Shown here piece by piece: positions 1 through 62,877 of a stretch of DNA of 62,877 nucleotides (position 1 is the stretch's first letter; the number at the start of each line of letters is the position of its first letter). The notes under the pieces are model-generated. The model was not told the DNA's origin and made no database searches. It saw nothing but the letters and a program-made list of their open reading frames with translations. Made by a program: the position numbers and the translations under genes. Location: the IMG/VR virus record IMGVR_UViG_3300046167_000556, positions 1 to 62,877 of that record, one strand, 5' to 3'. The DNA comes from a virus (taxonomy: Duplodnaviria; Caudoviricetes).

Positions 1-1
1 T

Positions 2-508
2 ACTAGAAACTCTAAGGTTTATAAAGAACTATCCGGCGGTGAAATGTGTTTGTTACAAAAAGAAGCAGATGAACTGCAATTGTTACGTGACAAGTTAATG
101 TCTAATAAAGTATGTCGAGATCTAATTCAAGATATTGATGTTGAATACGAAGTGCCTGGTGTTTTAGAACTAGGTGGAGAGTGGTGGAAATTAAAGGGTG
201 ATATTAAAAACAATACCCAACAATTAATAGTAGATTTGAAAACTACTTCTAATTTAGATAAGTTTTCTTATTCCGCAAAGGAATACAACTACGATAGCCA
301 AGCTTATATATATTCAAGTTACTTTGGTATGGATATGGTTTTTGTAGCTATAGATAAAACAAGTGGAAATATTGGTATATTCGATTGTTCCGCTCAGTTT
401 TTAGAAAGAGGTAAGGACAAAGTTGAACAAGCTATAGAACAATACAGATTGTTTTATAAAAACGAAGACTTTGATCCAGCTCAATACTTAGTAACAAAAA
501 CATTATAA
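2..508 (+). CDS. PD-(D/E)XK exonuclease (RecE/ExoVIII-like), 5'-partial
   Basis: Frame is open from base 2. Motifs K-x-D...IVDLKTT and Y-x-Y-D-x-Q-A-Y-I-Y. N-terminus probably begins at 62831, next to the ERF recombinase. Confidence 0.8.
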   Translation, partial: TRNSKVYKELSGGEMCLLQKEADELQLLRDKLMSNKVCRDLIQDIDVEYEVPGVLELGGEWWKLKGDIKNNTQQLIVDLKTTSNLDKFSYSAKEYNYDSQAYIYSSYFGMDMVFVAIDKTSGNIGIFDCSAQFLERGKDKVEQAIEQYRLFYKNEDFDPAQYLVTKTL

Positions 509-511
509 TGA

Positions 512-547
512 TTTACAAACTGAATACGAACAACAATCGATAATATT
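512..547 (+). promoter_or_regulatory. Class I (early-type) promoter-like motif copy
   Basis: TTTACAAACTGAATACGAACAACAATCGATAATATT matches the 36-bp consensus; intergenic, upstream of ORF 573. Confidence 0.8.
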
Positions 548-572
548 AATAACAATTAAATTAAATCAAATT

Positions 573-740
573 ATGAGAAAATCAACAAAAAGAACGTGTA
601 GTGTAACAGGATTAAAAACAAACCCTGAAAATTTCTATACAAACCAGACGCATGTAAAAGCTGTAGACAATTTAAGAAGAACTACAGGAGCGACTAAGAA
701 ACAATTAACAAGAATGTTTAATCAATTAACAGCGTACTAA
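573..740 (+). CDS. Small hypothetical protein (55 aa)
   Basis: Manually read ORF MRKSTKRTCSVTGLKT...QLTAY; A-rich leader; directly after a promoter motif. Confidence 0.7.
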   Translation: MRKSTKRTCSVTGLKTNPENFYTNQTHVKAVDNLRRTTGATKKQLTRMFNQLTAY

Positions 741-742
741 TT

Positions 743-1054
743 ATGGCAAGTATTATTAAAGCAAGTATTAATTTAAGTGAAATTCCAAAAGACAAAGTTA
801 TTGTTGGTAAAAAAGGTAAATACCTACCAATCACAATTACTATCAACGATGAAGTAGATCAATTTGGAAATCAAGGTCCAGTTATTGTAGATCAAACTAA
901 AGAAGAAAGAGAAGGTAAAGCGCCTAAAACTTATCTTGGTAATGTAAAAGTAGTATGGACAAACGGTGATAATGTAGCAGCAGCTCCTAGAACTGATCAA
1001 CCTCAGCAAGCAGCTCAATCAATAGCTCCTCAAGCCGATGATCTGCCATTCTAG
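743..1054 (+). CDS. Probable single-stranded DNA-binding protein
   Basis: Beta-rich core, Q/P/A-rich linker and acidic DDLPF C-terminal tip typical of SSBs; sits beside the recombinase and primase-helicase. Confidence 0.7.
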   Translation: MASIIKASINLSEIPKDKVIVGKKGKYLPITITINDEVDQFGNQGPVIVDQTKEEREGKAPKTYLGNVKVVWTNGDNVAAAPRTDQPQQAAQSIAPQADDLPF

Positions 1055-1142
1055 CGATCAATGCGAAATGTGTGGAGAAGTCATGACTAAGTGTGACTTT
1101 GATTATTGCGATATATGTCCCGAGTGCTTAGACGGAGAATAA
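1038..1142 (+). CDS. Cys-rich zinc-ribbon microprotein (34 aa)
   Basis: MICHSSDQCEMCGEVMTKCDFDYCDICPECLDGE with CxxC pairs; fills the gap before the primase. Confidence 0.55.
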   Translation: MICHSSDQCEMCGEVMTKCDFDYCDICPECLDGE

Positions 1143-1161
1143 TTAAATTAAATTAAATTAA

Positions 1162-2871
1162 ATGCAGACAACAGAGATCAATGGATTTGCGATTGAAGAA
1201 TTCAATGTGCATAGCCTTGAAGAAGGGAAGAAGCAGGGTACATGCCCTGTTTGTTCTCATACAAGGAAACCTAAAAATCAAAAAGCAAAATGTGCTTCTT
1301 ATGATTGGGAACGGGGTCTCGGTACTTGTCACAATTGTAATACATCATTTCAACTACATACTTACAAGCGTAAAGGTAAAGCTGAAAAAGTATATGTTAA
1401 GCCTGAACCTTACAAGTTTGAAGAACCAGGTACGAAAGTTGAAGATTGGTTTAGTACAAGAGGTATTTCCAAACAGACTCTTAGTGATTTAAAAGTCACT
1501 GAGGGTCCTGAATGGATGCCACAAACACAAAAGACCGAGAATGTAATAAAGTTCAACTATTTTATGGGCGGTGAATTAACTAATGTTAAATACCGAGATG
1601 GAAGAAAGAACTTTAAATTATTTAAAGGTGCTGAGAAAGTATTCTACAATATAGATAGTATAGTTGGTTTTGAATATTGTGTTATCGTTGAAGGAGAAAT
1701 GGATGTGCTTGCACTACACGAAGCTGGAATAACAAATGCAATATCAGTACCAAATGGAGCGACGCTTAACTCTAACAATCTAGATTACTTAGATAGTTGT
1801 ATCGATTACTTTGAAGATAAAGAAAAGATTATACTAGCTGTTGATTCAGATGAAGCAGGACAAGCATTACAAACAGAGTTAATAAGAAGACTAGGGTCTG
1901 AAGTTTGTTTTATAACAACTTTTGAAGACTGTAAAGACGCAAACGAATACTTACAAAAATATGGATCAGATAAGCTTACAGCAAGAATTACAGGAGCAAA
2001 GCCGGTACCGCTCGAAAATGTTACTACTTTCAGAGACATCGAAGATGAAATTACGGATTTTGTTCGTAATGGCTTTAAGAAAGGATTTCAAGTCGGGCTT
2101 AGTAATTTTGATGAAATATTTTCAACTTATACCGGTCAATTTATTACTGTCACTGGTATACCTTCTTCCGGTAAGAGTGATTTTGTCGATCAAATGGTTG
2201 TCGGCTATAATGCGAACTATGGTTGGAAAACAGCTTTTGCTTCGCCAGAAAATGTACCAACGTATCTTCACGCTCATAAATTAATGCGTAAGACTTGGCA
2301 AGGTATGCCTTCTAAAGAAGATATTGGTGGTGATAGATGGAATCAAATAGCGGATCATTGTAATAGCAATTACTTTCACATTGATATGGAACGTTATACT
2401 TTAGAATCTGTGTTAAAGAAAGCAGCAGAGTTAGTTAAACGTAAAGGTATTAAATGCCTAGTTATTGATCCATTTAATAAAGTTAGAGACGTAGATTGTA
2501 AGACTGAAGACGTTAATAGATATACTATGGAGTACTTAAGCAAGATTGAAATCTTTGCTAAGAAGTATGATGTACTAGTATTTATTGTTGCTCACCCAAC
2601 TAAAATGTATAAAGACAAAGATGGTAAGATTGAAGAACCAACTATGTATAACATTAAAGGTGGTGGTGAATGGTACGATGCTTCTTATCACGGGTTATTA
2701 GTTCATAGAGATTATGAAAATAAAACTGTTAAGTGTAAAGTTCTTAAAGTTAAGTTTCAAAACTTAGGTGAAAATGGAGCTGAAGCTCATTTCAAATGGG
2801 AACCAAAGTCAGGTTGCTTTTTACCTCACGAACCTGTTAACTTAGATGGAGAACCAATGCCATGGGAGTAA
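1162..2871 (+). CDS. Primase-helicase (T7 gp4/Twinkle-like)
   Basis: Zn finger CPVC...CHNC, TOPRIM EGEMD and DSDEAG, Walker A GIPSSGKS, Walker B LVIDP, VAHP. Confidence 0.95.
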   Translation: MQTTEINGFAIEEFNVHSLEEGKKQGTCPVCSHTRKPKNQKAKCASYDWERGLGTCHNCNTSFQLHTYKRKGKAEKVYVKPEPYKFEEPGTKVEDWFSTRGISKQTLSDLKVTEGPEWMPQTQKTENVIKFNYFMGGELTNVKYRDGRKNFKLFKGAEKVFYNIDSIVGFEYCVIVEGEMDVLALHEAGITNAISVPNGATLNSNNLDYLDSCIDYFEDKEKIILAVDSDEAGQALQTELIRRLGSEVCFITTFEDCKDANEYLQKYGSDKLTARITGAKPVPLENVTTFRDIEDEITDFVRNGFKKGFQVGLSNFDEIFSTYTGQFITVTGIPSSGKSDFVDQMVVGYNANYGWKTAFASPENVPTYLHAHKLMRKTWQGMPSKEDIGGDRWNQIADHCNSNYFHIDMERYTLESVLKKAAELVKRKGIKCLVIDPFNKVRDVDCKTEDVNRYTMEYLSKIEIFAKKYDVLVFIVAHPTKMYKDKDGKIEEPTMYNIKGGGEWYDASYHGLLVHRDYENKTVKCKVLKVKFQNLGENGAEAHFKWEPKSGCFLPHEPVNLDGEPMPWE

Positions 2872-3110
2872 AAAAGAAACGTTGCGATATGGGTAAAGTT
2901 CCATTTGATGAAAATCTTTGGAAAGCTTATCGTTGGTGTATTAGAAACAATATAGCAATAGGGCCAAAATCACGTAACGATACAGCTTGGTATATAACTA
3001 TTGAAATCAATAATAAAGTTAATACTACACCTGTTACTTATGGCAAAACAGAAATATGGACAAAAATATTTGAATACGCAAAATACTATTATGATAAACA
3101 TAGAAAATGA
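2862..3110 (+). CDS. Hypothetical protein
   Basis: ORF overlaps both neighbours in an operon-like arrangement. Confidence 0.65.
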   Translation: MGVKKKRCDMGKVPFDENLWKAYRWCIRNNIAIGPKSRNDTAWYITIEINNKVNTTPVTYGKTEIWTKIFEYAKYYYDKHRK

Positions 3111-3927
3111 ATACAAAGAACTCATTGACGAGATTCTCAGAAGAGGATTGGATAAAGCAGATAGAACAGGAACTGGGACGAAGTCTGTCTTTGGCAGAAC
3201 GATTAGACACGATATGTCTTTGGGGTTCCCTATTCTTACAGGAAAAAAAATAAGCTTTAATGCCGCGAGAACTGAATTGCTTTGGATATTACAAGGTAGA
3301 ACTGATTTAAAATACTTAGAAGATAATGGTGTTAAGTATTGGCGACCAGACTATGAACGTTCAGGTAGAACTGATGAAACATTAGGTCCTGTGTATGGAA
3401 AACAATGGCGCGATTTTAACGGCGTAGATCAGCTTAAAAATCTTGTGTATAGCATCAATACTAATCCAGACTCTAGACGTCTTATGGTTAGCGCGTGGGC
3501 TCCTCATGAGATGAAAGATATGGCTTTGCCTCCTTGTCATTACGCTTTTCAAGTTTATATTAACAACGGCGTTATGGATTTGATGTGGCAACAACGTTCG
3601 GCTGATGTGTTTTTAGGTTTACCTTACGATATTACAATGTATGGTTTGTTATTGGAAATGCTAGCTAAAGGCGCTGGTTTAAAAGCTGGACAATTAGTAG
3701 GGCAACTCGGTGATTGTCATTTGTATAATAACCATTTAGATCAAGCTAAACTATATTTTGATAGACCAAAGCGAGCATTGCCTAATGTAACATTGGAAGA
3801 AGGTATTAGAGTATCTAAAAAGATGGATGCTTATGGTAAGTTAATAATTCCAGAAAAAAGTGAAATTAAATTAAATAACTACAATCCTTTACCTGCTATA
3901 AAAGCAGAACTAAGTGTTGGTAAATAA
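3091..3927 (+). CDS. thyA: Thymidylate synthase
   Basis: DRTGTGT, LGPVYGKQWR, ALPPCH, QRSADVFLGLP, GDCHLY. Likely start is the ATG at 3091. Confidence 0.97.
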   Translation: MINIENEYKELIDEILRRGLDKADRTGTGTKSVFGRTIRHDMSLGFPILTGKKISFNAARTELLWILQGRTDLKYLEDNGVKYWRPDYERSGRTDETLGPVYGKQWRDFNGVDQLKNLVYSINTNPDSRRLMVSAWAPHEMKDMALPPCHYAFQVYINNGVMDLMWQQRSADVFLGLPYDITMYGLLLEMLAKGAGLKAGQLVGQLGDCHLYNNHLDQAKLYFDRPKRALPNVTLEEGIRVSKKMDAYGKLIIPEKSEIKLNNYNPLPAIKAELSVGK

Positions 3928-3935
3928 AAACAAAT

Positions 3936-4694
3936 ATGTATACAATCTACCACATTCCTGGTAAGAAAATTGGTGTTACACGTAATATTAATAAAAGAGT
4001 TACGGAGCAACAAGGCTATGCACCAGACGAATACGAGGTTCTACTTACTAGCGATGACATTAATTATGTGTCTGACATGGAAATAGAACTTCAAAAGTCT
4101 TACGGCTATAAAGTCGACAGACAATCTTATAAAAATTTAATTAATAAAAACAATAAAATGAAAATTAACGCTACAGAGCAGACCTCAACATTTCCGTGTC
4201 CATTAAATAAGCTGAAAGGCAGATTAATGGACAATTTAGACTTAAGCTGGGAAACATCACACGGTAATTTTAAAATTACTAAAAAAACTATACAGTGGAT
4301 ATTGTCTAACGCTAGAACGTCTATGTACGATGCTAACCGATGTTATGTATATAACAAAGCTTTTGCTAATTCATTTTCTGATTTACCAGCTGATGCAGCA
4401 TCTAGATTTGAATTAATAAGACAGTGGGCTCACGTTAGAGGTATATATGACAAAGGTGATTCTAATACTCAATATGTTAAACTAATGGAAGAAGCTGGAG
4501 AACTAGCTAAAGCATTACTTAATAAAGATAAACCAGAAGTTATCGATGCTATTGGTGATATGATAGTTGTATTAACAAACTTAGCTGCTTTAGAAAATCT
4601 TAATGTAGAAGACTGTATTGATTCAGCTTACAAAGTAATAGCACAGCGTAAAGGTAAAATGATTAACGGAACGTTTGTAAAACAAACATTATAA
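3936..4694 (+). CDS. MazG-like NTP pyrophosphohydrolase with N-terminal extension
   Basis: C-terminal KLMEEAGELA...DAIGD...RKG. N-terminal YTIYHIPGKKIGVT resembles a GIY-YIG-type fold. Confidence 0.8.
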   Translation: MYTIYHIPGKKIGVTRNINKRVTEQQGYAPDEYEVLLTSDDINYVSDMEIELQKSYGYKVDRQSYKNLINKNNKMKINATEQTSTFPCPLNKLKGRLMDNLDLSWETSHGNFKITKKTIQWILSNARTSMYDANRCYVYNKAFANSFSDLPADAASRFELIRQWAHVRGIYDKGDSNTQYVKLMEEAGELAKALLNKDKPEVIDAIGDMIVVLTNLAALENLNVEDCIDSAYKVIAQRKGKMINGTFVKQTL

Positions 4695-4791
4695 TGTGCA
4701 TAAAAACACACGTTAAATACAAAAACCGTGTATAACGCATATAAAAACGTACATAAACCTAATAAACGCATAAATTAATATACAAATCATA

Positions 4792-5166
4792 ATGAATAAA
4801 AAACAAATAGAATTTAGAGACCCAGTTGTTGAACGCGTTGTTGACAAGTTTGTATCAAGATCTGATGTAGGCTTTGCTAAGTACGGCGTAACACTTCAAG
4901 ACGATCCATCAAGAATGTTTGAATGGCTTAATCATTTGCAAGAAGAGCTTATGGATGCTGTATTATATTTACAAAAAGCTAAAGAAACTTATACAGACGA
5001 CATGCAAGATAAAATGATAGAAGATATGGATCCTTATAAGATTTCAAACTATGTAAAAATGTCAGAAAGAGATATTGAAGTTATTGCAGAAGAAATTAAA
5101 AGCCCAGGTAATCCTGCTAAAGCTTTGGTAGATGCTACTGAAGAGTATAAAGAAATACTAAAGTAA
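4792..5166 (+). CDS. All-alpha NTP-PPase-like protein
   Basis: GFAKYGVTL...WLNHLQEELMDAVLY motif. Confidence 0.6.
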   Translation: MNKKQIEFRDPVVERVVDKFVSRSDVGFAKYGVTLQDDPSRMFEWLNHLQEELMDAVLYLQKAKETYTDDMQDKMIEDMDPYKISNYVKMSERDIEVIAEEIKSPGNPAKALVDATEEYKEILK

Positions 5167-5625
5167 ATGAAAAAACAATTTAAAAGAAGAAGCGGCAAGC
5201 GCGGACCAGTGAGAGCGAAGAAGGTATCATATGATGGTATCGACTTTGCTTCCGGGCTGGAAAAGTATATGTATATAGCTTTAAGAAAAGCTAAAATAAA
5301 AACCAAGTACGAAGGAGAAACTTTTGTTCTGCTATCTGGTTTCCATTTTGAAAACGAAGTTTATGAAAGACAAGCTAATGGTAAAGGTGATTACAAAAAT
5401 AGAGGTTGTAAAAGAATACTACCTATTAAATATACACCCGATTTTATTGGTGATGATTTCATAATTGAAACTAAAGGTAGAGCAAATGAATCATTCCCGA
5501 TGCGATGGAAAATGTTTAAGCTATTAGTATCTAAACAATTTCCTGGACACACATTATACAAACCTCAAAACCAAAAAGAATGCGACGAAACGGTACGGTT
5601 AATCCTAGAGAAGCAAAAAGGATAG
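5167..5625 (+). CDS. Endonuclease I-like Holliday junction resolvase
   Basis: FASGLE, YTPDF and IIETKG motifs of the T7 gp3 family. Confidence 0.85.
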   Translation: MKKQFKRRSGKRGPVRAKKVSYDGIDFASGLEKYMYIALRKAKIKTKYEGETFVLLSGFHFENEVYERQANGKGDYKNRGCKRILPIKYTPDFIGDDFIIETKGRANESFPMRWKMFKLLVSKQFPGHTLYKPQNQKECDETVRLILEKQKG

Positions 5626-5746
5626 CTAAACAAAAATACGCTGAGCGGCAAATTGATAAGTTTGTTAAATGGAGTTGGGAAATTAAAGGTAAAGTTAAAT
5701 ACAAAGATATAAAAGCAACTACAAACTAAATACGATATACAGTGTT

Positions 5747-5902
5747 ATGGACAAACAAGACGAGAATAAAAAAGCATGGGCAATAGAAATCGGTATGTAT
5801 CCCGGTGTATTGTTCGGTGTTAGGACCTATAAGCAAGAAGATAGAAATATCCATGTGCTTTACTTACCATTTATAGATATAGCTTTTTATATTTATGGAT
5901 GA
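5747..5902 (+). CDS. Hypothetical protein (51 aa)
   Basis: Manually read ORF MDKQDENKKAWAIEIGMYPGVLFG... Confidence 0.6.
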   Translation: MDKQDENKKAWAIEIGMYPGVLFGVRTYKQEDRNIHVLYLPFIDIAFYIYG

Positions 5903-6059
5903 CGAAGTTAAAATGAAGTTTGAGGTCATAAATTTATTTTTAGATAATGTATTATCAGAAATAAAACAAGTGTCCTTAAAGACTTCTAAAAAAGATATGG
6001 TAGCTTATATAAGCGCCTGGGAAAATGAATTATCAACTATTAAATTTATGATACAGTAA
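5895..6059 (+). CDS. Hypothetical protein (54 aa)
   Basis: Manually read ORF MDDEVKMKFEV...; stops immediately before nrdB. Confidence 0.55.
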   Translation: MDDEVKMKFEVINLFLDNVLSEIKQVSLKTSKKDMVAYISAWENELSTIKFMIQ

Positions 6060-6060
6060 T

Positions 6061-7029
6061 ATGGGATTATTCGATGAAAGAATAGCATATAAACCTTTTG
6101 AGTACCCTGAGTACTACACAGAAGGCTGGTTAAAACAAGCTCAAGCATTTTGGTTACACACAGAAATCTCAATGCAAGGCGATATTAAAGATTGGAAAGA
6201 AAAATTAGATGAAAAAGAAAAAAACCTTGTTGGGAACATACTTCTTGGATTCGCGCAAACCGAATGTGCCGTTTCAGATTACTGGACCCAGAACGTCGTA
6301 TCGTGGTTTCCTAAACACGAAATACAACAAATGGCAATGATGTTTGGTTCGCAAGAAACAATACATGCGGTTGCATATAGTTATTTAAATGAAACATTAA
6401 AACTAGAAGATTATGAAGCGTTTTTACATGAGCCTGCTACAGCGGAAAGATTTGATAATCTTGTATCTTATACTGGCAACAGTAGAACTGGTATCGCTAA
6501 GTCTCTTGCTGTTTTTTCTGCATTTGCCGAAGGGGTTTCTTTATATTCTGCTTTTGCGGTACTTTATTCTTTTCAGCTTAGAAACCTGCTTAAAGGTATT
6601 GGGCAACAAATGAAGTGGTCAGTAAGAGATGAATCTTTACACAGTAAAATGGGTTGTCAATTATTTCGTCATATGTGCGAAGAAGATGATCAACTACTGC
6701 ATTTATGTCGAGAAGATATAATAAAAGCTGCAGAAACAATGGTTTCCTTAGAAACAAATTATATTAACAAAATGTTTGAGATGGGTGATGTAGAAGGAAT
6801 ATCAGCCAATGATCTAAAGCATTTTATAAAAAAGAGAACAAATGAAAAACTTGTGGAACTCGGTTACGTCGACCTTGGAAATTATTTCGCTTATGACGAG
6901 AAGGCAGCAGCTAATCTTGATTGGTTCTATCATCTTACCGGCGGGGTCACTCATACTGATTTTTTTGCACTTAGGCCAACGGATTATTCGAAAGCTAGCG
7001 AGGGAGAGAACTTTGAAGATATTTGGTAA
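6061..7029 (+). CDS. nrdB: Ribonucleotide reductase class I beta subunit
   Basis: Di-metal ligands in QTECAV, QETIHAVAY (includes the radical Tyr), AEGVSLYSAF and RDESLH. Confidence 0.95.
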   Translation: MGLFDERIAYKPFEYPEYYTEGWLKQAQAFWLHTEISMQGDIKDWKEKLDEKEKNLVGNILLGFAQTECAVSDYWTQNVVSWFPKHEIQQMAMMFGSQETIHAVAYSYLNETLKLEDYEAFLHEPATAERFDNLVSYTGNSRTGIAKSLAVFSAFAEGVSLYSAFAVLYSFQLRNLLKGIGQQMKWSVRDESLHSKMGCQLFRHMCEEDDQLLHLCREDIIKAAETMVSLETNYINKMFEMGDVEGISANDLKHFIKKRTNEKLVELGYVDLGNYFAYDEKAAANLDWFYHLTGGVTHTDFFALRPTDYSKASEGENFEDIW

Positions 7030-7603
7030 ATGATTTATGTAAAAGATAATTTTTTACCATCTAATGTTTTTCAATCTTTATTAAGTTATAGCAATAATTT
7101 TAAAGAAGTTAAAACGCCGGGTAAATCTTTTTGGGTGAAAGAATTACCTGGTGATTTAACAAAACACATAACAGACAAGCTAGAGCTTATTGAAGGTAAA
7201 AAAATTAAAAATATATTGTCATTTTTAAGAGAAGCTAAAGAAACGCAAGACACTGATTGGCGTATACATAATGATTCTATAATAGAAGGCGAACAGCCTG
7301 ATAGAGCAATCGTTTTGTATGTAAAAAGCAATGAAGCTAAACTTAATGGAACTGCTTTTTGGGAAACATAAGGATTATAAATTTAATTATACAAAATCCA
7401 GTAACGAGGAGTTTAATCGTATGTTAACAGAAGATTCCAATGATGTAACAAAATGGAAGTTAAATTCAGTTATAGGGCACAGAGATAATAGGTTATTGTC
7501 ATACCCGTCAGAATACTTTCATAGTAAATACCCAAATAAGTTTAAAAATCAAAGAGTAGTATTAATAATGTTTTACAAATATGAACGGACAAAAACAGAG
7601 TAG
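7030..7603 (+). CDS. 2OG-Fe(II) oxygenase-like protein (frameshift at ~7364)
   Basis: IHND (HxD), GTAFW, NRLLSY, FHS...R. Removing one A from GGGAAAC joins the two ORFs. Confidence 0.75.
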
Positions 7604-7821
7604 AGTAGATAACTTAGAGAAAACGTATGGCTGCAACAACTAACGTTATTCAGCAAGTGATAAATGAATTATCTTATTTAAAAGACCTATCAATAGGTAC
7701 ATTAGAAACAATTAAAAACATGGAAAGTTATGAGCAAGCTATCGAAAAACTTAAAGAAAAAGTGGTTGCAGAATCTGGTAAGGCAGAAGAGGCTGACGCC
7801 AGTGGAAAGACTTTCGAGTAG
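7580..7821 (+). CDS. Hypothetical coiled-coil protein (probable frameshift near 5' end)
   Basis: ATG at 7580 followed by ORF 7627-7821. Confidence 0.5.
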
Positions 7822-8008
7822 ACTAGGATATATGGGGACTTCATTTATGATGATGAGTCCTCATTTACTACCCGATAAAACAGGTATGATTACTTACATA
7901 ATAGCAGGTGTAATATCAATACCCCAAGTGTTTGTGGCTAAACAATGGAATTTAGTCGCAGTTAATTTAAACGTAGCAATAGCTTACATAATACTATATT
8001 TAACATAA
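7730..8008 (+). CDS. Small membrane protein
   Basis: About three hydrophobic segments; abuts the nrdA start. Confidence 0.6.
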   Translation: MSKLSKNLKKKWLQNLVRQKRLTPVERLSSRLGYMGTSFMMMSPHLLPDKTGMITYIIAGVISIPQVFVAKQWNLVAVNLNVAIAYIILYLT

Positions 8009-9730
8009 ATGAGTTGGAATGAAAATTGGATCAAAGGAGAAGATTACCCTACGTGGGGTGATACAGACGTATACAAGAAGACAATATCCGGGGGATATTT
8101 ATATAACGGAGAAACGCCTAAAGAAGCATACTATAGGGTCGCTAATGCAGTTGCTAGGCGATTGGATAAACCGGAAATGGCCGAAACGTTTTTTAATTAT
8201 ATTTGGAACGGTTGGCTATGTCTTGCTAGTCCGGTTCTTAGTAACACAGGGACCGATCGTGGCTTACCTATTAGCTGCTTCGGTATTGATGTCGCTGATA
8301 GCATACAAGATATCGGTCAAAAAAATCTAGAAATGATGCTACTCGCTAAGCACGGCGGTGGAGTTGGCGTTGGTATAAATCAAATTAGACCCGCTGGCAC
8401 TAAAATTACAGGTAATGGAACATCAGACGGAGTTGTCCCTTTTTGCAAAATCTATGATAGCACAATACTCGCGACTAATCAAGGATCAGTCAGACGAGGA
8501 GCTGCATCGGTTAACATCAACATTGAACACGATGACTTTGAAGAGTGGCTTGAAATTAGAGAACCTAAAGGAGATGTCAACAGACAATCGCTTAATTTAC
8601 ATCAGTGTGCAGTTGTGGGTGATAAGTTTATGCGACGCCTTGAACAAGGAGATAAGGATGCTCGATCTAGATGGAGTAAACTTCTTAGAAAACGAAAAGC
8701 AACTGGAGAACCGTATATTATGTTTAAAGGGAATGTTAACAAGGCAAATCCAAAAGCATATAAAGAAAACGGATTAAAAGTACATATGACTAATATATGT
8801 AGCGAAATAGCATTACACACCGATGAGACACACAGTTTTGTATGTTGTTTATCATCATTAAATTTAGCAAAGTATGAAGAATGGAAAGACACTAACCTTA
8901 TATATGACTCTATTTACTTTCTTGACGGAGTTATGGAAGAATTTATTCAGAGAGCAAAAGGTTTACGGGGATTTGAGAATAGTATTAGGTCCGCGCAAAA
9001 AGGACGGGCTTTGGGTCTGGGAGTCCTCGGATGGCATACATATCTCCAGGACAGAGGTATTCCTTTCGAAGGTTTACTTTCTCAGTTTGCGACTAGGAAA
9101 ATATTTTCGCAAATTAAAATCGAGAGTGAAAGGGCTTCTATGGCTCTTGCTGAAGATTACGGCGAGCCTCTTTGGTGTGCTGGTACTGGTATGCGTAATA
9201 CTCATTTGCGGGCTGTTGCTCCCACTGTATCTAATAGTAAGCTTAGTGGGAACGTCTCACCAGGAATAGAGCCTTGGGCTGCTAATGTTTTTACTGAGCA
9301 AGGAGCTAATGGTACTTTTATTAGGAAAAATCCTACGCTTGAAAGAGTTTTAGAAGAGCTAAACTTAAATAATTCTAAAGTCTGGAATAAAATATTAAGC
9401 GATGGAGGATCAGTGCAAGATGTTAAGGAACTAGATGGTTTATTAAATGGTGAAGATGTGCTTGTTAAAGACGTTTTTAAGACGTTTAAGGAGATCAATC
9501 AACTAGAGTTAGTTAATCAGGCTGGAATACGCCAACAGTACATAGATCAAGCTGTAAGCTTAAACTTAGCTTTCCCATCTGAAGCTACTCCAAAGTGGTT
9601 GAACAAAGTTCATTTCGATGCTTGGAAAAAAGGTGTTAAGACTTTATATTACACTAGAACTGAAAGTGTTTTACGTGGAGATATTGCAGCTAACGCTATG
9701 AATGAAGATTGTTTAGCGTGTGATGGATAA
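8009..9730 (+). CDS. nrdA: Ribonucleotide reductase class I alpha subunit (no ATP cone)
   Basis: ISCF, GGGVG, TNICSEI, CCLSS, VAPT, KTLYY and C-terminal CLAC. Confidence 0.97.
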   Translation: MSWNENWIKGEDYPTWGDTDVYKKTISGGYLYNGETPKEAYYRVANAVARRLDKPEMAETFFNYIWNGWLCLASPVLSNTGTDRGLPISCFGIDVADSIQDIGQKNLEMMLLAKHGGGVGVGINQIRPAGTKITGNGTSDGVVPFCKIYDSTILATNQGSVRRGAASVNINIEHDDFEEWLEIREPKGDVNRQSLNLHQCAVVGDKFMRRLEQGDKDARSRWSKLLRKRKATGEPYIMFKGNVNKANPKAYKENGLKVHMTNICSEIALHTDETHSFVCCLSSLNLAKYEEWKDTNLIYDSIYFLDGVMEEFIQRAKGLRGFENSIRSAQKGRALGLGVLGWHTYLQDRGIPFEGLLSQFATRKIFSQIKIESERASMALAEDYGEPLWCAGTGMRNTHLRAVAPTVSNSKLSGNVSPGIEPWAANVFTEQGANGTFIRKNPTLERVLEELNLNNSKVWNKILSDGGSVQDVKELDGLLNGEDVLVKDVFKTFKEINQLELVNQAGIRQQYIDQAVSLNLAFPSEATPKWLNKVHFDAWKKGVKTLYYTRTESVLRGDIAANAMNEDCLACDG

Positions 9731-9746
9731 TATGCTATACATAATT

Positions 9747-9782
9747 AAAAAACGCCTCTAAATTAATTAGGGGCGTTTTTTT
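9747..9782. terminator. Bidirectional rho-independent terminator
   Basis: AAAAAACGCCTCTAA-loop-TTAGGGGCGTTTTTTT lies between the converging arms. Confidence 0.9.
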
Positions 9783-9814
9783 ATTTAAGGAAGTTTTGAG
9801 TATGGTGCTCATTT

Positions 9815-12800
9815 TTATTTTTCCTTTAATTGTTTTGCTATTTTATCTAAAAACTTTTTTCTAGCATTCTTGCTTAAATTAGCAACATATATTTGAGTTT
9901 TGTCATCTAAAGATTCATAAGCTTTTTTTCTGTTTACTATTTTTTGCTTAGCGGAATCTACTCTTTTAGCTTTAGCTTTTTCTTTTTGCTTTATTTTTTT
10001 AGTTTCTTTAAGCTGCGCTTTAATTAAATCATCTTCTTCATTTTTAACATTAACATCCCAAGTCCTAAATCCTAAAGACAATGCTAACCTTTGGTATATA
10101 GTATTACGATTATCTAGCATTTCTGCTACACTCTGTATTTCAGCGTACATACGATCCAATGGTATGTTAGCTGCACCAGCAGACAAACTACCTAAAACAG
10201 AATACGAAGGACTTAAATTTAATTTTCCATTAGCAGTTAAATCAAACCCTCGCTCTTTCATTAACTTTTCATTGTATTGATAACCTCTTATAGCTCCATA
10301 TATTTTTTTAAGCTTAGATCCAATTGGAGGCGATAGGTTGGCAACTTGTATTATAGTATAAGTTTGATCACCTGTAAAGCCTTTGTCTTTTTGCTTAAAG
10401 TACTCCATTATAGTGTTTTTAATTTGAGCTACAACAGCTCCCTCTAACACCTGTACCTCTTAAAATAGAATCTATACTACCATTAGTTATTCTTTTTAAC
10501 TTTTCAGCAGTGCTTTTATCTATTTCTTCTTCCTCCTCTTCTTCACCAAATCCAGGTATCAATGCAAATATAGCTGCGGACAAACTGTTGAATATAAGAT
10601 TTTGTATTGCTCCATAGTACATTATTTTACTAAAGTTAGAAAAATCACTTTGCAGCATAGAAGTAGTTCCAGGCATTTGACGTCTTTTAATAATGTCTAA
10701 TGCGCTTCTTTTCATTATTCTTGAATACTGCTGAGTCGTATTTTGAAAAGCTAATACTAATCTACCTAATACACTTGCTTGTTCCATAGATACTAATGAC
10801 GGGTCACTAGATTGCTGAGATTGATCAGACACTTCAATAAAATCTAAAAACGCTTTGTCTTCAGCTTGCTTTTCTGTGTACAGGTTGTTACCTTCAGCAT
10901 CTTTTTGATTTAAGTAAGTATTAATTCTATTTCTGTAAAAAGTAGCTCCACCTGATGCAATTGCAAAACTATCTGCTATTTGCGTAGGTGTAAAACCTTT
11001 TTTAAGTAACCAGCTTAACGCTGCAGTAGCTTTGTTTTTTGAATTTGCTGCTTCGTTTGCAATTTCTGCCTCATTAACATCTGCTCTCAATCCACCTCTA
11101 CGTTGTTTTAATTTGTCAGAATTAAATAATGTAGAAAAATCTTTCCAGTATTGTTTTTGATTTGCAAACGCCGCCGCTGCTTTAACAGGGTTGTTATCAC
11201 TCCAGTTTAAAAAGTTACTAGTTGAAAGTAATTGTAACAATGCTGATCTACGGTTAAAAAACATTATAGATCCTATAGAGTTGTTTAGCCAGTTATTCCA
11301 CTTGTTAACCTGAGCATTTGTTCCAGACGGTCTATTAGTACCGTTTTCCATTCTATACAAAGAATCTTTTAAAGCGGTTACATGTCTTTTACCGTATAAA
11401 GCTTCTATTTTATTTAGGTTTTCATCGCTAAATATTTCATTTACATTTTCAATCCACTCTGCTAAATATGCTTTTCTACCACCTTTTTCAGTTAAGTTAT
11501 TTATATCTGATAATATTGTACCAACATCCCAATGTTCACTAGGTTTTAACCATTCATTACTTTTTGATATTAAAACCAAGGACTCTGCATAGGCTAATAA
11601 TTCAGGATTACCTGCTACATAAGCAACTAAAGTTCCAACTTCTTTTTCATTTAAACCAGGAACAGCATAACCAGCTTTATTCCATAAATAAACCCTAACA
11701 GCTTGATCATTTGTATAATCTTTAGTAGGTATTAAATCACCTATAGTTTTAGCTATATTAGGCATTGCCTTGTTTAAAGCTTTGAAATCGTTTTTAGTTG
11801 TTTGTTTAGCAACATCAATAGCAGCTACACCTTCTGTATAAGGTCTTATTAGGTTTTTATCAAACCAAGCCATATCTTTAGTACCTTGCTTTCCTTTGCC
11901 TGAAAAAGTATAACCAGTAAGTAATCTAAAATCTTCAGCAGATGAAGGTATATAAAATTTATATTTACCTATACCCGCGCCCATTCTTTTAGCTACTATT
12001 TTAGAGTAAGTAACATCAGCAGCGACACCTTTATTTCTTTGAATTATATTGTTAAATTCTTTAGTTAAACTTAATTTGACGCCTGAATCTAAAGCTTGGC
12101 TTTCAAGTTCAGCCCTAGCTTGAGCATTTTTAACAATTACCTCAGGGTCTAAATTTGTTATAACTTTATTAATCGCATCAGCGGATTTTTTATATACATT
12201 AACACCGTCTGCAAAATATATACTGCTTTTATTTTTACTATCTAAAGCTGAAAGTCTTCCTTCTAAGAACGGGTTTGTTTCACCTAAAGCAACATCTTGA
12301 ATATCCGAAACATACTTAGCGTTAATAGTTTGATTAAAATCCAACAAAACTTCACTGTTTAACACATTCAATAAAGTAGATACATTATCAAGCGCTTTAG
12401 GATTATTTTTCAATAAAGAAAGCATGCTTAAAGTATTTTTAGCAAGAGCTATAGTAGCGCCTCCTACAGATTTTTGATGCTCTCCCTTGGGTTGTAAATA
12501 CTTATCTATACTTAAATTTGTATTTGCTCTTTTAGAAAAAAATCTTTGCTTAGTGGTTTTTTTCTTTTGGGTTTTAGATAATTTTTTCCAAGCTTTTTCA
12601 GAAGCTTCTTTTTGCGCCGCAACAGCTTCTTTATACTGTGGATGCTTTGTGTTTAGCTCTAGAGTTTTTAATTTGTTTTGTTTTGTATATCCTTTTCCGT
12701 CTTTATCTAAGTATACTGCTTGACTTCCTTCAAAAAGCTGTATTCCAACAGGAACAGCTAAAGCTTTTAAAGCATTACCAATATTAGTATTAGATTCTAG

Positions 12801-15800
12801 CCATCTTAAATATCCCGGTATTAGAGCTTCGTTTTTAGCTAATATCTTAAAAGCTTTAGAATTTAAGTATTCAAATAAAACTGTATTTGCTTTCCTTGCT
12901 GCTTTTATTTTTTCACTAAATAGTTCTTGAAACTCTTGCGCTTTTTGCTCAGCAGTTCCTTTGCTATTCGCTTGCCAACTTAAAATATCTTTGTAAAGTT
13001 TGTTACTACGTGATACTACAAATATATCGTTTTTAACAGCTTCAACCGCAGCAAAACCAGGATCAACAACTTTTATGTTTAAGGCTTTTTGTATAAACTT
13101 TCTTAAAGGGTTACTAGTATTTATGTACCTGCTGTGAAAACCTAAAAACGTTTTTGAAACACCTGGTATTTTAAATAATCCCGCAGGAACTATTTCTGCT
13201 AATTTTTCAGAAAATGCTGCTAATTCTTGTAACCCCTGTTCACTAGCGGTAGTATGCTCCGCGTATTGATTAAAATATTTTTGATACTCTTTAAAGTTTT
13301 CTATTTCCTTTTTAAACTTAGGGCTTGTAAAAACTGTTCTAACACCAGCTGAAATCTTATTAAAAGGTTTCGACCAGTAGTTATCCCATTCATCTTTTAC
13401 TTCATCAGATGAGTTTTCATACCATTCTATAAAAATCTTCAGAAGATTGATCAAACCTATTATCAACAAGTATGCTCGCGCCTACTAGAATGTCTTTACT
13501 AATTGAAAACTTAATATTACCTCTTTCAATTTGACGAGACATATCTTCTTCAAAGTTTTCTGTAATAACAACACCTAAAGCTTCTTGATTATTTTTTAAT
13601 GCTTCAGAAATAGGTCCATCTGTTTTTAAATCCTGATTAATAATATCAAAAGCAATTTCTTCACCCATAGCTTTAGCTAAAGATTCTTTTCTACCTCTAA
13701 TAGGTTTACCGTCAGGTCCCTATAATAGAACTTAAAAATAATTCGTCCGATATAGCTTGGCTTATATTAGGTACTCTTCTTATTATTTCATTACCTGATG
13801 TTTTACCTTTTGCTTCTGTCGATGTTTTTTCTCTATCTACTTTAGCTCCTTTCCATACGTCGCTATTTACAAAATTAGGAACAAATGTAGCGTCTCCAAA
13901 AGTGTTTATAACTCTTTTACCGTCTTTATCTAATAAATATTTTCCGCCTACAGATTTTTGTATAGCCTCAGGAAATGCTTTAGTTAAATAAAAGGTTGTC
14001 ATATTCTCCAGAATAGCCTTTTTATTAGCTTTAAGATAGTTTTGCAACTCGTTGTTCTTAATACCACCCATTTCTTTTTTAAGTACAATATCGGCTTGTT
14101 TTCCAATGTCCTTTTTTATCTCGGCAATAATTGGAGGTACGCTAACGTTTTTAGTTACGGAAGCATCGAACTTAGATTTTAATACTCTAACAGATGAAAT
14201 AACTTTATCTCTAACAGTTTTTAAACCATCTGTACTTAAAACTTTTTGTTGTACTAAATTTTTATATTTAGGTTTTTCGGAGTAACTGGAGCAGTTGGTT
14301 CGCTGGCTGTAATTCCTTTTGCTTCAGATACGTCAACATCAAAAGCAGAATCTGTTACTTTACCTGTATTTAAAGCACCTTTCATTCTATTGTTTAACTG
14401 AGCCATTAAATAACCGAACAAAGAATCGTTTTGCTTTGGATCAAATTTAGCGATGTAAGGAAGCATGTTAGCTATAGTTTCACTAACCATACTGTTCATA
14501 TCAAACCCAGGGAAGCGAGTTAAGGTTTACAATATTACCTTTTTTAGTTTTAAAAACTAATGATTTAGATTTTATAAGACCTTTTAATATGGTGTATATT
14601 TTAGGATTATTTTTATTAAAACCATCAGGATTGTTACCTATGTCGTCAAGCTCTTTTTTAGATTTAGCTGTTGACTCTTTTAATGCTTGGCTATCCGCTT
14701 TAACCGGTTTTGGCTTAGCTAATGCTTTGGCTTTTTGACTTACTGCGGATTTATCAAATACTACAATGTTTTCGGTGTCTCTACCAGTTATTAAATCTGT
14801 ATCTGTAAATCTAGTTGCTTTAATACCTTTTTCAGCAAGAGCTTCGTTTAGTTTGTTTAAATCCTCTTCAGTAAAAGCATTTTCAAATCTAGCATCTATT
14901 AATTCATATAAACGAGAATCGTCTACTGTCCAACCTTCAATTCTTGGCTGTATATTTAAGTCTCTTATTACTTCAAATACTTGAGCTTCAGTAGCAATTT
15001 CAGCTTCATTTATTTTAAAGCTTTGCACTTTACCGTTGCTGCCTTTAGCATATTCTTCCGCTTGCTTTTTGCTTTCTGAAAAGTAAATATTACCATCTAT
15101 ATCGTTTACGGTTTTAACCGCTCCTCCGTGAAATACTTCAATGTCTTTTTTAGGATCCTTAGCTACTACAGCTGCTTCTGCTTTCTCAGCTCTTTCAATT
15201 TTACTCTCTAAGTTGGCCTTTTGTTGTTCGTAAACATCAAAATCAATTTCACCATCTTCATACTCCGTTTCAAGTTGCTCTAGCTGTTGATTAAACTTAG
15301 TAATACTTAACTTGTCTTTTGTTAATTTTTCATCTTCTTTACTGACAGCGGTTTTAACTATAGGATCTTGTACTGTTTTTCCTCCGAAGTGACTAGCTTT
15401 ATTATAATCTTTTACAAAGTAATATGCACTTTCACCGTCTTTTAACTGGATTGTGCTTGGAAGAAATTTATTTGCAAAAAACCTAATTCTATCGATTGTG
15501 CTTTCTGTTACTTTTTGGCCATCAGCTAATACATCAGACATAGCGTTCATCGCTTCTTCGTAGTAGTCTTTTTGCTTTACAAGCTCTCCTTCAATGTTTT
15601 TATTAGCATAACTTTCGTCAATTCTAAACTTAACTTTAGCATATAGATCAGGTTGATTTTTTTGTAAATACGTTAGTAGACTTTCTCCTGCGGCATCAAT
15701 ATTGTCTTGATTCTTACCAAAGTTTTCTCTAGCGTATTTATGTAAAACTTCATGCGCAAATATTCCTGTTCTCCTATTTTTAATAGAAGATTCCATATTA

Positions 15801-18800
15801 ATTACAATTTGATTACTTCCTGATATTGCTCCTCCTTCGTAAGATCCATTATCTATAGCTTCTCTAAGCGTTGTTTTACTGCCACTTTGTGCAGGCTTGT
15901 CTAATTTCCCTGGGTCACTTTTTTCAAAAAAAGCAATAATATCCTTTTTAGTTTCTGCAACAACAAATTCAACGTTTAAACCTATATCGTCCGCAAACTT
16001 TTGAGCGTTTGTTTGCCCTTTTTGTATTCTTGCTTTATAAGTTTTATTAACGTAATTATTTAAAGCCTTATCGTTTATTTCTTTTGCAGTAGGTTCTTTT
16101 GCTCCTTCTTTTTGTTCTTCTTTTAATAATTCAATAGCTTCATCGACTTCAGCTTGTTTTGCTTCAGGTGATAAGTTAGCAAAATTGTTTGCTACATATT
16201 GAGAGCTTTCTGCAAGCATTTTTGTTTTGTAAAACTCATAACCTTGTGAGCTATCAAAAGAAACCCCTTGAGCTGCCGCGTTTTTTCTAGCAGCTTTTAT
16301 ATCTGTTTCGTTGGTTAAAATCTGCTCTCTTTCTCCAGCTAATTCATTAAACTCTCCTCTTAGTACTTTCTCTATATTTGATAGTTCACTAGCTTTTATA
16401 TTAGGATTAGCGTAAGCATCAATTAATCTTTTATTTAGTCTACGTATTTTTTTATTAACTTCACCTACTTTTTCTAAAGCTTCTGGAGATAGGTCTGTGC
16501 CTATTTTAAATAAAACACCGTCTTCTAAAGCTTCACCTTTTTTTACTAAATCATCTACAGTTTGTTGTGTTTCTGTAGGTAAGTTTAAGTTTTTTAAAGC
16601 AGGGTCAGATGGTCCTTGAATTTCTATATTTGTTAATTTTCTTAATTTAGAAGTTATATTGAATAACTCATCAACTTCTGCTCTATTTGCTAATTCGCTT
16701 ATTACAGCTTGCTTAACACCTTTAAATGCTGTAACGGCTCCAATTCCGCCACCCATTAAAGCTCCTTGAGCAAAACTTTCAAGACCTCCTTCAAAAACAC
16801 TTTTATCTTCATTTAAGAAATATACATCTCCTATGTTTTGAAATAATGTAGTTCCAAATTCAGAGCCTCCTTCAACTCTAAGGCCTTTTTCTAATTGCTT
16901 ACTAACAAACTCAAACCCCTCTTTTACTGTTTGAGGAGGCAGCATTTTAACACCGTCTTTTAATCCTTTTAAAAGTCGCATTGTACCTATTCTTTCGAAA
17001 GCTACTTCAGCTATACCCGCTAAGGCTTGGTTGCTTAGTATTTTCCAATCTTCTATTTTAAGAATGTCTGCGTCTTTATTCATTTGGGTTTCAATAGAAG
17101 CTTGCTCCAATGGATCCATATTTGGATTTTCTTTTAACAGCTTATTATTGTTTACCATTCTTTCAGAAGCTTCTTTTTGCTTAATAGCCATTTCCATCCC
17201 TTTACCACCAGCTCCAGATAAAAAGAATAAAGGCATAGCTACAGGTCCGGTCATAGCCATACCTAAAGAAGGTAGTAAATTGGGTATAGATCCAGCAACC
17301 CATCTGCCCGCATCTTTAACGCTGCTTATTTCATCGACAGTTATTGCTCTTTGAAAGTTTTCCATTTCTTTCTGCATACTGCTACCTAATGAAACTAAGC
17401 TTGTTTGTTCTTCTACTAAAGCAGATATTTTAGCTCCAGCTGCTACTTTCATTAAAGAATAAGGATCTCTAAGAATATTTAACTGAGCCATGCTATACAT
17501 AACATCTGTACCCATTGATTTAGTAGCTGAAACGAGCTGCTCTAGTCTATCGTAATTTCTATTAAAATCGTCAATAGCGTAAGGAATAGCTTTTTCTCTG
17601 TCCGCGACACCAGAGTCCTCTAGTGTTTTTTGAGCTTTTTGCAAATCATTTTGTTGCTTTAAATAAGATGATTGCAATGCAAAGGCTTGTAGGTAGTTTT
17701 CTTTAGATTGAGTCCTACTATAATTATCTAAAGCTACTTCTAATTCTTCTTTTGTGTTAAATAGAGCGGTAGCATTGTCTTTAAAGTTAGATATTTTTTC
17801 TTCGTCCTCAGAAGCTAATGCTAATATAGACGTTCTTTGCTCAGGGCTTAAGTTGCTAACGTACTCAGAAGACTTAGCTAGGGCATAGTTGTTTCTACGT
17901 TCTCTATCGTACAAAGCTATTTCATTGTCGCTAACGTCTTTTACAAAACCATTTTTTTGGTAGTCTTTATATGCTTTAAATTCTTCAGCACTATTAAAGT
18001 CTTCTTTGGTAGCTTGTTTTTTTATTTTTTTACTTCCACTTCCTTTGTAAAACCTTGCCTCTTCAGGTTTCATTAATCCAGACTCACGGTATTCTTTAAA
18101 GGACATAGTCGATGTACTATCGTCTACCTCTTGAAACTTTTTTAGCCTTTCCGCTTTTATGCTAGAATTTAATTCGTCTTTAGTTAAGTCAGGTGCTTGT
18201 ATTTGTTCAGCATAGTTTTCATATGCTACAGATTCCTTTCCGGCAGAAGTACTTAAATAGTCTAAATTACCACTTTGCTTTATGTATTGATTAATTGCTT
18301 TTGCAGAAGCTTGTAAATCTTCTTTACTTTGATTTTTTCCAACTTTAATAGCTTTAAGAAGATCAGCTAAAATACCTAAGTTAGGATCAGCTTTATCTAT
18401 ATTTGACAACGATACTGCATCAATGCTTCCTAAAGCAGTAGCTTGCTCAACAGTTATACCTAGTCTAGAAAGTTTTTTGTTTAAAAAAGGAGCTATGTCC
18501 TCTTCGCTTCCTTTACTTAATTCTTCCGGCGTAACGTAGTATTTGGATTTTGGATCAGGATCTTGTGATTCCGATGAACCATTTTCCAAGTCTAATACCG
18601 TATCGATTGGTGTTGTTTGATTGTTTGGCAGAGCATTTACACCTGCTGCACTGCCTGTTGTATTTCCCGAGTTTTCGGTTATCAACTTTAAATTGTTTTT
18701 TTGTATTAATTCTTCTACAGAAAAACCACTGTCTGCAGCAAGTGTTAATAGTTGTTGTTCAGTTATTACTTTCCCTGTTCCTTCTTGACGGTAATCGCTC

Positions 18801-18802
18801 AT
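9815..18802 (-). CDS. Giant (~3000 aa) DNA-ejection/polyvalent virion protein, split by ~5 indels
   Basis: Last and largest of three ejection-type genes. ORFs 14501-18802, 14254-14499, 13712-14071+, 13417-13668+, 10419-13469 and 9815-10450 join by single-base shifts. Contains HEVLH, ART-like and sigma-2-like motifs. Confidence 0.75.
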
Positions 18803-18821
18803 AATTGTTGTTTAATTTAGT

Positions 18822-20186
18822 TTATTGTTTTCTTCCTGTACTTCCTGTTAGTGTTCTAAAAGCTCCGTAATTTAAAGAATACTTTTTTGTTTTTTCGTTG
18901 TAATTATATAGGGGAATTTGATTTTCTTTATCATACTTATAAGAAGGAAAGCTTATAGTCCCTTTTGTGTCTACTGACGAAGCTCCTGTGTCAACTCTTA
19001 ACGCTTGTATGTACAAAGTACCTTTATCATCTTTATTACCTACAATTTTATAATTTACACCCTTTACAGGCACTTCTTTTCCAATATTTCTTGATAAAGT
19101 TACAAGATCTTTATCTGATTCATATTTATCAGGTTTTCCAGGCTTAGGTAGCTGTACGGAAATACCGTGTTCTAGATTTGCTTTCTTTACAGCTGCATCT
19201 ACGTAGTAATTTCTTATTTGTTTTAAAACAGCGTCACGGTTTTTGTAATTTTCACCTAAAGCTTGCTTAAGTGTTCCTTGTCCGTTTATTTTATCTTGCC
19301 ATATACTGTTTGCGTAGGTGTAGCTACTTGGATCGTCAATTAAGCTTGTGCTTAAGTTAGATACAGCGGCCTCGACTTTATCTCTATTTATAGTGTATAT
19401 TTCATTACCTTTTTCACCAATCTTAGTAGATGGTATTAACTCTTTTTTAAAGATGCCGCTATTTGCTAAAGCGGGTAAGTCTAATGTTTTACCACTTAAA
19501 CCCATTGCTGATAAATAAGTATCTGTTGTCCCAGAGTCATCTGCCACAGTGTTAAATATCATTTGATTAGGATTAGTTTTTAATCCGTTTGTAATATTTG
19601 AAATATTAAGTTTATAAGTTTTATCTCCAACTGTCGTAACTAAAGTTCTTGCACCGGCAGCGTTGGTTTCCATTTTGGTATTTTTACCCCCACCTTTCAT
19701 ATCTTTAACAACTTCTAAAAGATCAAGATTGTTAGTGTTACTAATAGATCCGGTTTTACCAGGTGTTACCATTAATCCTTTATTGAATTGGTCTACTAAG
19801 TATTTACCTGTACTAAGATCAGCTACTAAACTTTCAGGGTATTTATTTAATTTATTTATTTCAGCTTTAGCTTCTGCTCTTTGCTTAGGACTAGAAAATG
19901 TTCTACTCATTACATCATACTGAGCAGCAATTTTTTGCTTAGCGGCTTGGGCTTCTTCAAATATTTGCCTTTCAAAGTTATTTTCACCTTCTTCAAGCGA
20001 CAAACCCATTTTATTAACATCGTCATCAATAGCTTGTTGAGCAGCTAGACTTTCCGCTATTAGCTCTCCTTTACGTTTTCTTTCTTCGTTAGCAAATGTG
20101 TAAACATCACCAGCAAGTTTTTGTATGCCTTGGTATACTGCAGCTCCTGTGTTTATCGGTGCTGCTTTTGGATTTCTATAACTCAT
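18822..20186 (-). CDS. Probable ejection (internal virion) protein
   Basis: Position in the podovirus core-protein cluster; helical N-terminus. Confidence 0.6.
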   Translation of the reverse strand: MSYRNPKAAPINTGAAVYQGIQKLAGDVYTFANEERKRKGELIAESLAAQQAIDDDVNKMGLSLEEGENNFERQIFEEAQAAKQKIAAQYDVMSRTFSSPKQRAEAKAEINKLNKYPESLVADLSTGKYLVDQFNKGLMVTPGKTGSISNTNNLDLLEVVKDMKGGGKNTKMETNAAGARTLVTTVGDKTYKLNISNITNGLKTNPNQMIFNTVADDSGTTDTYLSAMGLSGKTLDLPALANSGIFKKELIPSTKIGEKGNEIYTINRDKVEAAVSNLSTSLIDDPSSYTYANSIWQDKINGQGTLKQALGENYKNRDAVLKQIRNYYVDAAVKKANLEHGISVQLPKPGKPDKYESDKDLVTLSRNIGKEVPVKGVNYKIVGNKDDKGTLYIQALRVDTGASSVDTKGTISFPSYKYDKENQIPLYNYNEKTKKYSLNYGAFRTLTGSTGRKQ

Positions 20187-20196
20187 ATATTATTTT

Positions 20197-21072
20197 TTAA
20201 TTTCCTCCTACTTTTTTAGGTATAATAATTTGACCAGTAATTTGAGGGTTTCCTGTAGTAACGCTTTGTACACCTGCCTGAGATTGAGAAGCTGTTGTAA
20301 ATAAGTCTTGCGCACTTGCTGTATTCGCAGTGTTTTTAGCTACTTGACTTGCCTCAGCTAATCCTCCTACGGATGAAGCTACTGCTCCTAAACCGCTAAT
20401 AGCGCTACCAATTGCACCATCTCTAGCTGCCTGATGTTGAGCTACTGCTGCTTGAGCATTTTCCACTTGAGCTTGAGCTCTATCTAATTGTTCACCTTCT
20501 CTTGCTTCAGTTGCTCTAAATACGTAGTCTTTACCAGAAACTTCTGCTTGTTGAATACGTCTAGCTTCAGACATTGATATACCTTGTAGTCTTAGTTGCT
20601 CGGACATTTTAGCTTGGTCTAATTGCATTTCTGCTTTAGCTGCATTTTGTTGGTTAGCTACTTCTTGTTGTTCAATGCTAGCAGATACACCTTTTTTACT
20701 CTGCATCGCAGCTTGAGCCAATGCAGTTGCACCTCCAGCACTTGCTCCTGTTGCAGCTAATGTATCTAATGTATTTGCTAAAGCTATATCAGCTTCTTCT
20801 ATTTGCATCTCCGCAGCTTGCGTTGCAACACCTATATTAGCCATACGATTTTTTAACATACCAGAAGCGTCAGTTGCCATACCAGCTACACTTTCAACGC
20901 CTTCATATGGATTTATAATCTCTTGCCTTGAAGCTTCTAATTCTGCAAGATTATTTTTTGCTCTGTGCGCTGCTCCTTTAGCTTTTTGTGCTCTTTGATT
21001 TGCACTAATAGCTTGTACTCCTGAACCAACTACCGCTGCACCTGCGGCTACTACTGCTGTTATTGCTGCCAT
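20197..21072 (-). CDS. Probable ejection protein (P22 gp7/T7 gp14-like)
   Basis: A/G/Q-rich with hydrophobic glycine-zipper ends; follows the GNAT-like gene. Confidence 0.7.
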   Translation of the reverse strand: MAAITAVVAAGAAVVGSGVQAISANQRAQKAKGAAHRAKNNLAELEASRQEIINPYEGVESVAGMATDASGMLKNRMANIGVATQAAEMQIEEADIALANTLDTLAATGASAGGATALAQAAMQSKKGVSASIEQQEVANQQNAAKAEMQLDQAKMSEQLRLQGISMSEARRIQQAEVSGKDYVFRATEAREGEQLDRAQAQVENAQAAVAQHQAARDGAIGSAISGLGAVASSVGGLAEASQVAKNTANTASAQDLFTTASQSQAGVQSVTTGNPQITGQIIIPKKVGGN

Positions 21073-21074
21073 AC

Positions 21075-21476
21075 TTATATATTTTTTACTATTTCATAAC
21101 TAGGGTTGTTATCTACTGCATACCCTAGCTTTTTATGTTCGTTTATAAGATTTTTACTTCTTCCAATGCTTAATACAACTTTAAACCCAGCGTCTTTTCC
21201 CCACTTTTCTAAAGAAGATATTAATAAAGCGATAGCTTCCGATTTATTTCTTTGAGTAGGATCTGAAACAATCCATTCCATCCAACATATATCAGAGTTG
21301 GTTACGTATAAAAAACCAGCTATTAAAGGTTTACCTTCTCTTTCAATCATTATACCACCTGTTCCATTTTCAGGCAATAAGTTTCTGCCTAATGGCTCCC
21401 ATTCCGGCCAAGATTTCCACCATTCAACTATAGTGTCATAATCTTCGTGTATTAATTTTCTTGCTTTTAATTTCAT
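21075..21476 (-). CDS. GNAT-fold protein (T7 gp13/P22 gp14-like position)
   Basis: Acetyltransferase-like pattern (WMEWIVSDP...HKKLGY); synteny. Confidence 0.6.
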   Translation of the reverse strand: MKLKARKLIHEDYDTIVEWWKSWPEWEPLGRNLLPENGTGGIMIEREGKPLIAGFLYVTNSDICWMEWIVSDPTQRNKSEAIALLISSLEKWGKDAGFKVVLSIGRSKNLINEHKKLGYAVDNNPSYEIVKNI

Positions 21477-21481
21477 TTAAT

Positions 21482-22927
21482 TTAATATGATGATTCTACA
21501 TAGTTTGTTGATACGGCGAATAATTCTTTTTTACCACCAACGTCTGTAATATTGTCAATAGAAAAAGTAGCGGTTACAAACATTCCTTTTATACCAGACA
21601 TCGATTGGCCGTATATTACTTCACCTGGTCGACCTAAACTATTGTTCTTTATATTACTTACGTATTTGTTTTCTTTTCTGTTAAAACCAGCTCTAGACTT
21701 AGTATAAGGAGGTCTAGTAACACCGAACACGGATTGGTAATTAGCTGGTAATACAGGTTGACCTGTAGCTGGGTTTAAAATATACTCTCCTTCATTGTAG
21801 CTTTTTATAGCTAAAGTTCTATCTGAAAAATTAGCTCCATTATCTACTCCTGTAGAGTCTGAGACAAAAGAATCTATTCTCCAACCATTACTTCCTTCAT
21901 ACCCTGCGGTTGAAAAGTTCTTAGATAAAGAAACTTTAGGATTAAAAACTGTTGTAACAGTTGACTCAACAGATGATCCATAAAATTTATTATACTCTTC
22001 GCCAAAGTAATGTTTCCAAAGCCCGTTTTTACCACTATTTGGTTCTCCGTAAGTTGAGTAAAAGTTATTTTTTAAACTAAAAATATTATCAGGCTTATAG
22101 CTATATCTACTTACCCATCCTTTAGATCCTTCGTCAAAAGCCAATGTATCGTAATCTATTCCATTATTGTTTTGTAAAGAAACAACGTAAGTTTTAGTGT
22201 GTACATCAAAACCGCCTATAACAGAACCTAAATTAGAAGAATTGAAATCTATCTTTATAAACTTATCTCTGAAAAAATCTTTCATACCATATGCTGATAT
22301 TTCAGTTATTCCATCAGAAGAAAGTCTTAGTACTGCATTTCTATTCCTGTCTGTAAAGTATTTTCTATATCCATAAACAGCGAAACTACCAGGGTCTTTA
22401 GATATTCCGTACTCTCCAGCATAAGGTACTACTTGCCCAATAACTTGAGAACCAGAAGTTGTAATAGCTCCACCTTCGGCCGAATAAATAGCATCTTTAT
22501 CTATCAATGCTTTGCTTACTTTGTTTTCTTGCAGTATAGTAAGGTTAGTATTTTCAGCATACAACTTTTGAATACTACCGTTTGATGGATCCAAGCTTCT
22601 AGTAATTTCTTCGCCAACCGGGAATTGGTTAGTGTTATTAACACCTGTTCTTGAATTAAATATGCCTGAGTATATTAAGCTATTAGATACTATAGATGCT
22701 TTATTAGTATCTGCTACTAAATAAGCTTTAGCTCCAAAATCTACAGAAGTATTATTATAACCGCCTCTAATTCTAGATTCTTCAATAATCCAGTTTTTAG
22801 CATCATTGGTTCCCAGCCCGGTTGTTTTGTACCACACAGGCACATTAGGTGGATTAGCATTATCTGCTGTTACGGTCTTACGTAGTAGAAAAGAGTTAAA
22901 ATATTTTACTTCTATAATAGCGCTCAT
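21482..22927 (-). CDS. Tail nozzle/stabilisation protein
   Basis: Beta-propeller-like content (YAGEYGISKDPGSF, YFTD, GWVSRYSY). Confidence 0.7.
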   Translation of the reverse strand: MSAIIEVKYFNSFLLRKTVTADNANPPNVPVWYKTTGLGTNDAKNWIIEESRIRGGYNNTSVDFGAKAYLVADTNKASIVSNSLIYSGIFNSRTGVNNTNQFPVGEEITRSLDPSNGSIQKLYAENTNLTILQENKVSKALIDKDAIYSAEGGAITTSGSQVIGQVVPYAGEYGISKDPGSFAVYGYRKYFTDRNRNAVLRLSSDGITEISAYGMKDFFRDKFIKIDFNSSNLGSVIGGFDVHTKTYVVSLQNNNGIDYDTLAFDEGSKGWVSRYSYKPDNIFSLKNNFYSTYGEPNSGKNGLWKHYFGEEYNKFYGSSVESTVTTVFNPKVSLSKNFSTAGYEGSNGWRIDSFVSDSTGVDNGANFSDRTLAIKSYNEGEYILNPATGQPVLPANYQSVFGVTRPPYTKSRAGFNRKENKYVSNIKNNSLGRPGEVIYGQSMSGIKGMFVTATFSIDNITDVGGKKELFAVSTNYVESSY

Positions 22928-22932
22928 ATATC

Positions 22933-22960
22933 TATAATTACTTGTTTACAATGTTATTTA
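22933..22960 (-). promoter_or_regulatory. Class II (phage-sigma-type) promoter
   Basis: TAAA-N15-GTAATTATA just upstream of ATG 22927. Confidence 0.7.
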
Positions 22961-22964
22961 GGTA

Positions 22965-23853
22965 TTAAGAAGGCATCCTCCACAGCGTCACTGTATTTGC
23001 AACCTCATTTCCTGCGCTTTCTATACCATGAGATGATAATTGATTTGGGTAATACGGAGGGTTGAAAGATTGTCCAGATGATGGACCAACCCACCAACCA
23101 GGTGTACCGGTATTGTTATTTTTAAATTGAGTCTGAGAATGTTGAACTATTGTATTAAGCAGAGTGTGATCAGCGTTGTAAGAACTTCCCTGCCCCGGTA
23201 TACTAGCAGTAGGAGAATTTGTATTTTTAGACATAGCCCAAGCTGGAGAAGTTTTTGAAGTATCAAGGGGAGTAAGAGGACCGTTAAATGTAACCTCCAC
23301 GTTTGCAGAAACACCTGTTATGTTAGAGGACCCGGTTTGTCCAGGCTTAGACCACACTCCGTTGTTTGTAGTGCCTGTAAAAGTACCTGCTGGCCCAAAC
23401 CAACCTTGTCCACCGGTTACTACATCATAAGATTCCACTGCACCTGATGAGTCAGTGTAAAGATTGAAAACAGCTGGTTGGGTTGGATATTGATTTGCAT
23501 ATAATTGCTCATCCCCATACCAAGCGTCAGGGGAAATCTGAACGTTTGTATAATGTAGTGTTTGCGGCTAAGTTTCCTCTGTTTGTAAACTGCCATACTT
23601 GTTGAGCGTGCCCAAGACTAGCTCCGGTTGCACGTGGTTGAAAAAAATCTGGGTTATAGTAATTTGTTCGTGGATACCAAAAACCACCACCATCGGCGCT
23701 TAGGTCCCTAATGAAAATACCTGACCATATTATTACTGGTTGAAAGTTGCTTTTTACAATGTTTGACACATCTGTAGCTGTTATTGATTTAGCATTATTG
23801 TCAGCTAGCCCTGAAAGAAGCTCGAATTGAGTTGATAATGTTCCTGTTGCCAT
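22965..23853 (-). CDS. Tail-associated structural protein (frameshifted)
   Basis: ORFs 23527-23853 and 22965-23438 appear to be one G/S/T/N-rich gene. Confidence 0.55.
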
Positions 23854-23878
23854 TTTTATTTATTTATTTTTTATTTAT

Positions 23879-26800
23879 TTATATATCAAAAGCCGTGCTA
23901 AAAGCATTAGTAAAAGCTCCTGGTATTACGTCGTTAAAATTTATTGTTATAGGTGTAGATTCTGCTCCAGCGTCTGTAACATTAGCTTTAAGGCTAAATG
24001 TATAAAGAAAATCAAAGGAGCCACTATGTACACTTACAACTCCATTTTCAGAAAGCGATAAAGTTACACTACCTCCGTTTGGATTGTTGAGAGTTATACG
24101 CTTATCTGTACCAACGTTTGCAAAAGAAACATTACTATTGCCTCCAGGAAACAAAGACTGATCTGTATCCCAACTATAAGATAAGTCAAGGTGGTTTTTG
24201 GTAGTGTCAAAAGTACCGTTAACAGCGTTAATTGTAGCGTAAACGCCTTCCATTGTAGAATACGAAGGCTGTGTGTATACGATAGAAGAAATACTTGGAG
24301 CAATATTACTTAAAGAAACATTGCGTTTAGTAATTGTTCTAATAATAGCTTTAAAGGTTAGTGTTAAATTATCAGCTAAGGTAACAGCGGTATCTAAGGT
24401 AACAATAAGTCCGGTCGCATCAACATTAACCACGGTTCCTAGCAAAGTGTTTCCATTATATACAGTTTGACCTACTAAAATAGGAGTAGTGCCTACATTG
24501 TCTACTGTAAATAATGTAGAAGGTGTAGTTATAGCTCCGTTTACATCTGCTGTTGTATCGTCTTCATTATTTCTAAAACCCATTTCAAAAGTATAGCTTT
24601 CTTTAGAAGAAGCGTTTATACCGTAGTAAAAAGAATTTAATATTTTTAATCTGTAAACATCGTTACCCGAGTCTATTAATGAAACTATTTCAAAATTATC
24701 AGATCTATCACTTCCTAAACCATCTATAACTCTAAGCGACCCAACAAATTCAGTGTTTGTTAAAACATTATTTAAATTATTTATAGGCGAAAATTTACTT
24801 GTAATAAAAGGAGACTCAGAAGCGCCTGTAACTGTGCTTGAGCCACTAGGGTTTTGATTTTCTTTATGGTTATAATCAAATAAATTAATACCAGAAACAG
24901 GTGTACCCAGATTTTCGTCAACACTTGTGTTTAAGTCTGAAATTAAACCAGATGCCGATGTCTCATAATAAATATCAAGGTTAGATACAAACGGTGAAGT
25001 TTCTGCTATTGACAACGTAGGCTCCATATGTTGAGAAGTAGCTCCAAGGCCTCCTTCATTATTCCCTATCCTCATTATTAAAGGATCTTCTGTATTCTCA
25101 AAAATAGCCCCGTGAGCCGTTCCACCCAAGTCGTTTAAATCTTCAAAAGAAGCGATGGTTGTTACCTCATACTTTTTAATACCAGGATAAAAAGCTTGAT
25201 TCCAGTTTGAATTATTGGTGTGGTAGTTTTCTACAACAGGGAAAATAACTTCGTCACTACTGTATTTATTCTGCAAAGGGCCTACTTCTTGTAAGTCTCT
25301 AGGCACTTTATTTATATTGTCGCTTATTAAAACAGAATGAGTTATAGAACTGGGAGCATTGTTTAAATCCCCTTCTAAAAACCCAGGTAAATAAACGTTA
25401 TAATATTCTTGTTGATTTTGTTTTACAACAACTTTATAAGAGTACCAGCCTGTAGGGTTTGTTGCCGCATCATAAAGTCCCGGTTCGCCTGTTGCACTTA
25501 AACTACTGCTAGTTAAAGAACTTTTTATACTTTCTATTTTTTCGTTTAACTGAATTTTTATAGAGTTACCAACGTCTGCTAAAACTGTTGTTGGGTCAGT
25601 AGCGCTGGCTCTATATGGAACATAAAAACTAGAATCTCCAAAGCCACCTCCTGGGCTATCGTTTCCAGTAACATTAGAAAGTATTACATCAGACTGTCTA
25701 CCGTATCTATCGCTTAAAACAAAGCCAACCTTGATAGTTTCTATTTCTTTTAATAGTATGCTCTGGGTATTCAATGTAAGACCAGTTATTATCGCTACCA
25801 CCATCGCTAAACTTTTGAGTAACGGTTACTTCGTAATTTAAGTGATCCGGTGCCGTATGCTTGTTTATATAGTTGCCATATATTACTCTATTACCTGAAA
25901 CTTCTTGAGCTAAAGCTCTTACAGGTGTTTTGTCATAAACTCTTGTTGATTGTGACTGAGGTAATGTTTTAATAGGCTTTCTGGACTGGTAGCTATACTC
26001 ATAAACATCAGAGCTTGCTGCTTTGTTTTTTATTTCGTTTACAGATACAGTGTCTAAAACACTAATGGATATACCGTCGGATTTTTTGTATAATATATCT
26101 AGTTCTTTTATTTTATAATTATTTTCTAAATCGTTTCCGTTATCGGGTAAATTTATTACTAAAGATATTTGGTCTACTTTATTTTCCATAAAGCTAACAA
26201 CCGTACTTTGGTAAGCTCTAGTTTCATCTCCGGCTAAAAAGCTTCCGTCTTGTTTTGGTATAAAAGCTATTTGGGTAAAAGGAGCCATAATAGAATACTC
26301 TCCATCGTCGTATTTAAATCTGTAACTAAACCTAACAAACTTATCTTCTAAAAAATTTTTATCCCCGGCGTAACTTGCATTGTAATCTGGATTAGTAGTT
26401 CCATCAGGTAAAAGCGCGCTAGAAACATCCTTCATGGTTGTTTTATAAGTACCGGAATAGTCCTTGTATAAATCTATAGGTTTATATGGAGCGTATTTAG
26501 CTACAGAAATATCGTCTTCAGTTCTATAATAATCACTAGTACTTAGTACTTTTAAAATACCTTGGACTCCTGAGCCAGGACCGGACACGTTAACTAAGTC
26601 ACCTATTTTATACCCTGCTCCCGGGTTTACTGTTTGAGCGGACGTTATAAATCCATATGAATTAACTGATATTGAAACGGTTAATCCTGATCCGCCAACT
26701 CCAGTTTGATTAGTAGTATTGTAAATACCCTGCAGAGTAACCGCTGCCTATGCCAACTAATCCAAGGTTACCCACTGCTCCCGCTGGGTTAATTGCTGCT

Positions 26801-27297
26801 GTTCTTACATTTATTTTTCTAGGTTGGTTTCTATTATCTGTAAAAAACAGTAAGTCTTCTACTATGTTAGCCCCATAAATAGGATGGGTAGTTGAAAAGT
26901 TTAAAAAAGTACCAAAAACCAGTAGTTTGGTAAATGAACTATTAATAGCATTATATTTTATTATAGCAGAATTAAAACCCGTTCGTTCTGATTGATGGTA
27001 GTCTAGCTTATTTGCAGATGTATCCGTGTAGTTTGTCCAAAATAAATAAACACTATCAGAAGAAGAGTCAGTAGCATAACCTATTATTTTACCAGTATCA
27101 TAACCTACGTTAGTTCCCGACGATATAGGAAAAACATTTGTATTTTGCAAAATATTTTCTAACGCTCCTACATCGCTGTCTTCAGAATTAGATACAGCTA
27201 TGTTTAAAGCATCTTTATACTCGTTACTAGGTATAAGCCTATCGTCTAAATCTTTGTTCATTTTAGACGCTAAAAAACTATTCTTTACTTCTGCCAT
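23879..27297 (-). CDS. Tail stabilisation/tubular protein (split by indels)
   Basis: N-terminus MNKDLDDRLIP...YKDALN, LFFTDNRNQPRKIN, RFSYRFKYDDGEYS. ORFs 26710-27297, 25707-26588 and 23879-25804. Confidence 0.75.
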
Positions 27298-27301
27298 TTA
27301 A

Positions 27302-28393
27302 TTAGTGTTTAATTAACTTAGATTGGTTTCTCATTACTTGAATAATCTCGCTAAGCTTTATGTTTGATAGTCTTAATTTAGCTTTTCGTAGCTGTGATGT
27401 TTTTTCTCTTTTTAATCTGTTAACAACATACTCAGGTTGGTTTGATCTACTTGCTAAAACAGAATAACTAATATGCGCATACATAGCTCCTTCTGCCATT
27501 TTAGGAACTTTAGTATCAAGATCATAAGCTAAGCCGTCTGATAAGTATTCTAATACTACTATTTTATCAGCTAAGTCGCTTGAAAAAGAAAACTTACCTT
27601 CTCTTTTATTAATCATAAAAAGCCCATTACGATTAGTGCTTGATGGATTTAATCCATATCTTTGACCTACTTGATTGTTTTGACCTGATACTTTATTCAT
27701 ATCAAGATCACTAAACCTCTCTTCAGTCAGGGAGCTGCCTGCATCTATATTATTACCAAAACTATCTTGCAGCTGAATACCTTCATCATCTTGTAAAGGC
27801 AGTGAAGTAGGAGCTTTACTTATAGTGTTAGGATAAATAGGTCTAACTAAACCGTTATCATCAACGCTAGATATACTAACATAGTTGACATAGTCTTGGG
27901 GTATAGGTACGCTTAAGTTTAAAGGCACTGTTAATTCTTGAGATTTTATGCTATTTATAGTATCATAAGAAAATTCTTGCAGTCCTCTTTTTGCATGAAA
28001 TATAATATCACTTCTTTTAACTCTTGGTATAAGCTTGTCTTCACCTACATAAGCAACTATAAAGTTGTTTACAACATCATTTAAAGAAACGTAAGCATAT
28101 CCACCGTAATTTTCTTGTCTTGCAGATTGCTTTAGTTGAATAATTATTTCATCATTAATAGAAAGACTACCAATAACAACTGATTCGTTATTAATCAAGT
28201 TATAATCGGTAGATTCTGTTAAAAGCGCGTTGTTTTTAAAAACTTCGTAATTAGAGTTTTGAACCCCGTCTATTGTGGGTTTTAGCACAACATCTCCAAC
28301 CCATTGTATAGATATATTAGAACCTCCAGTTTCTTCAATATAAGCTTGCTGTCCAGAGTAATAGTGTGCGTTGTTTTCTGTTATTAAACCCAT
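27302..28393 (-). CDS. Structural (tail ring/adaptor) protein
   Basis: Synteny; PQDYVNYV motif typical of neck/ring proteins. Confidence 0.6.
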   Translation of the reverse strand: MGLITENNAHYYSGQQAYIEETGGSNISIQWVGDVVLKPTIDGVQNSNYEVFKNNALLTESTDYNLINNESVVIGSLSINDEIIIQLKQSARQENYGGYAYVSLNDVVNNFIVAYVGEDKLIPRVKRSDIIFHAKRGLQEFSYDTINSIKSQELTVPLNLSVPIPQDYVNYVSISSVDDNGLVRPIYPNTISKAPTSLPLQDDEGIQLQDSFGNNIDAGSSLTEERFSDLDMNKVSGQNNQVGQRYGLNPSSTNRNGLFMINKREGKFSFSSDLADKIVVLEYLSDGLAYDLDTKVPKMAEGAMYAHISYSVLASRSNQPEYVVNRLKREKTSQLRKAKLRLSNIKLSEIIQVMRNQSKLIKH

Positions 28394-28396
28394 TTA

Positions 28397-29080
28397 TTAT
28401 CTTTTTTCGTTTATATTTTGTTGTTGTACTTGAGCCGAGGCGGCTTGGATTATTTGAGGATCTCTTATAACTATACCTGCATAAGCTAAAATTCTTAATA
28501 TAACTTCTGTTTGCTCTGAAGAATGTAATTCAAAATCAATAGTACCATTGCTAGTGTAAACAAAAATACCTAACCCTTCATCAGCAACAAAATTCCAATT
28601 TATGTTTAGTGGTTTTTTTATAAAAGAAATATCAATAAGACTTATACTTGTAGGCTCTATTTTTAAAGAATTACCTTCTTGTAGATATATAGGATATAAT
28701 TCTGTAGGTTTTGTTAAAGGTGATTTTATTATGTTGTAGTATTCTTTTCTACCTACTTTTTGTAGCTCTATGTTATTATAAGTAACTGTGTTTAATCTAT
28801 GTACATCTGAAAGATTAGCTACTCCATTTGTTACAACGTAGGTACTATTATTTTCAAATATTGATATTTTTTCTTCTAAATAAGATAAGCGATCTGCATA
28901 GTCTGCATCTGTTTGAGGAGCCCTAACTATTTGATTTAAGTCTTCAAAATACTTTTCAAATATTTCAAGTTGCACTTGCTGTCCAATTTTATTAAACTCA
29001 TCAGGTGTCATATATCCACGCTGTTCTTTGTTAAGTATTAATAAAACTGTTTTATATACAGTATCTACGCTTATTGCCAT
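28397..29080 (-). CDS. Head-tail adaptor/ring protein
   Basis: NKEQRGYMTPDEFN N-terminus; downstream of the capsid genes. Confidence 0.65.
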   Translation of the reverse strand: MAISVDTVYKTVLLILNKEQRGYMTPDEFNKIGQQVQLEIFEKYFEDLNQIVRAPQTDADYADRLSYLEEKISIFENNSTYVVTNGVANLSDVHRLNTVTYNNIELQKVGRKEYYNIIKSPLTKPTELYPIYLQEGNSLKIEPTSISLIDISFIKKPLNINWNFVADEGLGIFVYTSNGTIDFELHSSEQTEVILRILAYAGIVIRDPQIIQAASAQVQQQNINEKR

Positions 29081-29102
29081 TTATTTATTTTTTTTATGTA
29101 AT

Positions 29103-29132
29103 ATAAGGGGACAGAGTTAACTATCCCCTATA
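29103..29132 (-). terminator. Intergenic hairpin
   Basis: Minus strand TATAGGGGATAG-loop-CTGTCCCCTTATA; weak U-tract. Confidence 0.45.
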
Positions 29133-29148
29133 TATTGATTATTACACG

Positions 29149-29979
29149 TTAGTTTAGTTTTTTCTCTATTGACTTCAAAACTTCAATACCTTCATCGGTT
29201 TTAAAATAAGCAGCCATAGCAGAATAAGGGTTTTCATCGAAAGGTACAGTCATTAGCTTTCTGTTATTACTAGCCCAGTTAAATGTTCTATTGTCTCCGC
29301 TTAAAGTTATAATACCAGTTTCTGTTGCTTTAATAGCTACGTTACGTAAATGAACATTATCGTCATTAGCTAATTCTATGAACAAACCTGGATTACTTTT
29401 AGCAAAGATATATAAATCTCTTTTTATTTCTTTAGAACTCATAGAAGATACTTCAGAGCCTTTTTCAACTCGTAATATTGCTTCCGCTTGATCGATATCT
29501 ATTGTTCTTGCAGCTGAAATTGCTTCGAACTCAAGTTCTAAATCTTCTAAATCATCTTTAGCCACTTCCTGTGCATCAAACTCATAATACTTTTTGTTTA
29601 AGTCAGGGTGATATAATGATAGTAATTTTTGTAAATTTTGCTTTTGTTTAGGTACAGTTAATATACCGTTTTCAAAAACAATTTGTCCCAACGTAGCTTC
29701 TCCGTTTTGGTCTTGCACAAATATGGATTGCTGGTTAGTTGCATATCTAATTTCTTTTTGAATACCTTTTTCTTCGTCAAAGTAAAGCAAAGGTTTTAGC
29801 CTTGAGTGTTTAGATTTAAGCCTAAATGTCAAAGGTTCTTTATTTCCAGCTAAGTAATAGCTTCTGTTTTTTATTTCCCACTTTGGTTTAGCAGGTTGTG
29901 TTGGTGTAGTTGCTTTTTTAGTTTCTACTACTGGTTGAGGTGCAACCTCTACTTTTTTTGCTGTAGCTTGTTTAGCCAT
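29149..29979 (-). CDS. Conserved virion-module protein, function unknown
   Basis: Intact 276-aa ORF between the capsid and adaptor genes. Confidence 0.6.
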   Translation of the reverse strand: MAKQATAKKVEVAPQPVVETKKATTPTQPAKPKWEIKNRSYYLAGNKEPLTFRLKSKHSRLKPLLYFDEEKGIQKEIRYATNQQSIFVQDQNGEATLGQIVFENGILTVPKQKQNLQKLLSLYHPDLNKKYYEFDAQEVAKDDLEDLELEFEAISAARTIDIDQAEAILRVEKGSEVSSMSSKEIKRDLYIFAKSNPGLFIELANDDNVHLRNVAIKATETGIITLSGDNRTFNWASNNRKLMTVPFDENPYSAMAAYFKTDEGIEVLKSIEKKLN

Positions 29980-30009
29980 AATATAATAAGATTTAATAAT
30001 TTAACAAAG

Positions 30010-30050
30010 GTAATAATTACCCCCGTAGATTATACGAGGGCAAAAATTAC
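30010..30050 (-). terminator. Hairpin/terminator after major capsid gene
   Basis: Minus strand GTAATTTTTGCCCTCGTA-TAATC-TACGGGGGTAATTATTAC. Confidence 0.6.
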
Positions 30051-30066
30051 AATAATATACTTCTGT

Positions 30067-31442
30067 TTATGCGAATAATACAAAGTTGTTAGCGCCTTGT
30101 ACACATAAACATCTTTCAGATAAGAAGTGAACTTCCATTGCATCTAAAGAAGATGTAGCAGCTCCACCAACTGATCCAGTTAACCAAGACTTCATTCTTC
30201 TGTCGTCAGCTTCAGAAGCTCTATAACGTACGTGTAAGAATGGACGTCTGATGTTTTGTCCAAGTGATTGATCATATACAGTTGAAGTTCCAGCAGGTAC
30301 AAGAATACCGTTGATGCTTGCATCAGCAGCAATTCCTCTTGTGGAAGCATCGTTTAAGTATTTCCAGTCAGTTTTGTAGAAGTCATAAGAACCTCTTCTG
30401 AATCCAGAGAAACCTAAGTTTAATGCCATTTGCTCAGAGTTGTTGAATACTCCAAAAGAAGTACCTCCATCGTAATTAGCATTTATAGCTCCTAGCATAT
30501 CGTCAAAAGCTAAAGCAGTTTTTCTGTTTAAGAAAAGCATGTTTTCTTCAATTGCTCCTTCTTTATCTAATCCTTTAAGAATATCATCAAAAGAAACTAA
30601 ATCTCCATTAAACGCGTCATCAACATTACCTCTATCAGATACAGCAGCGAATAAACCTTCAGTACCTTCAATTCCAGTTGGAACATCTCCGTTACCTGAT
30701 TTTTTCTCTCCTTCGATTACAGCCATTTCTAAATAGTCTTCAAAACGTAAACGAGTTTCTCCTTCACCTTTTAAATACCATAAGTATCCAGAGTCTCCTC
30801 CTTCAGTAGTTACTTCTACCCATCCAATTTGAGATGCGTCAGATCCACTTACTTCATACTTGTCTTTAATGATAATTGGCTTGTTAGAAATTGAAGTGAA
30901 AGAAGGCTCTACAGATACAGCAGTAGTATCAGTTCCTTTTTTGTATTCAGATCCATAAACAAATACCTTTACTCCAGTTCCTCCAATAAAGCGTGAATTT
31001 CAGAGTCACTCAAAGAATAACCGTGAATTGTAGCAGTCGATGAAGTAGGTGTTGCTGAAATATAAGCTTTTGCAGAAGCGCTTCCGTCAGATTTAATAAC
31101 CAAAATAGTTTGACCTTCAGCTAAAACGTTAGTAGTAGGTAACCCTCCTAAAGCTCCACCAGCGGTAAGAGTCAATCCTTCGTAAGAAACGTGTAATCTG
31201 TTTTGTTCAGACCAAACAACTTGGTCAGAAGTCATAGGAATTTCAGCTCCTACCATTTTTAAAAATCCTCCAATAGTACGGTTTCCGTATCTTTCAACTT
31301 CTGCCTCGTATACTTCTGGAATGTATTGCTGTGCCCAGTTTGCACTGTTTGCGTCAGCACTTGTAAAGTCGATATAGTTATCTGATAATACCGATTTTTT
31401 TGCGTAAGGCGTTAGCCCTGGCGTGTTTGAATTAAATCCCAT
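30067..31442 (-). CDS. Major capsid protein (frameshift at ~30975)
   Basis: WAQQYIPEVYEAEVERYGNR...WSEQNRLH, GTEGLFAA, GFRRGSYDFYK; follows the scaffold gene. Confidence 0.85.
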
Positions 31443-31460
31443 AATTTAGTTTTTTAATGT

Positions 31461-32571
31461 TTAATTGTTAAATGTTTTTTTAATCTTTAATTTTGAAGAA
31501 TCAACACCGCTTATTGCTCGTACTTTAAATCCGCCAACAGTAACTTCAGAAGGCGCCGTCGACCTCGCTTCTAAGCTTGTGTTTTTAGATTTTGCAACTA
31601 CGTCTTTTACTGCATCAGCCTTGCCTTGCTCATAAAAGTGTTTTGCAATAGTATCTACATTTTCAGCAGCATAAATAGCTTTGTGATAACCTTTCGTATC
31701 CGTTACTTCACCTTTGTCATTTAGGAACTTCCCAATAAGGTTATTAATGTTTGATTGGTTTTCTGCAACTTTACTTACATTTTGAATACCATATCTAAAT
31801 GTTTTTTCACCTAATTTGAAATCAAAACCTTTGAAATCTTGGTTAAACATTTGTTTAGTACTTTCTTTAAATGCAGAGTGCTGTTGCTCAGCTACTTTCT
31901 GATTCTCATTGTATCGGTTAAAAAACTCCGAAGCTTCTTTCTGTTCTGGCGACATACCTGGTCTCAACTTGATTTCCGAGTAATATTTGTCTTTCAGACC
32001 TTCTAAAAACTTTTTTGCTTTTGCAACCTCTTCTTTTTTTGCGAGTTTCTTTTTGCGGATGTCTCGCTCCTCATCTATTTCTTCGTCAAACTCAAAACTG
32101 TCTTCCATTAAGAAATCAATTTCAGCAGCATTTAAATGTGACTTTGTTTGTTTGTAATATTCTGTTAACAATGTGTCTGAATCAACATTACTATAATCAG
32201 CGTTTAACCTAACGTAATCTTGTAATGTTCCACCAGTTTCTTTCATAAAGTCAACTAGCTTTTCTACGTTTTCAGGCAAATCAGCCTTAGGTGTAGACTC
32301 TATGACTTGTTGTATTTCTTTTTCTTTAACTGTTTCTTCAGTAACTTCACCTATTGTAATTACTTCTTCAGTGTCTTCTTGTTTGTTTTCTTCAACCACT
32401 TCTTGCAATCCCACTTCGGGTTTTTCATCTTGAAGCACAGTTTCATCTGTTGTTTGCTCTTGAACGGCATCTGTTTCTGTTTTTTCTGTTTCAGATAAAT
32501 CTACTTTAGTAACGTTATCTTCAACTGTTTTTTGGACCTTCTCTAAGATCTACTTTAATTGTGTCTGACAT
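31461..32571 (-). CDS. Capsid scaffolding protein (5' frameshift)
   Basis: Acidic coiled coil with HFYEQGKADA; between portal and capsid genes; ATG at 32571. Confidence 0.75.
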
Positions 32572-32597
32572 GATATGATATTATAAAATTAGTAAAT

Positions 32598-32625
32598 AGT
32601 TATCACCTAGGTTCAAACTGCTCTA
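32598..32625 (-). promoter_or_regulatory. Class II promoter variant
   Basis: TAGA-N15-GTGATAACT upstream of the scaffold/capsid genes. Confidence 0.55.
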
Positions 32626-35010
32626 GGCCAAATCCACCGAGGTTGTCAAACCCAGCTGATTCAAAATTCTTTGGTAAAGAATCATTTTTTCTTTGATCAA
32701 TTAACTCGCTTTGTTGAGTTGCTTGTATTTTTGTTCTATCGTCTTTACGATCTTCTTTATATTTTTCTTCTTCTCTTTTTACACCAGATTGAGCCTCTGC
32801 TAAACGCATATTGTATTGGAATTCTACCTCCATTAATTGCTTTTTAATCTCAGCCTCTTGTTGTAGCTTTTGAATATCAAATTGAGATTTTGATTGCTCT
32901 ATTTGTATTTTAGTTTGAGCTAAAGCTTGTTGCTTTTGAACTTCTGCCATAGCTGCTGCTTCTGACGCTTGGGCGTTTGCTTGTGCTTGCGCTTGTATAT
33001 TAGCTTGCTGAGCTGCTCTATCTGCTTCTTCTTTTTTCTTTCTTCTAAATTTGATAGACTCGTTAGCTAGTTTAATATTTTTTATTTGTCTAATATCGAT
33101 AGCGTCTTCTAAGTTAATTCCACCAGCTTGTAATGCAACCTGTATGTTTTGTTCTAACTGTTGTTTTTCTTCTTCGTCCGGTTCTAATTCTAAAAATATT
33201 CCAAAGTCGTGAAGGTTTAAATCTACAATTTCTTTTAGTATTTCAGCGTTGTAAACGGAAATACTTGATTCTATCGATTGTCTAGTTAAAGGAAACTCTA
33301 TTACATCAGCTACTTTTAAAGATATGTTTTCACAAGTTTTAAGAGTTAAATACAAACTAGCTTGTAATATATGTCTTGTAGCTACGTTTGATTGATTAGC
33401 AGCTATCTTTTGCAACCCTACTAAAGCGTTTTTATCTGGAGTGCTTCCATCTCTCGCTTCATTTAAACCGGTTACATCTCTAATCATCTGTAAGTAATAC
33501 TGGTACGTATTAATTAAAGACGCTATTTTACCTTGACCTGAAGAAGATGTTAATTGCTGAACTGGTATTTTACCCCTGTTCATATCTCCATCTTGTGTAA
33601 GTGATCTACCTACAACACTACCGGTTTGAAAATACATATTCAAAGCCTCCGCTGGACTATACGACGTTCCATTACCTAAGTCAACTTCTGCTAAACCGTC
33701 CATATCTAAGAATACTCCGTCTGGAACTATCTTAGCCATTACTTGTTGTAACTTTAAATGAGTTAATTGAATCATATCCGCAAAACCCGTAATACGCCCT
33801 ACTAAAGACTCAATTTTACCTTTGTACATTCTAGGTGCACAAATAGAGTAATTCATAGAAACTTTAGTCGTATCAGCAAATGGTCTTGTCATATTTTCAG
33901 CAAGCTCCCATTTAAGCATTTTATTATAACCTAAAACCTTTACGCCTGAATATATAACCTCTATAGTTCTTGATACTTTTTTAAACGTATCATTTTCTGG
34001 CGGGTTAAACTCATCTGTTTTTTCAATAGCTTTTTCTAAACCTTGATCTGTTTTTTTAATTTTAAAAACTTGGTTTTTGTAAGTTTTATATTCAAAGTAT
34101 ACTAAACTTACTTTATTGTCGTCATGGCTACTATATCCCTGTGGTATAATCACGTGAACCTGCCATTTTTTCTATTTCTTTCATTTCCTCATTACCAAGA
34201 TGAGGGAATTCTTTTTTAAGTTCAGCAAGAGTAACTTCTTTTGACTCACCTACGTAGTAAAGATCTCCAAAGTTAGGATCTTCAGTGTATGAATAAACTA
34301 AGTTAGCAGGATCTACATAATCAATAGTTATACCTTCCGCCTTATTAAAATTAGTTTTAGTCGCTGCAATACCTATAGTAGTTAAATCGTAATTTAATCT
34401 ACGCTTTGTTAAAGTATACTTATTAGTATCTAACACGGTATTTATTACTTCCTCTTGAGCTATTTCTATATTTTGCTTATAGTCAAGCTGCATATATAAT
34501 GAAAGTTGATTTTCATTTTCAGGTAACATAGAAGGGTCTTCTACATTATAAGTATCCATACCTAATTGAGACATCATACTTTCGTTGAATTCTCTAGTAT
34601 TCATATCTGCAACAATAGCAGACACGTATTCTGTTCTTTGTCTATTAGATTCAGGATCTTGAGCAAATGCTTTTATATCGTAATTTTTTTGTGATATACC
34701 GTTAACTACTATATCTACAAACTTAGGTATTACGGGTACAGGTTTCCAATCTAAATTCAAGTAAGACAAATCGCCGTTTATAGACAATTCATCTTTATAT
34801 TTTTGAATAGATTGCTCACCTCTAGCGTATAATCTAAGTTGATGAAATCTAGCATAGTTCGACGAAAACCTGTTATTTGAAGATCTAGAACCCTCCGAAC
34901 CATTCGTGCTCTATTGCTCTAGCTACTCTTAACCCATACTCTAAACTAGCTTTTTCTTCATCGCTAACAGTTTGTGTAGGAAACGAGCTATTGTAATTAG
35001 TTTCTATCAT
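32603..35010 (-). CDS. Portal protein (two frameshifts)
   Basis: YLNLDWKPVPVIPKFVDIV, TGLNEARDG and a Q-rich C-terminal barrel; follows the terminase. Confidence 0.85.
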
Positions 35011-37236
35011 TTATTTTATTATTTTCGAAATAGATCCGTTATTGTCGTATCTTTTAAAAGGTAAAGATATTTTACTTTTTTGCCTAGTAGCTACTGGTGT
35101 ATACCTGTTTTTATTACAAGCCATAATAGCTAAACCCGAGCTTATAGAAGCATCGTGTTTTGTTCTGTTATTTATATTAAATTTTGCCCAGTCTTCTAAG
35201 GTTCTTTGCATGTACATATTACCATAGCCTTCTCCTAAATAACCAACGTGGGTTTCTATATAAGATTCAATAGCAGCTGCGTGAGCTTGTTTTATATCTT
35301 CACTTGAATTTGGTATACCTCCAATTTCTCTTTCTGTTACAGATAGTTTATTCCAAACTTTATCTGGCCTGTTCATGCTATACCCTCTATAGCCTCTTCT
35401 TTTAAAATGATACAGTAGTCTAGGTTTATTGTTTTCCGCTAATAAAGGCATACCGTAAAAAACGCAAGCCATAAGTACATCTTCAAAAAACATTTCAGCT
35501 GTTTGAGGTCTTGCTATATACTCTAAGAAAAAACAGTTAGGTGGAGCATCTTCCATACTAAACTTAGTTAATCCATGTAAAGCTCCATTAGAACCTCTTT
35601 TATCTACTGTACCGGATATATCATAACTATCACATCCAAACGCACCCATATGTTCGTTTCCTGGATATTTAGTACCATTCTTTATTATCACCTGATTTTG
35701 AAGATTATTCGGAGGAACCCAAGATATTTTAAACCTACCATCTTTATTAGGATAGAATACTACTCTAGTATCTTTCATTCCATTCTCCCAAGCAAAGCTA
35801 CCAGTTGTAACTACCGCTGTATTTTTTAAATCTTCATTATAGTCTACTTGCTCGTATATCTTGGTAAGATTAAATATAGACTCTTTGGCTTCATCTCTGA
35901 AAGCGTGTTTCTCTGTTCTTGGAAACTGACGGTAATATTCATTCAAACCGTCTTGATCGTTTTTTAAACCTTCAACTTCATTTTCCCAATGCTCTATTAC
36001 CCCGTAATCTATTAGTTCTCCGTCGACTCCTTTGACTGGTTTTTCGGGAGTGTCGAATACAGGTAATCCAAAAGTATCAATGAATCCTTCGTAGTTCCAT
36101 TCCATAGGTATGAACAAAGAATATAATCCTGAGCTAGTCTGCCCGTTGCGGTTCCTTTTCTTGACATCTGAGGCATTGTATAAACTTTTAAAATTATTAC
36201 CACCTTTTTCTAAAGCATTTGATGTTGATCCCATCATACACTTACCAATAACTTTTCTACCTAATCTTAAACAAGTTTTTGTAACTCTCCAGTTATTTAA
36301 TATGTTATCAGGCTTTTCCCATTTACCACTTTCATCGTGAACTAGTAGTTTTAGTTTTTCACCATCATAAGAGTTATCTCCTGTATTTTTCCAGTCAATC
36401 GTAGTATCTAATCCTACAATTTCTTCTAGCTTATCTTTAGAACCTAGTTTTTTTCTAGTTAACTTACTAGCAGGTACTCTATATGCTAATTCTGTTTTAG
36501 GACGATCCATACCGTCTTGTATTGGTTTAAAGAAAAACGGATAGTTAATAGAAATAGGTACTACCTTATCTGTAAACATTTTTTTCGCATCACTACCTGA
36601 CTTAGAAAGTATACCAAACCTTGAGTCACTAGACATAGTTGCTTGGTGAACTGTTTCGGATGATGACATAAAAGAAAAACCAGAACGTCTATTTTTAAGG
36701 TAACACATTCCATAGCTTCTACTATCTGCTTTGCAAGCTTCCCAAAATATAAAAAATAATCTATTTGATTCTCTAAAGTCAGGGTGTCCTACATCAATCT
36801 TAGTCCATTGCAAGTACATATAATGAGTACCTGTAATATATGTTGGTTTACCATTATTATAAAACCAAAAACCTTCTTCTCTGTATGTAAATTGCTGATC
36901 TATGTAATCAAACCATTTTTCTTTAAAATCAAGAGGATACTCTTCCCAATCAAAAACGCTTTTTATTTTCGTTAATTCTTTCGGATATTCTGAAGCCTCC
37001 CAGAATTGTTCTTCTTTCTTAGCAGAACGTTTTTGTACATTTTTTGTTGCTTCTGGTAAAGCGATTCTAAGATTTTGGATATTATATATTTCTCCAATCT
37101 TTCCAGTTTTGCTAATAACCACGACGTCATAATCAGCATTGTAACCATATTCCCACTTTTTATAGCGATTCATTCGCTTTATTACCTGAGGCTTAATGTA
37201 GTTTTCTTCTACACTATATAAAGTTTGCTTGTACAT
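35011..37236 (-). CDS. terL: Terminase large subunit
   Basis: KNRRSGFS Walker A, LVHDESGKW Walker B, GSTSN, GCDSYD and HDASISSG nuclease motifs. Confidence 0.92.
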   Translation of the reverse strand: MYKQTLYSVEENYIKPQVIKRMNRYKKWEYGYNADYDVVVISKTGKIGEIYNIQNLRIALPEATKNVQKRSAKKEEQFWEASEYPKELTKIKSVFDWEEYPLDFKEKWFDYIDQQFTYREEGFWFYNNGKPTYITGTHYMYLQWTKIDVGHPDFRESNRLFFIFWEACKADSRSYGMCYLKNRRSGFSFMSSSETVHQATMSSDSRFGILSKSGSDAKKMFTDKVVPISINYPFFFKPIQDGMDRPKTELAYRVPASKLTRKKLGSKDKLEEIVGLDTTIDWKNTGDNSYDGEKLKLLVHDESGKWEKPDNILNNWRVTKTCLRLGRKVIGKCMMGSTSNALEKGGNNFKSLYNASDVKKRNRNGQTSSGLYSLFIPMEWNYEGFIDTFGLPVFDTPEKPVKGVDGELIDYGVIEHWENEVEGLKNDQDGLNEYYRQFPRTEKHAFRDEAKESIFNLTKIYEQVDYNEDLKNTAVVTTGSFAWENGMKDTRVVFYPNKDGRFKISWVPPNNLQNQVIIKNGTKYPGNEHMGAFGCDSYDISGTVDKRGSNGALHGLTKFSMEDAPPNCFFLEYIARPQTAEMFFEDVLMACVFYGMPLLAENNKPRLLYHFKRRGYRGYSMNRPDKVWNKLSVTEREIGGIPNSSEDIKQAHAAAIESYIETHVGYLGEGYGNMYMQRTLEDWAKFNINNRTKHDASISSGLAIMACNKNRYTPVATRQKSKISLPFKRYDNNGSISKIIK

Positions 37237-37237
37237 C

Positions 37238-37513
37238 TTATTTAGATCTACGTTCTGCAAAACCCTTAAAAGCTTTTTCTTCTTTTTCTTCTTTAGGTTT
37301 TTCGTTTATTTTATCCTCTTCTTCTTGAATTCTTTGTAAAATTTCAAAAGCATCAAATATAGCTAACTTTTTTGTTGCTGCAGCATTTTTTAATCTGTCT
37401 GCAGAAATATCATCATCAGAATCAACAATAGCCTCTTTAGCTACTTTAATCAATTCTTCAACGGCTATTTGACCAGCTAGGATAATATTCTTTTTCGTTT
37501 CCTTTATTTTCAT
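37238..37513 (-). CDS. Probable terminase small subunit
   Basis: Small helical protein directly upstream of terL. Confidence 0.6.
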   Translation of the reverse strand: MKIKETKKNIILAGQIAVEELIKVAKEAIVDSDDDISADRLKNAAATKKLAIFDAFEILQRIQEEEDKINEKPKEEKEEKAFKGFAERRSK

Positions 37514-38064
37514 ACTTAATTACAATATCATTAGATTTCATACAATATAAACGCTTGTTATCAAAAACAAACTCAAACTCAGACTTAGGCGTAAACCCTA
37601 TTAAGTCCCCTGGGGTTATTTTAAGCGCTTCTAAGGACTTGTTGCTGTATTTTAGTATACCAACAAGCTCTTTTTCTTTTTGATTCTTTAAAACATCTGT
37701 TTCTACAACAGGTGCAACAAAGCAGTAATCCATATTAGTGTACCATTGTTTGTTTTTTTGGTACATATATATTTGATCAGGACTAGCAAAGTACATATTG
37801 TCTTTAAAAAATGTAGAACCGTTTTTTTCTACGCCTCTAACGTCGTACCATCTTCTAAATATGTTGTGATGTACTATTACTTTATCACCTGGTTTTATAT
37901 CTGTTTTTAAGCGCTTTAGGTGTTGCAACAACAACAGCTTCCTTGCTAACAGATCTCCAATCTTCTACTTTTGTATTAGTAATAAGATTTTTATCGCCTA
38001 CCTTTACTTGATTGTTGTATCTATCATTTAAAGGTTTTATAATAAATTGACCTAAGCTATTCAT
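37458..38064 (-). CDS. Tandem GroES-like-fold protein (frameshift at ~37920)
   Basis: Two GroES-like segments: IKPGDKVIV and ITPGDLIGF...RLYCMKSNDIV. Confidence 0.55.
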
Positions 38065-38519
38065 TAATACTCTAAATCGTATTCAACAGATATAGCCATG
38101 TTACAATTAAACTTTTTCCAAGGTAGTACTTCATCATTCTTTTTAATGTGAATACTGTATGAACCGTCAGCTTCGTCGTGCAATATAGCTTTTATGATAT
38201 GACCACCATACACAGACTGATTAACAGCGTAGTGCATGGCGTCATTTTTATAATCTGAGCCAATACTTATTTTTCTAATTATCTTGCTCATCTTTCTTTG
38301 AATCTCTGTGTACTCGCCAGTTTGTAAATCAATATTTACATTACCGTAAGTAGCTTCTAAGTCTTTCTTAATATCTTCTATCTGTGCATTAACTTGAGCG
38401 AACGTATGTAACAGCTCATGTTTTTTAGCTTCCAATAAACCTAAGTTTGTTATAACACTGTTTGCTTCGTTTTGTTTAGATACGATTGATTCTAACTCTT
38501 CTTTTTTAATTTTTGACAT
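38064..38519 (-). CDS. Two small hypothetical proteins, apparently fused by an indel
   Basis: Coiled-coil half followed by an internal MSKIIRKISIG start. Confidence 0.55.
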   Translation of the reverse strand: MSKIKKEELESIVSKQNEANSVITNLGLLEAKKHELLHTFAQVNAQIEDIKKDLEATYGNVNIDLQTGEYTEIQRKMSKIIRKISIGSDYKNDAMHYAVNQSVYGGHIIKAILHDEADGSYSIHIKKNDEVLPWKKFNCNMAISVEYDLEY

Positions 38520-38548
38520 AATTTAATTTAATTTAATTGTTATTTGTT

Positions 38549-38576
38549 TATAATTACCTAAAATTCAAGCAATTTA
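38549..38576 (-). promoter_or_regulatory. Class II promoter
   Basis: TAAA-N15-GTAATTATA upstream of the packaging operon. Confidence 0.7.
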
Positions 38577-38579
38577 GGT

Positions 38580-38978
38580 TTACTTTGTTAAATTGTTTTT
38601 CTTTTCGTATGATCTCGCTCCTACTAATCCTAACATTCCGAATAGTACTTGCATTGTAATAGTTGTATCTATATGTGGGAACTCAATTTCCCAGCCGTTT
38701 ACTGTAAACACAAACCTTAATAAAGGTTCTATAAAAACAGCATATAATAAACCTAATCCACACACCCAACCTATAAAAGGTCTCCATCCTGCAACAAATA
38801 CGGTTCTATGTGTAGCTTCAGCTTCATTTATTTTTGTTTGAACTTCTGCAAGTTTACCCGCTATTTCTAATTTTTTATTAGGATCAAGTTCTTTACCTTT
38901 TATAGCTTCTCTTATATCTTTAGCTAATGAACCAATACCTTTAGTTCCGCTACCTAATAATCTACTTAACCAACTCAT
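38580..38978 (-). CDS. Holin (3TM holin family)
   Basis: FVAGWRPFIGWVC...GMLGLVGARSYEK. Confidence 0.8.
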   Translation of the reverse strand: MSWLSRLLGSGTKGIGSLAKDIREAIKGKELDPNKKLEIAGKLAEVQTKINEAEATHRTVFVAGWRPFIGWVCGLGLLYAVFIEPLLRFVFTVNGWEIEFPHIDTTITMQVLFGMLGLVGARSYEKKNNLTK

Positions 38979-38981
38979 AAC

Positions 38982-39266
38982 TTAGCACCTCCATCTTTTA
39001 AGAGCAGCCGCTTTTCTAGTGGGTCTACCTTTTTTATCTTTCATTGGACCAGGCATACCGCTCATGCGTGCGCAAAATGATTTCCTTCTTTTAGCATCTT
39101 TGCTACCAGCTTTAACTTTACCTGTTACGGCAGTTTTTAATTTACTACCAGGATTTTTCTTTCGGTAAGCAGCAACACCTTTTTTAGTCATTCCAGCACC
39201 TTCCTTTGTTGATAAAAAGTTTCTATCTTTGCCTTTAGTTGTTTTCTTTATTTGTTTCTTAGCCAT
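38982..39266 (-). CDS. Small highly basic protein
   Basis: RRKSFCARMSG...ALKRWRC; K/R-rich. Confidence 0.75.
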   Translation of the reverse strand: MAKKQIKKTTKGKDRNFLSTKEGAGMTKKGVAAYRKKNPGSKLKTAVTGKVKAGSKDAKRRKSFCARMSGMPGPMKDKKGRPTRKAAALKRWRC

Positions 39267-39271
39267 ATCTA

Positions 39272-39413
39272 TTAATGTTTACAACCACAAGGTTTTTTAG
39301 TATTTACTTTTTTTTTTAACAGCTACTTTTTTACCTGTTTTCTTTGCATAAGCTTTAGCTGCTGCTTTCCCTTTTGTTGTGTACGCAAATTTTTTACTTC
39401 CTACTTTTGGCAT
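39272..39413 (-). CDS. Small basic protein (homopolymer indel)
   Basis: MPKVGSKKFAYTTKGKAAAKAYAKK... Confidence 0.6.
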
Positions 39414-39418
39414 AATAT

Positions 39419-39673
39419 TTATTTTTTACGTTTTAATGATGATGTTCTTTTACCCATTCCTACTCTTTTCTTTTCAGCTACTGCTTTTTTCTTTTCAGCA
39501 GGTGACATTTCTTTCCAAGTTTTAGGCGTTTTACCACTTACTCTTTTGCTTGGTCTACACTTTTTAGTTTTTTTGTTTTTAGTAGAACCGCATACATTAC
39601 CTTTTTCATCTGTCCACTTTTCTTTAAACCAACGTTGAAGGCTTGCTCCTTTTTTAGTTTTTCTAACAGCCAT
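39419..39673 (-). CDS. Small highly basic protein
   Basis: LQRWFKEKW...CRPSKRVSGKTPKT. Confidence 0.75.
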   Translation of the reverse strand: MAVRKTKKGASLQRWFKEKWTDEKGNVCGSTKNKKTKKCRPSKRVSGKTPKTWKEMSPAEKKKAVAEKKRVGMGKRTSSLKRKK

Positions 39674-39801
39674 TACTTTCGTTTTTTACCTTTAGCTTTT
39701 CTGCATTTAGCAATAGCGCCACTAGCGTATGCTGATGGAAATACTTTATATGATTTTTTTACTTTGTGGTAACAAGAGTCTTTTTTAGTTTTTGATTTCA
39801 T
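39673..39801 (-). CDS. Small basic protein (42 aa)
   Basis: MKSKTKKDSCYHKVKKSYKVFPSAYASGAIAKCRK...; translationally coupled at both ends. Confidence 0.7.
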   Translation of the reverse strand: MKSKTKKDSCYHKVKKSYKVFPSAYASGAIAKCRKAKGKKRK

Positions 39802-40253
39802 ATTATTTTGTATTTAGTTTTGCCGTTTTCTTTATAAGCCTTTAAGCATCTGCTTCTATTTGATTCTTCTGAAACATAAGATACATGCAACCAATCAGGA
39901 TTTTCATCGTCTCCGAACTCCCATATCATTTGATCAAAATCTAAATTGTCTTTAATGTAGTTATACATTTCAGCATTAGTTTTGTGCCCGAAAGTATCAT
40001 CTATATCTATAGCTCTTCCTTCACAATGCTGCGACTTGGAACTCCCTCCTATAGCTTCGTTTAAATTAACACTTCTAAAAAACGAATTTATTCTTATCGG
40101 TCCGCCAACCCATTTTCTAAGCGGTTCAAATATATTTTCTGCTATAACTTGCATATTAGACATGTGGTAATCACTAGGCGTGTTATCTATATCTAACCTT
40201 GTAGCCGTCGAACTGCGAACACTTTCTTTATAAGATATATGCTTACTTATCAT
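39798..40253 (-). CDS. Endolysin, peptidase M15 family
   Basis: INSFFRS, SQHCEGRAIDI and WLHVSY Zn-binding motifs. Confidence 0.88.
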   Translation of the reverse strand: MISKHISYKESVRSSTATRLDIDNTPSDYHMSNMQVIAENIFEPLRKWVGGPIRINSFFRSVNLNEAIGGSSKSQHCEGRAIDIDDTFGHKTNAEMYNYIKDNLDFDQMIWEFGDDENPDWLHVSYVSEESNRSRCLKAYKENGKTKYKII

Positions 40254-40404
40254 TTTTATCTTTGTTCATTAAGTACCATCTTTGCATAGTATATCCTATT
40301 GAAACACTTAAAAGTACTATTTTTAAAGCTGCATCTATATTTGTAAAGCTTAACATGAAACTACTTCCATTTAGGGCATATATTTTTATATCGGTAAAAC
40401 TCAT
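40243..40404 (-). CDS. Small membrane protein (holin/antiholin-like, 53 aa)
   Basis: MSFTDIKIYALN...LKIVLLSVSIGYT; overlaps the endolysin start. Confidence 0.6.
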   Translation of the reverse strand: MSFTDIKIYALNGSSFMLSFTNIDAALKIVLLSVSIGYTMQRWYLMNKDKNDK

Positions 40405-40416
40405 TGGGTGTATATT

Positions 40417-40800
40417 TTATAAAGAACTTATATCGGATATAATTCTTTCTTTAATTTCCTGCTTAAACCCGTTAGTGGAAGCTTGTCTTTGATCGTTAGT
40501 TCCAAATACAGCGGCCGCTTTTTCTTGAGTAGCTGGAGGGAAAACAGGTGAAGATGCTGCGTCGTTGTATGAACTAGACATAGATATATTAGGCTCCAGA
40601 TTAGTTGCGTAACTCTGCGAAACTCGTCCACCGGCTGTATTCGCTTGTTGATACCTAGCGTCGGCTTCAAGTTGGAGCTGATTATCCCTATGCTCCCTAA
40701 ATTGCTTTGCTATCCCACTAAAACCTCCTGTAAGATCCGGTATGAGTCCGCTATCCCCTGCCGCTCTTCCTCCGAAAACACCCATTGCTGCTCCAAACAT
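40417..40800 (-). CDS. Hypothetical protein
   Basis: 127-aa ORF with an A-rich leader and Gly-rich N-terminus. Confidence 0.55.
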   Translation of the reverse strand: MFGAAMGVFGGRAAGDSGLIPDLTGGFSGIAKQFREHRDNQLQLEADARYQQANTAGGRVSQSYATNLEPNISMSSSYNDAASSPVFPPATQEKAAAVFGTNDQRQASTNGFKQEIKERIISDISSL

Positions 40801-40833
40801 AATTTTTTATTTTATTATTAATTGTTTAATTAC

Positions 40834-41428
40834 TTAATTAAAGCAGCCTCCTTTTTGAGGTCTAGCTGTTTTTCTTGAAAAAGGACTAGGCGCAAATATG
40901 TTTTTAATGTTTTTAATGGTTTTCTTAATTTTTGCTTTTTTATTCCTTTTTTTCTGCAAATCTACTTGTCTTTGGTACTGCTGTGGGGTTAATGGATTCT
41001 GTTTTCGATACTCGCGACCAACCTTCATTTTTATGTGTCGAGGTACATCCGATTCAAAAACACTCTTCAATGTTTCTCCAGTAAGTTTCGCGCGAGGAGG
41101 TGTTCTTTTAGCTAGCTTAGTTGAAGGGGGGGGTACTTACGTTTGCAATACCTTTGGTTTTAGTAACTCTGGTTTCCTTCTCTATCAGCCCACTGTTTTT
41201 TCTTCGAATAGGAGTTTTTTTAGCCACTTTAATGTATTCAGCTTTAGTCATATTACCGTATGTCTTCTGGTCTCTGTTTTTATAAGCGGTATCGTATGAA
41301 GCTTTTTTGCCTTTAAACTTTTTAACAGTAGTAGTTGTAGTAGTCAATGATCCTCTACTGCCTTTTACAGTTGTTGATTTGCTTTTGATACTACTAGGTA
41401 TTCTTTTTTTCTTTTTTGGATCTGGCAT
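40834..41428 (-). CDS. Basic low-complexity protein (probably one frameshifted gene)
   Basis: ORFs 41117-41428 and 40834-41070 are both K/R/T-rich; homopolymer G run at ~41126. Confidence 0.45.
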
Positions 41429-41430
41429 AA

Positions 41431-41874
41431 TTATCTGTTTTTATCTTTATTAACGTTATTTATTGCTGTTTGTAAAACTTTATCTGTATACGTTTTACCT
41501 TTCATTATACTGTTTCGTTTTTCGCTAGTTGGAATATCTTCTTCACCTAACATTATTCGATACATTCGGCTTATTAGCTGTTTACACTTAAAGGATACTT
41601 TGTATATATGATATTTTTGAGTGGTTCTATTGCGTTTTCTCCACACAACAATCCAACCTTCTTTTAGTAACCTATTCCATCGTCTATTATCCCAGCTATA
41701 AGCGTATGTACCTATTTCAAAATCGTGTTTAGTAAAATAATCCATACAATCAAAATAAATAAGTAGTTCAAGATCTGCATCATTCAACCCATTATTTCTA
41801 CATGCCCATTTACGTATTACACGGTAATGTTTTAATAAATTTAATTCTTTTATGTCTTTAGCGTTAACTCGCAT
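41431..41874 (-). CDS. Winged-helix-like DNA-binding protein
   Basis: LELLIY...RLLKEGWI...YKVSFK pattern. Confidence 0.5.
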   Translation of the reverse strand: MRVNAKDIKELNLLKHYRVIRKWACRNNGLNDADLELLIYFDCMDYFTKHDFEIGTYAYSWDNRRWNRLLKEGWIVVWRKRNRTTQKYHIYKVSFKCKQLISRMYRIMLGEEDIPTSEKRNSIMKGKTYTDKVLQTAINNVNKDKNR

Positions 41875-42134
41875 TACAATACAACAACTACGTCTTGATT
41901 TTTTATAACGTGTAGCTTTTCGTTTTCTATTTCTATTCCATGTCCAGCATTCCTGTCGAAATAGATTGTATCGTTTTTATCAACACCTACAACTTCTTCA
42001 CCGATCGATACAATAGTAGCTTTGCGGTATCTTATATCCTCTCTACTTTTTTCATTAAGAATCAAACCACCTTTTGTTTTAGTGGTTGACTCTTTAATGA
42101 TTTTTATTATTAAGTTTCTACCTATTGCTTTCAT
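41874..42134 (-). CDS. groES: Co-chaperonin GroES
   Basis: TTKTKGGLIL mobile loop, IVSIG, DVVVVL. Confidence 0.9.
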   Translation of the reverse strand: MKAIGRNLIIKIIKESTTKTKGGLILNEKSREDIRYRKATIVSIGEEVVGVDKNDTIYFDRNAGHGIEIENEKLHVIKNQDVVVVL

Positions 42135-43672
42135 CTTCTACTCTTAAGTTATTGATTACACAATCGGTTGATAATATTGTAGTAGCAACTGACGCTGCGT
42201 TTTTTAAAGCACTTTTAGTAACTAATAAAGGATCTATAATACCTTTTTTAATCATACTTACATTTTTACCAGTTACAACATCTATTCCTTTACCTTTGCC
42301 TTGCGGATATACTTCATCCAAACCAGCATTTTTTAATATAGTTAAGTAAGGCGCTTTAATAGCTTCTAGTAACACTTTTTCATTTTCGTTAGATGCTTTT
42401 ACTAGTGTAGCCGCATTTAATAAAGCAATTCCTCCACCTGGTACAATACCTTCTTTTATAGCTGCTTTTGTGGCACACATTGCATCTTCTACTCTATCTT
42501 GTTTTTCTTTAAGCTCAACTTCAGAACTTGCACCTACTTTTATAACTGCTACTTTACAAGAAAGTAAACCTAATCTTTTTTCTAATCTATTTATGTGACC
42601 TGGTAAAACTTCGTTTTCTAGTTCGACCTTGATTTCATTTATTACTTCTTGAACTTCTTTAGATGTATTTTCTACTTGTATAATAGTCTCCTCGCTGTTC
42701 GTAATGGACTTTAAACAAGTTCCAAGCAATTCTACCTCTATCATATCTAAGTCGTCTCCAAGGTCTTCATTTACGACCGTAGCACCTGTTAGCAACGCTA
42801 AGTCTTGAAGCTTCTGCTTTCTATATATTCCGAAATCAGGTGTATCTATGATATTAACCTTAATATTACCTTTCATTTTATTCATAGCTAATGCAGATAC
42901 AACTTGTTCATCTGCTTCACCTATAATTAGTAAAGGTTTGTTGTTTTTTATAACGTATTCTAATACACTTTGTATTTTACGTATGTTTTCTATTTTGTTT
43001 TCAACTAGTAGTACTAACGGGTTTTCAAGTACAGCTTCTTTTTTGCTTTCGTTTGTTATAAAGTGAAAGTTTTTTAAAGGTTTATCAATAGATGCTCCGT
43101 TTATTACTTCGTAGCTTGTATTGCTGTCATTTGATACTTCCATTGTTACAACTCCGTTTTTACCAACTTCCTTAAAAGCTTCGGCAATAACATTACCTAA
43201 ATCTTTATCGTTGTTAGCTGAAATTGTAGCTACATTGTTGATCATATCGCCTTCTACAGGTACCTGCTAACTTTTCTAAGTATTTAATCACTTTCTTAGT
43301 AGCTTGTTCAATACCTTTTTTCATTTCTCGCGATCCGCTGTTATTTGTAGCGTACGCCTTTGAAAGAATTGAGTGTGCTAAGACTGTAGCTGTTGTTGTT
43401 CCATCTCCAGCTTCTTTAACAGTTTGCCTAGCAGCTTCTTTTAGAAGTGTTGCACCCATATTTTCAATAGGATCTCTCAGTGTTATTGAATTTGCTACAG
43501 TTACACCATCTTTAGTAATAACTGGTTTACCAAACTCGTTTTCTAGCATAACACACTTTCCGCTTGCTCCTAATGTAGAACTTACAGCTTTCGTTAGTTT
43601 GTCAATGCCCTTAAACACATTATTTTTTGCCTCATCGCCGAAGCTGAGGTTTTTTACAATTGCGTTACTCAT
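42118..43672 (-). CDS. groEL: Chaperonin GroEL (frameshift at ~43260)
   Basis: ITKDGVTVA, AGDGTTTATVLA, VATISAN, GIVPGGG, GIIDP. Confidence 0.93.
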
Positions 43673-43708
43673 TTTATTTAATTATATTTAATTTTAGTAT
43701 TATAGTTG

Positions 43709-43736
43709 TATTATTACATGTTTCCCCTATAAATTA
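43709..43736 (-). promoter_or_regulatory. Class II promoter variant
   Basis: TAAT-N15-GTAATAATA upstream of groEL. Confidence 0.55.
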
Positions 43737-43748
43737 CTATTTGTTTAG

Positions 43749-46700
43749 CTATTGCTTCAAGCTTTCTATTTCTTTTTCTAATTCGTTTATTTTGGTAATT
43801 AACTCTTTTATAGCCGCGGTATTGATAGCGATTATATTATTGTACTCCACGCTAAGAGGATTTTCTATACCATGAATTTTATTTTTATTTTGTAGTATAG
43901 CTGTTGGTATAACTTCTTTAACTTCCTGAGCCAAGAAGCCGTACTTATCCTCCAATTTAACACTTAAATCCTTTCTGCTTGATAAATTTGATTTCCAATC
44001 ATACTTAACTGGAGCCAGCTGATTTACTATATTAATTGGGTCTTCAATTTCTTTTATATTTTCTTTAAGTCTTTTGTCTGAAAAACTGCTAGCCGCTAAG
44101 ACGCTTGTTGTGTAAGAAGATGTATCCCCGGCTACCTGTATATCTCCCCAAAATTCTGCTACATTTGTTCCTGCTGTAACATCCCCAATCGCGGCATAAC
44201 CATCATTACTTCTAACTTGTAAACCGTTTTCGGCTAATACAACTCGTTTATTAGTTCCTGAGTTTTCTCTAAATACAACTGGTTGCAGACCACTATTTTC
44301 ACGCACACTAGCATAGGCTGTAACTGTTTTAGGTCCAGTATACGATGAACTTTGTATAGTTTTTACAGTAAGGTTTTTCCACTCGTGCTTTAGCTTAAAC
44401 TGTGTAACTTTTATCTCACTGTTTATTTCTAGGTCATTAAGTGTCCCTCCTATTTGGTCCGCAGGGCCCGCAAACGTACTACCAGCAATATCATCGTAGT
44501 AAAAATTCCATGGCCCACATCCGTTTGGTTCCCCGGTGTTTTCGTTGTATGTACCACCGTAATCAACCGATATGCCACCATAACGCGAAAGCGTATTTCC
44601 AACATCTCTTTGGACATTTCTATCAGCTAGTACTTGTTTAACTTCTTTTTCAGATGTAGAACCATCTTCATTGGTGATTGTAAATGTTATTTCAGCAGTT
44701 AGTTTGTAGTCGTAAGAAACAGGTGCACTAACCCAAACGTCAGGATGCTCAGGTTCGCACGTTTGTGGATTAGTGTACCCCAGTCGATAGCCACTCGCGA
44801 CCAGGTCTAAAGGTATATCTAAACCCAACCCCCCTCTTTTTTCTGGTATAAAGCCTGTAAATTTAAATACTATAGAGCTTCCAGTTGCAGTATAAGTGGT
44901 ATTATCCTCTACACTGGCATTCGCGTATTCTACAATATCACTAAATACAATATTACCGCTGCTATTAATAGTGCTAGCAGTAGCCATACCTCCTTGATTT
45001 CCCGTAAAATTCGTATCTACATAACTGACCGGAGTTATAGACGGCAAGTTTGTAGCGGCTATAGTAATTTCGCCATAGCCAGTAGACGGGAAGCGACCGG
45101 TGGGGTCTAATACTATAGAAGGGTTACTATGTCCTGATTTTAAAGCGTTATTTGTTACAACCCAATTACCTAATTTACCAGCTTCATGTATACCGTTAAA
45201 CTTAGCAGTGCCATCCGCGTTTATAAAAAACTTCTCAGCATGTATAGATCCGTTGTCTAGGTTTACAGCCATACCTTTGTCTGAGAAACCTTCGGTAGGA
45301 GTGGTAGTATGCTGATAATTCTTACTAGATATGATACCTGTTTTAATATTGCCACCGTTTATTTCCGTGCTACCGCTTTCTTCTAAAGCGCTGAATGTTA
45401 CAACTTGGTTAAAAGCAAAAGATCTTACAGGGGGTTGAAAAACAACTCTACCAACTCCACTGTTATCCGCTATTAGCAACGGGTTGTAAATATCTACTTC
45501 ATCACCTTCTAATAAAGTTAATGTTATTTGCGGGTTGTTTCCATCATTCACGTTAACACCTGTTAAGGAGTATTTAACGAAAGTGTTTGTTAATGTAACC
45601 TCTAAGTTTTCGTAAGGAGTGTAGTCAGAACCATGCTCTTGCAGTCTTAATCTAAGTCTACCACTACCTCTTGCCCAAACCGAAACAGTACCTGAATCTT
45701 TCCAGTAAGTAGCGCTGCTTGCTTGGACTCCGTGTGTCGCAATATACGGATCTTGAGCAGCTATTGTTCTACTTATTGTATAAACCCCAGGTTCCCCTGA
45801 AGCATAGCTAACTGATGCTCCATTGCCTCTGTACCAGTCTATAGGGTCTGATAGATGATGCACCTCATTTTCTGTTACATAATAGCTAGATGACCAGTAT
45901 TGATTTGAAGCGGTACCAGCTGCCATTTCGGGAGTTTCTGTACCCCAGTACGAAGGTAAATTAATAAACGACCCTTCGTTAAAATCGAAAGCATAACTAG
46001 AGCTAGATAATTGGGTTGGAGCTGTCGCTTTACCTGATTGATAAAAAACCACTCCTTTAGCAGTTCTTCCACCGTTTGCTCCATCAAGCCCAGGTAAACC
46101 ATTTGTACCCTCTGCTCCTCTTTGGTAATATATAGCCGGAGTTGACCACTCGCCTTTACTCCATGTGTTAGTCAATAGATCTCCGTTTGAATCAAATGTT
46201 TTTGTATTATAATACCTAACACTTGATACCCATTCCGTATCATCTACACTTGCAGTTGGATCATCTGTCCACCCTGCGGGTATTGTTTCTGTCGTTCCAT
46301 TGTATGAACCAGTTTCCGGAGCCTCCGGTTGAGTGTCTGAGACTTTATATATAAAACTTACATATGCTCCATCCGTACCGTCAATACCATCAGCCCCTGA
46401 AGGCCCTTTCGGCCCATCTGCACCTGCTATAGATTTTGAAATACTATATTCGGCAGTTAATATAACATCGGACGCAGCATTAGCTGTGGCTGCTGGAATA
46501 GTGGCTTTAAATACGGCAAATCCATTATTAGCTTGCAAATCAGATATTGTATATACGCCTGAAGAATCTATAGATGCTGTGATTTCGTTTTGAGAATCAA
46601 CTTCAAAAGCACAACTTGTTGTTACGTCTGCATTGCCAACAAATACTTTAAAAGTACCTCCTGAGCCTGTATAACTTGAAACAGTCCCATCTGCGGCTGC

Positions 46701-49700
46701 TGATACAACGTGAGCTGCGTTTGTCAAAAATGCTGTTGGAGCATCACTTCCATCTTGAACTCCATATATAGTAACTTCATCTGTTGCCACAAGTGTACCA
46801 TCATCATATAGCTCTACTTCTACAACAACACTGTCCCCGCTCGCTGGTTCACTTGCATCAAGCAATGTAAAAGTTGAAGTTGATGACGCAGCATCTCCCT
46901 GAGCCTCATCATTAATATAATATCTATATGTAGCCGTGCCCTCAACGTTTTGACCTACGGCATTAAATATTATCGTATCTGTTTCGGCTCCAGCGGTAGA
47001 GTAATTTATAACGTGTTTAGATGGGTTTAACTTGACCACTTTAGCATCTGCTCCGTTTGTACCGGCTTTTGATTTAGATATACTATAAGTTTGTGTTAGT
47101 ATTACATCCTCATCTGTATTAGCGAGGCTATTTGGTACCGTAGCTTGGAATATTGCAGTACCGCTGTCGGCTGTCATTTGTGAAATAATATAAACACCCT
47201 TAGGAGTGTCATTATCACTATTATTGTCTATTGTAACACCAACACCATTTTCTTCAATTTTGGCAAATTCACATTGCGAAGTTATATCGGTAGTTCCTAG
47301 AAGTACCTTAAATGCACCTCCTGCTTCAGAATACTCTCCAGTTACATTTCCATCACTATCTGCCGAGATAGTATGTGTTGCATTGGTTAAAAAACTAGTT
47401 AAAGCACTTTCTCCTAGTATTTTTTTCCACGTGTAATCACTAAAAGTAGTAGAATCAGCTTCTGTACTATCAACATAAGTACCAATATAATCACCTACAT
47501 CTTCACCATCAGGAAGAGTAAAATTTGCACCATCATTAGAGTATTTTATATGTAAATAACTAGAAACTCCAGGGTCACCGTTATCATAATCAACTCCTTT
47601 TTCTGGAACAAACTTAGTAGCAGGTCCATATACAAAATCTCCTTCTCCATTAGTTTGTACACCGGTTCTTATATAGTAATAAGTTTCACCTGCTGCTTGA
47701 GTAGTAACCCATGTGCCCCCATCTATAGAATATTCTACTATAACATTGTTACCAGCAATTCCGTCATCATAATCCCTTCCTTTTACAGGGCTATAACCAT
47801 CTTTGACACCGTATATAGATATAGAATCTTCAGCTACTAAAGTATCATCATCATATAGTTTTACTTTAACAACAACATTTTCTCCACTAGATGGTTCATC
47901 CTCTTCTGGTAGCGTAAATGTTGATAAAAGACCTAGCTCTTGCTTTTTATTATCACCAACATAAAATTCATACCCTGCTGTACCTTCTATATTTTGAGGA
48001 GTAGTAGTAAATGTTATAGCGTCAGTTTCTACATCAATTAATTTATCGTCTACCTCATCATATACAGTGGAATAACTTATAAAGTGTTTTGAAGGACTTA
48101 GTTTAACTGTCTTTGCATTTGCTCCTGGTATTCCTTGAGGTCCTTGAATATTTCCAGCATTAACCCAAGCCGACCCATCCCATACGTACAAATTCCCATC
48201 TACTAAGTATCCATCTCCATTTGTAACCCCAGATGTTGGTAAGTCATTGACTGTGTCTACAGAGCCTATTATATTAACAGAAGTTCCATCTGTACCTGCT
48301 ATTTTATCAAAAGTAATACCCGAAACGCTGTCACCGTCTGTCCATTCTCCATTATAAAAAGCTATATGAGTAAGCGTTCCTTTCGTAGTTGACGCGTTTG
48401 TTCCAACTGTATCTTCTGCATATATAACAGTGGTTGTAAAACTAGCTGGTACATCAGACAAGTCGCCAAATGTTATTGTACCAATAGCCCCTTGTTTTAT
48501 TTTCACGACTCCATCTACAACTTCAAATGGTGCTGTACTGCTGCTATCGTTATATATTTTAAAGCTATCTGCTAAAAAGCTAACCTCTGATCCTTCGTTG
48601 TTGGCTAATAGTTTCATACCGGCAACATTGCCATTGGCATCAACTTGTAACCCATACGTGCTCTCTAAAGCGCCATCTACCCTGGCTACTACGTTCGCTG
48701 TTTCTTTTACGGCAGCATAAATACCTAAAAACTCTAATTCCGTATCATCCGCTAAATTTTCAGCTAGCGATAGTGTTATATTATTTCCATCAACAACGGA
48801 CACAAAAGTACCAGGTGTTATACCAGCTCCTTTAATCTGAAACCCCTCACGTATTGTTCCTGAAACATTATCTACCGTTATAGATGTGTTACCTGTAAAC
48901 GATACTGTTGTCTCGTTTTCTAAATATATTTCATTATCTAAAAATATGTTTTCTTGCTCTATAGCCTCAACACGCCATCTAAGATCCCTGTTTATTGTGG
49001 AATCTTGAGCAGAGTACGTGACATATTGCCCAACTTCAATATCAGAATTAGCAGCAGTGAGCACAAGTTGTTTTGTTCCTGAAACAGCTCCATCCAATGT
49101 TGCAGTGACAGGAGCGCCAGCGCTTCCGTTAACAAGAGCTGTTGCTTGAGATTGTGGCGTACCGTCTAATTTATCAATACCAACCGCAGCACTCAAGTTA
49201 TTTACATATCCTGCTGTAGCAGAATTTGCATCAACCTCGTTATTAACAGCTGTTTTAAAGTCCGCGGATAAAGATGTATTAAAATTATTATCACTATCAA
49301 AAGCACCAAGCTCAGCACCAAGATTTGAAACCTTAGAAGCAGTCGCGGAATCAGTATCGACTGTTGTTATTACAGTATCTAAATAATCAGATGATCCGCT
49401 TATTGAAAAATTATTGTTGGTATCAAACGACCCAAACTTAGCGGACATAGACGTAATTTTGCTTGCAGTAGCGCCTATTCTGCTATCGTCTGTTAGTGTC
49501 CAAATGCGAACACCAACGTTGCTAGGATCTTCGTCTACTATATATACTTTATTATTGTCATTTGTATCATACCATATTGAAGCATCCGGAATAACTTGCT
49601 CGGATGTACTATCGGAATAAATAGAAGGAGTATCATCCTGTCTATAAACATTGGGCTTAGTGCTTACTATAGCACCAAGTTCTGTTAATTTTTGAGCATC

Positions 49701-50759
49701 AGCATAATTTGTTGCTGATTCCCTTTCCATGACACTATTAGCGAAAGATTCACTAAGGTTAGTTATATTACCTTCAGCGTCATATTCCCCAAAACTACCC
49801 GCTAAGTTTGTAGCAAAAGTAGAATTATTACCAATGTCAGTCGTATGCGTTTGTAATGTCTGTGTAGCAGTCGCACTAGAATCCACCAATGACCCAATAC
49901 GAGAATCATCGGTTTCTTGCCATTCCTTCGGAGGCCCCTCTACTAACATGTATAATTTATTCCCCTCTGATGTATTATACCACAATGATCCAGCAGGCTC
50001 GTCAGTGGCAGGTATATCATTTTGCCTAAATATATTTGGTTTAGTAGAAACAGTTGAAGAGAGATTTGTTACGCTTTGCGATGTAGCGTAGTCAGTTGTG
50101 TTTTCTGTAGACATTACGCTATTTGCAAATGACTCAGACAATAACCCTGTTTCAGTATCAAAAATCCGTGAGGTAAGATTTGTTACATCAGACGTTCTTG
50201 CTAAGTTTTCTGTGTTTGAAGTGCTAAGTACATTATTAGCAAATGACTCAGAAAGAGATACTAAGTTACCGTTTTCGTCAAACGTACCTAATTCGCTTTG
50301 CAGTATGGTAAAAGATTCAGCGCTTGCCAAATCAGCTGTAGATTCGCTCATTAAACCTTGCACAGCTACTGTATCAGAATATGAAGCCAGCCTTCCGTTT
50401 ACATAGCTTTGGTAATCTGTTTGTACCTGCATCTCTATCCGACTAATAGCTCCGTTTAAATTAGCTTGTGTTTCAATTTTTAATTCGGCTAAGCCGGAAG
50501 ATATAGTATCTACGGATCCTGCGGTCGCATATCCCCCTATAGTTAAAACGTTATCTTCAATACTCATATAATCCTGAAGTTCTGAAACGAAGTCTATAGC
50601 AGATGGGTTATTACCTAATTGAATAAAGCCAGATACATAGTCCGCTACCTGACCTATCGATACAGAAAGAGTACGTTGCTCTTCTGTGGAATCTGATAAA
50701 AGCAACACATCATCTCCAGTTAAGTTTTCTACTCTAGGATAACTGTATATTGTAGCCAT
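43749..50759 (-). CDS. Long tail fibre (2336 aa) with C-terminal S74-type intramolecular chaperone
   Basis: SDKRLKENI...YGFLAQEV, Gly-X-Y stretches, YGLQVDANGNVAGMKL segment and duplicated modules. Confidence 0.9.
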   Translation of the reverse strand: MATIYSYPRVENLTGDDVLLLSDSTEEQRTLSVSIGQVADYVSGFIQLGNNPSAIDFVSELQDYMSIEDNVLTIGGYATAGSVDTISSGLAELKIETQANLNGAISRIEMQVQTDYQSYVNGRLASYSDTVAVQGLMSESTADLASAESFTILQSELGTFDENGNLVSLSESFANNVLSTSNTENLARTSDVTNLTSRIFDTETGLLSESFANSVMSTENTTDYATSQSVTNLSSTVSTKPNIFRQNDIPATDEPAGSLWYNTSEGNKLYMLVEGPPKEWQETDDSRIGSLVDSSATATQTLQTHTTDIGNNSTFATNLAGSFGEYDAEGNITNLSESFANSVMERESATNYADAQKLTELGAIVSTKPNVYRQDDTPSIYSDSTSEQVIPDASIWYDTNDNNKVYIVDEDPSNVGVRIWTLTDDSRIGATASKITSMSAKFGSFDTNNNFSISGSSDYLDTVITTVDTDSATASKVSNLGAELGAFDSDNNFNTSLSADFKTAVNNEVDANSATAGYVNNLSAAVGIDKLDGTPQSQATALVNGSAGAPVTATLDGAVSGTKQLVLTAANSDIEVGQYVTYSAQDSTINRDLRWRVEAIEQENIFLDNEIYLENETTVSFTGNTSITVDNVSGTIREGFQIKGAGITPGTFVSVVDGNNITLSLAENLADDTELEFLGIYAAVKETANVVARVDGALESTYGLQVDANGNVAGMKLLANNEGSEVSFLADSFKIYNDSSSTAPFEVVDGVVKIKQGAIGTITFGDLSDVPASFTTTVIYAEDTVGTNASTTKGTLTHIAFYNGEWTDGDSVSGITFDKIAGTDGTSVNIIGSVDTVNDLPTSGVTNGDGYLVDGNLYVWDGSAWVNAGNIQGPQGIPGANAKTVKLSPSKHFISYSTVYDEVDDKLIDVETDAITFTTTPQNIEGTAGYEFYVGDNKKQELGLLSTFTLPEEDEPSSGENVVVKVKLYDDDTLVAEDSISIYGVKDGYSPVKGRDYDDGIAGNNVIVEYSIDGGTWVTTQAAGETYYYIRTGVQTNGEGDFVYGPATKFVPEKGVDYDNGDPGVSSYLHIKYSNDGANFTLPDGEDVGDYIGTYVDSTEADSTTFSDYTWKKILGESALTSFLTNATHTISADSDGNVTGEYSEAGGAFKVLLGTTDITSQCEFAKIEENGVGVTIDNNSDNDTPKGVYIISQMTADSGTAIFQATVPNSLANTDEDVILTQTYSISKSKAGTNGADAKVVKLNPSKHVINYSTAGAETDTIIFNAVGQNVEGTATYRYYINDEAQGDAASSTSTFTLLDASEPASGDSVVVEVELYDDGTLVATDEVTIYGVQDGSDAPTAFLTNAAHVVSAAADGTVSSYTGSGGTFKVFVGNADVTTSCAFEVDSQNEITASIDSSGVYTISDLQANNGFAVFKATIPAATANAASDVILTAEYSISKSIAGADGPKGPSGADGIDGTDGAYVSFIYKVSDTQPEAPETGSYNGTTETIPAGWTDDPTASVDDTEWVSSVRYYNTKTFDSNGDLLTNTWSKGEWSTPAIYYQRGAEGTNGLPGLDGANGGRTAKGVVFYQSGKATAPTQLSSSSYAFDFNEGSFINLPSYWGTETPEMAAGTASNQYWSSSYYVTENEVHHLSDPIDWYRGNGASVSYASGEPGVYTISRTIAAQDPYIATHGVQASSATYWKDSGTVSVWARGSGRLRLRLQEHGSDYTPYENLEVTLTNTFVKYSLTGVNVNDGNNPQITLTLLEGDEVDIYNPLLIADNSGVGRVVFQPPVRSFAFNQVVTFSALEESGSTEINGGNIKTGIISSKNYQHTTTPTEGFSDKGMAVNLDNGSIHAEKFFINADGTAKFNGIHEAGKLGNWVVTNNALKSGHSNPSIVLDPTGRFPSTGYGEITIAATNLPSITPVSYVDTNFTGNQGGMATASTINSSGNIVFSDIVEYANASVEDNTTYTATGSSIVFKFTGFIPEKRGGLGLDIPLDLVASGYRLGYTNPQTCEPEHPDVWVSAPVSYDYKLTAEITFTITNEDGSTSEKEVKQVLADRNVQRDVGNTLSRYGGISVDYGGTYNENTGEPNGCGPWNFYYDDIAGSTFAGPADQIGGTLNDLEINSEIKVTQFKLKHEWKNLTVKTIQSSSYTGPKTVTAYASVRENSGLQPVVFRENSGTNKRVVLAENGLQVRSNDGYAAIGDVTAGTNVAEFWGDIQVAGDTSSYTTSVLAASSFSDKRLKENIKEIEDPINIVNQLAPVKYDWKSNLSSRKDLSVKLEDKYGFLAQEVKEVIPTAILQNKNKIHGIENPLSVEYNNIIAINTAAIKELITKINELEKEIESLKQ

Positions 50760-50788
50760 ATATTACTTTTTGTTTGTTTTTTTCTTTT

Positions 50789-51105
50789 TTACACCCATGG
50801 TATCCCCTTTTTAAGCGGAGGATTCACAATAGCTTCCTTGTTAGCTAAAGCTGCTGCGTCTATATTTGTTTCTGTTTGTAAAACAACCTATTGCCCCCAG
50901 ATCATCTTTAACCCAGCCCAATACTACTTCTTCAGTAAGATCTTCATAGGGAATATAGTCAGTCCCCCGGTACACCCTTGTATTCACTAATAAACACTTC
51001 ACGAGCATAACCAGGACCGTCTGTTTTTTCGCATACCGTAGTAACTTCCGCTACATACCCATCTGATACTCGATGATTCATTTCTAATACTTTCCAATTT
51101 GCCAT
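50789..51105 (-). CDS. Small tail-fibre-associated protein (frameshifted)
   Basis: MANWKVLEM...YIPYEDLTEEVVLGWVKD...GIPWV. Confidence 0.6.
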
Positions 51106-51115
51106 TTGTTTTATT

Positions 51116-52408
51116 TTATGTCATTCTTATTTTAACTGTACTTCCAGTTCTATATAATTGTCCTACTTCAACTCCGCCTGCCGCTGCTGCCGTGTCATCC
51201 GTATAAGAAGAGCTATAGAGCAAAGCCCACGCCATAATCTGCATAGAGTCACCCGCACTTGTATCGCCCGCGGATGTTGGTTTGCCCCTGAACTCCCAAG
51301 CTGTTCGTCTTGTTTCATTGTTTACCCCAACCCCGAAAGCTACGGTTGACCTGCCGTTTGGGTTATCAGACCTAAGAACAGTAGGGTCAGAAAATTGCCC
51401 TAGAATAATAGTATTGTCCGTAGCGGGTTTATTTTCTCTACCGATTAAATAAGTTCTTTTTTTGTCTAAAACATCGTTGTGATCTCCTATTGCAAATGAT
51501 TTAAAATTAATATTATAATTTCCAAAACCAAATGCATATGCTTTTTCAGAGGCATTGAGGCTATTGTTAGTACCAACGGCCGCAGATGCAGAACCTACAA
51601 CTGTATTAGACTTTCCAAAAGCATATGACTCATCACCAGTAATTGCATTTTGTTGACCAACTGAATATGTTCTATCAGCAGTAGAACTATTACCAGCACC
51701 AATAGTATAAGCCCCTTGATTGTCGCTGTTTACAATATTATTCGTACCTAAACAAACTATACGATCACCTAAAACATTGTTTAAGTGCCCAAATACCAGT
51801 ATAGACCCAAAACCATCACCTGTTTCCGCAACTATATTTCTATCACCTAAAACAATAGTGTCAATAGAATCTACGGTGTTATCTCTACCAATTACAAATT
51901 GTCTTGGAACGCCTGAAGAAGTAACATTATCAACACCAGCCACAAAGCTAGTTCCGCTATTTGTTTGGTTCCTTTGCCCAACGGTTAATGAATAACTACT
52001 GTTAGCTCGATTATCTATACCTATAACAGCTGAGTCTGAAACATCTGTCGATGTTACTTGGTTATCAACCCCTACAGCCAAGAGTTTTGTTGTGCTCGCT
52101 ATAAAGACATTGCCGTTACCCACAGATAAAGTATAGTTAGCTCCCAATTCAGGATCATTAACTCTTATCGGTATCCCTATAGTAATATTGTTACCATTAT
52201 GTTGTTTAATAGCAGAGTCACCTATGGCCCTGGCATCTGTAAATACAGGTATTGTGTTAACTGTACCGTTTACATTATCAGGTTTTTCTGCCAAGTCAAT
52301 TATTGATCCTACTGTAAAGTTTTTTGTTACTTTACCTGTAATATCAGTACCTACTATTAAATCCCCCGACTCAGGAGTTACCGTCGGGTATGAATAAATT
52401 ATTGCCAT
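51116..52408 (-). CDS. Tail spike/fibre with YadA-head-like beta-roll repeats
   Basis: ~14-residue S-x-x-x-G-x-x-N repeats; MAIIYSYP N-terminus. Confidence 0.8.
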   Translation of the reverse strand: MAIIYSYPTVTPESGDLIVGTDITGKVTKNFTVGSIIDLAEKPDNVNGTVNTIPVFTDARAIGDSAIKQHNGNNITIGIPIRVNDPELGANYTLSVGNGNVFIASTTKLLAVGVDNQVTSTDVSDSAVIGIDNRANSSYSLTVGQRNQTNSGTSFVAGVDNVTSSGVPRQFVIGRDNTVDSIDTIVLGDRNIVAETGDGFGSILVFGHLNNVLGDRIVCLGTNNIVNSDNQGAYTIGAGNSSTADRTYSVGQQNAITGDESYAFGKSNTVVGSASAAVGTNNSLNASEKAYAFGFGNYNINFKSFAIGDHNDVLDKKRTYLIGRENKPATDNTIILGQFSDPTVLRSDNPNGRSTVAFGVGVNNETRRTAWEFRGKPTSAGDTSAGDSMQIMAWALLYSSSYTDDTAAAAGGVEVGQLYRTGSTVKIRMT

Positions 52409-52411
52409 GTG

Positions 52412-52720
52412 TTATTTTTTAGTTGTTTTCTTCTTTCTCTTACGATCACCGTTTTTAAATGTATCTCTATTGCTAGATATAGAAACTCTTTTAGTATTAC
52501 CTACTTTACCATTAACATGATGTATGTCCGATGTACTATTTTGCCCTATCCTCTGGTTTTCTGCCTTTTTCTCTTTTCTCTTGTGTTGAGATGTTGATCT
52601 TCCACTGCCAGATTTAGAGCATGTACCTGTTTCTGGGTTCCACACCCAGCCTTTGGCATAACATAAGTCTCTTTCTGCTTTTCTAGCTCTTGCGCCGGGT
52701 GATAGTTTTTGTTTTCCCAT
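52412..52720 (-). CDS. Small basic HNH-like protein
   Basis: DIHHVNG...N...SSNR; first gene of the late arm. Confidence 0.55.
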   Translation of the reverse strand: MGKQKLSPGARARKAERDLCYAKGWVWNPETGTCSKSGSGRSTSQHKRKEKKAENQRIGQNSTSDIHHVNGKVGNTKRVSISSNRDTFKNGDRKRKKKTTKK

Positions 52721-52726
52721 ACCTTA

Positions 52727-52754
52727 TATACTCACACGCGATACCGTATATTTA
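52727..52754 (-). promoter_or_regulatory. Class II promoter at start of late arm
   Basis: TAAA-N15-GTGAGTATA. Confidence 0.65.
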
Positions 52755-52766
52755 CATGCTCTCATA

Positions 52767-52815
52767 ATGCGACGTTAGCCTCTTACTATTATATATAACT
52801 ACCTATTGTCGCACT
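52767..52815. repeat. ~50-bp palindromic element, copy 1 (others at 54250-54298 and 60730-60780)
   Basis: TGCGAC-NN-TAGCC, AT-rich core, CTATTGTCGCA. Confidence 0.8.
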
Positions 52816-53204
52816 GCGGATCTTTAGAATTTTTAATAAAAAATTTTTTGTTAGATACAGGGAACTATGGGGTTATATACTATATTCTACTGACATAAAA
52901 AAATAATAAACCCGTTTTGTTTTGACCCAGTCCCCGTGTGTTTTTACGCTTTCGGGATAGGCTTTTGCCTTTCGTATGGTTTTCCTGCAATATGTTGAGG
53001 TATTCGGGACTTGTACTGCTGCGGCGTGCGCTTGATCCTGTGCTGGTCTGATCTGGTCCTGGTCTCTGATGCTTGTGCTTGACAACCTCCCTTGATGGAA
53101 GCGGAGCGTAGCAAAGCGTATAGCATTTACAAAGTAGATACGAAGTATATTTGATAATATAAGTGAATAAAGAAATTAATAATAATAATTTAAAAATAAT
53201 AAAA

Positions 53205-53348
53205 ATGTCTTTAACAAAATCAATTAACATTACTTCAAAAGATTTCAACAACATTGAAAAAGTATTTCATACTTATCTTCAAAATAATCCAAAAGATCAA
53301 TCAACATTAAAAACAATACAATCTATAATTAATCAATCCATAGATTAA
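53205..53348 (+). CDS. Early hypothetical protein (47 aa)
   Basis: ATG after an A-rich leader downstream of the first motif. Confidence 0.6.
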   Translation: MSLTKSINITSKDFNNIEKVFHTYLQNNPKDQSTLKTIQSIINQSID

Positions 53349-53463
53349 ACCTCCCCTCGAGGAGCCATCGAAATCAAAGTATAATTACAAAGTAGATACG
53401 AAGTACTACTGATAATATAAATGTAACTAAGTAAATAATAATAATAACTAAATAAATTAAATT

Positions 53464-53784
53464 ATGACTAATCAAGAATTAATGACTCAAGCGATCGCAA
53501 ACATGACTAACGAAGAGAAAGCAAAGATCTTTCCACCAATCGAACGTAAGAACTTCGTAGTAAGAAAATCATGGCTCGGACGAAACCAAGTAATCAAATT
53601 CGTCAACAACAAAAATCAAGTTGTAACGTACAACCACGATACCATACTTGAAGCGATGTTACCTAAACTAAGTATAATGCCATGTTGGATCAAACGAGGA
53701 TACTGGTCTCAATCAACTAACTTACCAACCAATGTTAGGCATCTAGCCGAGATCATTGATCAAGAAGTCGAGGTAACTAAATAA
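53464..53784 (+). CDS. Early hypothetical protein
   Basis: 106-aa ORF after the second motif. Confidence 0.75.
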   Translation: MTNQELMTQAIANMTNEEKAKIFPPIERKNFVVRKSWLGRNQVIKFVNNKNQVVTYNHDTILEAMLPKLSIMPCWIKRGYWSQSTNLPTNVRHLAEIIDQEVEVTK

Positions 53785-53872
53785 CCTCCCTTGATGGAAA
53801 CCCCTAATCCATCTTCCTTTACAAACTGAATACGAATAGTAACTGATAATATATACGAATAACAAATAAATT

Positions 53873-54022
53873 ATGAATACACGATCAAAACAAACCGAAT
53901 ACTTAAAAAATATTATAACCGATCTGGAAAATAAAAACGATAGAATCGCATTACTATGGACTTTAGCAAATAGTAAGAAAATAAACAGAAGACAGTTCAA
54001 AGAATTAATTAACAAACTATAA
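53873..54022 (+). CDS. Early hypothetical protein (49 aa)
   Basis: Manually read ORF after the third motif. Confidence 0.6.
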   Translation: MNTRSKQTEYLKNIITDLENKNDRIALLWTLANSKKINRRQFKELINKL

Positions 54023-54106
54023 TAACATGAAAAAAGTAATCACGAAAGTAATAAACGAATTAAAACTAATGCGCTAAAGCAATTCATTCAATAAAACAAT
54101 AATACT

Positions 54107-54247
54107 ATGTACGAAAAAAAGATTATAACAAGACAAGACGGATCAACATACGAATCATACTTTTGGAAAACAGTTGCTGATCTGCAATGGACCGAAGCTC
54201 AAGAGCAGATGCAAAAAGCTATCGATCAGTTCGGAACCTCATCTTAA
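54107..54247 (+). CDS. Early hypothetical protein (46 aa)
   Basis: MYEKKIITRQDGSTYESYFWK... Confidence 0.55.
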   Translation: MYEKKIITRQDGSTYESYFWKTVADLQWTEAQEQMQKAIDQFGTSS

Positions 54248-54249
54248 TA

Positions 54250-54298
54250 ATGCGACAGTAGCCTACTATTATAATATATAACAGGCTATTGTCACACT
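54250..54298. repeat. Palindromic element, copy 2
   Basis: ATGCGACAGTAGCCT...AGGCTATTGTCACACT. Confidence 0.8.
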
Positions 54299-54837
54299 GT
54301 TTAATTTTCCCAGCCGTTACCTAAATAAAGTAACGAATATGGAGCCTGATCTTGAAATATGATCGGAAGAGTAGACTCCGTCCTACACCAAAGTGTATAG
54401 CATCACCTAACTTTCAGCGATCTATTAGATTTTCTAGTGAAAATTACCGTTTATTTGATGTATAGCATTTACAAAGTCGACACGAACACCTTTTGATAAT
54501 ATATATGAATTAAAATACTAACAATAACTACTAAAAACTAACTAAATGATCGTTTTAAACCGAATAACCTAGGAGAGATATTACTACCGACTACTTAAAG
54601 TTGATGAAAGGTGAAATAACTAACGCTGAATTCGAAGAAATTGCAGGTATACCAAGGGATTTGGACCTAGAGAAGAGGTGAGTTACAACTACAACACTAT
54701 TCGATCGATGAAATAAAAGTACACCTATTTGAATTTACAAACTAAATACGATAGAGTATTGATAATAATAGTGTAACAAACAATAATTAATAACTAAGTT
54801 GACTATATACTATGTCCACTGTAAAATACCAATAAAT

Positions 54838-55613
54838 ATGGAGCAATACGAAGAATTACACCAAAAGTTGCAAGAAGGAACTATAACACCTAACGAACTT
54901 AAATTACTAAATCACTTAGCTTTCGGAACTCCCTTCATGAACTCTAACAACAAAGGAACTAAAGTAAAATACTATTAAAAATGGAAAATAACCTACTAAA
55001 CTATATTGATTTTACATCAATAACCGAAGATTTCGATCTAAAACACGGAGATATATCACCTTATCAAACCGTAAAACTAGAAGAATTGTTAAAACAATTT
55101 ATTGACCAAAATAGTGAAGGATTTATAAAATAACTATATATGAAAGAATTTTACGAATTTTCAAGTGAATTAGAGTATGAAGAGTATGCACAATTAATGT
55201 GGTTAATCAATAATAATAAAGTATAATATGGAACTATCAAACACGGAAACAAATGTACTATTGGTCGCGTTAGACCATATGGAAGAAGAAATACAAGACC
55301 TAATGCAAGAACGTGAACTACGCGGTGATATGTGGCAAGAACGGTTAAATGCGTGTGAATCTATAAGAACTAAAATTAAACAACTATGATGACAATGAAA
55401 GAAGCGTGCGAATACGTTAAAAACCAAAAAGTAGCGAATGCTATACGTCGTAACAATGTCGTTGCGATCAACGGATCTTGTAGTGGAGTAACGGAAAAAC
55501 AGTACAAAAGTATTAAGACCAAAGCAAAAGGTGCGGGGAGTCGCGGTAGAAAGCACTCACACACCGCTCTATGGAATCACTACAACGAACCAGTAAAACA
55601 ATTTACAAACTAA
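54838..55613 (+). CDS. Run of early microproteins (54838-54978, 54981-55133, 55228-55389, 55386-55613)
   Basis: Closely packed ATG ORFs after the motif at 54734. Confidence 0.6.
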
Positions 55614-55661
55614 ATACGATTACCGATCGATAATATATATGAACTTAAAATAATAAAAGAT

Positions 55662-56402
55662 ATGAAAGTATACTCAAATGACATCCCGACCATCAAGTAC
55701 CTAAAATCAAACGAAATTAAATTAGACGGTAGAAAATACAAAGGTTATAACGTCGGTGAATTACCATCTCGCTTCGCTTTTATCTACGACGACAACGAAG
55801 AACAAGACGGAATTACAGAGTGGTTCAACCACAAAGGATTAACTTATGTACCTAAAAACTAATGAATACTATGAAAACAAATGATAAATTAAATGCGGTA
55901 GAACATATATGGTATGCCGAATCCGATCGGTGGATCTACATCGAACGATATGCAAGTGGTTACTTAGGTTTAAACTTCATGCAAGGTGACGAGTACGAAC
56001 ACTTTAAAATTAAGTGGTGCGAGATCGATAGAGGTATGAGTGAATTCTATGACACTATGAAAAACGATCTTTTGAAATTAAGAGTTGAAATGAGTGAGTT
56101 AGAGTTTATCGACAAAGTAATGTGGATCTACTTCGAAGCTAAAGTAAAATATGACGAAAATAAATAATGAGATATATATACACTAAACGTAAATGGAAAA
56201 CAACATGGAAAATAAATTAGAAGAAATAGCACAAGGAGTGGCCGATGTCACACTAGAATTAATGGAAGATAGTGTTGATTGGCAACTAGCGGATTTCCCT
56301 CAAGACGGCGACGAATACGGTGCTATACACTCTAAAGTAATGCACCTTGCAATCAAGCAAATGTATTTACAAACTAAACACGATAGCGGATCGATAATAT
56401 AA
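55662..56402 (+). CDS. Three early hypothetical proteins (55662-55862, 55862-56167, 56193-56402)
   Basis: ORF track; cassette between two motif copies. Confidence 0.7.
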
Positions 56403-56522
56403 TTGAATAACGATAAGACTCAACAAGTTATAATCTACGAACCCAGCGGCACAGCGGTGGTAGTTAGTTATAAATGTGAGTAATAGGCGACAGATACGAT
56501 TAACGATCACGTAATAGCCGGC

Positions 56523-56634
56523 AACTAGGTATGGAGCGCTAGTGGTACAAGCACCTTTGAATACTCTTCAAAGCCAGAGACCCGAAGCAACACTACTGAC
56601 GAGTATGAGGGTTCGATTCCCTCGCTAGTTACTA
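56523..56634 (+). ncRNA. Atypical tRNA-like RNA
   Basis: Perfect T arm GAGGG-TTCGATT-CCCTC, acceptor AACTAG/CTAGTT, D-like arm GCT-AGTGGTACA-AGC and hairpin CTTTGAA/TTCAAAG, all in an ORF-free gap. Confidence 0.6.
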
Positions 56635-56651
56635 ATTTAAAATTAAATATT

Positions 56652-57335
56652 ATGAGTAAAATTAAAAAAGTAGATGAAGTTGTAGATTTTAGTGTGTTCA
56701 CTAAATTTACTAAAGACTTAGGATTGTTTCAAGTCAATGCAAGTGTATGGAGTATGGTGTCTCAAGATTGCACCAATAGTCACGACATATCCGACATTGA
56801 ATTAGATTTTTCAATAGACAATAAAAGATGCAAATACAACGGCTTTAAAGAGATCTATGAAAAACTATACGGTATAAACACTTTCAACCAATTTACAGCC
56901 GAATTAATGGCGGAATTTGAAAAAGCATATTTTAAACAAACAACCTATAAAACTAAATAATATGAGTAAGACTAAATTTAACGGATTCGAAAAGTATTTT
57001 ATCCAAACAGCGTTGAGACACGCTATTGAAGAAGCAGAAAAAGATGTGTTAGCTGCCGAAGCTGACGGTAAAAGATCTATATATGCACCGGGTTATTTTA
57101 CTATGGTGGGTAATGAGATCATTGACAAAGTAAATAGTATGACACTTAAAAAATACCAAGACTAATGAGAAACGAACTTAAACAAGTGTTAATGGAACGC
57201 GACGGTATGACCGGTATTGAGGCAGATCTAGAGATCAAAGATATACGATCTAGAGTGTATAAAGGCGAAGACGCTGAAACAATATTATTCGAAGAGTACC
57301 GATTAGAACCTGATTACTTATGGGATTTAATATAA
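56652..57335 (+). CDS. Three early hypothetical proteins (56652-56960, ~56962-57165, 57165-57335)
   Basis: Coupled ORFs. Confidence 0.7.
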
Positions 57336-57396
57336 TTTACAAACTAAATACGAACAACTATTGATAATATAATTGTAACAAACTAAATATAATAAT

Positions 57397-58554
57397 ATGA
57401 AAACATTACTAGAACGCCTTAAACCTGAAATTAAACTAAGATTAGAAGCAAACACCTCTCAGTACACTAGTACTGTTGATAATATCTTTAAAAACCTTTC
57501 ATCAAAAGTTTTTTATCAAGATCTAACTATGAGTGAAATAAGTACGCTATACACATTCTCTGACATAACGTTATTGAAAACGTCTATATGGGATCTAAAA
57601 CACGGCGATAACCTATTTATAACAGAGTATGATGACTAAACAAGATATACATAACCGAGCAAGTGATAAAGCTTTCGCTAAAATGTCTATGCTTACATTC
57701 GAAATAACTGACAACAAAACATCGTTAATGACCGGCAACTACGGCGGCGATATAACTGAAGAAGAAATGAGAATGATCTTAGATAGTAATAAAGTAGAGT
57801 TAAAAGTGTGGAATTACATTGCTGAATTAATAGAAAAAAATGAATAAAACTAAATATATAACAGACGAATTGATCAACGAACGTTTAGAAGCTAAAGGTT
57901 TCGGTGATAAACAAACAGAAGACGACGAGGTTGCTAGAACAAACGTATTAAACCATTATGGCGTTGAGCTAACTAGCGACTGGACTAGTAGAGCATCATA
58001 TTATATATATGAAGAAACTACTAAAGACGGTTACTCTGTGTATGTAGCTACCGACGACACTGACAACATAAGTGTATGTGAAGATATATACTACTATGAT
58101 AGTGATCTCGCTGATGTACTTGAAGAACAAATCAAGTATTCCAACGGTGATGAAGATTACCCTGAGATAATATATGTAGACGATCTTTACCAAGACTTTA
58201 TTGACGGAGCTATTGAGAATTTATTTATATATTTATCAGAAAAGTTTGAAGAAGAAATTATTGACGAATTAATAGATGAAGGTTATGAGCAACAAGACTA
58301 AAGAACAAACAGTACCTAAATGGTTTAAAGGTATGATCTACGATCAAGGTGAAGAAGTTACAAACCCTTTTAGCGGTCAATGCTATACACTTACCGGTAT
58401 CGAGTTGTCTATGTACGACTTTATTCTCGGATGCCAATACATAATGGAGGTCGCACCTAAAACAGTGACACCCAAGCAAGTAAACGACTTTAACAAAGCG
58501 TTAAGCTGGTTTCGTAAAAATAATACCGAAGCATATATGGTGCTACTCGATTAA
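57397..58554 (+). CDS. Four early hypothetical proteins (57397-57639, 57629-57847, 57840-58301 acidic, ~58285-58554)
   Basis: Overlapping ORFs between two motif copies. Confidence 0.7.
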
Positions 58555-58699
58555 TTTACAAACTAGACACGATCAATAACTGATAATATATTTGTATGAA
58601 CCCAATAAATTTAATGCTACTGGCTGTATTTGCTCTAACTTTTATAGGTCCTATATACCTAGACTGGCAAATGCGAAAAAAAGATAACGAAGAATAATT

Positions 58700-59305
58700 A
58701 TGAATTTACTAACACAAAACTCTAAACTTAAAAAAACATCAAAAGTACTCGGGCTTCGGGTCTTTAACTTTGGTATTCCTGCCTACAAATCGTCAAGTGG
58801 GAAACTAACGTGCCCAATGGCTGACGGATGCATAAAATTCTGTTATGCCAAGAAAGGAGCCTACATCTGGAGTAATGTAAAACCGGCGTTTGAAAACCGT
58901 TATGAACTTAGCAAGACAGATGACTTTGTCGATGCGATGAATAACGAAATACGTAAGAAGAAACCTGATTACGTGAGAGTCCACGATAGCGGAGATTATT
59001 ACTCTACTGCGTATCTAAAAAAGTGGATCAAGATTGCAAACGACAATCCCGACGTGCGGTTTTACAGTTACACCAATATGATCGATATGATGCTAAAAGC
59101 TTCATTGCCAAGTAATTATGATATAATATTTTCTGATTCAGGAAAGCAAAAACATTTAATAGATGAAAGAAAACACAGACACACCAAAATATTTTCTAGT
59201 CATAGCGATCTTATTTCTGCTGGCTATACTGACGCTTCATCTACTGATCTAATGGCTACTAGATGGTTTAATGATACAAATAAAGTAGGGTTAGTATTTC
59301 ACTAA
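58700..59305 (+). CDS. Gene product 88-like protein
   Basis: TCPMADGCIKFCYA, VRVHDSGDYY, FYSYT. Confidence 0.75.
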   Translation: MNLLTQNSKLKKTSKVLGLRVFNFGIPAYKSSSGKLTCPMADGCIKFCYAKKGAYIWSNVKPAFENRYELSKTDDFVDAMNNEIRKKKPDYVRVHDSGDYYSTAYLKKWIKIANDNPDVRFYSYTNMIDMMLKASLPSNYDIIFSDSGKQKHLIDERKHRHTKIFSSHSDLISAGYTDASSTDLMATRWFNDTNKVGLVFH

Positions 59306-59698
59306 AATAATAAATTATGCACAAAGAACCTTTAAAAATTACATTAGAGTTTTATAATAAAGAAATCTCTACACAAATAGATCATTCAGATTTAACTCTT
59401 GAAGAGCTCCATGAGTTATGGCTAGAAATAGTTAAAGCTATGGGTTACCACCATAAAACAATAAAAGAATTTTATGAGTAATAATTTAGTATTAAAACAA
59501 ATTAACAATAACGTAAATGATAAACGCAGTATGGAGAGAGAAGAATTAATAAAATTAATAATGGAACGTATCTACACTAGACGCATATACGCTGAGAAAT
59601 TAGCTGACGACATATTGCGTTTATCTAGTTTTAAGCACAGTAAATAATTTACAAACACGAACAATAAACGATAATATAATAAACAAAAACAAAAACTT

Positions 59699-59917
59699 AT
59701 GAACAACAATTTTAAAGCGATCTACCAATTCGACTCAAGTGCTATAGTTAACGCTGTGTACAATTACGAAACTCAAAAGTTAACAATTACTTTACCATCA
59801 GGTATATACAACTACGTAAGCGTACCCTATCATACGTTTAGCGGTTTGATTGAAGCTAGATCTAAAGGTAAATTCTTTAACAAATTTATTAAAAACAAAT
59901 TTAACTTCACAAACTAA
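59699..59917 (+). CDS. KTSC domain protein
   Basis: SSAI...Y...L.I...Y.Y..VP...ARSKGKFFNKFIK. Confidence 0.85.
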   Translation: MNNNFKAIYQFDSSAIVNAVYNYETQKLTITLPSGIYNYVSVPYHTFSGLIEARSKGKFFNKFIKNKFNFTN

Positions 59918-59918
59918 T

Positions 59919-60383
59919 ATGAATATATTTTATCTATCACACTGTCCTAAAAAAGCCGCACAAGTACAGTATAACAAGCATGTAGTCAAAATGATTCTTG
60001 AAACTGCACAATTGTTATGTACTGCGCATCACGAACTCGGTACGTCAATCGATATACCTTATAAAGCTACACATAAAAATCATCCGTCAGCTATATGGGT
60101 TAGATCATCTGCCGAAGCATATATGTGGGCATACGAACATATGTTAGCTCTAGGAGCTGAGTATACTAAACGTTATGGCAAAGAACATTTGACTATCGCT
60201 AAATGCCGTGAAGTGCTATACACTTTACCTAATGGTATATCTGACGATGCATTTGCTCAACCTCCTCAGTGTATGCCTGACGAATATAAAGCTGAATGTA
60301 GTGTTGATGCCTACTGGAATTATTATGAAAATGAAAAGCACACGGTGCGAAATAGTAACGAACAACTAATAACAAGATCATAA
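59919..60383 (+). CDS. Pyrimidine-dimer DNA glycosylase-like (DenV-like) protein
   Basis: MNIFYL...KHVVKMILETAQLL, HKNHPSAIWVR, EYTKRYGKEH, PPQCMPD. Confidence 0.75.
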   Translation: MNIFYLSHCPKKAAQVQYNKHVVKMILETAQLLCTAHHELGTSIDIPYKATHKNHPSAIWVRSSAEAYMWAYEHMLALGAEYTKRYGKEHLTIAKCREVLYTLPNGISDDAFAQPPQCMPDEYKAECSVDAYWNYYENEKHTVRNSNEQLITRS

Positions 60384-60662
60384 ATGACTGAAGATCAAAT
60401 AAATAAGTTAGCTGAGATCATAGCTGTAAAAGTTATGGATAAACTAGTAGCTAAGCAACAAGAGTGGGATAAACAATTCTACGAAGAATTTGAAGAGGTT
60501 AGAAATATTAAACCTAAGTTAAGCGATAAAGCAAAACTAGAAATGAAAATAAAAGAACTAAAAGCGTTACGAAATTCATATATAATGAATGAGAAGTATG
60601 AATTATTGTCTGACGTGGAAGCAGATCTAATTAAACTAGAAAAAGAATTATATAACCTGTAA
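60384..60662 (+). CDS. Coiled-coil protein with UVR-like C-terminus
   Basis: NEKYELLSDV...IKLEKE. Confidence 0.5.
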   Translation: MTEDQINKLAEIIAVKVMDKLVAKQQEWDKQFYEEFEEVRNIKPKLSDKAKLEMKIKELKALRNSYIMNEKYELLSDVEADLIKLEKELYNL

Positions 60663-60729
60663 AAAAAATATTTATTAAAAATAAATATATAGAAACCCGA
60701 AAACAAACAACTGAAGCATCGATTACGAA

Positions 60730-60780
60730 AGTGTGACGATAGCTTGTTAATTATTTAATAGTAAGAAGCTAATGTCGCAT
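60730..60780. repeat. Palindromic element, copy 3 (inverted), overlapping the ATG of the HTH gene
   Basis: AGTGTGACGATAGCTTG...AAGCTAATGTCGCAT. Confidence 0.8.
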
Positions 60781-61392
60781 TATACAAGAGATACATCTTA
60801 TTTAGAACGTCACAAAATAATATATAGACGAGATCCTACGACTGATAAACCCACAGATATATTTGAATGGGGTTATTATTACGAAGAGGGTACTCGACAA
60901 TGTTATGCATTGTTTAATTCTAAAGCTAAAATAAACACATATAGAGGACTTAAATGGCATTTGTATGTATTATGGTACTTGAATCCTCAAATGGATCAAG
61001 AAGGCTTTGAAGCACTGTCTAAATATATATGTAATAAGAAATGTGGTTTTGTTACTTTTAAAGTTTCAGAACAGTTATTACAGAGCATGATATACGACGT
61101 ATCTTTAATGGATTTGGAAACTCCACCTCCTAATAAGTTGCGTAAAGTAATATTCAAAGACTTTACCGGTCTTGAAATGCGACAAAAGCTTGCTATAGTA
61201 GGTACGTTAGTAGGAAGATCTAAAATATCTAATAGTGAAATTTACGATGCAATGATTTTGATTAATCACGCTGACGAAAAAATAACTATGACAAAGCTAT
61301 CAAACGTTTTAGGTTGTTCTACTAGAACTATATATAGAAATATGAGTAATGAACTTAAAAAAGAAAAAGAACTACTAAACCAACAATTATGA
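60772..61392 (+). CDS. C-terminal HTH DNA-binding protein
   Basis: ITMTKLSNVLGCSTRTIYRNM. Confidence 0.75.
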   Translation: MSHYTRDTSYLERHKIIYRRDPTTDKPTDIFEWGYYYEEGTRQCYALFNSKAKINTYRGLKWHLYVLWYLNPQMDQEGFEALSKYICNKKCGFVTFKVSEQLLQSMIYDVSLMDLETPPPNKLRKVIFKDFTGLEMRQKLAIVGTLVGRSKISNSEIYDAMILINHADEKITMTKLSNVLGCSTRTIYRNMSNELKKEKELLNQQL

Positions 61393-61485
61393 CACAAGAA
61401 TTCAACGAATGGATGGCGAAGATAGGTAATATACACTATGCTAATGACAATTTAATGGCAAAAGCATTTAATAGGATAGAAGAAC

Positions 61486-62247
61486 ATGAAAAAATATAAC
61501 ATACAAAACTATGTAAGATACAAAGCTGATGTTAAACAATCTATTGCTCGGCTTGAAGGTAAATTTTGGGACGAGTATACTAAAGAAGAACTAATTATAA
61601 AGTTTTTACCTTTAACAGAGAACATAGCTAGAAAGTTTTCAACTTCTGATCAAGCATCAGGAGTTTTAAGTATTAATGACTTAATACAAGAAGGTTCTAT
61701 AGGTTTAGTTAAAGCTATAGGTAAACTAGATATGAACAGAGTAATTGAATCTAACGATCCTGAGAAGACATTAAAATCATTCTTAGCTAAACGTATTAAA
61801 GGATCAATTAGACGCGCTATAGACATTAATAGAGGTAATATTCGTATACCCGAGTACAAGTTAAATGAGATAAGAAAAGACTTTGGTAAAGATAAAGCTT
61901 TAGTAGCTATGTTTTTTAATAGTATATTTTTGAGTATTGATATACCAGCTAATGAAGATGACGATAACTTTGCGTTTCAAATACCAGATGAATCTGAACC
62001 TTATAATATAGCGTTGATGAATGTTTACTTAACTAGCTTATGTAAAAAGTATTTAAGCGATAATGAATATGAAGTACTAAGGCTTAGCTATGGGCTTGAC
62101 TGCGAAAAACTACCAGGCAAAGAAATAGCTGAGGTATTAAATATGACTGGCCCTAGTGGTTATGTAAGAGTTTCAGAGCTTAAAAAGCAAGCTGTGAATA
62201 AATTAATCGACTCTGTTGACCACACGCAAGTGCTTGACTTCCTTTAG
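61486..62247 (+). CDS. Phage-encoded sigma70-family sigma factor
   Basis: Region 2 (LPLTENIARKF, DLIQEGSIGLVKAI, IKGSIRRAI), IRIP, region 3 LSID and region 4 HTH (VLRLSYGL...KEIAEVL...RVSELKKQAVNKL). Confidence 0.92.
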   Translation: MKKYNIQNYVRYKADVKQSIARLEGKFWDEYTKEELIIKFLPLTENIARKFSTSDQASGVLSINDLIQEGSIGLVKAIGKLDMNRVIESNDPEKTLKSFLAKRIKGSIRRAIDINRGNIRIPEYKLNEIRKDFGKDKALVAMFFNSIFLSIDIPANEDDDNFAFQIPDESEPYNIALMNVYLTSLCKKYLSDNEYEVLRLSYGLDCEKLPGKEIAEVLNMTGPSGYVRVSELKKQAVNKLIDSVDHTQVLDFL

Positions 62248-62266
62248 ATTAAAGTAAAAATAATTG

Positions 62267-62294
62267 TAAAACCCTGTTTGTATATGTAATTATA
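62267..62294 (+). promoter_or_regulatory. Class II promoter for recombination/replication operon
   Basis: TAAA-N15-GTAATTATA immediately after the sigma gene. Confidence 0.7.
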
Positions 62295-62320
62295 TATATA
62301 AGCGATTTAATTAAGAACGA

Positions 62321-62834
62321 ATGAACATAAACGAAAAATTAGCGACCATCCAAACGGAGTTCAAATCGAAAAAAAGTAGATTTAACTCATTCGGCAAGTA
62401 CAACTTCAGATCCGCCGAAGACATTCTTGAAGCAACAAAACCCTTTCTATTAAGGTTAGGAGTATCAGTAACAGTCAGTGAAGAATTAATTGACACAAGT
62501 GACTTTCCAATTATTAAGTCAACAGCTACAGTAACCGATGGCAAAGATGCTATACATGCTACAGCTATTGTCGGTGTAGACTTATTACAAAAAGGAATGC
62601 AAATGCCGCAAAAGTTCGGTAGTGCTTCTAGTTATGGAAAAAAGTATGCACTTGGAAATTTATTTCTAATAGATGACACTCAAGATGCCGATCACGGTAA
62701 AGCTGAAAAAGCTAAACCTAAATTAGAGGGTCAAGCGTCTAGACAAAGCTAAAGCTTTCCTAAAAGCAGGGGGAAGTTTAGATGCTATTAAAGGTAAATA
62801 TGAAATACCTGCTGCAACTTTAAAAACCTTATGA
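62321..62834 (+). CDS. ERF-family single-strand annealing protein (3' frameshift)
   Basis: FNSFGKYNFRSAEDILEA, GSASSYGKKYALGNLFLIDD. Confidence 0.85.
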
Positions 62835-62877
62835 CAAGTAAAGAAAAAAAAGAAATCTTAAAAAGATTAGAAAGTGA
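62831..62877 (+). CDS. 5' end of a gene (probably the exonuclease continued at base 2)
   Basis: MTSKEKKEILKRLES runs off the window; ATGA overlap with the ERF gene. Confidence 0.6.
   Translation, partial: MTSKEKKEILKRLES

Follow-up and report, generated by a model that had tools for sequence, protein, structure and literature searches.

The window (the whole 62,877-nucleotide stretch analyzed, IMG/VR record IMGVR_UViG_3300046167_000556) represents the genome of an uncultured seawater podophage at 98% completeness, and is best explained by an ordinary phage sigma cascade accompanied by an accessory, probably injected module that docks on host RNA polymerase (RNAP). To this explanation, taken as a whole, we assign a probability of about 0.5. 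By portal similarity, it is related to Flavobacterium and Cellulophaga phages, and the same explanation would make this a lytic podophage of marine Flavobacteriia that has no polymerase of its own and follows an ordinary two-class transcription programme. About eleven promoters of one class (class I) would drive small early cassettes and, lastly, an operon ending in the gene of a FliA-like sigma factor. This sigma would then read promoters of a second class (class II, TAAA-N15-GTAATTATA), the first directly behind the sigma gene and before recombination and replication genes, the others before several late operons. A giant protein of the late arm would be modular "polyvalent" cargo, probably head-packed and ejected with the DNA, with a module, carried here and in several hundred relatives, of a sigma region-2-like (sigma2-like) domain and a conserved 260-aa domain, placed here beside a weak ART-like segment. 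We infer that the sigma2-like domain serves as a docking handle that would bind core RNAP where sigma region 2 binds, and at infection would either deliver the effector domains beside it to host RNAP or act as a competitor of the host sigma. This would make it an accessory device for takeover, with a role like that of T4 Alt, and not the reader of class I; that reader would be something common to all these phages, either the conserved phage sigma or the holoenzyme of the host.

Table 1. Positions of the features discussed, in window coordinates
Feature	Position	Strand	Basis or context
Giant gene, ~2990 codons, polyvalent-type putative virion/ejection protein	9815..18802	-	relatives, tblastn
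Conserved C-terminal region of giant protein, common to all relatives examined	10548..11990 (approximate)	-	BLASTP
Very conserved 260-aa domain following the sigma2-like one	13504..14278	-	AF2; crossed by two assembly frameshifts
Sigma region-2-like helical domain	14350..14662	-	AF2 fold; crossed by one assembly frameshift at ~14510
Weak ART-PolyVal-like segment adjoining the sigma2-like domain on its upstream side	14741..15145	-	PF18760
HEVLH, zincin-type HExxH, candidate MPTase of polyvalent proteins	15740..15754	-	regex
Exact class II copy	22933..22960	-	ends 5 nt before start of structural gene 21482-22927
Exact class II copy	38549..38576	-	precedes ORF 38064-38519
Degenerate class II copy, two mismatches	43709..43736	-	precedes GroEL-like gene
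Nine strict class I copies	53127..58588	+	20-45 nt separate each from the small early ORF, or the ORF-free stretch 56400-56650, that follows
Variant class I copy, 5 nt shorter	59646..59680	+	heads the operon whose last gene is the sigma gene
Free sigma-70-family gene, 253 aa, closest to FliA/sigma-28	61486..62247	+	Pfam, PDB search
Exact class II copy	62267..62294	+	20 nt 3' of sigma stop codon, 26 nt before ERF gene
Tenth strict class I copy	513..545	+	beyond the sigma gene and ERF

Two promoter motifs

Where the preliminary description had counted 11 copies of a 36-bp early motif, ten strict copies and one variant of a co-oriented motif of 36–40 bp were recovered, with the consensus TTTACAAAsTnrAyACGA-N8-yGATAATAtAnnTG. 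The strict copies lie on the plus strand at 513, 53127, 53385, 53819, 54469, 54735, 55603, 56367, 57337 and 58556, and a half-site is present at 5706. The Bacteroidota sigmaA promoter consensus is -33 TTTG / -7 TAnnTTTG, and the earlier statement that class I does not fit it holds: no copy matches both elements at a spacing of 17–21 nt, and the -33 element was not found in the copies at any spacing from 17 to 23, but the 3' end, TAtAnnTG, is similar to the -7 box (the copy at 58556 reads TATATTTG). The complete host pattern TTTG-N17-21-TAnnTTTG is absent from early intergenic DNA; its five matches in the window, against 2.6 expected, are every one coding or antisense.

A less probable alternative is that class I is a strong but non-canonical promoter of the host holoenzyme, which would recognize the -7-like TAtAnnTG, with the conserved upstream blocks acting as UP-like or factor sites. 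On this view, the giant protein would resemble sigma2 only by chance, through a helical bundle unlinked to RNAP. Such a reader would account for the similarity of the 3' end to TAnnTTTG, and the constancy of the motif over many phages fits a conserved host factor. The full motif also occurs in chromosomal contexts of Flavobacteriaceae MAGs, at one or two copies per genome, before small secreted or membrane ORFs. The missing -33 element counts against this reading, as does the rarity of the motif: 596 billion bases of genome sequence yielded only 26 exact matches, every one in a MAG and many of them in binned phage DNA, so class I is not a common host promoter class.

Class II had been described as standing before every downstream operon, which was an overstatement. 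The window contains three exact copies (0.01–0.03 expected), none that differ by one mismatch and about 20 that differ by two (11.8 expected); GTAATwATm was judged by eye to lie ahead of some 6–8 gene starts. A copy 13–20 nt 3' of the sigma gene is found in the window and in four of five relatives (G007, G029, G002 and G001). The TAAA-N15 spacing is the layout of sigma-28 promoters, but sigma-28/FliA promoters read TAAA-N15-GCCGATAA, whereas the -10 part of class II is GTAATTATA, and its use as a promoter is predicted. To our knowledge, the host phylum has no flagellar sigma.

RNA polymerase search and the free sigma gene

In keeping with the preliminary description, no RNA polymerase gene was found as far as the search extended. 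Six-frame searches of the whole record gave no match to PF00623 or PF00562, for which positive controls matched in 14/14 genomes, nor to PF00940, searched without a positive control, and scanning 70 ORFs or parts of ORFs with Pfam or PHROG revealed no polymerase. The DxDxD motif is absent from two of the giant proteins (P0001 and P0002), and the 2336-aa ORF is a tail fibre ending in Peptidase_S74. The giant protein may hide a very divergent polymerase. The presence of a free sigma gene in turn implies use of the host core RNAP.

That gene closes the early arm, as had been stated. Its product belongs to the sigma-70 family by its region 2 and region 4 profiles: Sigma70_r2 scored 26.1 bits against a cut-off of 24, with the six-frame match also above cut-off, and Sigma70_r4 scored 20.1 bits (E 4.6e-4), slightly below its cut-off of 24.1. 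Among solved structures, FliA is the nearest relative (E 6.9e-8), and SigA chains in the PDB match residues 28–240. Homologues at 47–68% identity were present in 24/24 related viral contigs searched. The proposed second step, in which the newly made sigma fires class II promoters, is plausible by comparison, given the order of sigma gene and class II copy in four of the five relatives and the kinship with FliA; promoter use itself is a prediction.

The free sigma might instead read both classes, a possibility we consider doubtful; class I would then be the more powerful variant, bearing additional blocks upstream, and the sigma operon would amplify itself after slight host read-through. The two motifs have a common layout (T-r-r-A, 14–15 nt, G-n-n-A-n-TATA), and the yGATAATA of class I is similar to the CGATAA core that sigma-28 -10 elements have. 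Sigma and motif are both strongly conserved and co-occur completely, in 22/22 near-complete contigs picked for the motif and in 24/24 when two picked for the giant gene are added; both are absent from MW202828.1, and in one relative (G007) only 5 nt separate the end of a class I copy from the sigma ORF. Against this, the first round of sigma synthesis is left unexplained, the stretch upstream of the sigma gene, with its numerous small cassettes headed by promoters, has the appearance of a classic pre-sigma early region, and two clearly different motifs favor two readers.

The giant gene and its domains

The giant gene, last in the structural arm, is divided in the present assembly into six ORF pieces by five single-base frameshifts. 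In relatives it is a single ORF (2545 aa in L001, 2788+ aa in L002), and tblastn of the relatives' giant proteins tiles the window from 18802 to 9818. Polishing of the sequence, which the earlier reading had called for, succeeded for four of the five frameshifts: independent contigs, from four runs of four studies, have single-base indels that coincide exactly with the four breaks that this comparison covered (13431, 13717/8, 14278/80 and 14509/10), the fifth lying near 10430–10447. In relatives and in the four independent runs, the two-domain module lies inside one intact giant ORF. Since no homologue of the giant protein was found in cultured phages, we infer from gene position and size that the head probably contains it and that it leaves together with the DNA. 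In Elemovirus (NC_055853.1), a syntenic gene of 3694 aa bears the annotation "structural protein".

By regex, the HExxH motif is present in P0001 (714), in P0002 (1016) and in the giants of 5/5 further relatives. The PF18760 match is weak (E 0.0017, 19.6 bits against a cut-off of 31.2, profile positions 17–126 of 140), and the corresponding segment is found in P0002, not in its close relative P0001. The middle of the giant protein is modular and varies among relatives, and the C terminus is conserved: residues ~2170–2787 of P0002 are 41–49% identical (BLASTP) to the giants of five relatives (G002, G005, G008, G014 and G016).

For the sigma2-like domain, an AF2 model of residues 1–104 had block pLDDT values of 56–84. 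In a VIA fold search of 48,161 chains, the best match was 7d7d_F, which we take to be T4 gp55 (Z 7.4, rmsd 3.3, 90 residues aligned, 12% identity), and about 26 of the 35 matches at Z of at least 5 were sigma factors, with SigK, SigC, CnrH, SigR, SigB, SigH, SigW, sigma28, sigma32, sigma70 and RpoS region 2 at Z 5–6.9, although values of 5–7.4 are in the range that VIA calls common for helical bundles. Sequence-based comparisons were weak or null. The PHROG family phrog_234 ("late sigma transcription factor") matched the segment weakly (E 0.0046, 29 residues), and hhalign placed it on residues 33–111 of the free sigma in the correct region 2 register, again weakly (P 0.013, probability 3%). 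Pfam Sigma70_r2 was found in 0/24 members at E<=5 and on none of the window pieces; a profile search of PDB sequences returned no sigma among eight matches at E<=10, and no significant sequence-profile match to Sigma70_r2 or ECF region 2 was obtained for the giant segment. Foldseek gave nothing at E<=0.001, with sigma chains only at E ~2.5. The modest Z values and the absence of a call from sequence profiles suit the chance bundle that a host-holoenzyme reader of class I would entail, but so high a share of sigma factors among the fold matches is hard to put down to chance. The sigma region-2-like domain that had been claimed for the giant protein is probably real, as judged from the modeled fold.

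The 260-aa domain that follows has 37 invariant columns in 24 sequences and was modeled with pLDDT 84.1 and pTM 0.79. Its best Foldseek match in the PDB had E 0.14; no sigma4 or HTH match was present among the listed fold matches, and Pfam gave no Sigma70_r4. In VIA its best Z was 4.2, with no chain at Z of at least 5, an internal contrast to the result for the adjacent sigma2-like domain. Neither domain matches a Pfam family. The module is found in 250 clusters (E<=0.001), almost always as part of a protein of 2500–3300 aa.

Co-variation of the module with class I

The preliminary description proposed that the sigma2-like domain is delivered by the virion and reads class I on host core RNAP, with the free sigma then reading class II; release by the HExxH peptidase is a conceivable addition. 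We regard this as very unlikely. It would draw on the sigma2-like fold in a genome with no RNAP gene found, and on an early region in which class I has no -33 box and the canonical host promoter is absent. Such DNA contacts as a 36-bp motif would require in addition could come from the adjacent invariant domain. Among contigs chosen for the module, class I is present in 10/12, including all three complete ones, so co-occurrence is high in that direction. Agreeing with this, MW202828.1 has neither the motif nor significant giant-protein similarity (best BLASTP E 0.057), the giant protein has no match among records of cultured phages, and Elemovirus lacks class I.

In the opposite direction, co-variation fails. 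In 5/5 complete relatives examined, six-frame searches with the sigma2-like segment and its partner domain gave no match (best E 0.15; controls 1e-18 to 1e-114), yet each has 3–8 co-oriented class I copies, together with the free sigma and a homologue of the giant protein. Since these phages keep the same early promoters without the domain, it is probably not their reader and, as far as genome comparison can tell, the module is dispensable for class I. Of 25 near-complete contigs with the class I motif, 14, these five relatives among them, are without a detectable module. Class I instead accompanies the free sigma, which is present in 22/22 near-complete contigs picked for the motif; MW202828.1 lacks both, and Elemovirus, without class I, is not among the six free-sigma tblastn matches in 50,697 phage records. 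The three class I blocks are unchanged across phages whose sigma2-like segments are 8–27% identical to the reference and have no invariant column. Nor was a sigma4-like part seen in the next domain, which has no fold match. Module-less giants could hold an unrecognizably divergent equivalent.

Comparison with known systems

Phage sigma cascades include those of SPO1 gp28, phiEco32 gp36 and T4 gp55, and the present phage resembles them in its free sigma at the end of the early region and in a separate promoter class before later genes. T4 gp55, a 185-aa protein made after infection that works with gp33 and the gp45 clamp, is a minimal late sigma with region 2 only; it is the best structural match of the sigma2-like domain, and the weak phrog_234 match agrees. 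Unlike gp55, which is a free protein, the sigma2-like domain is internal to a protein of ~2990 aa and shares 12% identity with it. The virion RNA polymerases of N4-like and crAss-like phages are giant ejected proteins that solve early transcription without host-type promoters. The same problem and a giant, here putatively ejected, protein are met in this phage, but no polymerase motif or family was detected.

In their main text, Iyer et al. (2017; PMC5512222) describe MPTase and ART domains in injected polyvalent proteins, as well as N4-like RNAPs fused to MPTase domains, and the word "sigma" has no occurrence in that main text. The giant protein resembles these polyvalent proteins in being multidomain and encoded with virion genes, in its HExxH motif and weak ART-PolyVal match, and in a variable middle between conserved ends; it differs from them in that the sigma2-like and 260-aa domains lie outside any Pfam family. 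T4 Alt is described, in passages of PMC7824862 and PMC5512222, as an injected, head-packed, non-essential ADP-ribosyltransferase that modifies host RNAP on entry. The giant protein has no homology to Alt, and its ART match, which falls short of the Pfam cut-off, lies in a segment absent from P0001, but the role proposed for it on host RNAP would be similar, and the ART-like segment here adjoins the sigma2-like domain.

Giant gene and its interruptions

The putative ejection protein is encoded in pieces in the window, at a place where the related contigs L001 and L002 hold a single ORF of 2545 and at least 2788 codons, respectively. Contigs from four runs in four studies differ from the window there by single-base indels, and the four indel sites coincide with the four break points of the gene in that stretch; a fifth break lies further 3′, and the ORF beyond it (9815–10450) is thereby joined to the gene. 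Other spots look frameshifted from the window sequence only, and the genes that seem to be affected include the portal (N terminus), the capsid region, and GroEL. Given the indels at the break points and these other broken genes, the assembly contains indel errors, and the giant gene is therefore taken as a single gene (coordinates in the table). A phmmer search of 1.84 billion representatives with the central 421-aa stretch of the product gave 250 matches at E ≤ 0.001, nearly all of them within proteins of 2500–3300 aa. No homologue was found among 50,697 cultured phage records.

Fold of the sigma2-like domain

The preliminary description had placed a sigma region-2-like domain in this protein. 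Sequence profiles do not call it a sigma: none of 24 members had a sigma match in a Pfam scan of the segment, and no sigma was present among its matches in a PDB profile search. The segment matched phrog_234 ("late sigma") with an E of 0.0046, and hhalign against the family of the free sigma gave a P of 0.013 and a probability of 3%, with the register exactly on region 2. The fold search, however, was led by sigma factors. In an AlphaFold2 model (pLDDT 71), residues 1–104 formed a helical domain; an exhaustive comparison with 48,161 PDB representatives put 7d7d_F first (Z 7.4, rmsd 3.3, 90 residues aligned), a chain that we take to be T4 gp55. Sigma factors or sigma-like domains made up ~26 of the 35 rows at Z ≥ 5; "sigma" stood in the title of 22 of the best 50 rows, and the others were read as sigma chains, in part through a PDB search. 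Helical bundles often reach Z values in this range, as the search tool itself warns; the concentration of matches to the model on one family is nevertheless striking, and by contrast the neighboring 260-aa domain matched no chain at Z ≥ 5. Foldseek with a 400-aa model against PDB and BFVD gave nothing at E ≤ 0.001, sigma entries appearing only at E 0.15–2.6. A predicted complex of residues 1–105 with residues 200–380 of RPOC_FLAJ1 reached a median score of 0.30 against a mark of 0.32; it was run without controls and is not counted as evidence. On the strength of the modeled structure, the sigma2-like fold is probably genuine.

The adjacent 260-aa domain, which forms the 3′ part of the module, has 37 invariant columns in 24 sequences, with conserved strings such as KKAILENMTT and RGRKESLAKA. 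Its AlphaFold2 model is confident (pLDDT 84, pTM 0.79), and it has no structural match in the PDB (E 0.14 for the best Foldseek row, Z 4.2 for the best VIA row) and no usable match in the ESM Atlas. It is probably not a sigma4 and is a candidate for a new fold. Because of the confident model, the near-invariance, and the lack of a fold match, this domain is a good target for structural and functional work.

RNA polymerase

A six-frame search of the whole record gave no match to PF00623 or PF00562, both of which were matched in 14/14 control genomes; PF00940, searched in the same way without a positive control, gave no match in the record. The DxDxD motif was absent from the relatives of the giant protein. 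The 2336-aa ORF of the late arm was ruled out as a hidden virion RNA polymerase, since it is a tail fiber (Peptidase_S74, E 4e-14, and matches to tail-fiber genes). The reported lack of an RNA polymerase gene is upheld as far as these searches reach, and a very divergent polymerase in the window is conceivable. An interpretation of K..MT..Y and TDxxGR in the conserved domain as T7-like motifs was ruled out by eye, their order being wrong.

Promoter motifs and the free sigma

Class I, the early motif of 36–40 bp, has the consensus TTTACAAAsTnrAyACGA-N8-yGATAATAtAnnTG and occurs in 10 strict copies, every one on the + strand, and one variant 5 nt shorter. Each copy is followed after 20–45 nt by a start codon or, after 56400, by a stretch free of ORFs. 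The motif is real and, as had been proposed, unlike the host consensus: none of the copies fits TTTG-N17–21-TAnnTTTG. That consensus itself was observed 5 times in the window against 2.6 expected, in coding or antisense DNA. The 3′ end of class I, TAtAnnTG, has the look of a weak −7 box, a point overlooked in the preliminary description. The host holoenzyme may read class I, as this end and the constancy of the motif across many phages would suit; the lack of a −33 box speaks against it.

The free sigma gene at the end of the early arm was confirmed by a sigma family match, with FliA/sigma-28 as the best solved relative (E 6.9e-8), and had at least 8000 metagenome relatives at E ≤ 0.001. Class II, the TAAA-N15 motif found after this gene, is also real and conserved: exact copies numbered 3 in the window against 0.01–0.03 expected, and the motif is kept in 5/5 relatives with 1–3 copies each at ≤1 mismatch. 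A copy lies 13–20 nt 3′ of the sigma gene in the window and in the related contigs G007, G029, G002, and G001. To place it before every downstream operon was nevertheless an overstatement, the window having no copies with one mismatch and ~20 with two, against 11.8 expected. The element GTAATwATm was seen by eye 5′ of 6–8 gene starts in the window. The step from sigma to class II is probably an ordinary phage cascade.

Class I was found in at least 120 viral stretches of IMG/VR and also, as the full motif with the same block spacing, in chromosomal contexts of Flavobacteriaceae/Bacteroidetes MAGs at 1–2 copies per genome. These copies stand 25–40 nt 5′ of small signal-peptide ORFs or of 446–460-aa membrane-anchored ORFs without a Pfam match; the one on contig L178 is flanked by SnoaL, SDR, Nramp, M48, and TPR genes. 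A host factor may read the motif, host genes may be wired to a phage signal, or early cassettes may have been captured, and the chromosomal copies do not settle which factor is the reader. A common host promoter was rejected, as exact matches in a genome scan numbered only 26 and came from MAGs alone. The 18 copies in the MAG G040 lie on contigs resembling binned phage DNA. On its contig C7 (CBDICL010000005.1, 117 kb), the copies cluster at 51.1–55.4 kb and 113.7–116.6 kb; the spacing of ~62 kb suggests that a phage genome was assembled beyond a single unit length and ended up in the bin of a Flavobacteriaceae MAG.

Distribution of the module and of class I

Co-variation of the sigma2-like domain with class I across phages, a test put forward in the preliminary description, was run here from both sides. 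Among records picked for the module, class I (≤2 mismatches) was present in 10/12, with up to 10 co-oriented copies, and in 3/3 complete viral records. MW202828.1 has neither class I nor the free sigma, and its syntenic 3859-aa protein is without significant similarity to the giant protein (BLASTP, best E 0.057). The Elemovirus NC_055853.1 has no class I at ≤3 mismatches and was not among the 6 tblastn matches of the free sigma in cultured phages.

Among 25 near-complete contigs picked for the motif, the module was detectable in 11 (5 strong, 6 weak) and in none of the other 14, five of which were taken whole for comparison. Their giant proteins (2314–3227 aa) keep HExxH, and their C-terminal ~500 aa are 41–49% identical to those of the window's giant protein. 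None of the five contains the hallmark motifs of the module; a six-frame HMM search for the sigma2-like segment and the partner domain gave a best E of 0.15, with positive controls at 1e-18 to 1e-114, and Pfam gave nothing relevant for three of the giants. All five carry the free sigma and 3–8 co-oriented copies of class I each. In the module-bearing phages, the sigma2-like segments are 8–27% identical to the reference, without an invariant column, and the three blocks of class I are constant across them.

Since the module is absent from relatives in which class I is kept, the module is, as judged by sequence, optional cargo and class I is not dependent on it. The observations of the preliminary description were mostly right, but its proposal that the injected domain reads class I is contradicted by this distribution, and the expected co-variation fails. 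One escape is left, namely an unrecognizable equivalent of the module in the module-less giants. The free sigma, present in 22/22 near-complete motif-picked contigs (24/24 with two giant-gene-picked contigs added), co-occurs completely with class I, and the two motif classes share their layout; it may read class I as well, with the first synthesis of the sigma as a problem.

Possible role of the giant protein

As its gene closes the structural arm, we infer that the giant protein is packaged in the virion. A syntenic 3694-aa Elemovirus gene is labeled "structural protein," which suggests the same; the basis of the label was not seen, and the available text of PMC7077304 is on other phages and gives no account of how such labels arose. 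The protein appears to bear the marks of a polyvalent protein in its HExxH, a weak ART-PolyVal match directly before the sigma2-like domain (E 0.0017, under the cut-off), and a variable middle with an end conserved among relatives. Polyvalent proteins are described in the main text of Iyer 2017 (PMC5512222) as injected, self-processing carriers of effectors; "sigma" is absent from that main text, and the supplementary domain tables might list a sigma-like domain. In passages of a jumbo-phage review (PMC7824862), ART and GNAT domains that are injected are cited as modifying RNAP.

The polyvalent marks, together with the lack of a sigma4 match for the 260-aa domain, lead us to favor a docking role for the module. 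A handle derived from sigma2 would dock on RNAP at entry and would either place the neighboring domains on the polymerase or compete with the host sigma. In full, a large clade of marine Flavobacteriia phages would pack a giant protein in which one domain, derived from sigma region 2, docks on ejection on the clamp of the host RNAP, aiming effectors (the ART-like segment and the 260-aa domain) or displacing the host sigma; we give this tentative reading a probability of about 0.3. In its boldest form, the domain would also be the class I initiation factor in carriers, another device serving in non-carriers.

The sigma2-like domain in a putatively ejected protein is the new and interesting element. 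If the docking role holds, this would be the first case of a virion that delivers a module derived from a sigma factor, and a new kind of host-takeover cargo; no sigma-derived RNAP-docking domain in an ejected polyvalent protein was found in the literature searched, including the main text of PMC5512222. How transcription starts in Bacteroidota phages without their own polymerase or host-type promoters is poorly known, and the clade is abundant in seawater, to judge from the numbers of free-sigma relatives and motif-bearing viral stretches. Since the same early promoters occur in natural phages that carry the module and in relatives that lack it, the original hypothesis can be put to a clean experiment.

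Genome layout and further features

The window spans an entire IMG/VR virus record (62,877 bp) and is 98% complete (CheckV). In the portal, it shares 55% identity with the uncultured podovirus MW202828.1 and 44% with the Flavobacterium "elemo" podophages; Cellulophaga and Tenacibaculum phages come next. Near-identical DNA was found in contigs of seawater runs from several studies, and the share of the window covered in RNA runs was only 0.05–0.14.

Location of features in the window and of class I copies on MAG contigs
Feature	Position	Strand	Remarks
Early arm	~53.1 kb to record end, on to 9.7 kb	+	small early ORFs first, then sigma gene, ERF, PDDEXK protein, primase-helicase, ThyA, MazG-like protein, both RNR subunits
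Late arm	9.8–53.3 kb	−	virion, lysis, chaperonin genes
Giant gene	9815–18802	−	~2990 codons
Sigma2-like domain	14350–14662
260-aa domain	13504–14278	−
Indel sites	13431, 13717/8, 14278/80, 14509/10
Fifth break	~10430–10447
Frameshifted-looking spots	30726–30969, 32438–32603, 34787–35011, 50759–51116
GroEL (Cpn60_TCP1)	41431–43672	−	two ORFs, 43214–43672 and 42118–43245; split at 43214–43245
Tail fiber ORF	43749–50759
Direct repeat	52764–52816 / 54247–54299		53 nt
ORF-free stretch	56400–56650	+	~250 nt, 3′ of class I copy
GP88 ORF	58700–59305	+	201 aa
Class I variant	~59646–59680
Class I half-site	5706
Free sigma gene	61486–62247	+
Chromosomal class I	L178:4273–4305		Flavobacteriaceae/Bacteroidetes MAG contig
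Chromosomal class I	L172		as for L178
Chromosomal class I	L166:151–183		as for L178
Chromosomal class I	L164:3775–3807		as for L178
Chromosomal class I	L171		as for L178

No tRNA was found in the whole window by ARAGORN. GroEL/GroES are also encoded by the related Elemovirus and by MW202828.1, and one early-arm ORF belongs by Pfam match to GP88 (PF17338, E 2e-40), a family without a known function. The two copies of the direct repeat (family D11, 81% identity) have an internal palindrome-like, AT-rich core and flank the start of the early region.

What the first reader, a model, noticed from the sequence alone, without database searches (positions are those of the whole stretch)
14371..14600. 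Sigma70 region-2-like domain hidden across a frameshift in the giant ejection protein
Removing one C from CTTCCCTGGG (~14510) gives ...YTILKGLIKSKSLVF...LPGFDMNSMVSETIANMLPYIAKFDPKQNDSLFGYLMAQLNNRMKGAL. This parallels sigma regions 2.1-2.4 (GLxxxDLxQEGxxGLxxAxxKFDPxRGxxFSTYAxxWIRxxI), which bind core RNAP and read the -10 element. No obvious region 4 follows, so downstream sequence (13400-14300) may read the ACGA and TTTACAAA boxes. Alternatively it could be a sigma mimic that inhibits host RNAP.
Basis: partly seen in the sequence, partly recalled or inferred. Interest (0 to 1): 0.9.

Follow-up and report, generated by a model that had tools for sequence, protein, structure and literature searches.

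The report
Sigma-like domain inside giant phage cargo protein
A marine phage's roughly 3,000-residue protein, probably carried in the virion, contains a small domain that looks like the RNA-polymerase-binding, promoter-opening part of bacterial sigma factors, so the phage may bring its own transcription-hijacking module into the cell; the frameshift that hid it is an error of this sequence record.

Summary
The peptide at 14371-14665 (- strand) is a conserved domain related to sigma-70 region 2. A profile of 57 homologues against 24 Flavobacteriaceae sigma region-2 sequences gives P=2.9e-5 in the sigma register. Reversed decoys give P about 0.5, and the phage's own true sigma gives 2.1e-4. Weak hits recur to T4 gp55-type and sigma-70 families, in 15 and 12 of 57 members. 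A confident AlphaFold model (pLDDT 89.9) finds sigma entries in 30 of 41 listed PDB rows, with TM 0.5-0.6 but no E<=0.001. Pfam's own Sigma70_r2 model stays below threshold, matching 4 of 57.

The frameshift is a record error. Contigs from four independent seawater runs lack this indel and three others, and a fifth indel lies at 10442. Portal and GroEL are also split. The real gene is one ORF of about 2,994 codons (18802-9818), intact in relatives.

No region 4 was found downstream. That the domain binds host RNA polymerase after ejection is inferred from homology and gene position, not shown. This is a new setting for a known domain.

The parts
9815..18802 (-). Giant gene of about 2,994 codons, broken in this record into six open pieces by five one-base indels. 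The stop codon is at 9815-9817. It is the last gene of the late/structural operon.
   Evidence: Open frames. After the four changes seen in independent contigs, the frame is open from 18802 to the next break. The piece 9818-10459 continues the homology to L005's C-terminus. Relatives carry single ORFs of 2,489-3,110 aa.
14371..14665 (-). Sigma-70 region-2-like domain. It has an N-terminal short helix and then three long helices. The conserved KFD(P/G) and L-Y-G-Y-I-N-x-R motifs fall in the loop and last helix.
   Evidence: Coordinates. hhalign against sigma region 2 gives P=2.9e-5. AF2 models are, Foldseek, and the ESM Atlas.
14509..14510 (-). Extra base in this record (frame break 1).
   Evidence: One base is left out here in contigs of 4 of 4 runs. 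It is absent in L005, L006 and L007.
14278..14280 (-). Missing base in this record (frame break 2).
   Evidence: One base is put in here in contigs of 4 of 4 runs. It is present in L005, L006 and L007.
13717..13718 (-). Extra base in this record (frame break 3).
   Evidence: Left out in X2, X3 and X5. X1 has no cover at this place. Absent in L005, L006 and L007.
13431..13431 (-). Extra base in this record (frame break 4).
   Evidence: Left out in X1, X2 and X3. X5 has no cover here.
10442..10442 (-). Extra G in a G run (frame break 5). It separates the last roughly 210 codons (ORF 9815-10450) from the rest.
   Evidence: Single gap against L005 in a 92% identical stretch. Not checked against reads.
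13500..14275 (-). Conserved core 1, directly after the sigma-like domain and its linker (PKYKNL motif). It is the best conserved part of the middle of the protein. Its fold is helical plus a small beta region, and it has no recognised family.
   Evidence: Conservation profile. Invariant columns in 57 sequences. AF2 pLDDT is mostly 80-94. No Foldseek, Pfam or Atlas assignment.
61486..62247 (+). Separate, free-standing phage sigma factor gene (253 aa, regions 2 and 4).
   Evidence: PF04542 scores 26.1 bits (cut-off 24) and PF04545 scores 20.1 bits. It matches phrog_351. One such gene was found in 5 of 5 complete relatives.
53127..59675 (+). Ten of eleven copies of the promoter-like motif TTACAAA-N6-ACGA-N9-GATAAT; one copy, at 59649, has shorter spacing. 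The eleventh copy lies at 513-544. These are context for the transcription hypothesis.
   Evidence: 11 matches against 0.02 expected, all on the + strand. There are 2-7 copies on a single strand in 5 of 5 complete relatives.
21482..22927 (-). Crassvirus-muzzle-like tail gene, three genes upstream of the giant gene (context for the cargo inference).
   Evidence: PF25729 crAss_MUZ_C scores 31.5 bits (cut-off 27). phrog_14478 virion structural protein, E=4.9e-47.

Best explanation
The window is a nearly complete genome of an uncultured marine podophage. Its hosts are probably Flavobacteriia. The last gene of its late operon encodes one polypeptide of about 2,994 residues. The frame breaks are errors or private changes of this record.

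About a third of the way into that protein lies a conserved domain of about 95 residues. It is a divergent homologue of sigma-70 region 2, the part of a sigma factor that clamps onto the beta' clamp helices of core RNA polymerase and handles the -10 element. There is no region 4, so the architecture is like the minimal, region-2-only late sigma gp55 of phage T4.

I infer that the giant protein is packed in the virion and ejected with the DNA, as crassvirus cargo and podovirus ejection proteins are. I further infer that the sigma-like domain then binds host core RNA polymerase at the entry site, before any phage gene is expressed. That would help start transcription of the conserved early promoter-like cassettes. 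The phage's own free-standing sigma gene lies in those cassettes, so it cannot be the first factor.

How sure each step is:
- Shown: the domain, its conservation, its sigma-like sequence profile and predicted fold, and the single intact ORF in nature.
- Inferred, with my odds: virion packaging and ejection (about 0.7), binding to RNA polymerase (about 0.6), and a positive, sigma-like role rather than an inhibitory one (about 0.35).
For: Homology to sigma region 2:
- hhalign of 57 family domains (A5) against 24 sigma region-2 sequences of one Flavobacteriaceae genome (A7) gives Prob 73.7 and P=2.9e-5. It aligns 71 columns covering the whole of region 2. The same place is found in the 400-residue alignment A4, with P=7.2e-5.
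- Eight random halves of A5 give P from 4.1e-6 to 2.7e-4 in the same register. Without sigma-A the value is 6.1e-5. The phage's own true sigma gives 2.1e-4 in the same test. Reversed decoys give P=0.47 and 0.51.
- The commonest weak family hits among the 57 members are all sigma families: phrog_234 in 15 (best E 7.9e-4), phrog_1740 in 4, TIGR02937 in 12, FliA/WhiG in 6. T4 gp55 itself matches phrog_234 at 3.4e-69.
- In the ESM Atlas, 21 of 30 named neighbours belong to the set that carries PF04542. The score is 0.96.

Fold:
- The domain-only AF2 model has pLDDT 89.9 and pTM 0.82.
- Foldseek against the PDB lists sigma or holoenzyme entries in 30 of 41 rows, including the top 7. Examples are the SigE N-domain (TMt 0.60, rmsd 2.9 over 72 columns) and the SigC Pribnow-box region (TMq 0.52, TMt 0.59).
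- With the 416-residue model, 17 of 45 PDB rows are sigma entries. In the viral library the first hit is a phage SigK, and 6 of 50 rows are named sigma factors.

Conservation:
- The domain is present at E<=1e-5 in 103 of 111 full-length representatives.
- The aromatic residue aligned to the Y of sigma-A's SYA is Y/F/W in 57 of 57.

One ORF in nature.

Cargo inference:
- The gene order is terminase, portal, structural genes, muzzle-like gene, three small genes, giant gene.
- In PhiCrAss001 the genes after the muzzle encode virion cargo, including RNA-polymerase proteins found in virions by mass spectrometry (PMC10172136, passages read).
- The N-terminal third and the middle of the protein vary between relatives. 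One relative carries a Zeta-toxin/AAA_33 kinase-type module. This fits the polyvalent injected proteins described in PMC5512222 (passages read).

Reliance on host polymerase:
- A phage sigma gene is present in 6 of 6 genomes.
- The window has no beta' catalytic domain and no DFDxD motif in any frame.

Need for a pre-existing factor: the phage sigma gene lies in the + strand block that carries the 11 promoter-like motifs. These motifs are conserved in 5 of 5 relatives.
Against: Against a clean sigma assignment:
- No curated threshold is met. Pfam Sigma70_r2 matches only 4 of 57 members, with best E 0.014, and 1 of 21 in the smaller set.
- The six-frame scan of the window and of 5 relatives with PF04542 rang only at the free-standing sigma genes.
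- A profile of 21 domains found nothing among PDB sequences at E<=10.
- No Foldseek row reaches E<=0.001.
- A whole-length alignment of 14 giants did not find region 2 at all. Its best hit was P=0.36, elsewhere in the protein.
- Smaller alignments give only P=0.0018 to 0.0058.
- Against the phage's own sigma family the value is only P=0.012. Single-sequence gp55 gives P=0.077.

Against the functional inference:
- There is no evidence here that the protein is in virions, is ejected or is processed.
- No region 4, HTH or other DNA-binding family was found next to the domain.
- The promoter-like motif is nearly identical in six genomes, while the sigma-like domain is only about 10-30% identical between their clades. 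One clade (L009/L013 type) has lost the KFD motif but keeps 7 motif copies. This speaks against this domain being the part that reads those boxes.
- A small helical domain could keep the fold and have another partner.
Confidence: 0.55

Rival explanations
1. Sigma decoy. The ejected domain binds the beta' clamp helices of host core RNA polymerase only to compete with host sigma factors. It would shut off or stall host transcription and would not itself direct initiation.
For: It rests on the same homology and fold evidence as the main reading. No region 4 or other promoter-reading module was found. The domain diverges fast while the promoter-like motif stays fixed, as expected if it reads no DNA. 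The phage has a complete sigma of its own for positive control.
Against: The most conserved positions lie in the loop and last helix. In the alignment these correspond to sigma regions 2.3-2.4, the DNA-handling part, rather than only to the core-binding helix. A few ejected copies per infection would be a weak competitor against the cell's sigma pool; this is an inference about dose, not a measurement.
Confidence: 0.2
2. Exapted fold. The domain descends from a sigma region 2 but now does something unrelated to RNA polymerase. It might hold single-stranded or end DNA in the ejectosome, or act as a packing or assembly module inside the capsid.
For: The domain sits between low-complexity linkers in a very long, mostly helical protein whose other conserved blocks have no known family. 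Sequence similarity to working sigmas is below every curated threshold.
Against: The domain is kept in 103 of 111 full-length representatives. Sigma-typical motif positions are retained, including an aromatic residue in 57 of 57. The phage clearly depends on host RNA polymerase.
Confidence: 0.15
3. Chance resemblance. The domain is an ordinary three- or four-helix bundle that is not homologous to sigma factors.
For: No single search reaches a database-wide significant value. Foldseek E-values are 0.47 or worse. Pfam hits are below threshold. The PDB sequence profile search found nothing. The whole-protein alignment missed it.
Against: Four different kinds of method all point to the same family and the same register: HMM hits in three libraries, profile-profile comparison with decoys and a positive control, a protein language model, and predicted fold.
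Confidence: 0.07
4. The frame breaks are real. The gene would be either a decaying pseudogene or read by programmed frameshifting, so that the sigma-like segment is made only sometimes.
For: The record does carry the five breaks. The first two bracket the sigma-like segment exactly.
Against: Near-identical contigs from four independent runs lack all four breaks that were checked. About 30 relatives have one ORF. The essential portal gene and GroEL are split in the same record. The sites differ from each other and show no shared slippery sequence.
Confidence: 0.03

Closest known systems
T4 gp55, the late sigma factor (PHROG phrog_234)
   Same: It is a phage sigma made of a region-2-like domain only, with no region 4. 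From recalled literature, it binds the beta' clamp helices and reads one AT-rich -10-like element. phrog_234 is the commonest family hit of the domain: 15 of 57 members and the window's own piece at E=0.0046. gp55 belongs to phrog_234.
   Different: gp55 is a free 185-residue protein made late in infection. From recalled literature it is helped by gp33 and the sliding clamp. The domain here is embedded in a roughly 3,000-residue late-operon protein and would act, if at all, at the very start of infection. Direct similarity is weak: P=0.077 for the single sequence.
Sigma-70 family domain 2, especially ECF-type (Pfam PF04542; structures of SigE, SigC and sigma-E region 2)
   Same: The helix order is the same. 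The KFD-type loop and following helix align in register. The best fold matches have TM 0.5-0.6.
   Different: It falls below Pfam's threshold. No region 4 follows. It lacks the WW pair of primary sigmas in the alignment. It is part of a giant protein.
Crassvirus and other virion-delivered transcription machinery (PhiCrAss001 gp47/49/50, phi14:2 gp66, N4 vRNAP)
   Same: [quoted passage not shown] They are carried in the virion and ejected to start early transcription (PMC10172136, passages read; abstracts listed).
   Different: Those are RNA polymerases. Here there is no DFDxD motif, no beta' catalytic domain and no T7-like polymerase hit, although that search's control was uninformative. Only a sigma-like module is present, so the host polymerase would be used.
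Polyvalent injected proteins of phages (Iyer et al. 2017, PMC5512222) and T4 Alt
   Same: They are very long multi-domain proteins with swappable modules, thought to be delivered with the DNA to take over the host, including its RNA polymerase (passages read). Module variation is seen here too.
   Different: The word 'sigma' does not occur in that paper's main text (its supplements could not be seen). The hallmark peptidase and ART modules were not confirmed here by Pfam.

Membership tests
Sigma-70 family (region 2 domain) | Scores above the curated threshold of Pfam Sigma70_r2 (PF04542) | tested here: not met
   4 of 57 members match at E<=1, with best E 0.014. In the smaller set 1 of 21 matches, at E 0.055. 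Six-frame scans of the window and 5 relatives ring only at the separate sigma genes.
Sigma-70 family (region 2 domain) | Profile-level similarity over the whole of region 2, in register | tested here: met
   hhalign gives P=2.9e-5 over 71 columns. Halves give 4.1e-6 to 2.7e-4, and the positive control gives 2.1e-4. Decoys give about 0.5. One negative result: the 14-sequence whole-length alignment missed it.
Sigma-70 family (region 2 domain) | Fold of sigma domain 2 | tested here: met
Sigma-70 family (complete sigma factor) | Region 4 helix-turn-helix that binds the beta flap and the -35 element | tested here: not met
   The profile of 16 full-length ECF sigmas hits only region 2 (P=0.0015); the next alignment has P=0.35. 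No Sigma70_r4 or HTH family recurs in the 57 members. The Atlas gives no named neighbour at 0.9 or more for the next 161 residues.
Sigma-70 family (complete sigma factor) | Binds core RNA polymerase (beta' clamp helices) and confers promoter-specific initiation | not testable with these tools
   This needs pull-down and in vitro transcription. No usable computational answer was obtained (see Tried and rejected).
T4 gp55-type minimal late sigma (phrog_234) | Significant match to the family profile | tested here: inconclusive
   15 of 57 members match at E<=1, with best E 7.9e-4. The window piece scores 0.0046. Only about 29 profile positions (69-97 of 181) are matched.
T4 gp55-type minimal late sigma (phrog_234) | Free-standing small protein of about 185 residues | tested here: not met
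   The domain lies at about residues 1380-1480 of a roughly 2,994-residue ORF.
Crassvirus-type virion RNA polymerase | DFDxD catalytic motif in a two-barrel polymerase | tested here: not met
   There is no DFDxD or DxDxD in any piece of the gene, and no DFDxD in any frame of the window. D[FY]D.D occurs in 9 of 111 representatives, at no conserved place.
Polyvalent injected protein | Very long protein with variable effector modules around conserved cores, encoded with virion genes | tested here: met
   The N-terminal roughly 1,000 residues and residues about 1350-1800 vary, while two cores are conserved. One relative carries a Zeta_toxin/AAA_33 module. The gene lies in the late operon.
Polyvalent injected protein | Zincin-like processing peptidase and delivery into the host | not tested
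Pfam found no peptidase or ART in the 1,433-residue N-terminal piece at E<=1. Delivery needs virion proteomics.

The most novel reading that the evidence does not exclude
A virion-delivered minimal sigma factor. The giant cargo protein enters the cell ahead of or with the DNA. Its region-2-like domain captures host core RNA polymerase at the entry pore. Together with the invariant block that follows it, the domain then directs the polymerase to the conserved TTACAAA-N6-ACGA-N9-GATAAT early promoters. The first phage transcripts, including that of the phage's own sigma, would thus be made without host sigma. Transcription might also help pull the genome in.
Probability: 0.22. Interest if true: 0.85.

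Novelty: new variant of a known kind. Interest (0 to 1): 0.66.

Why it matters
Phages are known to start infection in three ways: by using host holoenzyme, by injecting a whole RNA polymerase (N4, crassviruses, phiKZ-like phages), or by injecting an enzyme that modifies the host polymerase (T4 Alt). An injected sigma-like module would be a fourth and cheaper way: bring only the specificity or docking subunit and borrow the host's catalytic core.

The family is large. It has 316 clusters at 50% identity in the 1.84-billion-protein library. Near-identical DNA turns up in seawater metagenomes of 18 studies. A function here would therefore bear on a common group of marine Flavobacteriia phages.

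The case also shows that region-2-only sigma relatives, like T4 gp55, can hide inside giant proteins where standard family models do not reach them.

On the practical side, this record carries many one-base indels, and its gene calls should not be trusted.

Tried and rejected
Searches that found nothing
- DNA search and protein searches of GenBank phages with the region, core 1 and core 2 found no match. The 90-residue piece gave only E of about 0.6-0.7, in 5 Lactobacillus/Levilactobacillus brevis phage records; the gene under the match is annotated as a sigma factor in 4 of them and as hypothetical in 1.
- phmmer of the intact L005 homologue against PDB sequences gave nothing below E=0.15; the best was Rok. 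The weak Rok winged-helix hint did not recur in 57 members, so I dropped it.
- The nearest GenBank record by terminase, MW202828, has a 3,859-residue gene in the same slot. It is not homologous at core 1 or at the sigma-like domain.

Methods that misled or failed
- My first count of domain presence, 68 of 111, was an artefact of HMMER's speed filters. With --max the count is 103 of 111.
- A sigma profile built from the phage's own sigma family was too narrow, because the 120 listed homologues are all at least 74% identical. The scan of genome contigs with it returned the same phage family binned into MAGs. I therefore used the 24 sigma genes of one Flavobacteriaceae genome instead.
- Complex prediction of the domain (A5) with the beta' clamp-helix fragment of Flavobacteriaceae (A8) returned the verdict 'no answer'. 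It counts neither for nor against binding.
- ARAGORN found no tRNA.
- Programmed frameshifting was considered and rejected (see rivals).

Limits on the literature
- Supplements of the papers were not available. They may list domains of polyvalent proteins or virion proteomes that bear on novelty.
- Literature searches for a sigma domain in ejection or polyvalent proteins and the passages read showed none. That is the extent of the claim that this is not in print.
Full report
What the window is

The window is a whole IMG/VR virus record of 62,877 bases, judged 98% complete. Near-identical DNA is held by seawater and marine metagenome runs of 18 studies.

The - strand carries a late operon in this order: large terminase (35011-37260), portal, virion structural proteins, then a gene with a crassvirus muzzle C-terminal domain (21482-22927). 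The terminase's relatives in GenBank are podophages of Flavobacterium, Cellulophaga, Tenacibaculum and Maribacter (87 records). A Flavobacteriia host is therefore likely, by inference.

The + strand carries replication and early genes. One of them is a free-standing sigma factor gene at 61486-62247 that passes Pfam's Sigma70_r2 threshold.

The observation

On the - strand, a 1,433-codon ORF ends at 14504 with ...NSLPWV*. The next frame continues ...PGFDMNSMVSETIANMLPYIAKFDPKQNDSLFGYLMAQLNNRMKGAL. The three closest relatives lack one base there, and so do contigs of four independent seawater runs.

This is only one of five breaks. The same four runs also correct 14278-80 (a base missing in the record), 13717/8 and 13431 (bases extra in the record). 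Cover is missing in one run at each of the last two sites. A fifth extra base at 10442 separates the last roughly 210 codons, which had been called as a separate ORF at 9815-10450.

With the four read-supported changes, the frame is open from 18802 to the fifth break. With all five, the gene is about 2,994 codons long (18802-9818). Relatives have single ORFs of 2,489-3,110 residues.

The portal and GroEL genes of the record are split in the same way. Adjacent ORFs match consecutive parts of one family profile. The breaks are therefore best read as a property of this record, not of the phage.

Is the domain sigma-like?

Single-sequence and curated tests are weak.
- The window piece hits phrog_234 at E=0.0046.
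- Pfam Sigma70_r2 is matched by 1 of 21 and by 4 of 57 homologues, below threshold.
- A 21-sequence profile finds nothing among PDB sequences.
- The six-frame PF04542 scans ring only at the free-standing sigma genes.

Family-level tests are consistent. I collected 57 non-redundant homologues (<90% identity) from viral contigs.
- Among them, the families hit most often are all sigma families: phrog_234 in 15, TIGR02937 in 12, FliA/WhiG in 6, phrog_1740 in 4. T4 gp55 belongs to phrog_234.
- Profile-profile comparison with 24 sigma region-2 segments from one Flavobacteriaceae genome gives Prob 73.7 and P=2.9e-5 over 71 columns. These span the whole of region 2.
- The result is stable in eight random halves (4.1e-6 to 2.7e-4) and without sigma-A (6.1e-5).
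- It is at least as good as that of the phage's own bona fide sigma in the same test (2.1e-4).
- It vanishes with reversed decoys.
- Against this, smaller alignments give only about 2e-3 to 6e-3. A poorly aligned whole-length set of 14 giants missed the domain.

The ESM Atlas places the 120-residue segment next to viral clusters that carry PF04542. The score is 0.96, and 21 of 30 hits fall in that set.

Fold

AlphaFold2 with the 57-row alignment gives mean pLDDT 80 for a 416-residue stretch. For the domain alone it gives pLDDT 89.9 and pTM 0.82, with helices at 2-9, 21-40, 47-60 and 73-92.

Foldseek finds no match at E<=0.001. Even so, 30 of the 41 listed PDB rows for the domain are sigma factor or holoenzyme entries, including the first seven. 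TM-scores are 0.5-0.6 to region-2-only structures: the SigE N-domain, the SigC Pribnow-box region and sigma-E region 2.

Anatomy and conservation

The domain is present at E<=1e-5 in 103 of 111 full-length representatives. These come from a family of 316 clusters.

Its best conserved positions are K-[FWY]-[DN]-[PG] and L-[YF]-G-[YF]-[IL]-N-x-[RQ]...R. In the alignment they fall on the sigma loop and last helix, regions 2.3-2.4. The aromatic residue aligned with the Y of sigma-A's SYA is kept in 57 of 57.

The domain sits between low-complexity linkers. After it comes a conserved PKY(R/K)NL motif, then a strongly conserved block (core 1). A second conserved block (core 2) forms the C-terminal 700 residues. 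The N-terminal third and the stretch between the cores vary, and one relative has a Zeta-toxin/AAA_33-type module there.

No region 4 or other DNA-binding family was found after the domain.

How it may work

The phage depends on host RNA polymerase. It has a sigma gene, as do 5 of 5 complete relatives. It has no recognisable polymerase. The search for a T7-like polymerase had no informative control.

The + strand carries 11 copies of TTACAAA-N6-ACGA-N9-GATAAT, where 0.02 are expected, each shortly upstream of a start codon. The motif is kept in 5 of 5 relatives. The phage sigma gene lies within this block, so whatever reads these sites must exist before phage proteins are made.

In PhiCrAss001, the genes after the muzzle encode cargo proteins found in virions, including polymerase proteins thought to be ejected (PMC10172136, passages). 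By position and architecture, the giant protein here is the likely cargo. Its sigma-like domain is then the likely contact with host core polymerase.

All of this is inference. It also has a weak point. The motif is almost invariant while the domain is only about 10-30% identical between clades, and one clade lacks KFD. A decoy role and an exapted fold remain open.

Comparison with what is known

The closest working analogue is T4 gp55, a region-2-only sigma. The closest structural relatives are ECF-type sigma domain 2. The closest biological analogues are virion-delivered RNA polymerases and the polyvalent injected proteins.

The polyvalent-protein survey does not mention sigma in its main text. 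Three full-text searches found no report of a sigma domain in an ejection protein. Supplements could not be read.

Verdict

The frameshift is an artefact of the record. The domain is, with about 0.9 probability, a divergent sigma region-2 homologue in a new setting. Its function is unproven.

Noticed in passing
window 32603-34787 (-) and 42118-43672 (-): The portal gene and GroEL are each split into two overlapping ORFs. The two ORFs match consecutive parts of one PHROG profile: portal positions 79-287 then 313-823, GroEL positions 4-138 then 145-533. The record therefore has one-base indels well beyond the giant gene.
   Followed up: partly
window 61486-62247 (+); L120-L124: A free-standing sigma factor of about 253 residues has region 2 above Pfam's threshold and region 4 just below it. 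It is present once in each of 5 complete relatives at 60-66% identity. Copies of this phage sigma also turn up in MAG bins labelled Flavobacteriaceae, Bacteroidetes, Saprospiraceae, Aliivibrio, Clostridium and others, which probably reflects binning of phage contigs.
   Followed up: partly
window 513-544 and 53127-59675 (+); G001-G005: The promoter-like motif tTTACAAA-N6-ACGA-N9-yGATAATAtA occurs 11 times on one strand, each 25-50 bases before a start codon. It is conserved in all five complete relatives, with 2-7 exact copies each. What reads it is unknown.
   Followed up: partly
L030 2266-10725 (+), residues about 1896-2048 of the protein: One homologue of the giant protein carries an AAA_33/Zeta-toxin-type kinase module (Pfam E=6.5e-12) in the variable stretch between the two conserved cores. 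The window's copy does not.
   Followed up: no
MW202828.1 741-12320 (locus L200): The nearest GenBank phage by terminase (65.5% identity) has a 3,859-residue gene in the same last-gene slot, annotated as 'reticulocyte binding/rhoptry protein'. It shares neither core 1 nor the sigma-like domain. The slot therefore holds unrelated giants in related phages.
   Followed up: partly
window 10422-12500 (-), C-terminal core 2: This block of about 700 residues is very conserved and has hydrophobic stretches (IMFFNRRSA..., ...LFALIPGF followed by an acidic run). It has no family in Pfam, PHROGs or GenBank phages. It could be the membrane-channel part of an ejection protein.
   Followed up: no
window 23879-26588 (-): ORFs 25707-26588 and 23879-25804 overlap by about 100 bases. 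The first matches an early part of the same 1,474-position virion-protein profile (phrog_14478) that the muzzle-like gene matches further on. This may be another frame break or a fused/split tail gene.
   Followed up: no
window 43749-50759 (-): This 2,336-residue protein has a C-terminal endosialidase-chaperone (Peptidase_S74) domain and higher G+C (about 0.39-0.40) than the rest of the genome (about 0.33). It is a likely tail fibre or spike with an auto-cleaving chaperone.
   Followed up: no

Follow-up and report, generated by a model that had tools for sequence, protein, structure and literature searches.

A tripartite repeated motif as the probable early promoter of an uncultured flavobacterial phage clade, and a phage sigma factor as its candidate reader

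The window, namely the whole stretch of 62,877 nucleotides analyzed here, is an entire phage record of about 63 kb, in which a region of small ORFs lies by a divergent gene junction. A motif array spans this region and ends with the genes for a sigma factor, ERF, and replication proteins (Table 1). The pattern TTACAAA-N6-ACGA-N9-GATAATA occurs in ten exact copies, all on the + strand, where 0.24 would be expected by chance. A scan allowing up to three mismatches gave 11 matches (ten with none and one with three), and its sole match on the − strand carried three mismatches and was unrelated to the motif copies; none of 100 shuffled sequences reached 11 matches. A preliminary description of this DNA had listed ten co-oriented copies at 53126–59678. 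Nine of these are indeed exact and on the + strand, but the tenth (59649) is 5 nt short, and one full copy and one half copy outside that range had been missed. Also, the motif is longer than the 36 nt given there, as the conservation runs through a purine 5 nt past GATAATA.

Table 1. Copies of the motif and the regulatory genes near it in the window
Feature	Position	Strand	Remarks
Eleventh copy	513..545	+	downstream of sigma/ERF/PDDEXK genes; predicted +1 A551; next ORF 573, then primase-helicase gene
Half copy	5719..5737	+	upstream block ACAAACTAAATACGA / CTACAAACTAAATACGA exact; GATAATA block absent
Motif copy 1	53127..53159	+	GTAGAT subtype; GCGGAGCG/GTATAGCAT context 5'; predicted +1 G53165; next ORF 53205
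Motif copy 2	53385..53417	+	predicted +1 G53423; next ORF 53464 (family 1)
Motif copy 3	53819..53851	+	predicted +1 G53857; next ORF 53873
Motif copy 4	54469..54501	+	GTATAGCAT 5' of copy; predicted +1 G54507; followed by 331 nt without called ORF
Motif copy 5	54735..54767	+	predicted +1 G54773; next ORF 54838
Motif copy 6	55603..55635	+	upstream ORF stop (55613) inside motif; predicted +1 G55641; next ORF 55662
Motif copy 7	56367..56399	+	upstream ORF end 56402; predicted +1 G56405
Motif copy 8	57337..57369	+	predicted +1 G57375; next ORF 57397
Motif copy 9	58556..58588	+	overlaps full TATATTTG; predicted +1 G58594; next ORF 58596
Shortened copy	59649..59676	+	TTACAAA-to-ACGA spacer shorter by 5 nt; predicted +1 A59682; next ORF 59699
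Conserved 206-aa protein	60772..61392	+	family 5; weak C-terminal HTH match; possible co-regulator (putative)
Phage sigma-70-family factor	61486..62247	+	253 aa, regions 2 and 4; candidate reader of motif

The stops of nearby upstream ORFs fall between −37 and +35 relative to the motif start, and the next ATG ORF begins 2–65 nt past the predicted start point, the exceptions being the copies at 54469 (331 nt) and 56367 (247 nt). The former stretch contains an ATG ORF of 25 aa, and the latter is about 247 nt of non-coding sequence (56405–56651) with a tRNA-like 3' end. These positions agree with the earlier statement that the copies stand at the ends of gene groups, shortly upstream of the next gene or RNA. 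The distance from TTTACA to GATAAT is 21 nt in 10 of the 11 window copies; the figure had been given correctly, and with TTTACA lying 4 bp too far upstream this spacing is indeed unfit for sigma-70. The shortened copy reads TTTACA-16-GATAAT with the ACGA-N9-GATAATA spacing kept, and it heads an operon that runs into the sigma gene. We found no terminators between the motif-headed units and no stem-loop next to the motif copies.

The motif was found in all 32 near-complete related genomes of IMG/VR (5–22 copies each with at most two mismatches, all on one strand), and the reversed pattern used as a control matched none of the 32, its sole match being in the genome G025. In the early pieces, furthermore, a scan with up to three mismatches gave 309 forward versus 3 reverse matches. 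An ortholog of the sigma factor is present in 32 of the 33 motif-bearing large contigs, including all 32 of those at least 90% complete, and motif and sigma gene share a strand in the 30 genomes for which one full-length sigma match was listed, as well as in G015 with two. Among five cultured relatives chosen by the large terminase, neither the motif (0/5) nor the sigma factor (0/5) was found. The closest of them, MW202828.1, carries in its early region 14 exact copies of an unrelated palindrome, GTGTCGTTAACGACAC (16 copies at 70% identity or more), and no repeated motif was found in ElemoA. The co-occurrence of sigma factor and motif may have shared ancestry alone as its cause.

When the copies of 33 genomes were pooled, 295 of 299 were intergenic or overlapped ORF ends, and motif position 38 was a purine in 298, as it was in 158 of the 162 independent instances from IMG/VR. 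An ATG stands exactly at position 38 in 43 of the 299 copies, and the spacing between predicted start and ORF has two maxima, one at 0 (30 cases) and the other at 17–23 nt. ATG is also found at position 36 in 102/299 copies, and TGTAA (as in ATGTAA) occupies positions 37–41 in 85/299. The first gene of a motif-bounded unit is conserved and the distal genes are variable; the family 1 ORF, for example, is conserved behind a motif copy in most related genomes. Degeneration of the upstream block is greatest in the promoters that open each array, although ACGA-N9-GATAATA is retained there.

Judging from the co-orientation with genes, the intergenic placement, the purine at +1, start codons that coincide with +1 or follow it by about 20 nt, and the clade-wide conservation, the repeats very probably serve as early promoters in this phage and throughout its uncultured flavobacterial phage clade, and the promoter role proposed in the preliminary description has good, if indirect, support. 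Each copy would be a tripartite promoter with TTACAAA at −38 to −32, ACGA at −25 to −22, and GATAAT at −12 to −7, and transcription would start at the purine 6 nt past GATAAT, giving mRNAs with either no leader or one of about 20 nt. The array would break the early region up into a series of short transcription units of one orientation, each of which would add to the read-through from the units upstream, since no terminators separate them. The block consensus and the −38/−25/−12 geometry are new.

As for the reader of these promoters, we tentatively favor, as a good possibility, the host core RNA polymerase with the phage sigma factor rather than with the host sigma-A; the core enzyme would take up the phage protein and so form an orthogonal sigma/promoter system. 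The phage sigma factor keeps region 4, in accord with upstream blocks in the promoter. Region 2.4 reads RIKGSI in the window and RIKGAI in the ortholog consensus, the latter matched by Aquifex FliA, whereas SigA has IRQAI; a profile of 15 orthologs, nonetheless, scores the SigA and FliA structures alike (E about 1e-10), so the protein is not specifically FliA-like. To our knowledge, Bacteroidota are not expected to have FliA. According to PMC9723704, Flavobacterium psychrophilum has only sigma-A, sigma-54, and seven ECF sigmas, and no group-3 sigma is therefore expected in the host. The main objection is bootstrapping, that is, how the sigma factor is made first: its gene is located distally in the motif-driven array (in the window, behind the copy at 59649), and upstream of it no canonical host promoter was found. 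Known phage sigmas, furthermore, usually serve middle or late genes and not the earliest ones (SPO1 gp28 and T4 gp55). An initial supply of sigma factor would be needed; the host enzyme might provide it by reading these promoters weakly, or the protein might enter with the DNA.

Alternatively, the repeats might be classical early promoters that the unmodified host holoenzyme (sigma-A) reads right after DNA entry, the phage sigma being an early product that then switches the polymerase to later genes in the manner of SPO1 and T4. The array by the divergent junction, ending with the sigma, ERF, and replication genes, would suit such a scheme. No other promoter candidate was found on the early strand, so something must read the motif copies first, and the true target of the phage sigma may be a conserved, non-host-like element, TTATATTATAT(C/T)ATG, that stands 5' of a late gene in the window and in 30 of 30 relatives inspected; this element, however, is without a conserved −35-like block, although region 4 is kept in the sigma factor. 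Long chromosomal contigs of two Flavobacteriaceae MAGs also contain exact motif copies (1–2) upstream of small ORFs, which start MKTKITIATLLFGFTVNA and have an N-terminus that looks signal-peptide-like by eye. These copies are easier to explain if the host polymerase can read the motif, but beyond them the matches with two mismatches equal the reversed control, so that the motif is no promoter class in the two MAGs. According to 10.1101/2020.03.07.982082, the RNA polymerase of Cellulophaga baltica transcribes in vitro the sigma-70-type T7 A1 promoter, the −10 element of which is GATACT. The flavobacterial sigma-A box TAnnTTTG, located at −12 to −5 in PMC9723704, is on the other hand a poor match: in the GATAATA register only A-11 and T-7 of its six specified positions are matched by the motif, which has G-12, A-8, and A-6, all strictly conserved, where that box has T-12, T-8, and T-6; the motif also has CAA instead of TTG at −35 to −33, and its TTTACA is out of sigma-70-type geometry. 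The full TAnnTTTG box in any nearby register occurs in only 2 of the 299 copies; the overlap with a host-like TATATTTG earlier pointed out at the copies 53126 and 58555 is hence incidental. Also, TTG-N19-21-TAnnTTTG is found 25 times on the early strand in 656 kb, and only one of the 16 instances outside called ORFs lies in a motif array. On sequence comparison, neither the consensus for sigma-70 nor that for flavobacterial sigma-A is matched by the motif. With the sigma-less MW202828.1 using a wholly different early motif as well, reading by the unaided host enzyme appears somewhat less likely than reading with the phage sigma. It is unlikely that the motif is a regulated promoter whose specificity resides in a DNA-binding protein instead of a sigma factor, with the upstream block TTACAAAcTAAATACGA as an activator or repressor site (of phage or host origin, e.g., for the HTH protein) that works like a MotA box 5' of a minimal −10 element. 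The block of 17 nt is long and nearly contiguous for a contact of sigma region 4, the half copy holds this block only, the shortened copy shifts the spacing between the end of TTACAAA and the −10 element by 5 nt while keeping ACGA-N9-GATAATA, and relatives, too, have the HTH gene conserved immediately 5' of sigma. The HTH match is weak, however (E 7e-4, below the Pfam cut-off), and the consensus has no dyad symmetry apparent by eye, which would be expected for most HTH dimers; it is the upstream block that is most degenerate in the array-first promoters, and a regulator would share the bootstrapping problem of the phage sigma.

Two further explanations do without a promoter as the main function. 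That the motif functions as RNA within a long early transcript, whether in processing, in enhancing translation, or as a start-associated element, is most improbable, even though the distance to the start codon is short and fixed, ATG and TGTAA recur at positions 36 and 37–41, and a long read-through RNA is plausible because terminators are missing between the units. In the 43 copies with the gene ATG at position 38, 5 nt past GATAATA, the coding sequence begins after the end of the motif, which would leave the motif a role only as DNA or as a 5' leader; besides, self-complementarity among the three blocks is not apparent by eye, copy 7 heads a non-coding stretch, and the layout in blocks, in which the 9-nt spacer is free and GATAAT resembles a −10 element, is that of a promoter. 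The shuffling of gene cassettes at PeSL-like recombination sites had been put forward in the preliminary description as a role besides that of promoter. On the whole this idea finds little support, and as the main role, with promoter activity being secondary, we consider it very unlikely. The phage does encode ERF and a PDDEXK nuclease, the motif lies exactly at the break of homology between L126 and the window, and motif-bounded units are replaced one for another between G024 and G020 and between G004 and G010. When the end points of homology between relatives (at least 80% identity over at least 250 bp) were mapped, 33 of 120 were near motifs, though motif windows make up 10% of the zone, and homology most commonly started at −10 to 0 of the motif. 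The breakpoints are enriched at the motif by length but not significantly over other gene junctions: 33 per 226 motif sites (0.146) versus 47 per 465 others (0.101; OR 1.52, p = 0.099), in comparisons that are phylogenetically non-independent. The upstream gene was kept in 411 of 3474 comparisons at motifs versus 1741 of 5947 at other junctions, whereas the downstream neighbor was kept equally often (411/1822 vs 1741/7176; p = 0.14), an asymmetry to be expected if the first gene is conserved and the operon ends vary, with no need for motif-mediated exchange. The stem-loop of PeSL elements is absent, and recombination alone would leave the strict strand, the start-codon spacing, and the +1 purine unexplained.

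Phage promoters read through a phage-encoded sigma are familiar from the middle set of SPO1 gp28. Like that set, the repeats would combine a phage-wide non-host consensus with a sigma-70-family gene and head short gene groups in one orientation; they differ in standing before the earliest genes and the sigma gene itself, in having a Bacteroidota host, and in a sigma dependence that we infer. The strong early promoters of the T4, T5, and T7 A1 type, which the host holoenzyme reads, conform to the consensus of the host and to its spacing of 17 ± 1. The present motif resembles them in its many near-identical early copies conserved past the core hexamers, in a GATAAT/GATACT-like −10, and in a TTTACA-like upstream hexamer, but not in its 21-nt spacing (10 of 11 copies) or its mismatch to the host consensus. 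With PeSL of T4-type phages, as described in PMC2839356 and PMC4122927, it shares early-promoter repeats clustered among small variable ORFs and some motif-bounded indels or replacements between relatives; it lacks the stem-loop terminator, and upstream ORFs often stop inside it. Another Flavobacteriaceae phage with a repeated tripartite promoter motif is Cellulophaga phage phi14:2, the middle promoters of which have an "extended tripartite motif" according to 10.1101/2020.03.07.982082. These read TTG-N20-TAnnTTTG, which is host-type, and phi14:2 has no copy of the window motif, its single match with three mismatches being at control level. In PMC12784957, the sigma-28 promoter of Pseudomonas aeruginosa is given as (-36)TCTAAAG(-30) and (-15)GCCGATAA(-8). 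Relative to this (FliA) type, the motif has no GCC extended −10, its upstream block (T)TACAAA(C) is offset by 1 nt, ACGA at −25 to −22 is an extra conserved block, and the phage sigma profile does not favor FliA over SigA. The two nonetheless have in common GATAA at −12 to −8 of the predicted +1 and an A-rich block near −35, and the phage sigma is small like those of group 3 and shares with Aquifex FliA the consensus of region 2.4.

In the window (G+C ~33%, CheckV completeness 98%), a virus genome of 62,877 bp that is complete or almost so, TTACAAA-N6-ACGA-N9-GATAATA was matched exactly at ten sites, all on the + strand, with an expectation of 0.24 at three or fewer mismatches. The preliminary description had listed ten co-oriented copies between 53126 and 59678; nine of them are exact and all are on the + strand, but the tenth, at 59649, lacks 5 nt between TTACAAA and ACGA, its ACGA-N9-GATAATA part being intact. 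That list was also incomplete: the window holds a further full copy (513-545) and a half copy (5719-5737). The gap from TTACAAA to GATAATA is 19 nt and, as had been claimed, the spacing is too long for sigma70: namely, TTTACA-21-GATAAT is found in 10 of the 11 window copies in comparison with 17 +/- 1 bp, the shortened copy at ~59649, TTTACA-16-GATAAT, being the only one with a spacing like that of sigma-70 promoters. The copies at 54469 and 56367 head 331 and 247 nt, respectively, with no called ORF.

Among the 162 listed instances with enough flanking sequence, conservation was also seen at positions that the search pattern left free: CTAAAT joins the first two blocks, and GATAATA is preceded by a weak TG and followed by TAAAT. 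Position 38, the predicted transcription start (+1), was a purine in 158 of these 162 instances, in 298/299 copies of a set of 33 genomes, and in all 11 copies of the window. When position 38 is taken as this predicted +1, GATAAT, ACGA, and TTACAAA are placed at -12..-7, -25..-22, and -38..-32, respectively. Furthermore, position 38 is the first base of an ATG in 43 of the 299 copies, and the called ORF that comes next lies at a distance with peaks at 0 nt (30 cases) and 17-23 nt; in Flavobacterium psychrophilum, the median 5' UTR is reported to be 24 nt, and 5.5% of mRNAs are leaderless (PMC9723704). Because a start codon at position 38 needs transcription to start at or before that position, the register of the promoter is fixed from the sequence alone. 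The motif is predicted, with high confidence, to be a promoter.

The motif is conserved throughout the clade. A scan of IMG/VR with the exact pattern gave at least 190 instances on at least 120 stretches, many of which belong to contigs of 58-72 kb. In 32 of 33 large contigs, 5-22 copies (two or fewer mismatches) were found, which were confined to a single strand within each genome; the highest count, 22 in G004, includes a terminal duplication of the contig. The exception was G025 (18% complete), where the motif and the reversed control gave one match each. In the early pieces, 309 forward and 3 reverse matches were obtained at three or fewer mismatches, and 295 of 299 copies were intergenic or overlapped ORF ends, the other four being inside called ORFs (33 genomes, with the duplicated piece of G004 dropped). 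In the literature searched, neither the 15-mer nor the 14-mer of the motif gave a match, and the 10-mer appeared, among the matches listed, only in papers unrelated by title; also, nothing about this clade was found in the literature on flavobacterial phage promoters, sigma factors, and early promoters. Nineteen runs recorded as RNA and one guessed to be RNA, all stored as contigs, contained 5-36% of the sampled words of 53000-60000, shares that do not amount to evidence of expression.

The motif is unlike any of the promoter classes described for Bacteroidota. In the sigma-A promoter of this phylum, the reference geometry of which was taken from PMC9723704 and the phi14:2 promoters, TTG lies near -33, 20 nt 5' of TA, and the flavobacterial box TAnnTTTG occupies -12..-5, whereas the motif has CAA at -35..-33 and GATAATA(T/A) at -12..-5. 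The overlap of some copies with a host-like box, which had been raised as a caveat, is incidental, given that the full TAnnTTTG occurs in the overlapping register in only 2 of 299 copies. We also considered that a host -7 box might be embedded in the motif to give a dual promoter; with at least five of its six positions matched in 63/299 copies and all six in two, this idea was too weak to keep. Host-type sites, TTG-N19-21-TAnnTTTG, numbered 25 on the early strand of the 33 genomes (656 kb); 16 of these were outside called ORFs, a single one of the 16 being within a motif array, and none was present in the early region of the window. A generic sigma-70 scan gave 49 sites against 47.5 expected. 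The four middle promoters mapped in Cellulophaga phage phi14:2 (10.1101/2020.03.07.982082) are all TTG-N20-TAnnTTTG, and we rejected the idea that the motif represents the tripartite middle-promoter motif of phi14:2, the sites of which are of the host type. Unlike N4-type hairpin promoters, the motif has no inverted repeat visible in its consensus. A likeness to the sigma-28/FliA class is possible: GATAA at -12..-8 is invariant in the motif, although this invariance is forced by our search pattern and the register rests on the predicted +1. The sigma-28 promoter of Pseudomonas aeruginosa is described as GCCGATAA at -15..-8 with TCTAAAG at -36..-30 (PMC12784957), and the motif has a/t, T, and a weak G at -15..-13 in place of GCC, its A-rich upstream block (TACAAAC at -37..-31) matching TCTAAAG at 4/7 positions with a 1-nt offset.

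Exact copies of the motif were also found on long chromosomal contigs of two Flavobacteriaceae MAGs, G034 and G035, where the motif and a 20-nt leader precede small ORFs beginning MKTKITIATLLFGFTVNA. In G035 these ORFs are paralogs of 60 and 80 aa, and the one in G034 has been cut to 27 aa by a deletion; a small toxin was therefore rejected as its identity, the 27-aa ORF being a deletion remnant. A widespread "conserved RNA" match at a chromosomal copy turned out to be the 3' terminus of a normal protein-coding gene, and Rfam gave no match at the chromosomal motif locus. The motif as a general class of promoters in the two MAG genomes was unsupported. The exact copies before these small ORFs suggest the capture of a promoter from the phage by the host, or the reverse.

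A second conserved element, TTATATTATAT(C/T)ATG, was found by aligning the upstream regions of one late gene. It abuts the start codon of this gene, which encodes a 276-aa protein, and lies 3' of a variable hairpin in the window and in all 30 relatives inspected; a similar site precedes another late ORF. The element is a candidate late promoter, possibly leaderless, and is unlike the host consensus. In a de novo search for late promoters by 8-mer counts, only a palindromic element of ~50 nt with an AT-rich center stood out. Its sites in the window lie in the divergent gap between late and early genes, inside the early region, and over the start of the gene for a 206-aa HTH protein; BLAST matches were obtained in relatives as well (L126, L076, and L047/L154, the last two being loci in one stretch of G013), and its half-site 8-mers occurred in 8-9 of 96 late-strand upstream regions. 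This element may be an operator.

As a reader of the motif, the sigma-70-family factor encoded in the window is a plausible candidate, to which we give slightly less than even confidence. Of the 33 motif-bearing contigs, 32 have an ortholog of it (47-73% identity), as do all 32 of those at least 90% complete, every listed full-length match being on the motif strand, and gene-order strings usually place the gene at the distal end of the array. In five cultured relatives, in contrast, neither the motif nor the factor was found (0/5 each), although the protein search had no positive control and is weak as a negative; matches of the factor in cultured phages were limited to Firmicutes phages at only ~25% identity. 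This co-occurrence and the joint absence favor the phage factor. So does the change of early motifs with lineage: MW202828.1, the closest named relative, repeats the palindrome GTGTCGTTAACGACAC exactly 14 times (16 times when identity down to 70% is allowed) before early genes across its early region of 43.7-58.1 kb (L260 3738-18089), several of them ~20-25 nt before ATG, and no ortholog of the window's sigma factor was found there, while no repeat like GTGTCGTTAACGACAC was found in the phage ElemoA. GTGTCGTTAACGACAC has the look of a separate early signal that is specific to its lineage and may form a hairpin, and this contrast means that the identity of the early motif follows the phage lineage but not the host phylum. 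The sigma factors described for F. psychrophilum in PMC9723704 are sigma-A, sigma-54, and ECF only, none of which fits the motif, and this again favors the phage factor, as do the sigma-28-like register with an A-rich upstream block one base off, the kept region 4, and the consensus RIKGAI in region 2.4 of the orthologs, which is as in Aquifex FliA.

The rival explanation, that the host holoenzyme reads the motif unaided, appears to us doubtful. Several points weaken the case for the phage factor. While FliA (1rp3, E 6.9e-8) was the best solved match in a search with the single sequence, SigA and FliA tied when a profile of 15 sequences was used. The sigma gene itself lies within the motif-driven region, leaving the first dose of the factor unexplained. 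Also, TTATATTATAT(C/T)ATG is a second conserved element of a non-host type and could be the real target of the factor, and exact motif copies are present in two Flavobacteriaceae MAGs. The RNA polymerase of C. baltica is reported to use T7 A1 in vitro (10.1101/2020.03.07.982082), which we also counted against the phage factor. A still stronger proposal, that the whole early program runs on a private pair of a small group-3-like sigma factor and sigma-28-like promoters in a phylum without such a factor, is in our view unlikely. The earliest genes and the sigma gene carry the motif and no host-type promoter, so that under this proposal the factor would have to enter with the DNA or else be made at first through leaky recognition by the host and from then on boost its own synthesis. 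Host genes behind the chromosomal motif copies would in that case be switched on only by infection.

With the motif, transcription units can be mapped at once across a whole clade of abundant, uncultured marine and freshwater phages of flavobacteria. A motif unlike the promoter classes of Bacteroidota that travels with a phage sigma factor makes the takeover of transcription a testable question in a phylum whose primary sigma factor is unusual. If the phage factor reads the motif, the two together would make a compact, orthogonal system for gene expression in Bacteroidota and would be a rare case of the earliest genes under a phage sigma factor.

When 33 genomes were written as strings of gene families, a conserved series of units emerged: > 1, > 9, > 13, > 14, and > 6/15, continuing with 10-5-sigma-ERF-nuclease and then > 12-primase. 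Each unit opens with a stable gene and varies in the genes behind it; between unchanged genes, gains and losses of promoters are sometimes seen. For a shared downstream gene, the upstream neighbor was kept in 411/3474 comparisons at motif junctions versus 1741/5947 elsewhere (chi-square p = 4e-84, the comparisons being non-independent), while for a shared upstream gene the downstream neighbor was kept in 411/1822 versus 1741/7176 (p = 0.14 by the same test, again on non-independent comparisons). In terms of genome evolution, the data show the promoter and the first gene as a stable unit, with turnover at the ends of operons. The 5' edge of the motif is where homology blocks tend to start; in L126, the closest fragment from a relative, a motif is located exactly where homology to 57176 stops. 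As to whether breakpoints fall on the motif, 33 of 120 unique homology end points in the early zones were near the 226 motifs, the windows of which make up 10% of the zone length, and 47 were near 465 other junctions; the frequencies per site, 0.146 and 0.101, give an OR of 1.52, which is not significant (p = 0.099). PeSL elements, to which the motif had been likened as a driver of cassette shuffling, are described as a stem-loop terminator joined to an early promoter (PMC2839356, PMC4122927), and the motif is without such a structure. On the + strand of 52700-62877, the only terminator-like hairpin is at 58747, inside an ORF and over 150 nt away from the nearest motif copy. Across the 33 genomes, furthermore, the upstream ORF mostly stops between -40 and +10 of the motif start, often inside the motif, and there is thus no room for a hairpin. 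The copies mark the boundaries of units; the driving of exchange by the motif is unsupported by the data.

The table below summarizes the features of the window together with the chromosomal copies. The large terminase is 65% identical to that of MW202828.1 and 31-44% to those of Flavobacterium (elemo), Cellulophaga, and Tenacibaculum phages, and start codons appear by eye to have no Shine-Dalgarno sequences, both of which fit a host in Flavobacteriia. No near-identical DNA in cultured phages was found by megablast. A virion RNA polymerase was considered for the 2336-aa ORF (43749-50759) and rejected, as the translation looks repeat-rich and fiber-like by eye. Pfam found no RNA polymerase domain in the five ORFs scanned (1433, 1016, 641, 454, and 430 aa), and no DxDxD-type motif was present in these five or in the 2336-aa ORF.

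Features of the window and motif copies on host chromosomal contigs
Feature	Position	Strand
Small ORFs	53.2 kb to end	+
GP88-family protein, DNA-binding protein, 206-aa weak-HTH protein, sigma factor, ERF	3' of the small ORFs	+
Sigma-70-family factor, regions 2 and 4	61486-62247	+
PDDEXK nuclease, primase-helicase, thymidylate synthase, MazG, ribonucleotide reductase	from position 1	+
Large terminase, portal, structural proteins, 2336-aa ORF	9.8-52.7 kb	-
TTATATTATAT(C/T)ATG	29977-29991 and 32569-32583; loci in relatives, L266-L295	-
Palindromic element (~50 nt), GCGAC/GTGAC-n-TAGCC ... GGCTA-n-TGTCAC, AT-rich center	52745-52815, 54247-54300, 60735-60790	
Chromosomal motif copies	L180 4273-4305 (G034); L256 and L257 (G035:C2 160149 and 141676)	

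In a Flavobacteriaceae MAG bin, we noticed a contig of 117,301 bp (G036:C7) with two motif arrays, one at 51.1-55.4 kb and the other at 113.7-116.6 kb. It looks like ~1.9 copies of a ~62.5 kb phage of this clade, either a concatemer or a mis-binned phage, and is a weak hint of the host. Upstream of the first promoters of the array, a box GTATAGCA(T) is present in the window (53085-53126 and 54455-54468) and in G007, G008, G011, G016, G028, and G033, and is accompanied in most of those genomes by GC-rich repeats of the GCGGAGCG type; later copies in the array are without this context. The intergenic stretch at 4695-4791, which separates the MazG-like gene from the ORF that follows, has several short repeats resembling ACGT/CGCAT-ATAAA; these repeats may be iterons or another promoter class. 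The last part of the non-coding stretch at 56405-56651, 3' of the seventh motif copy, resembles the T arm and acceptor of a tRNA (GAGGGTTCGATTCCCTC GCTAGTT), for which ARAGORN and Rfam made no call. Of 40 early pieces from relatives, 14 have a single ordinary gene for a tRNA (Arg-TCT, Met, Gln, Pro, or Asp) on the motif strand.
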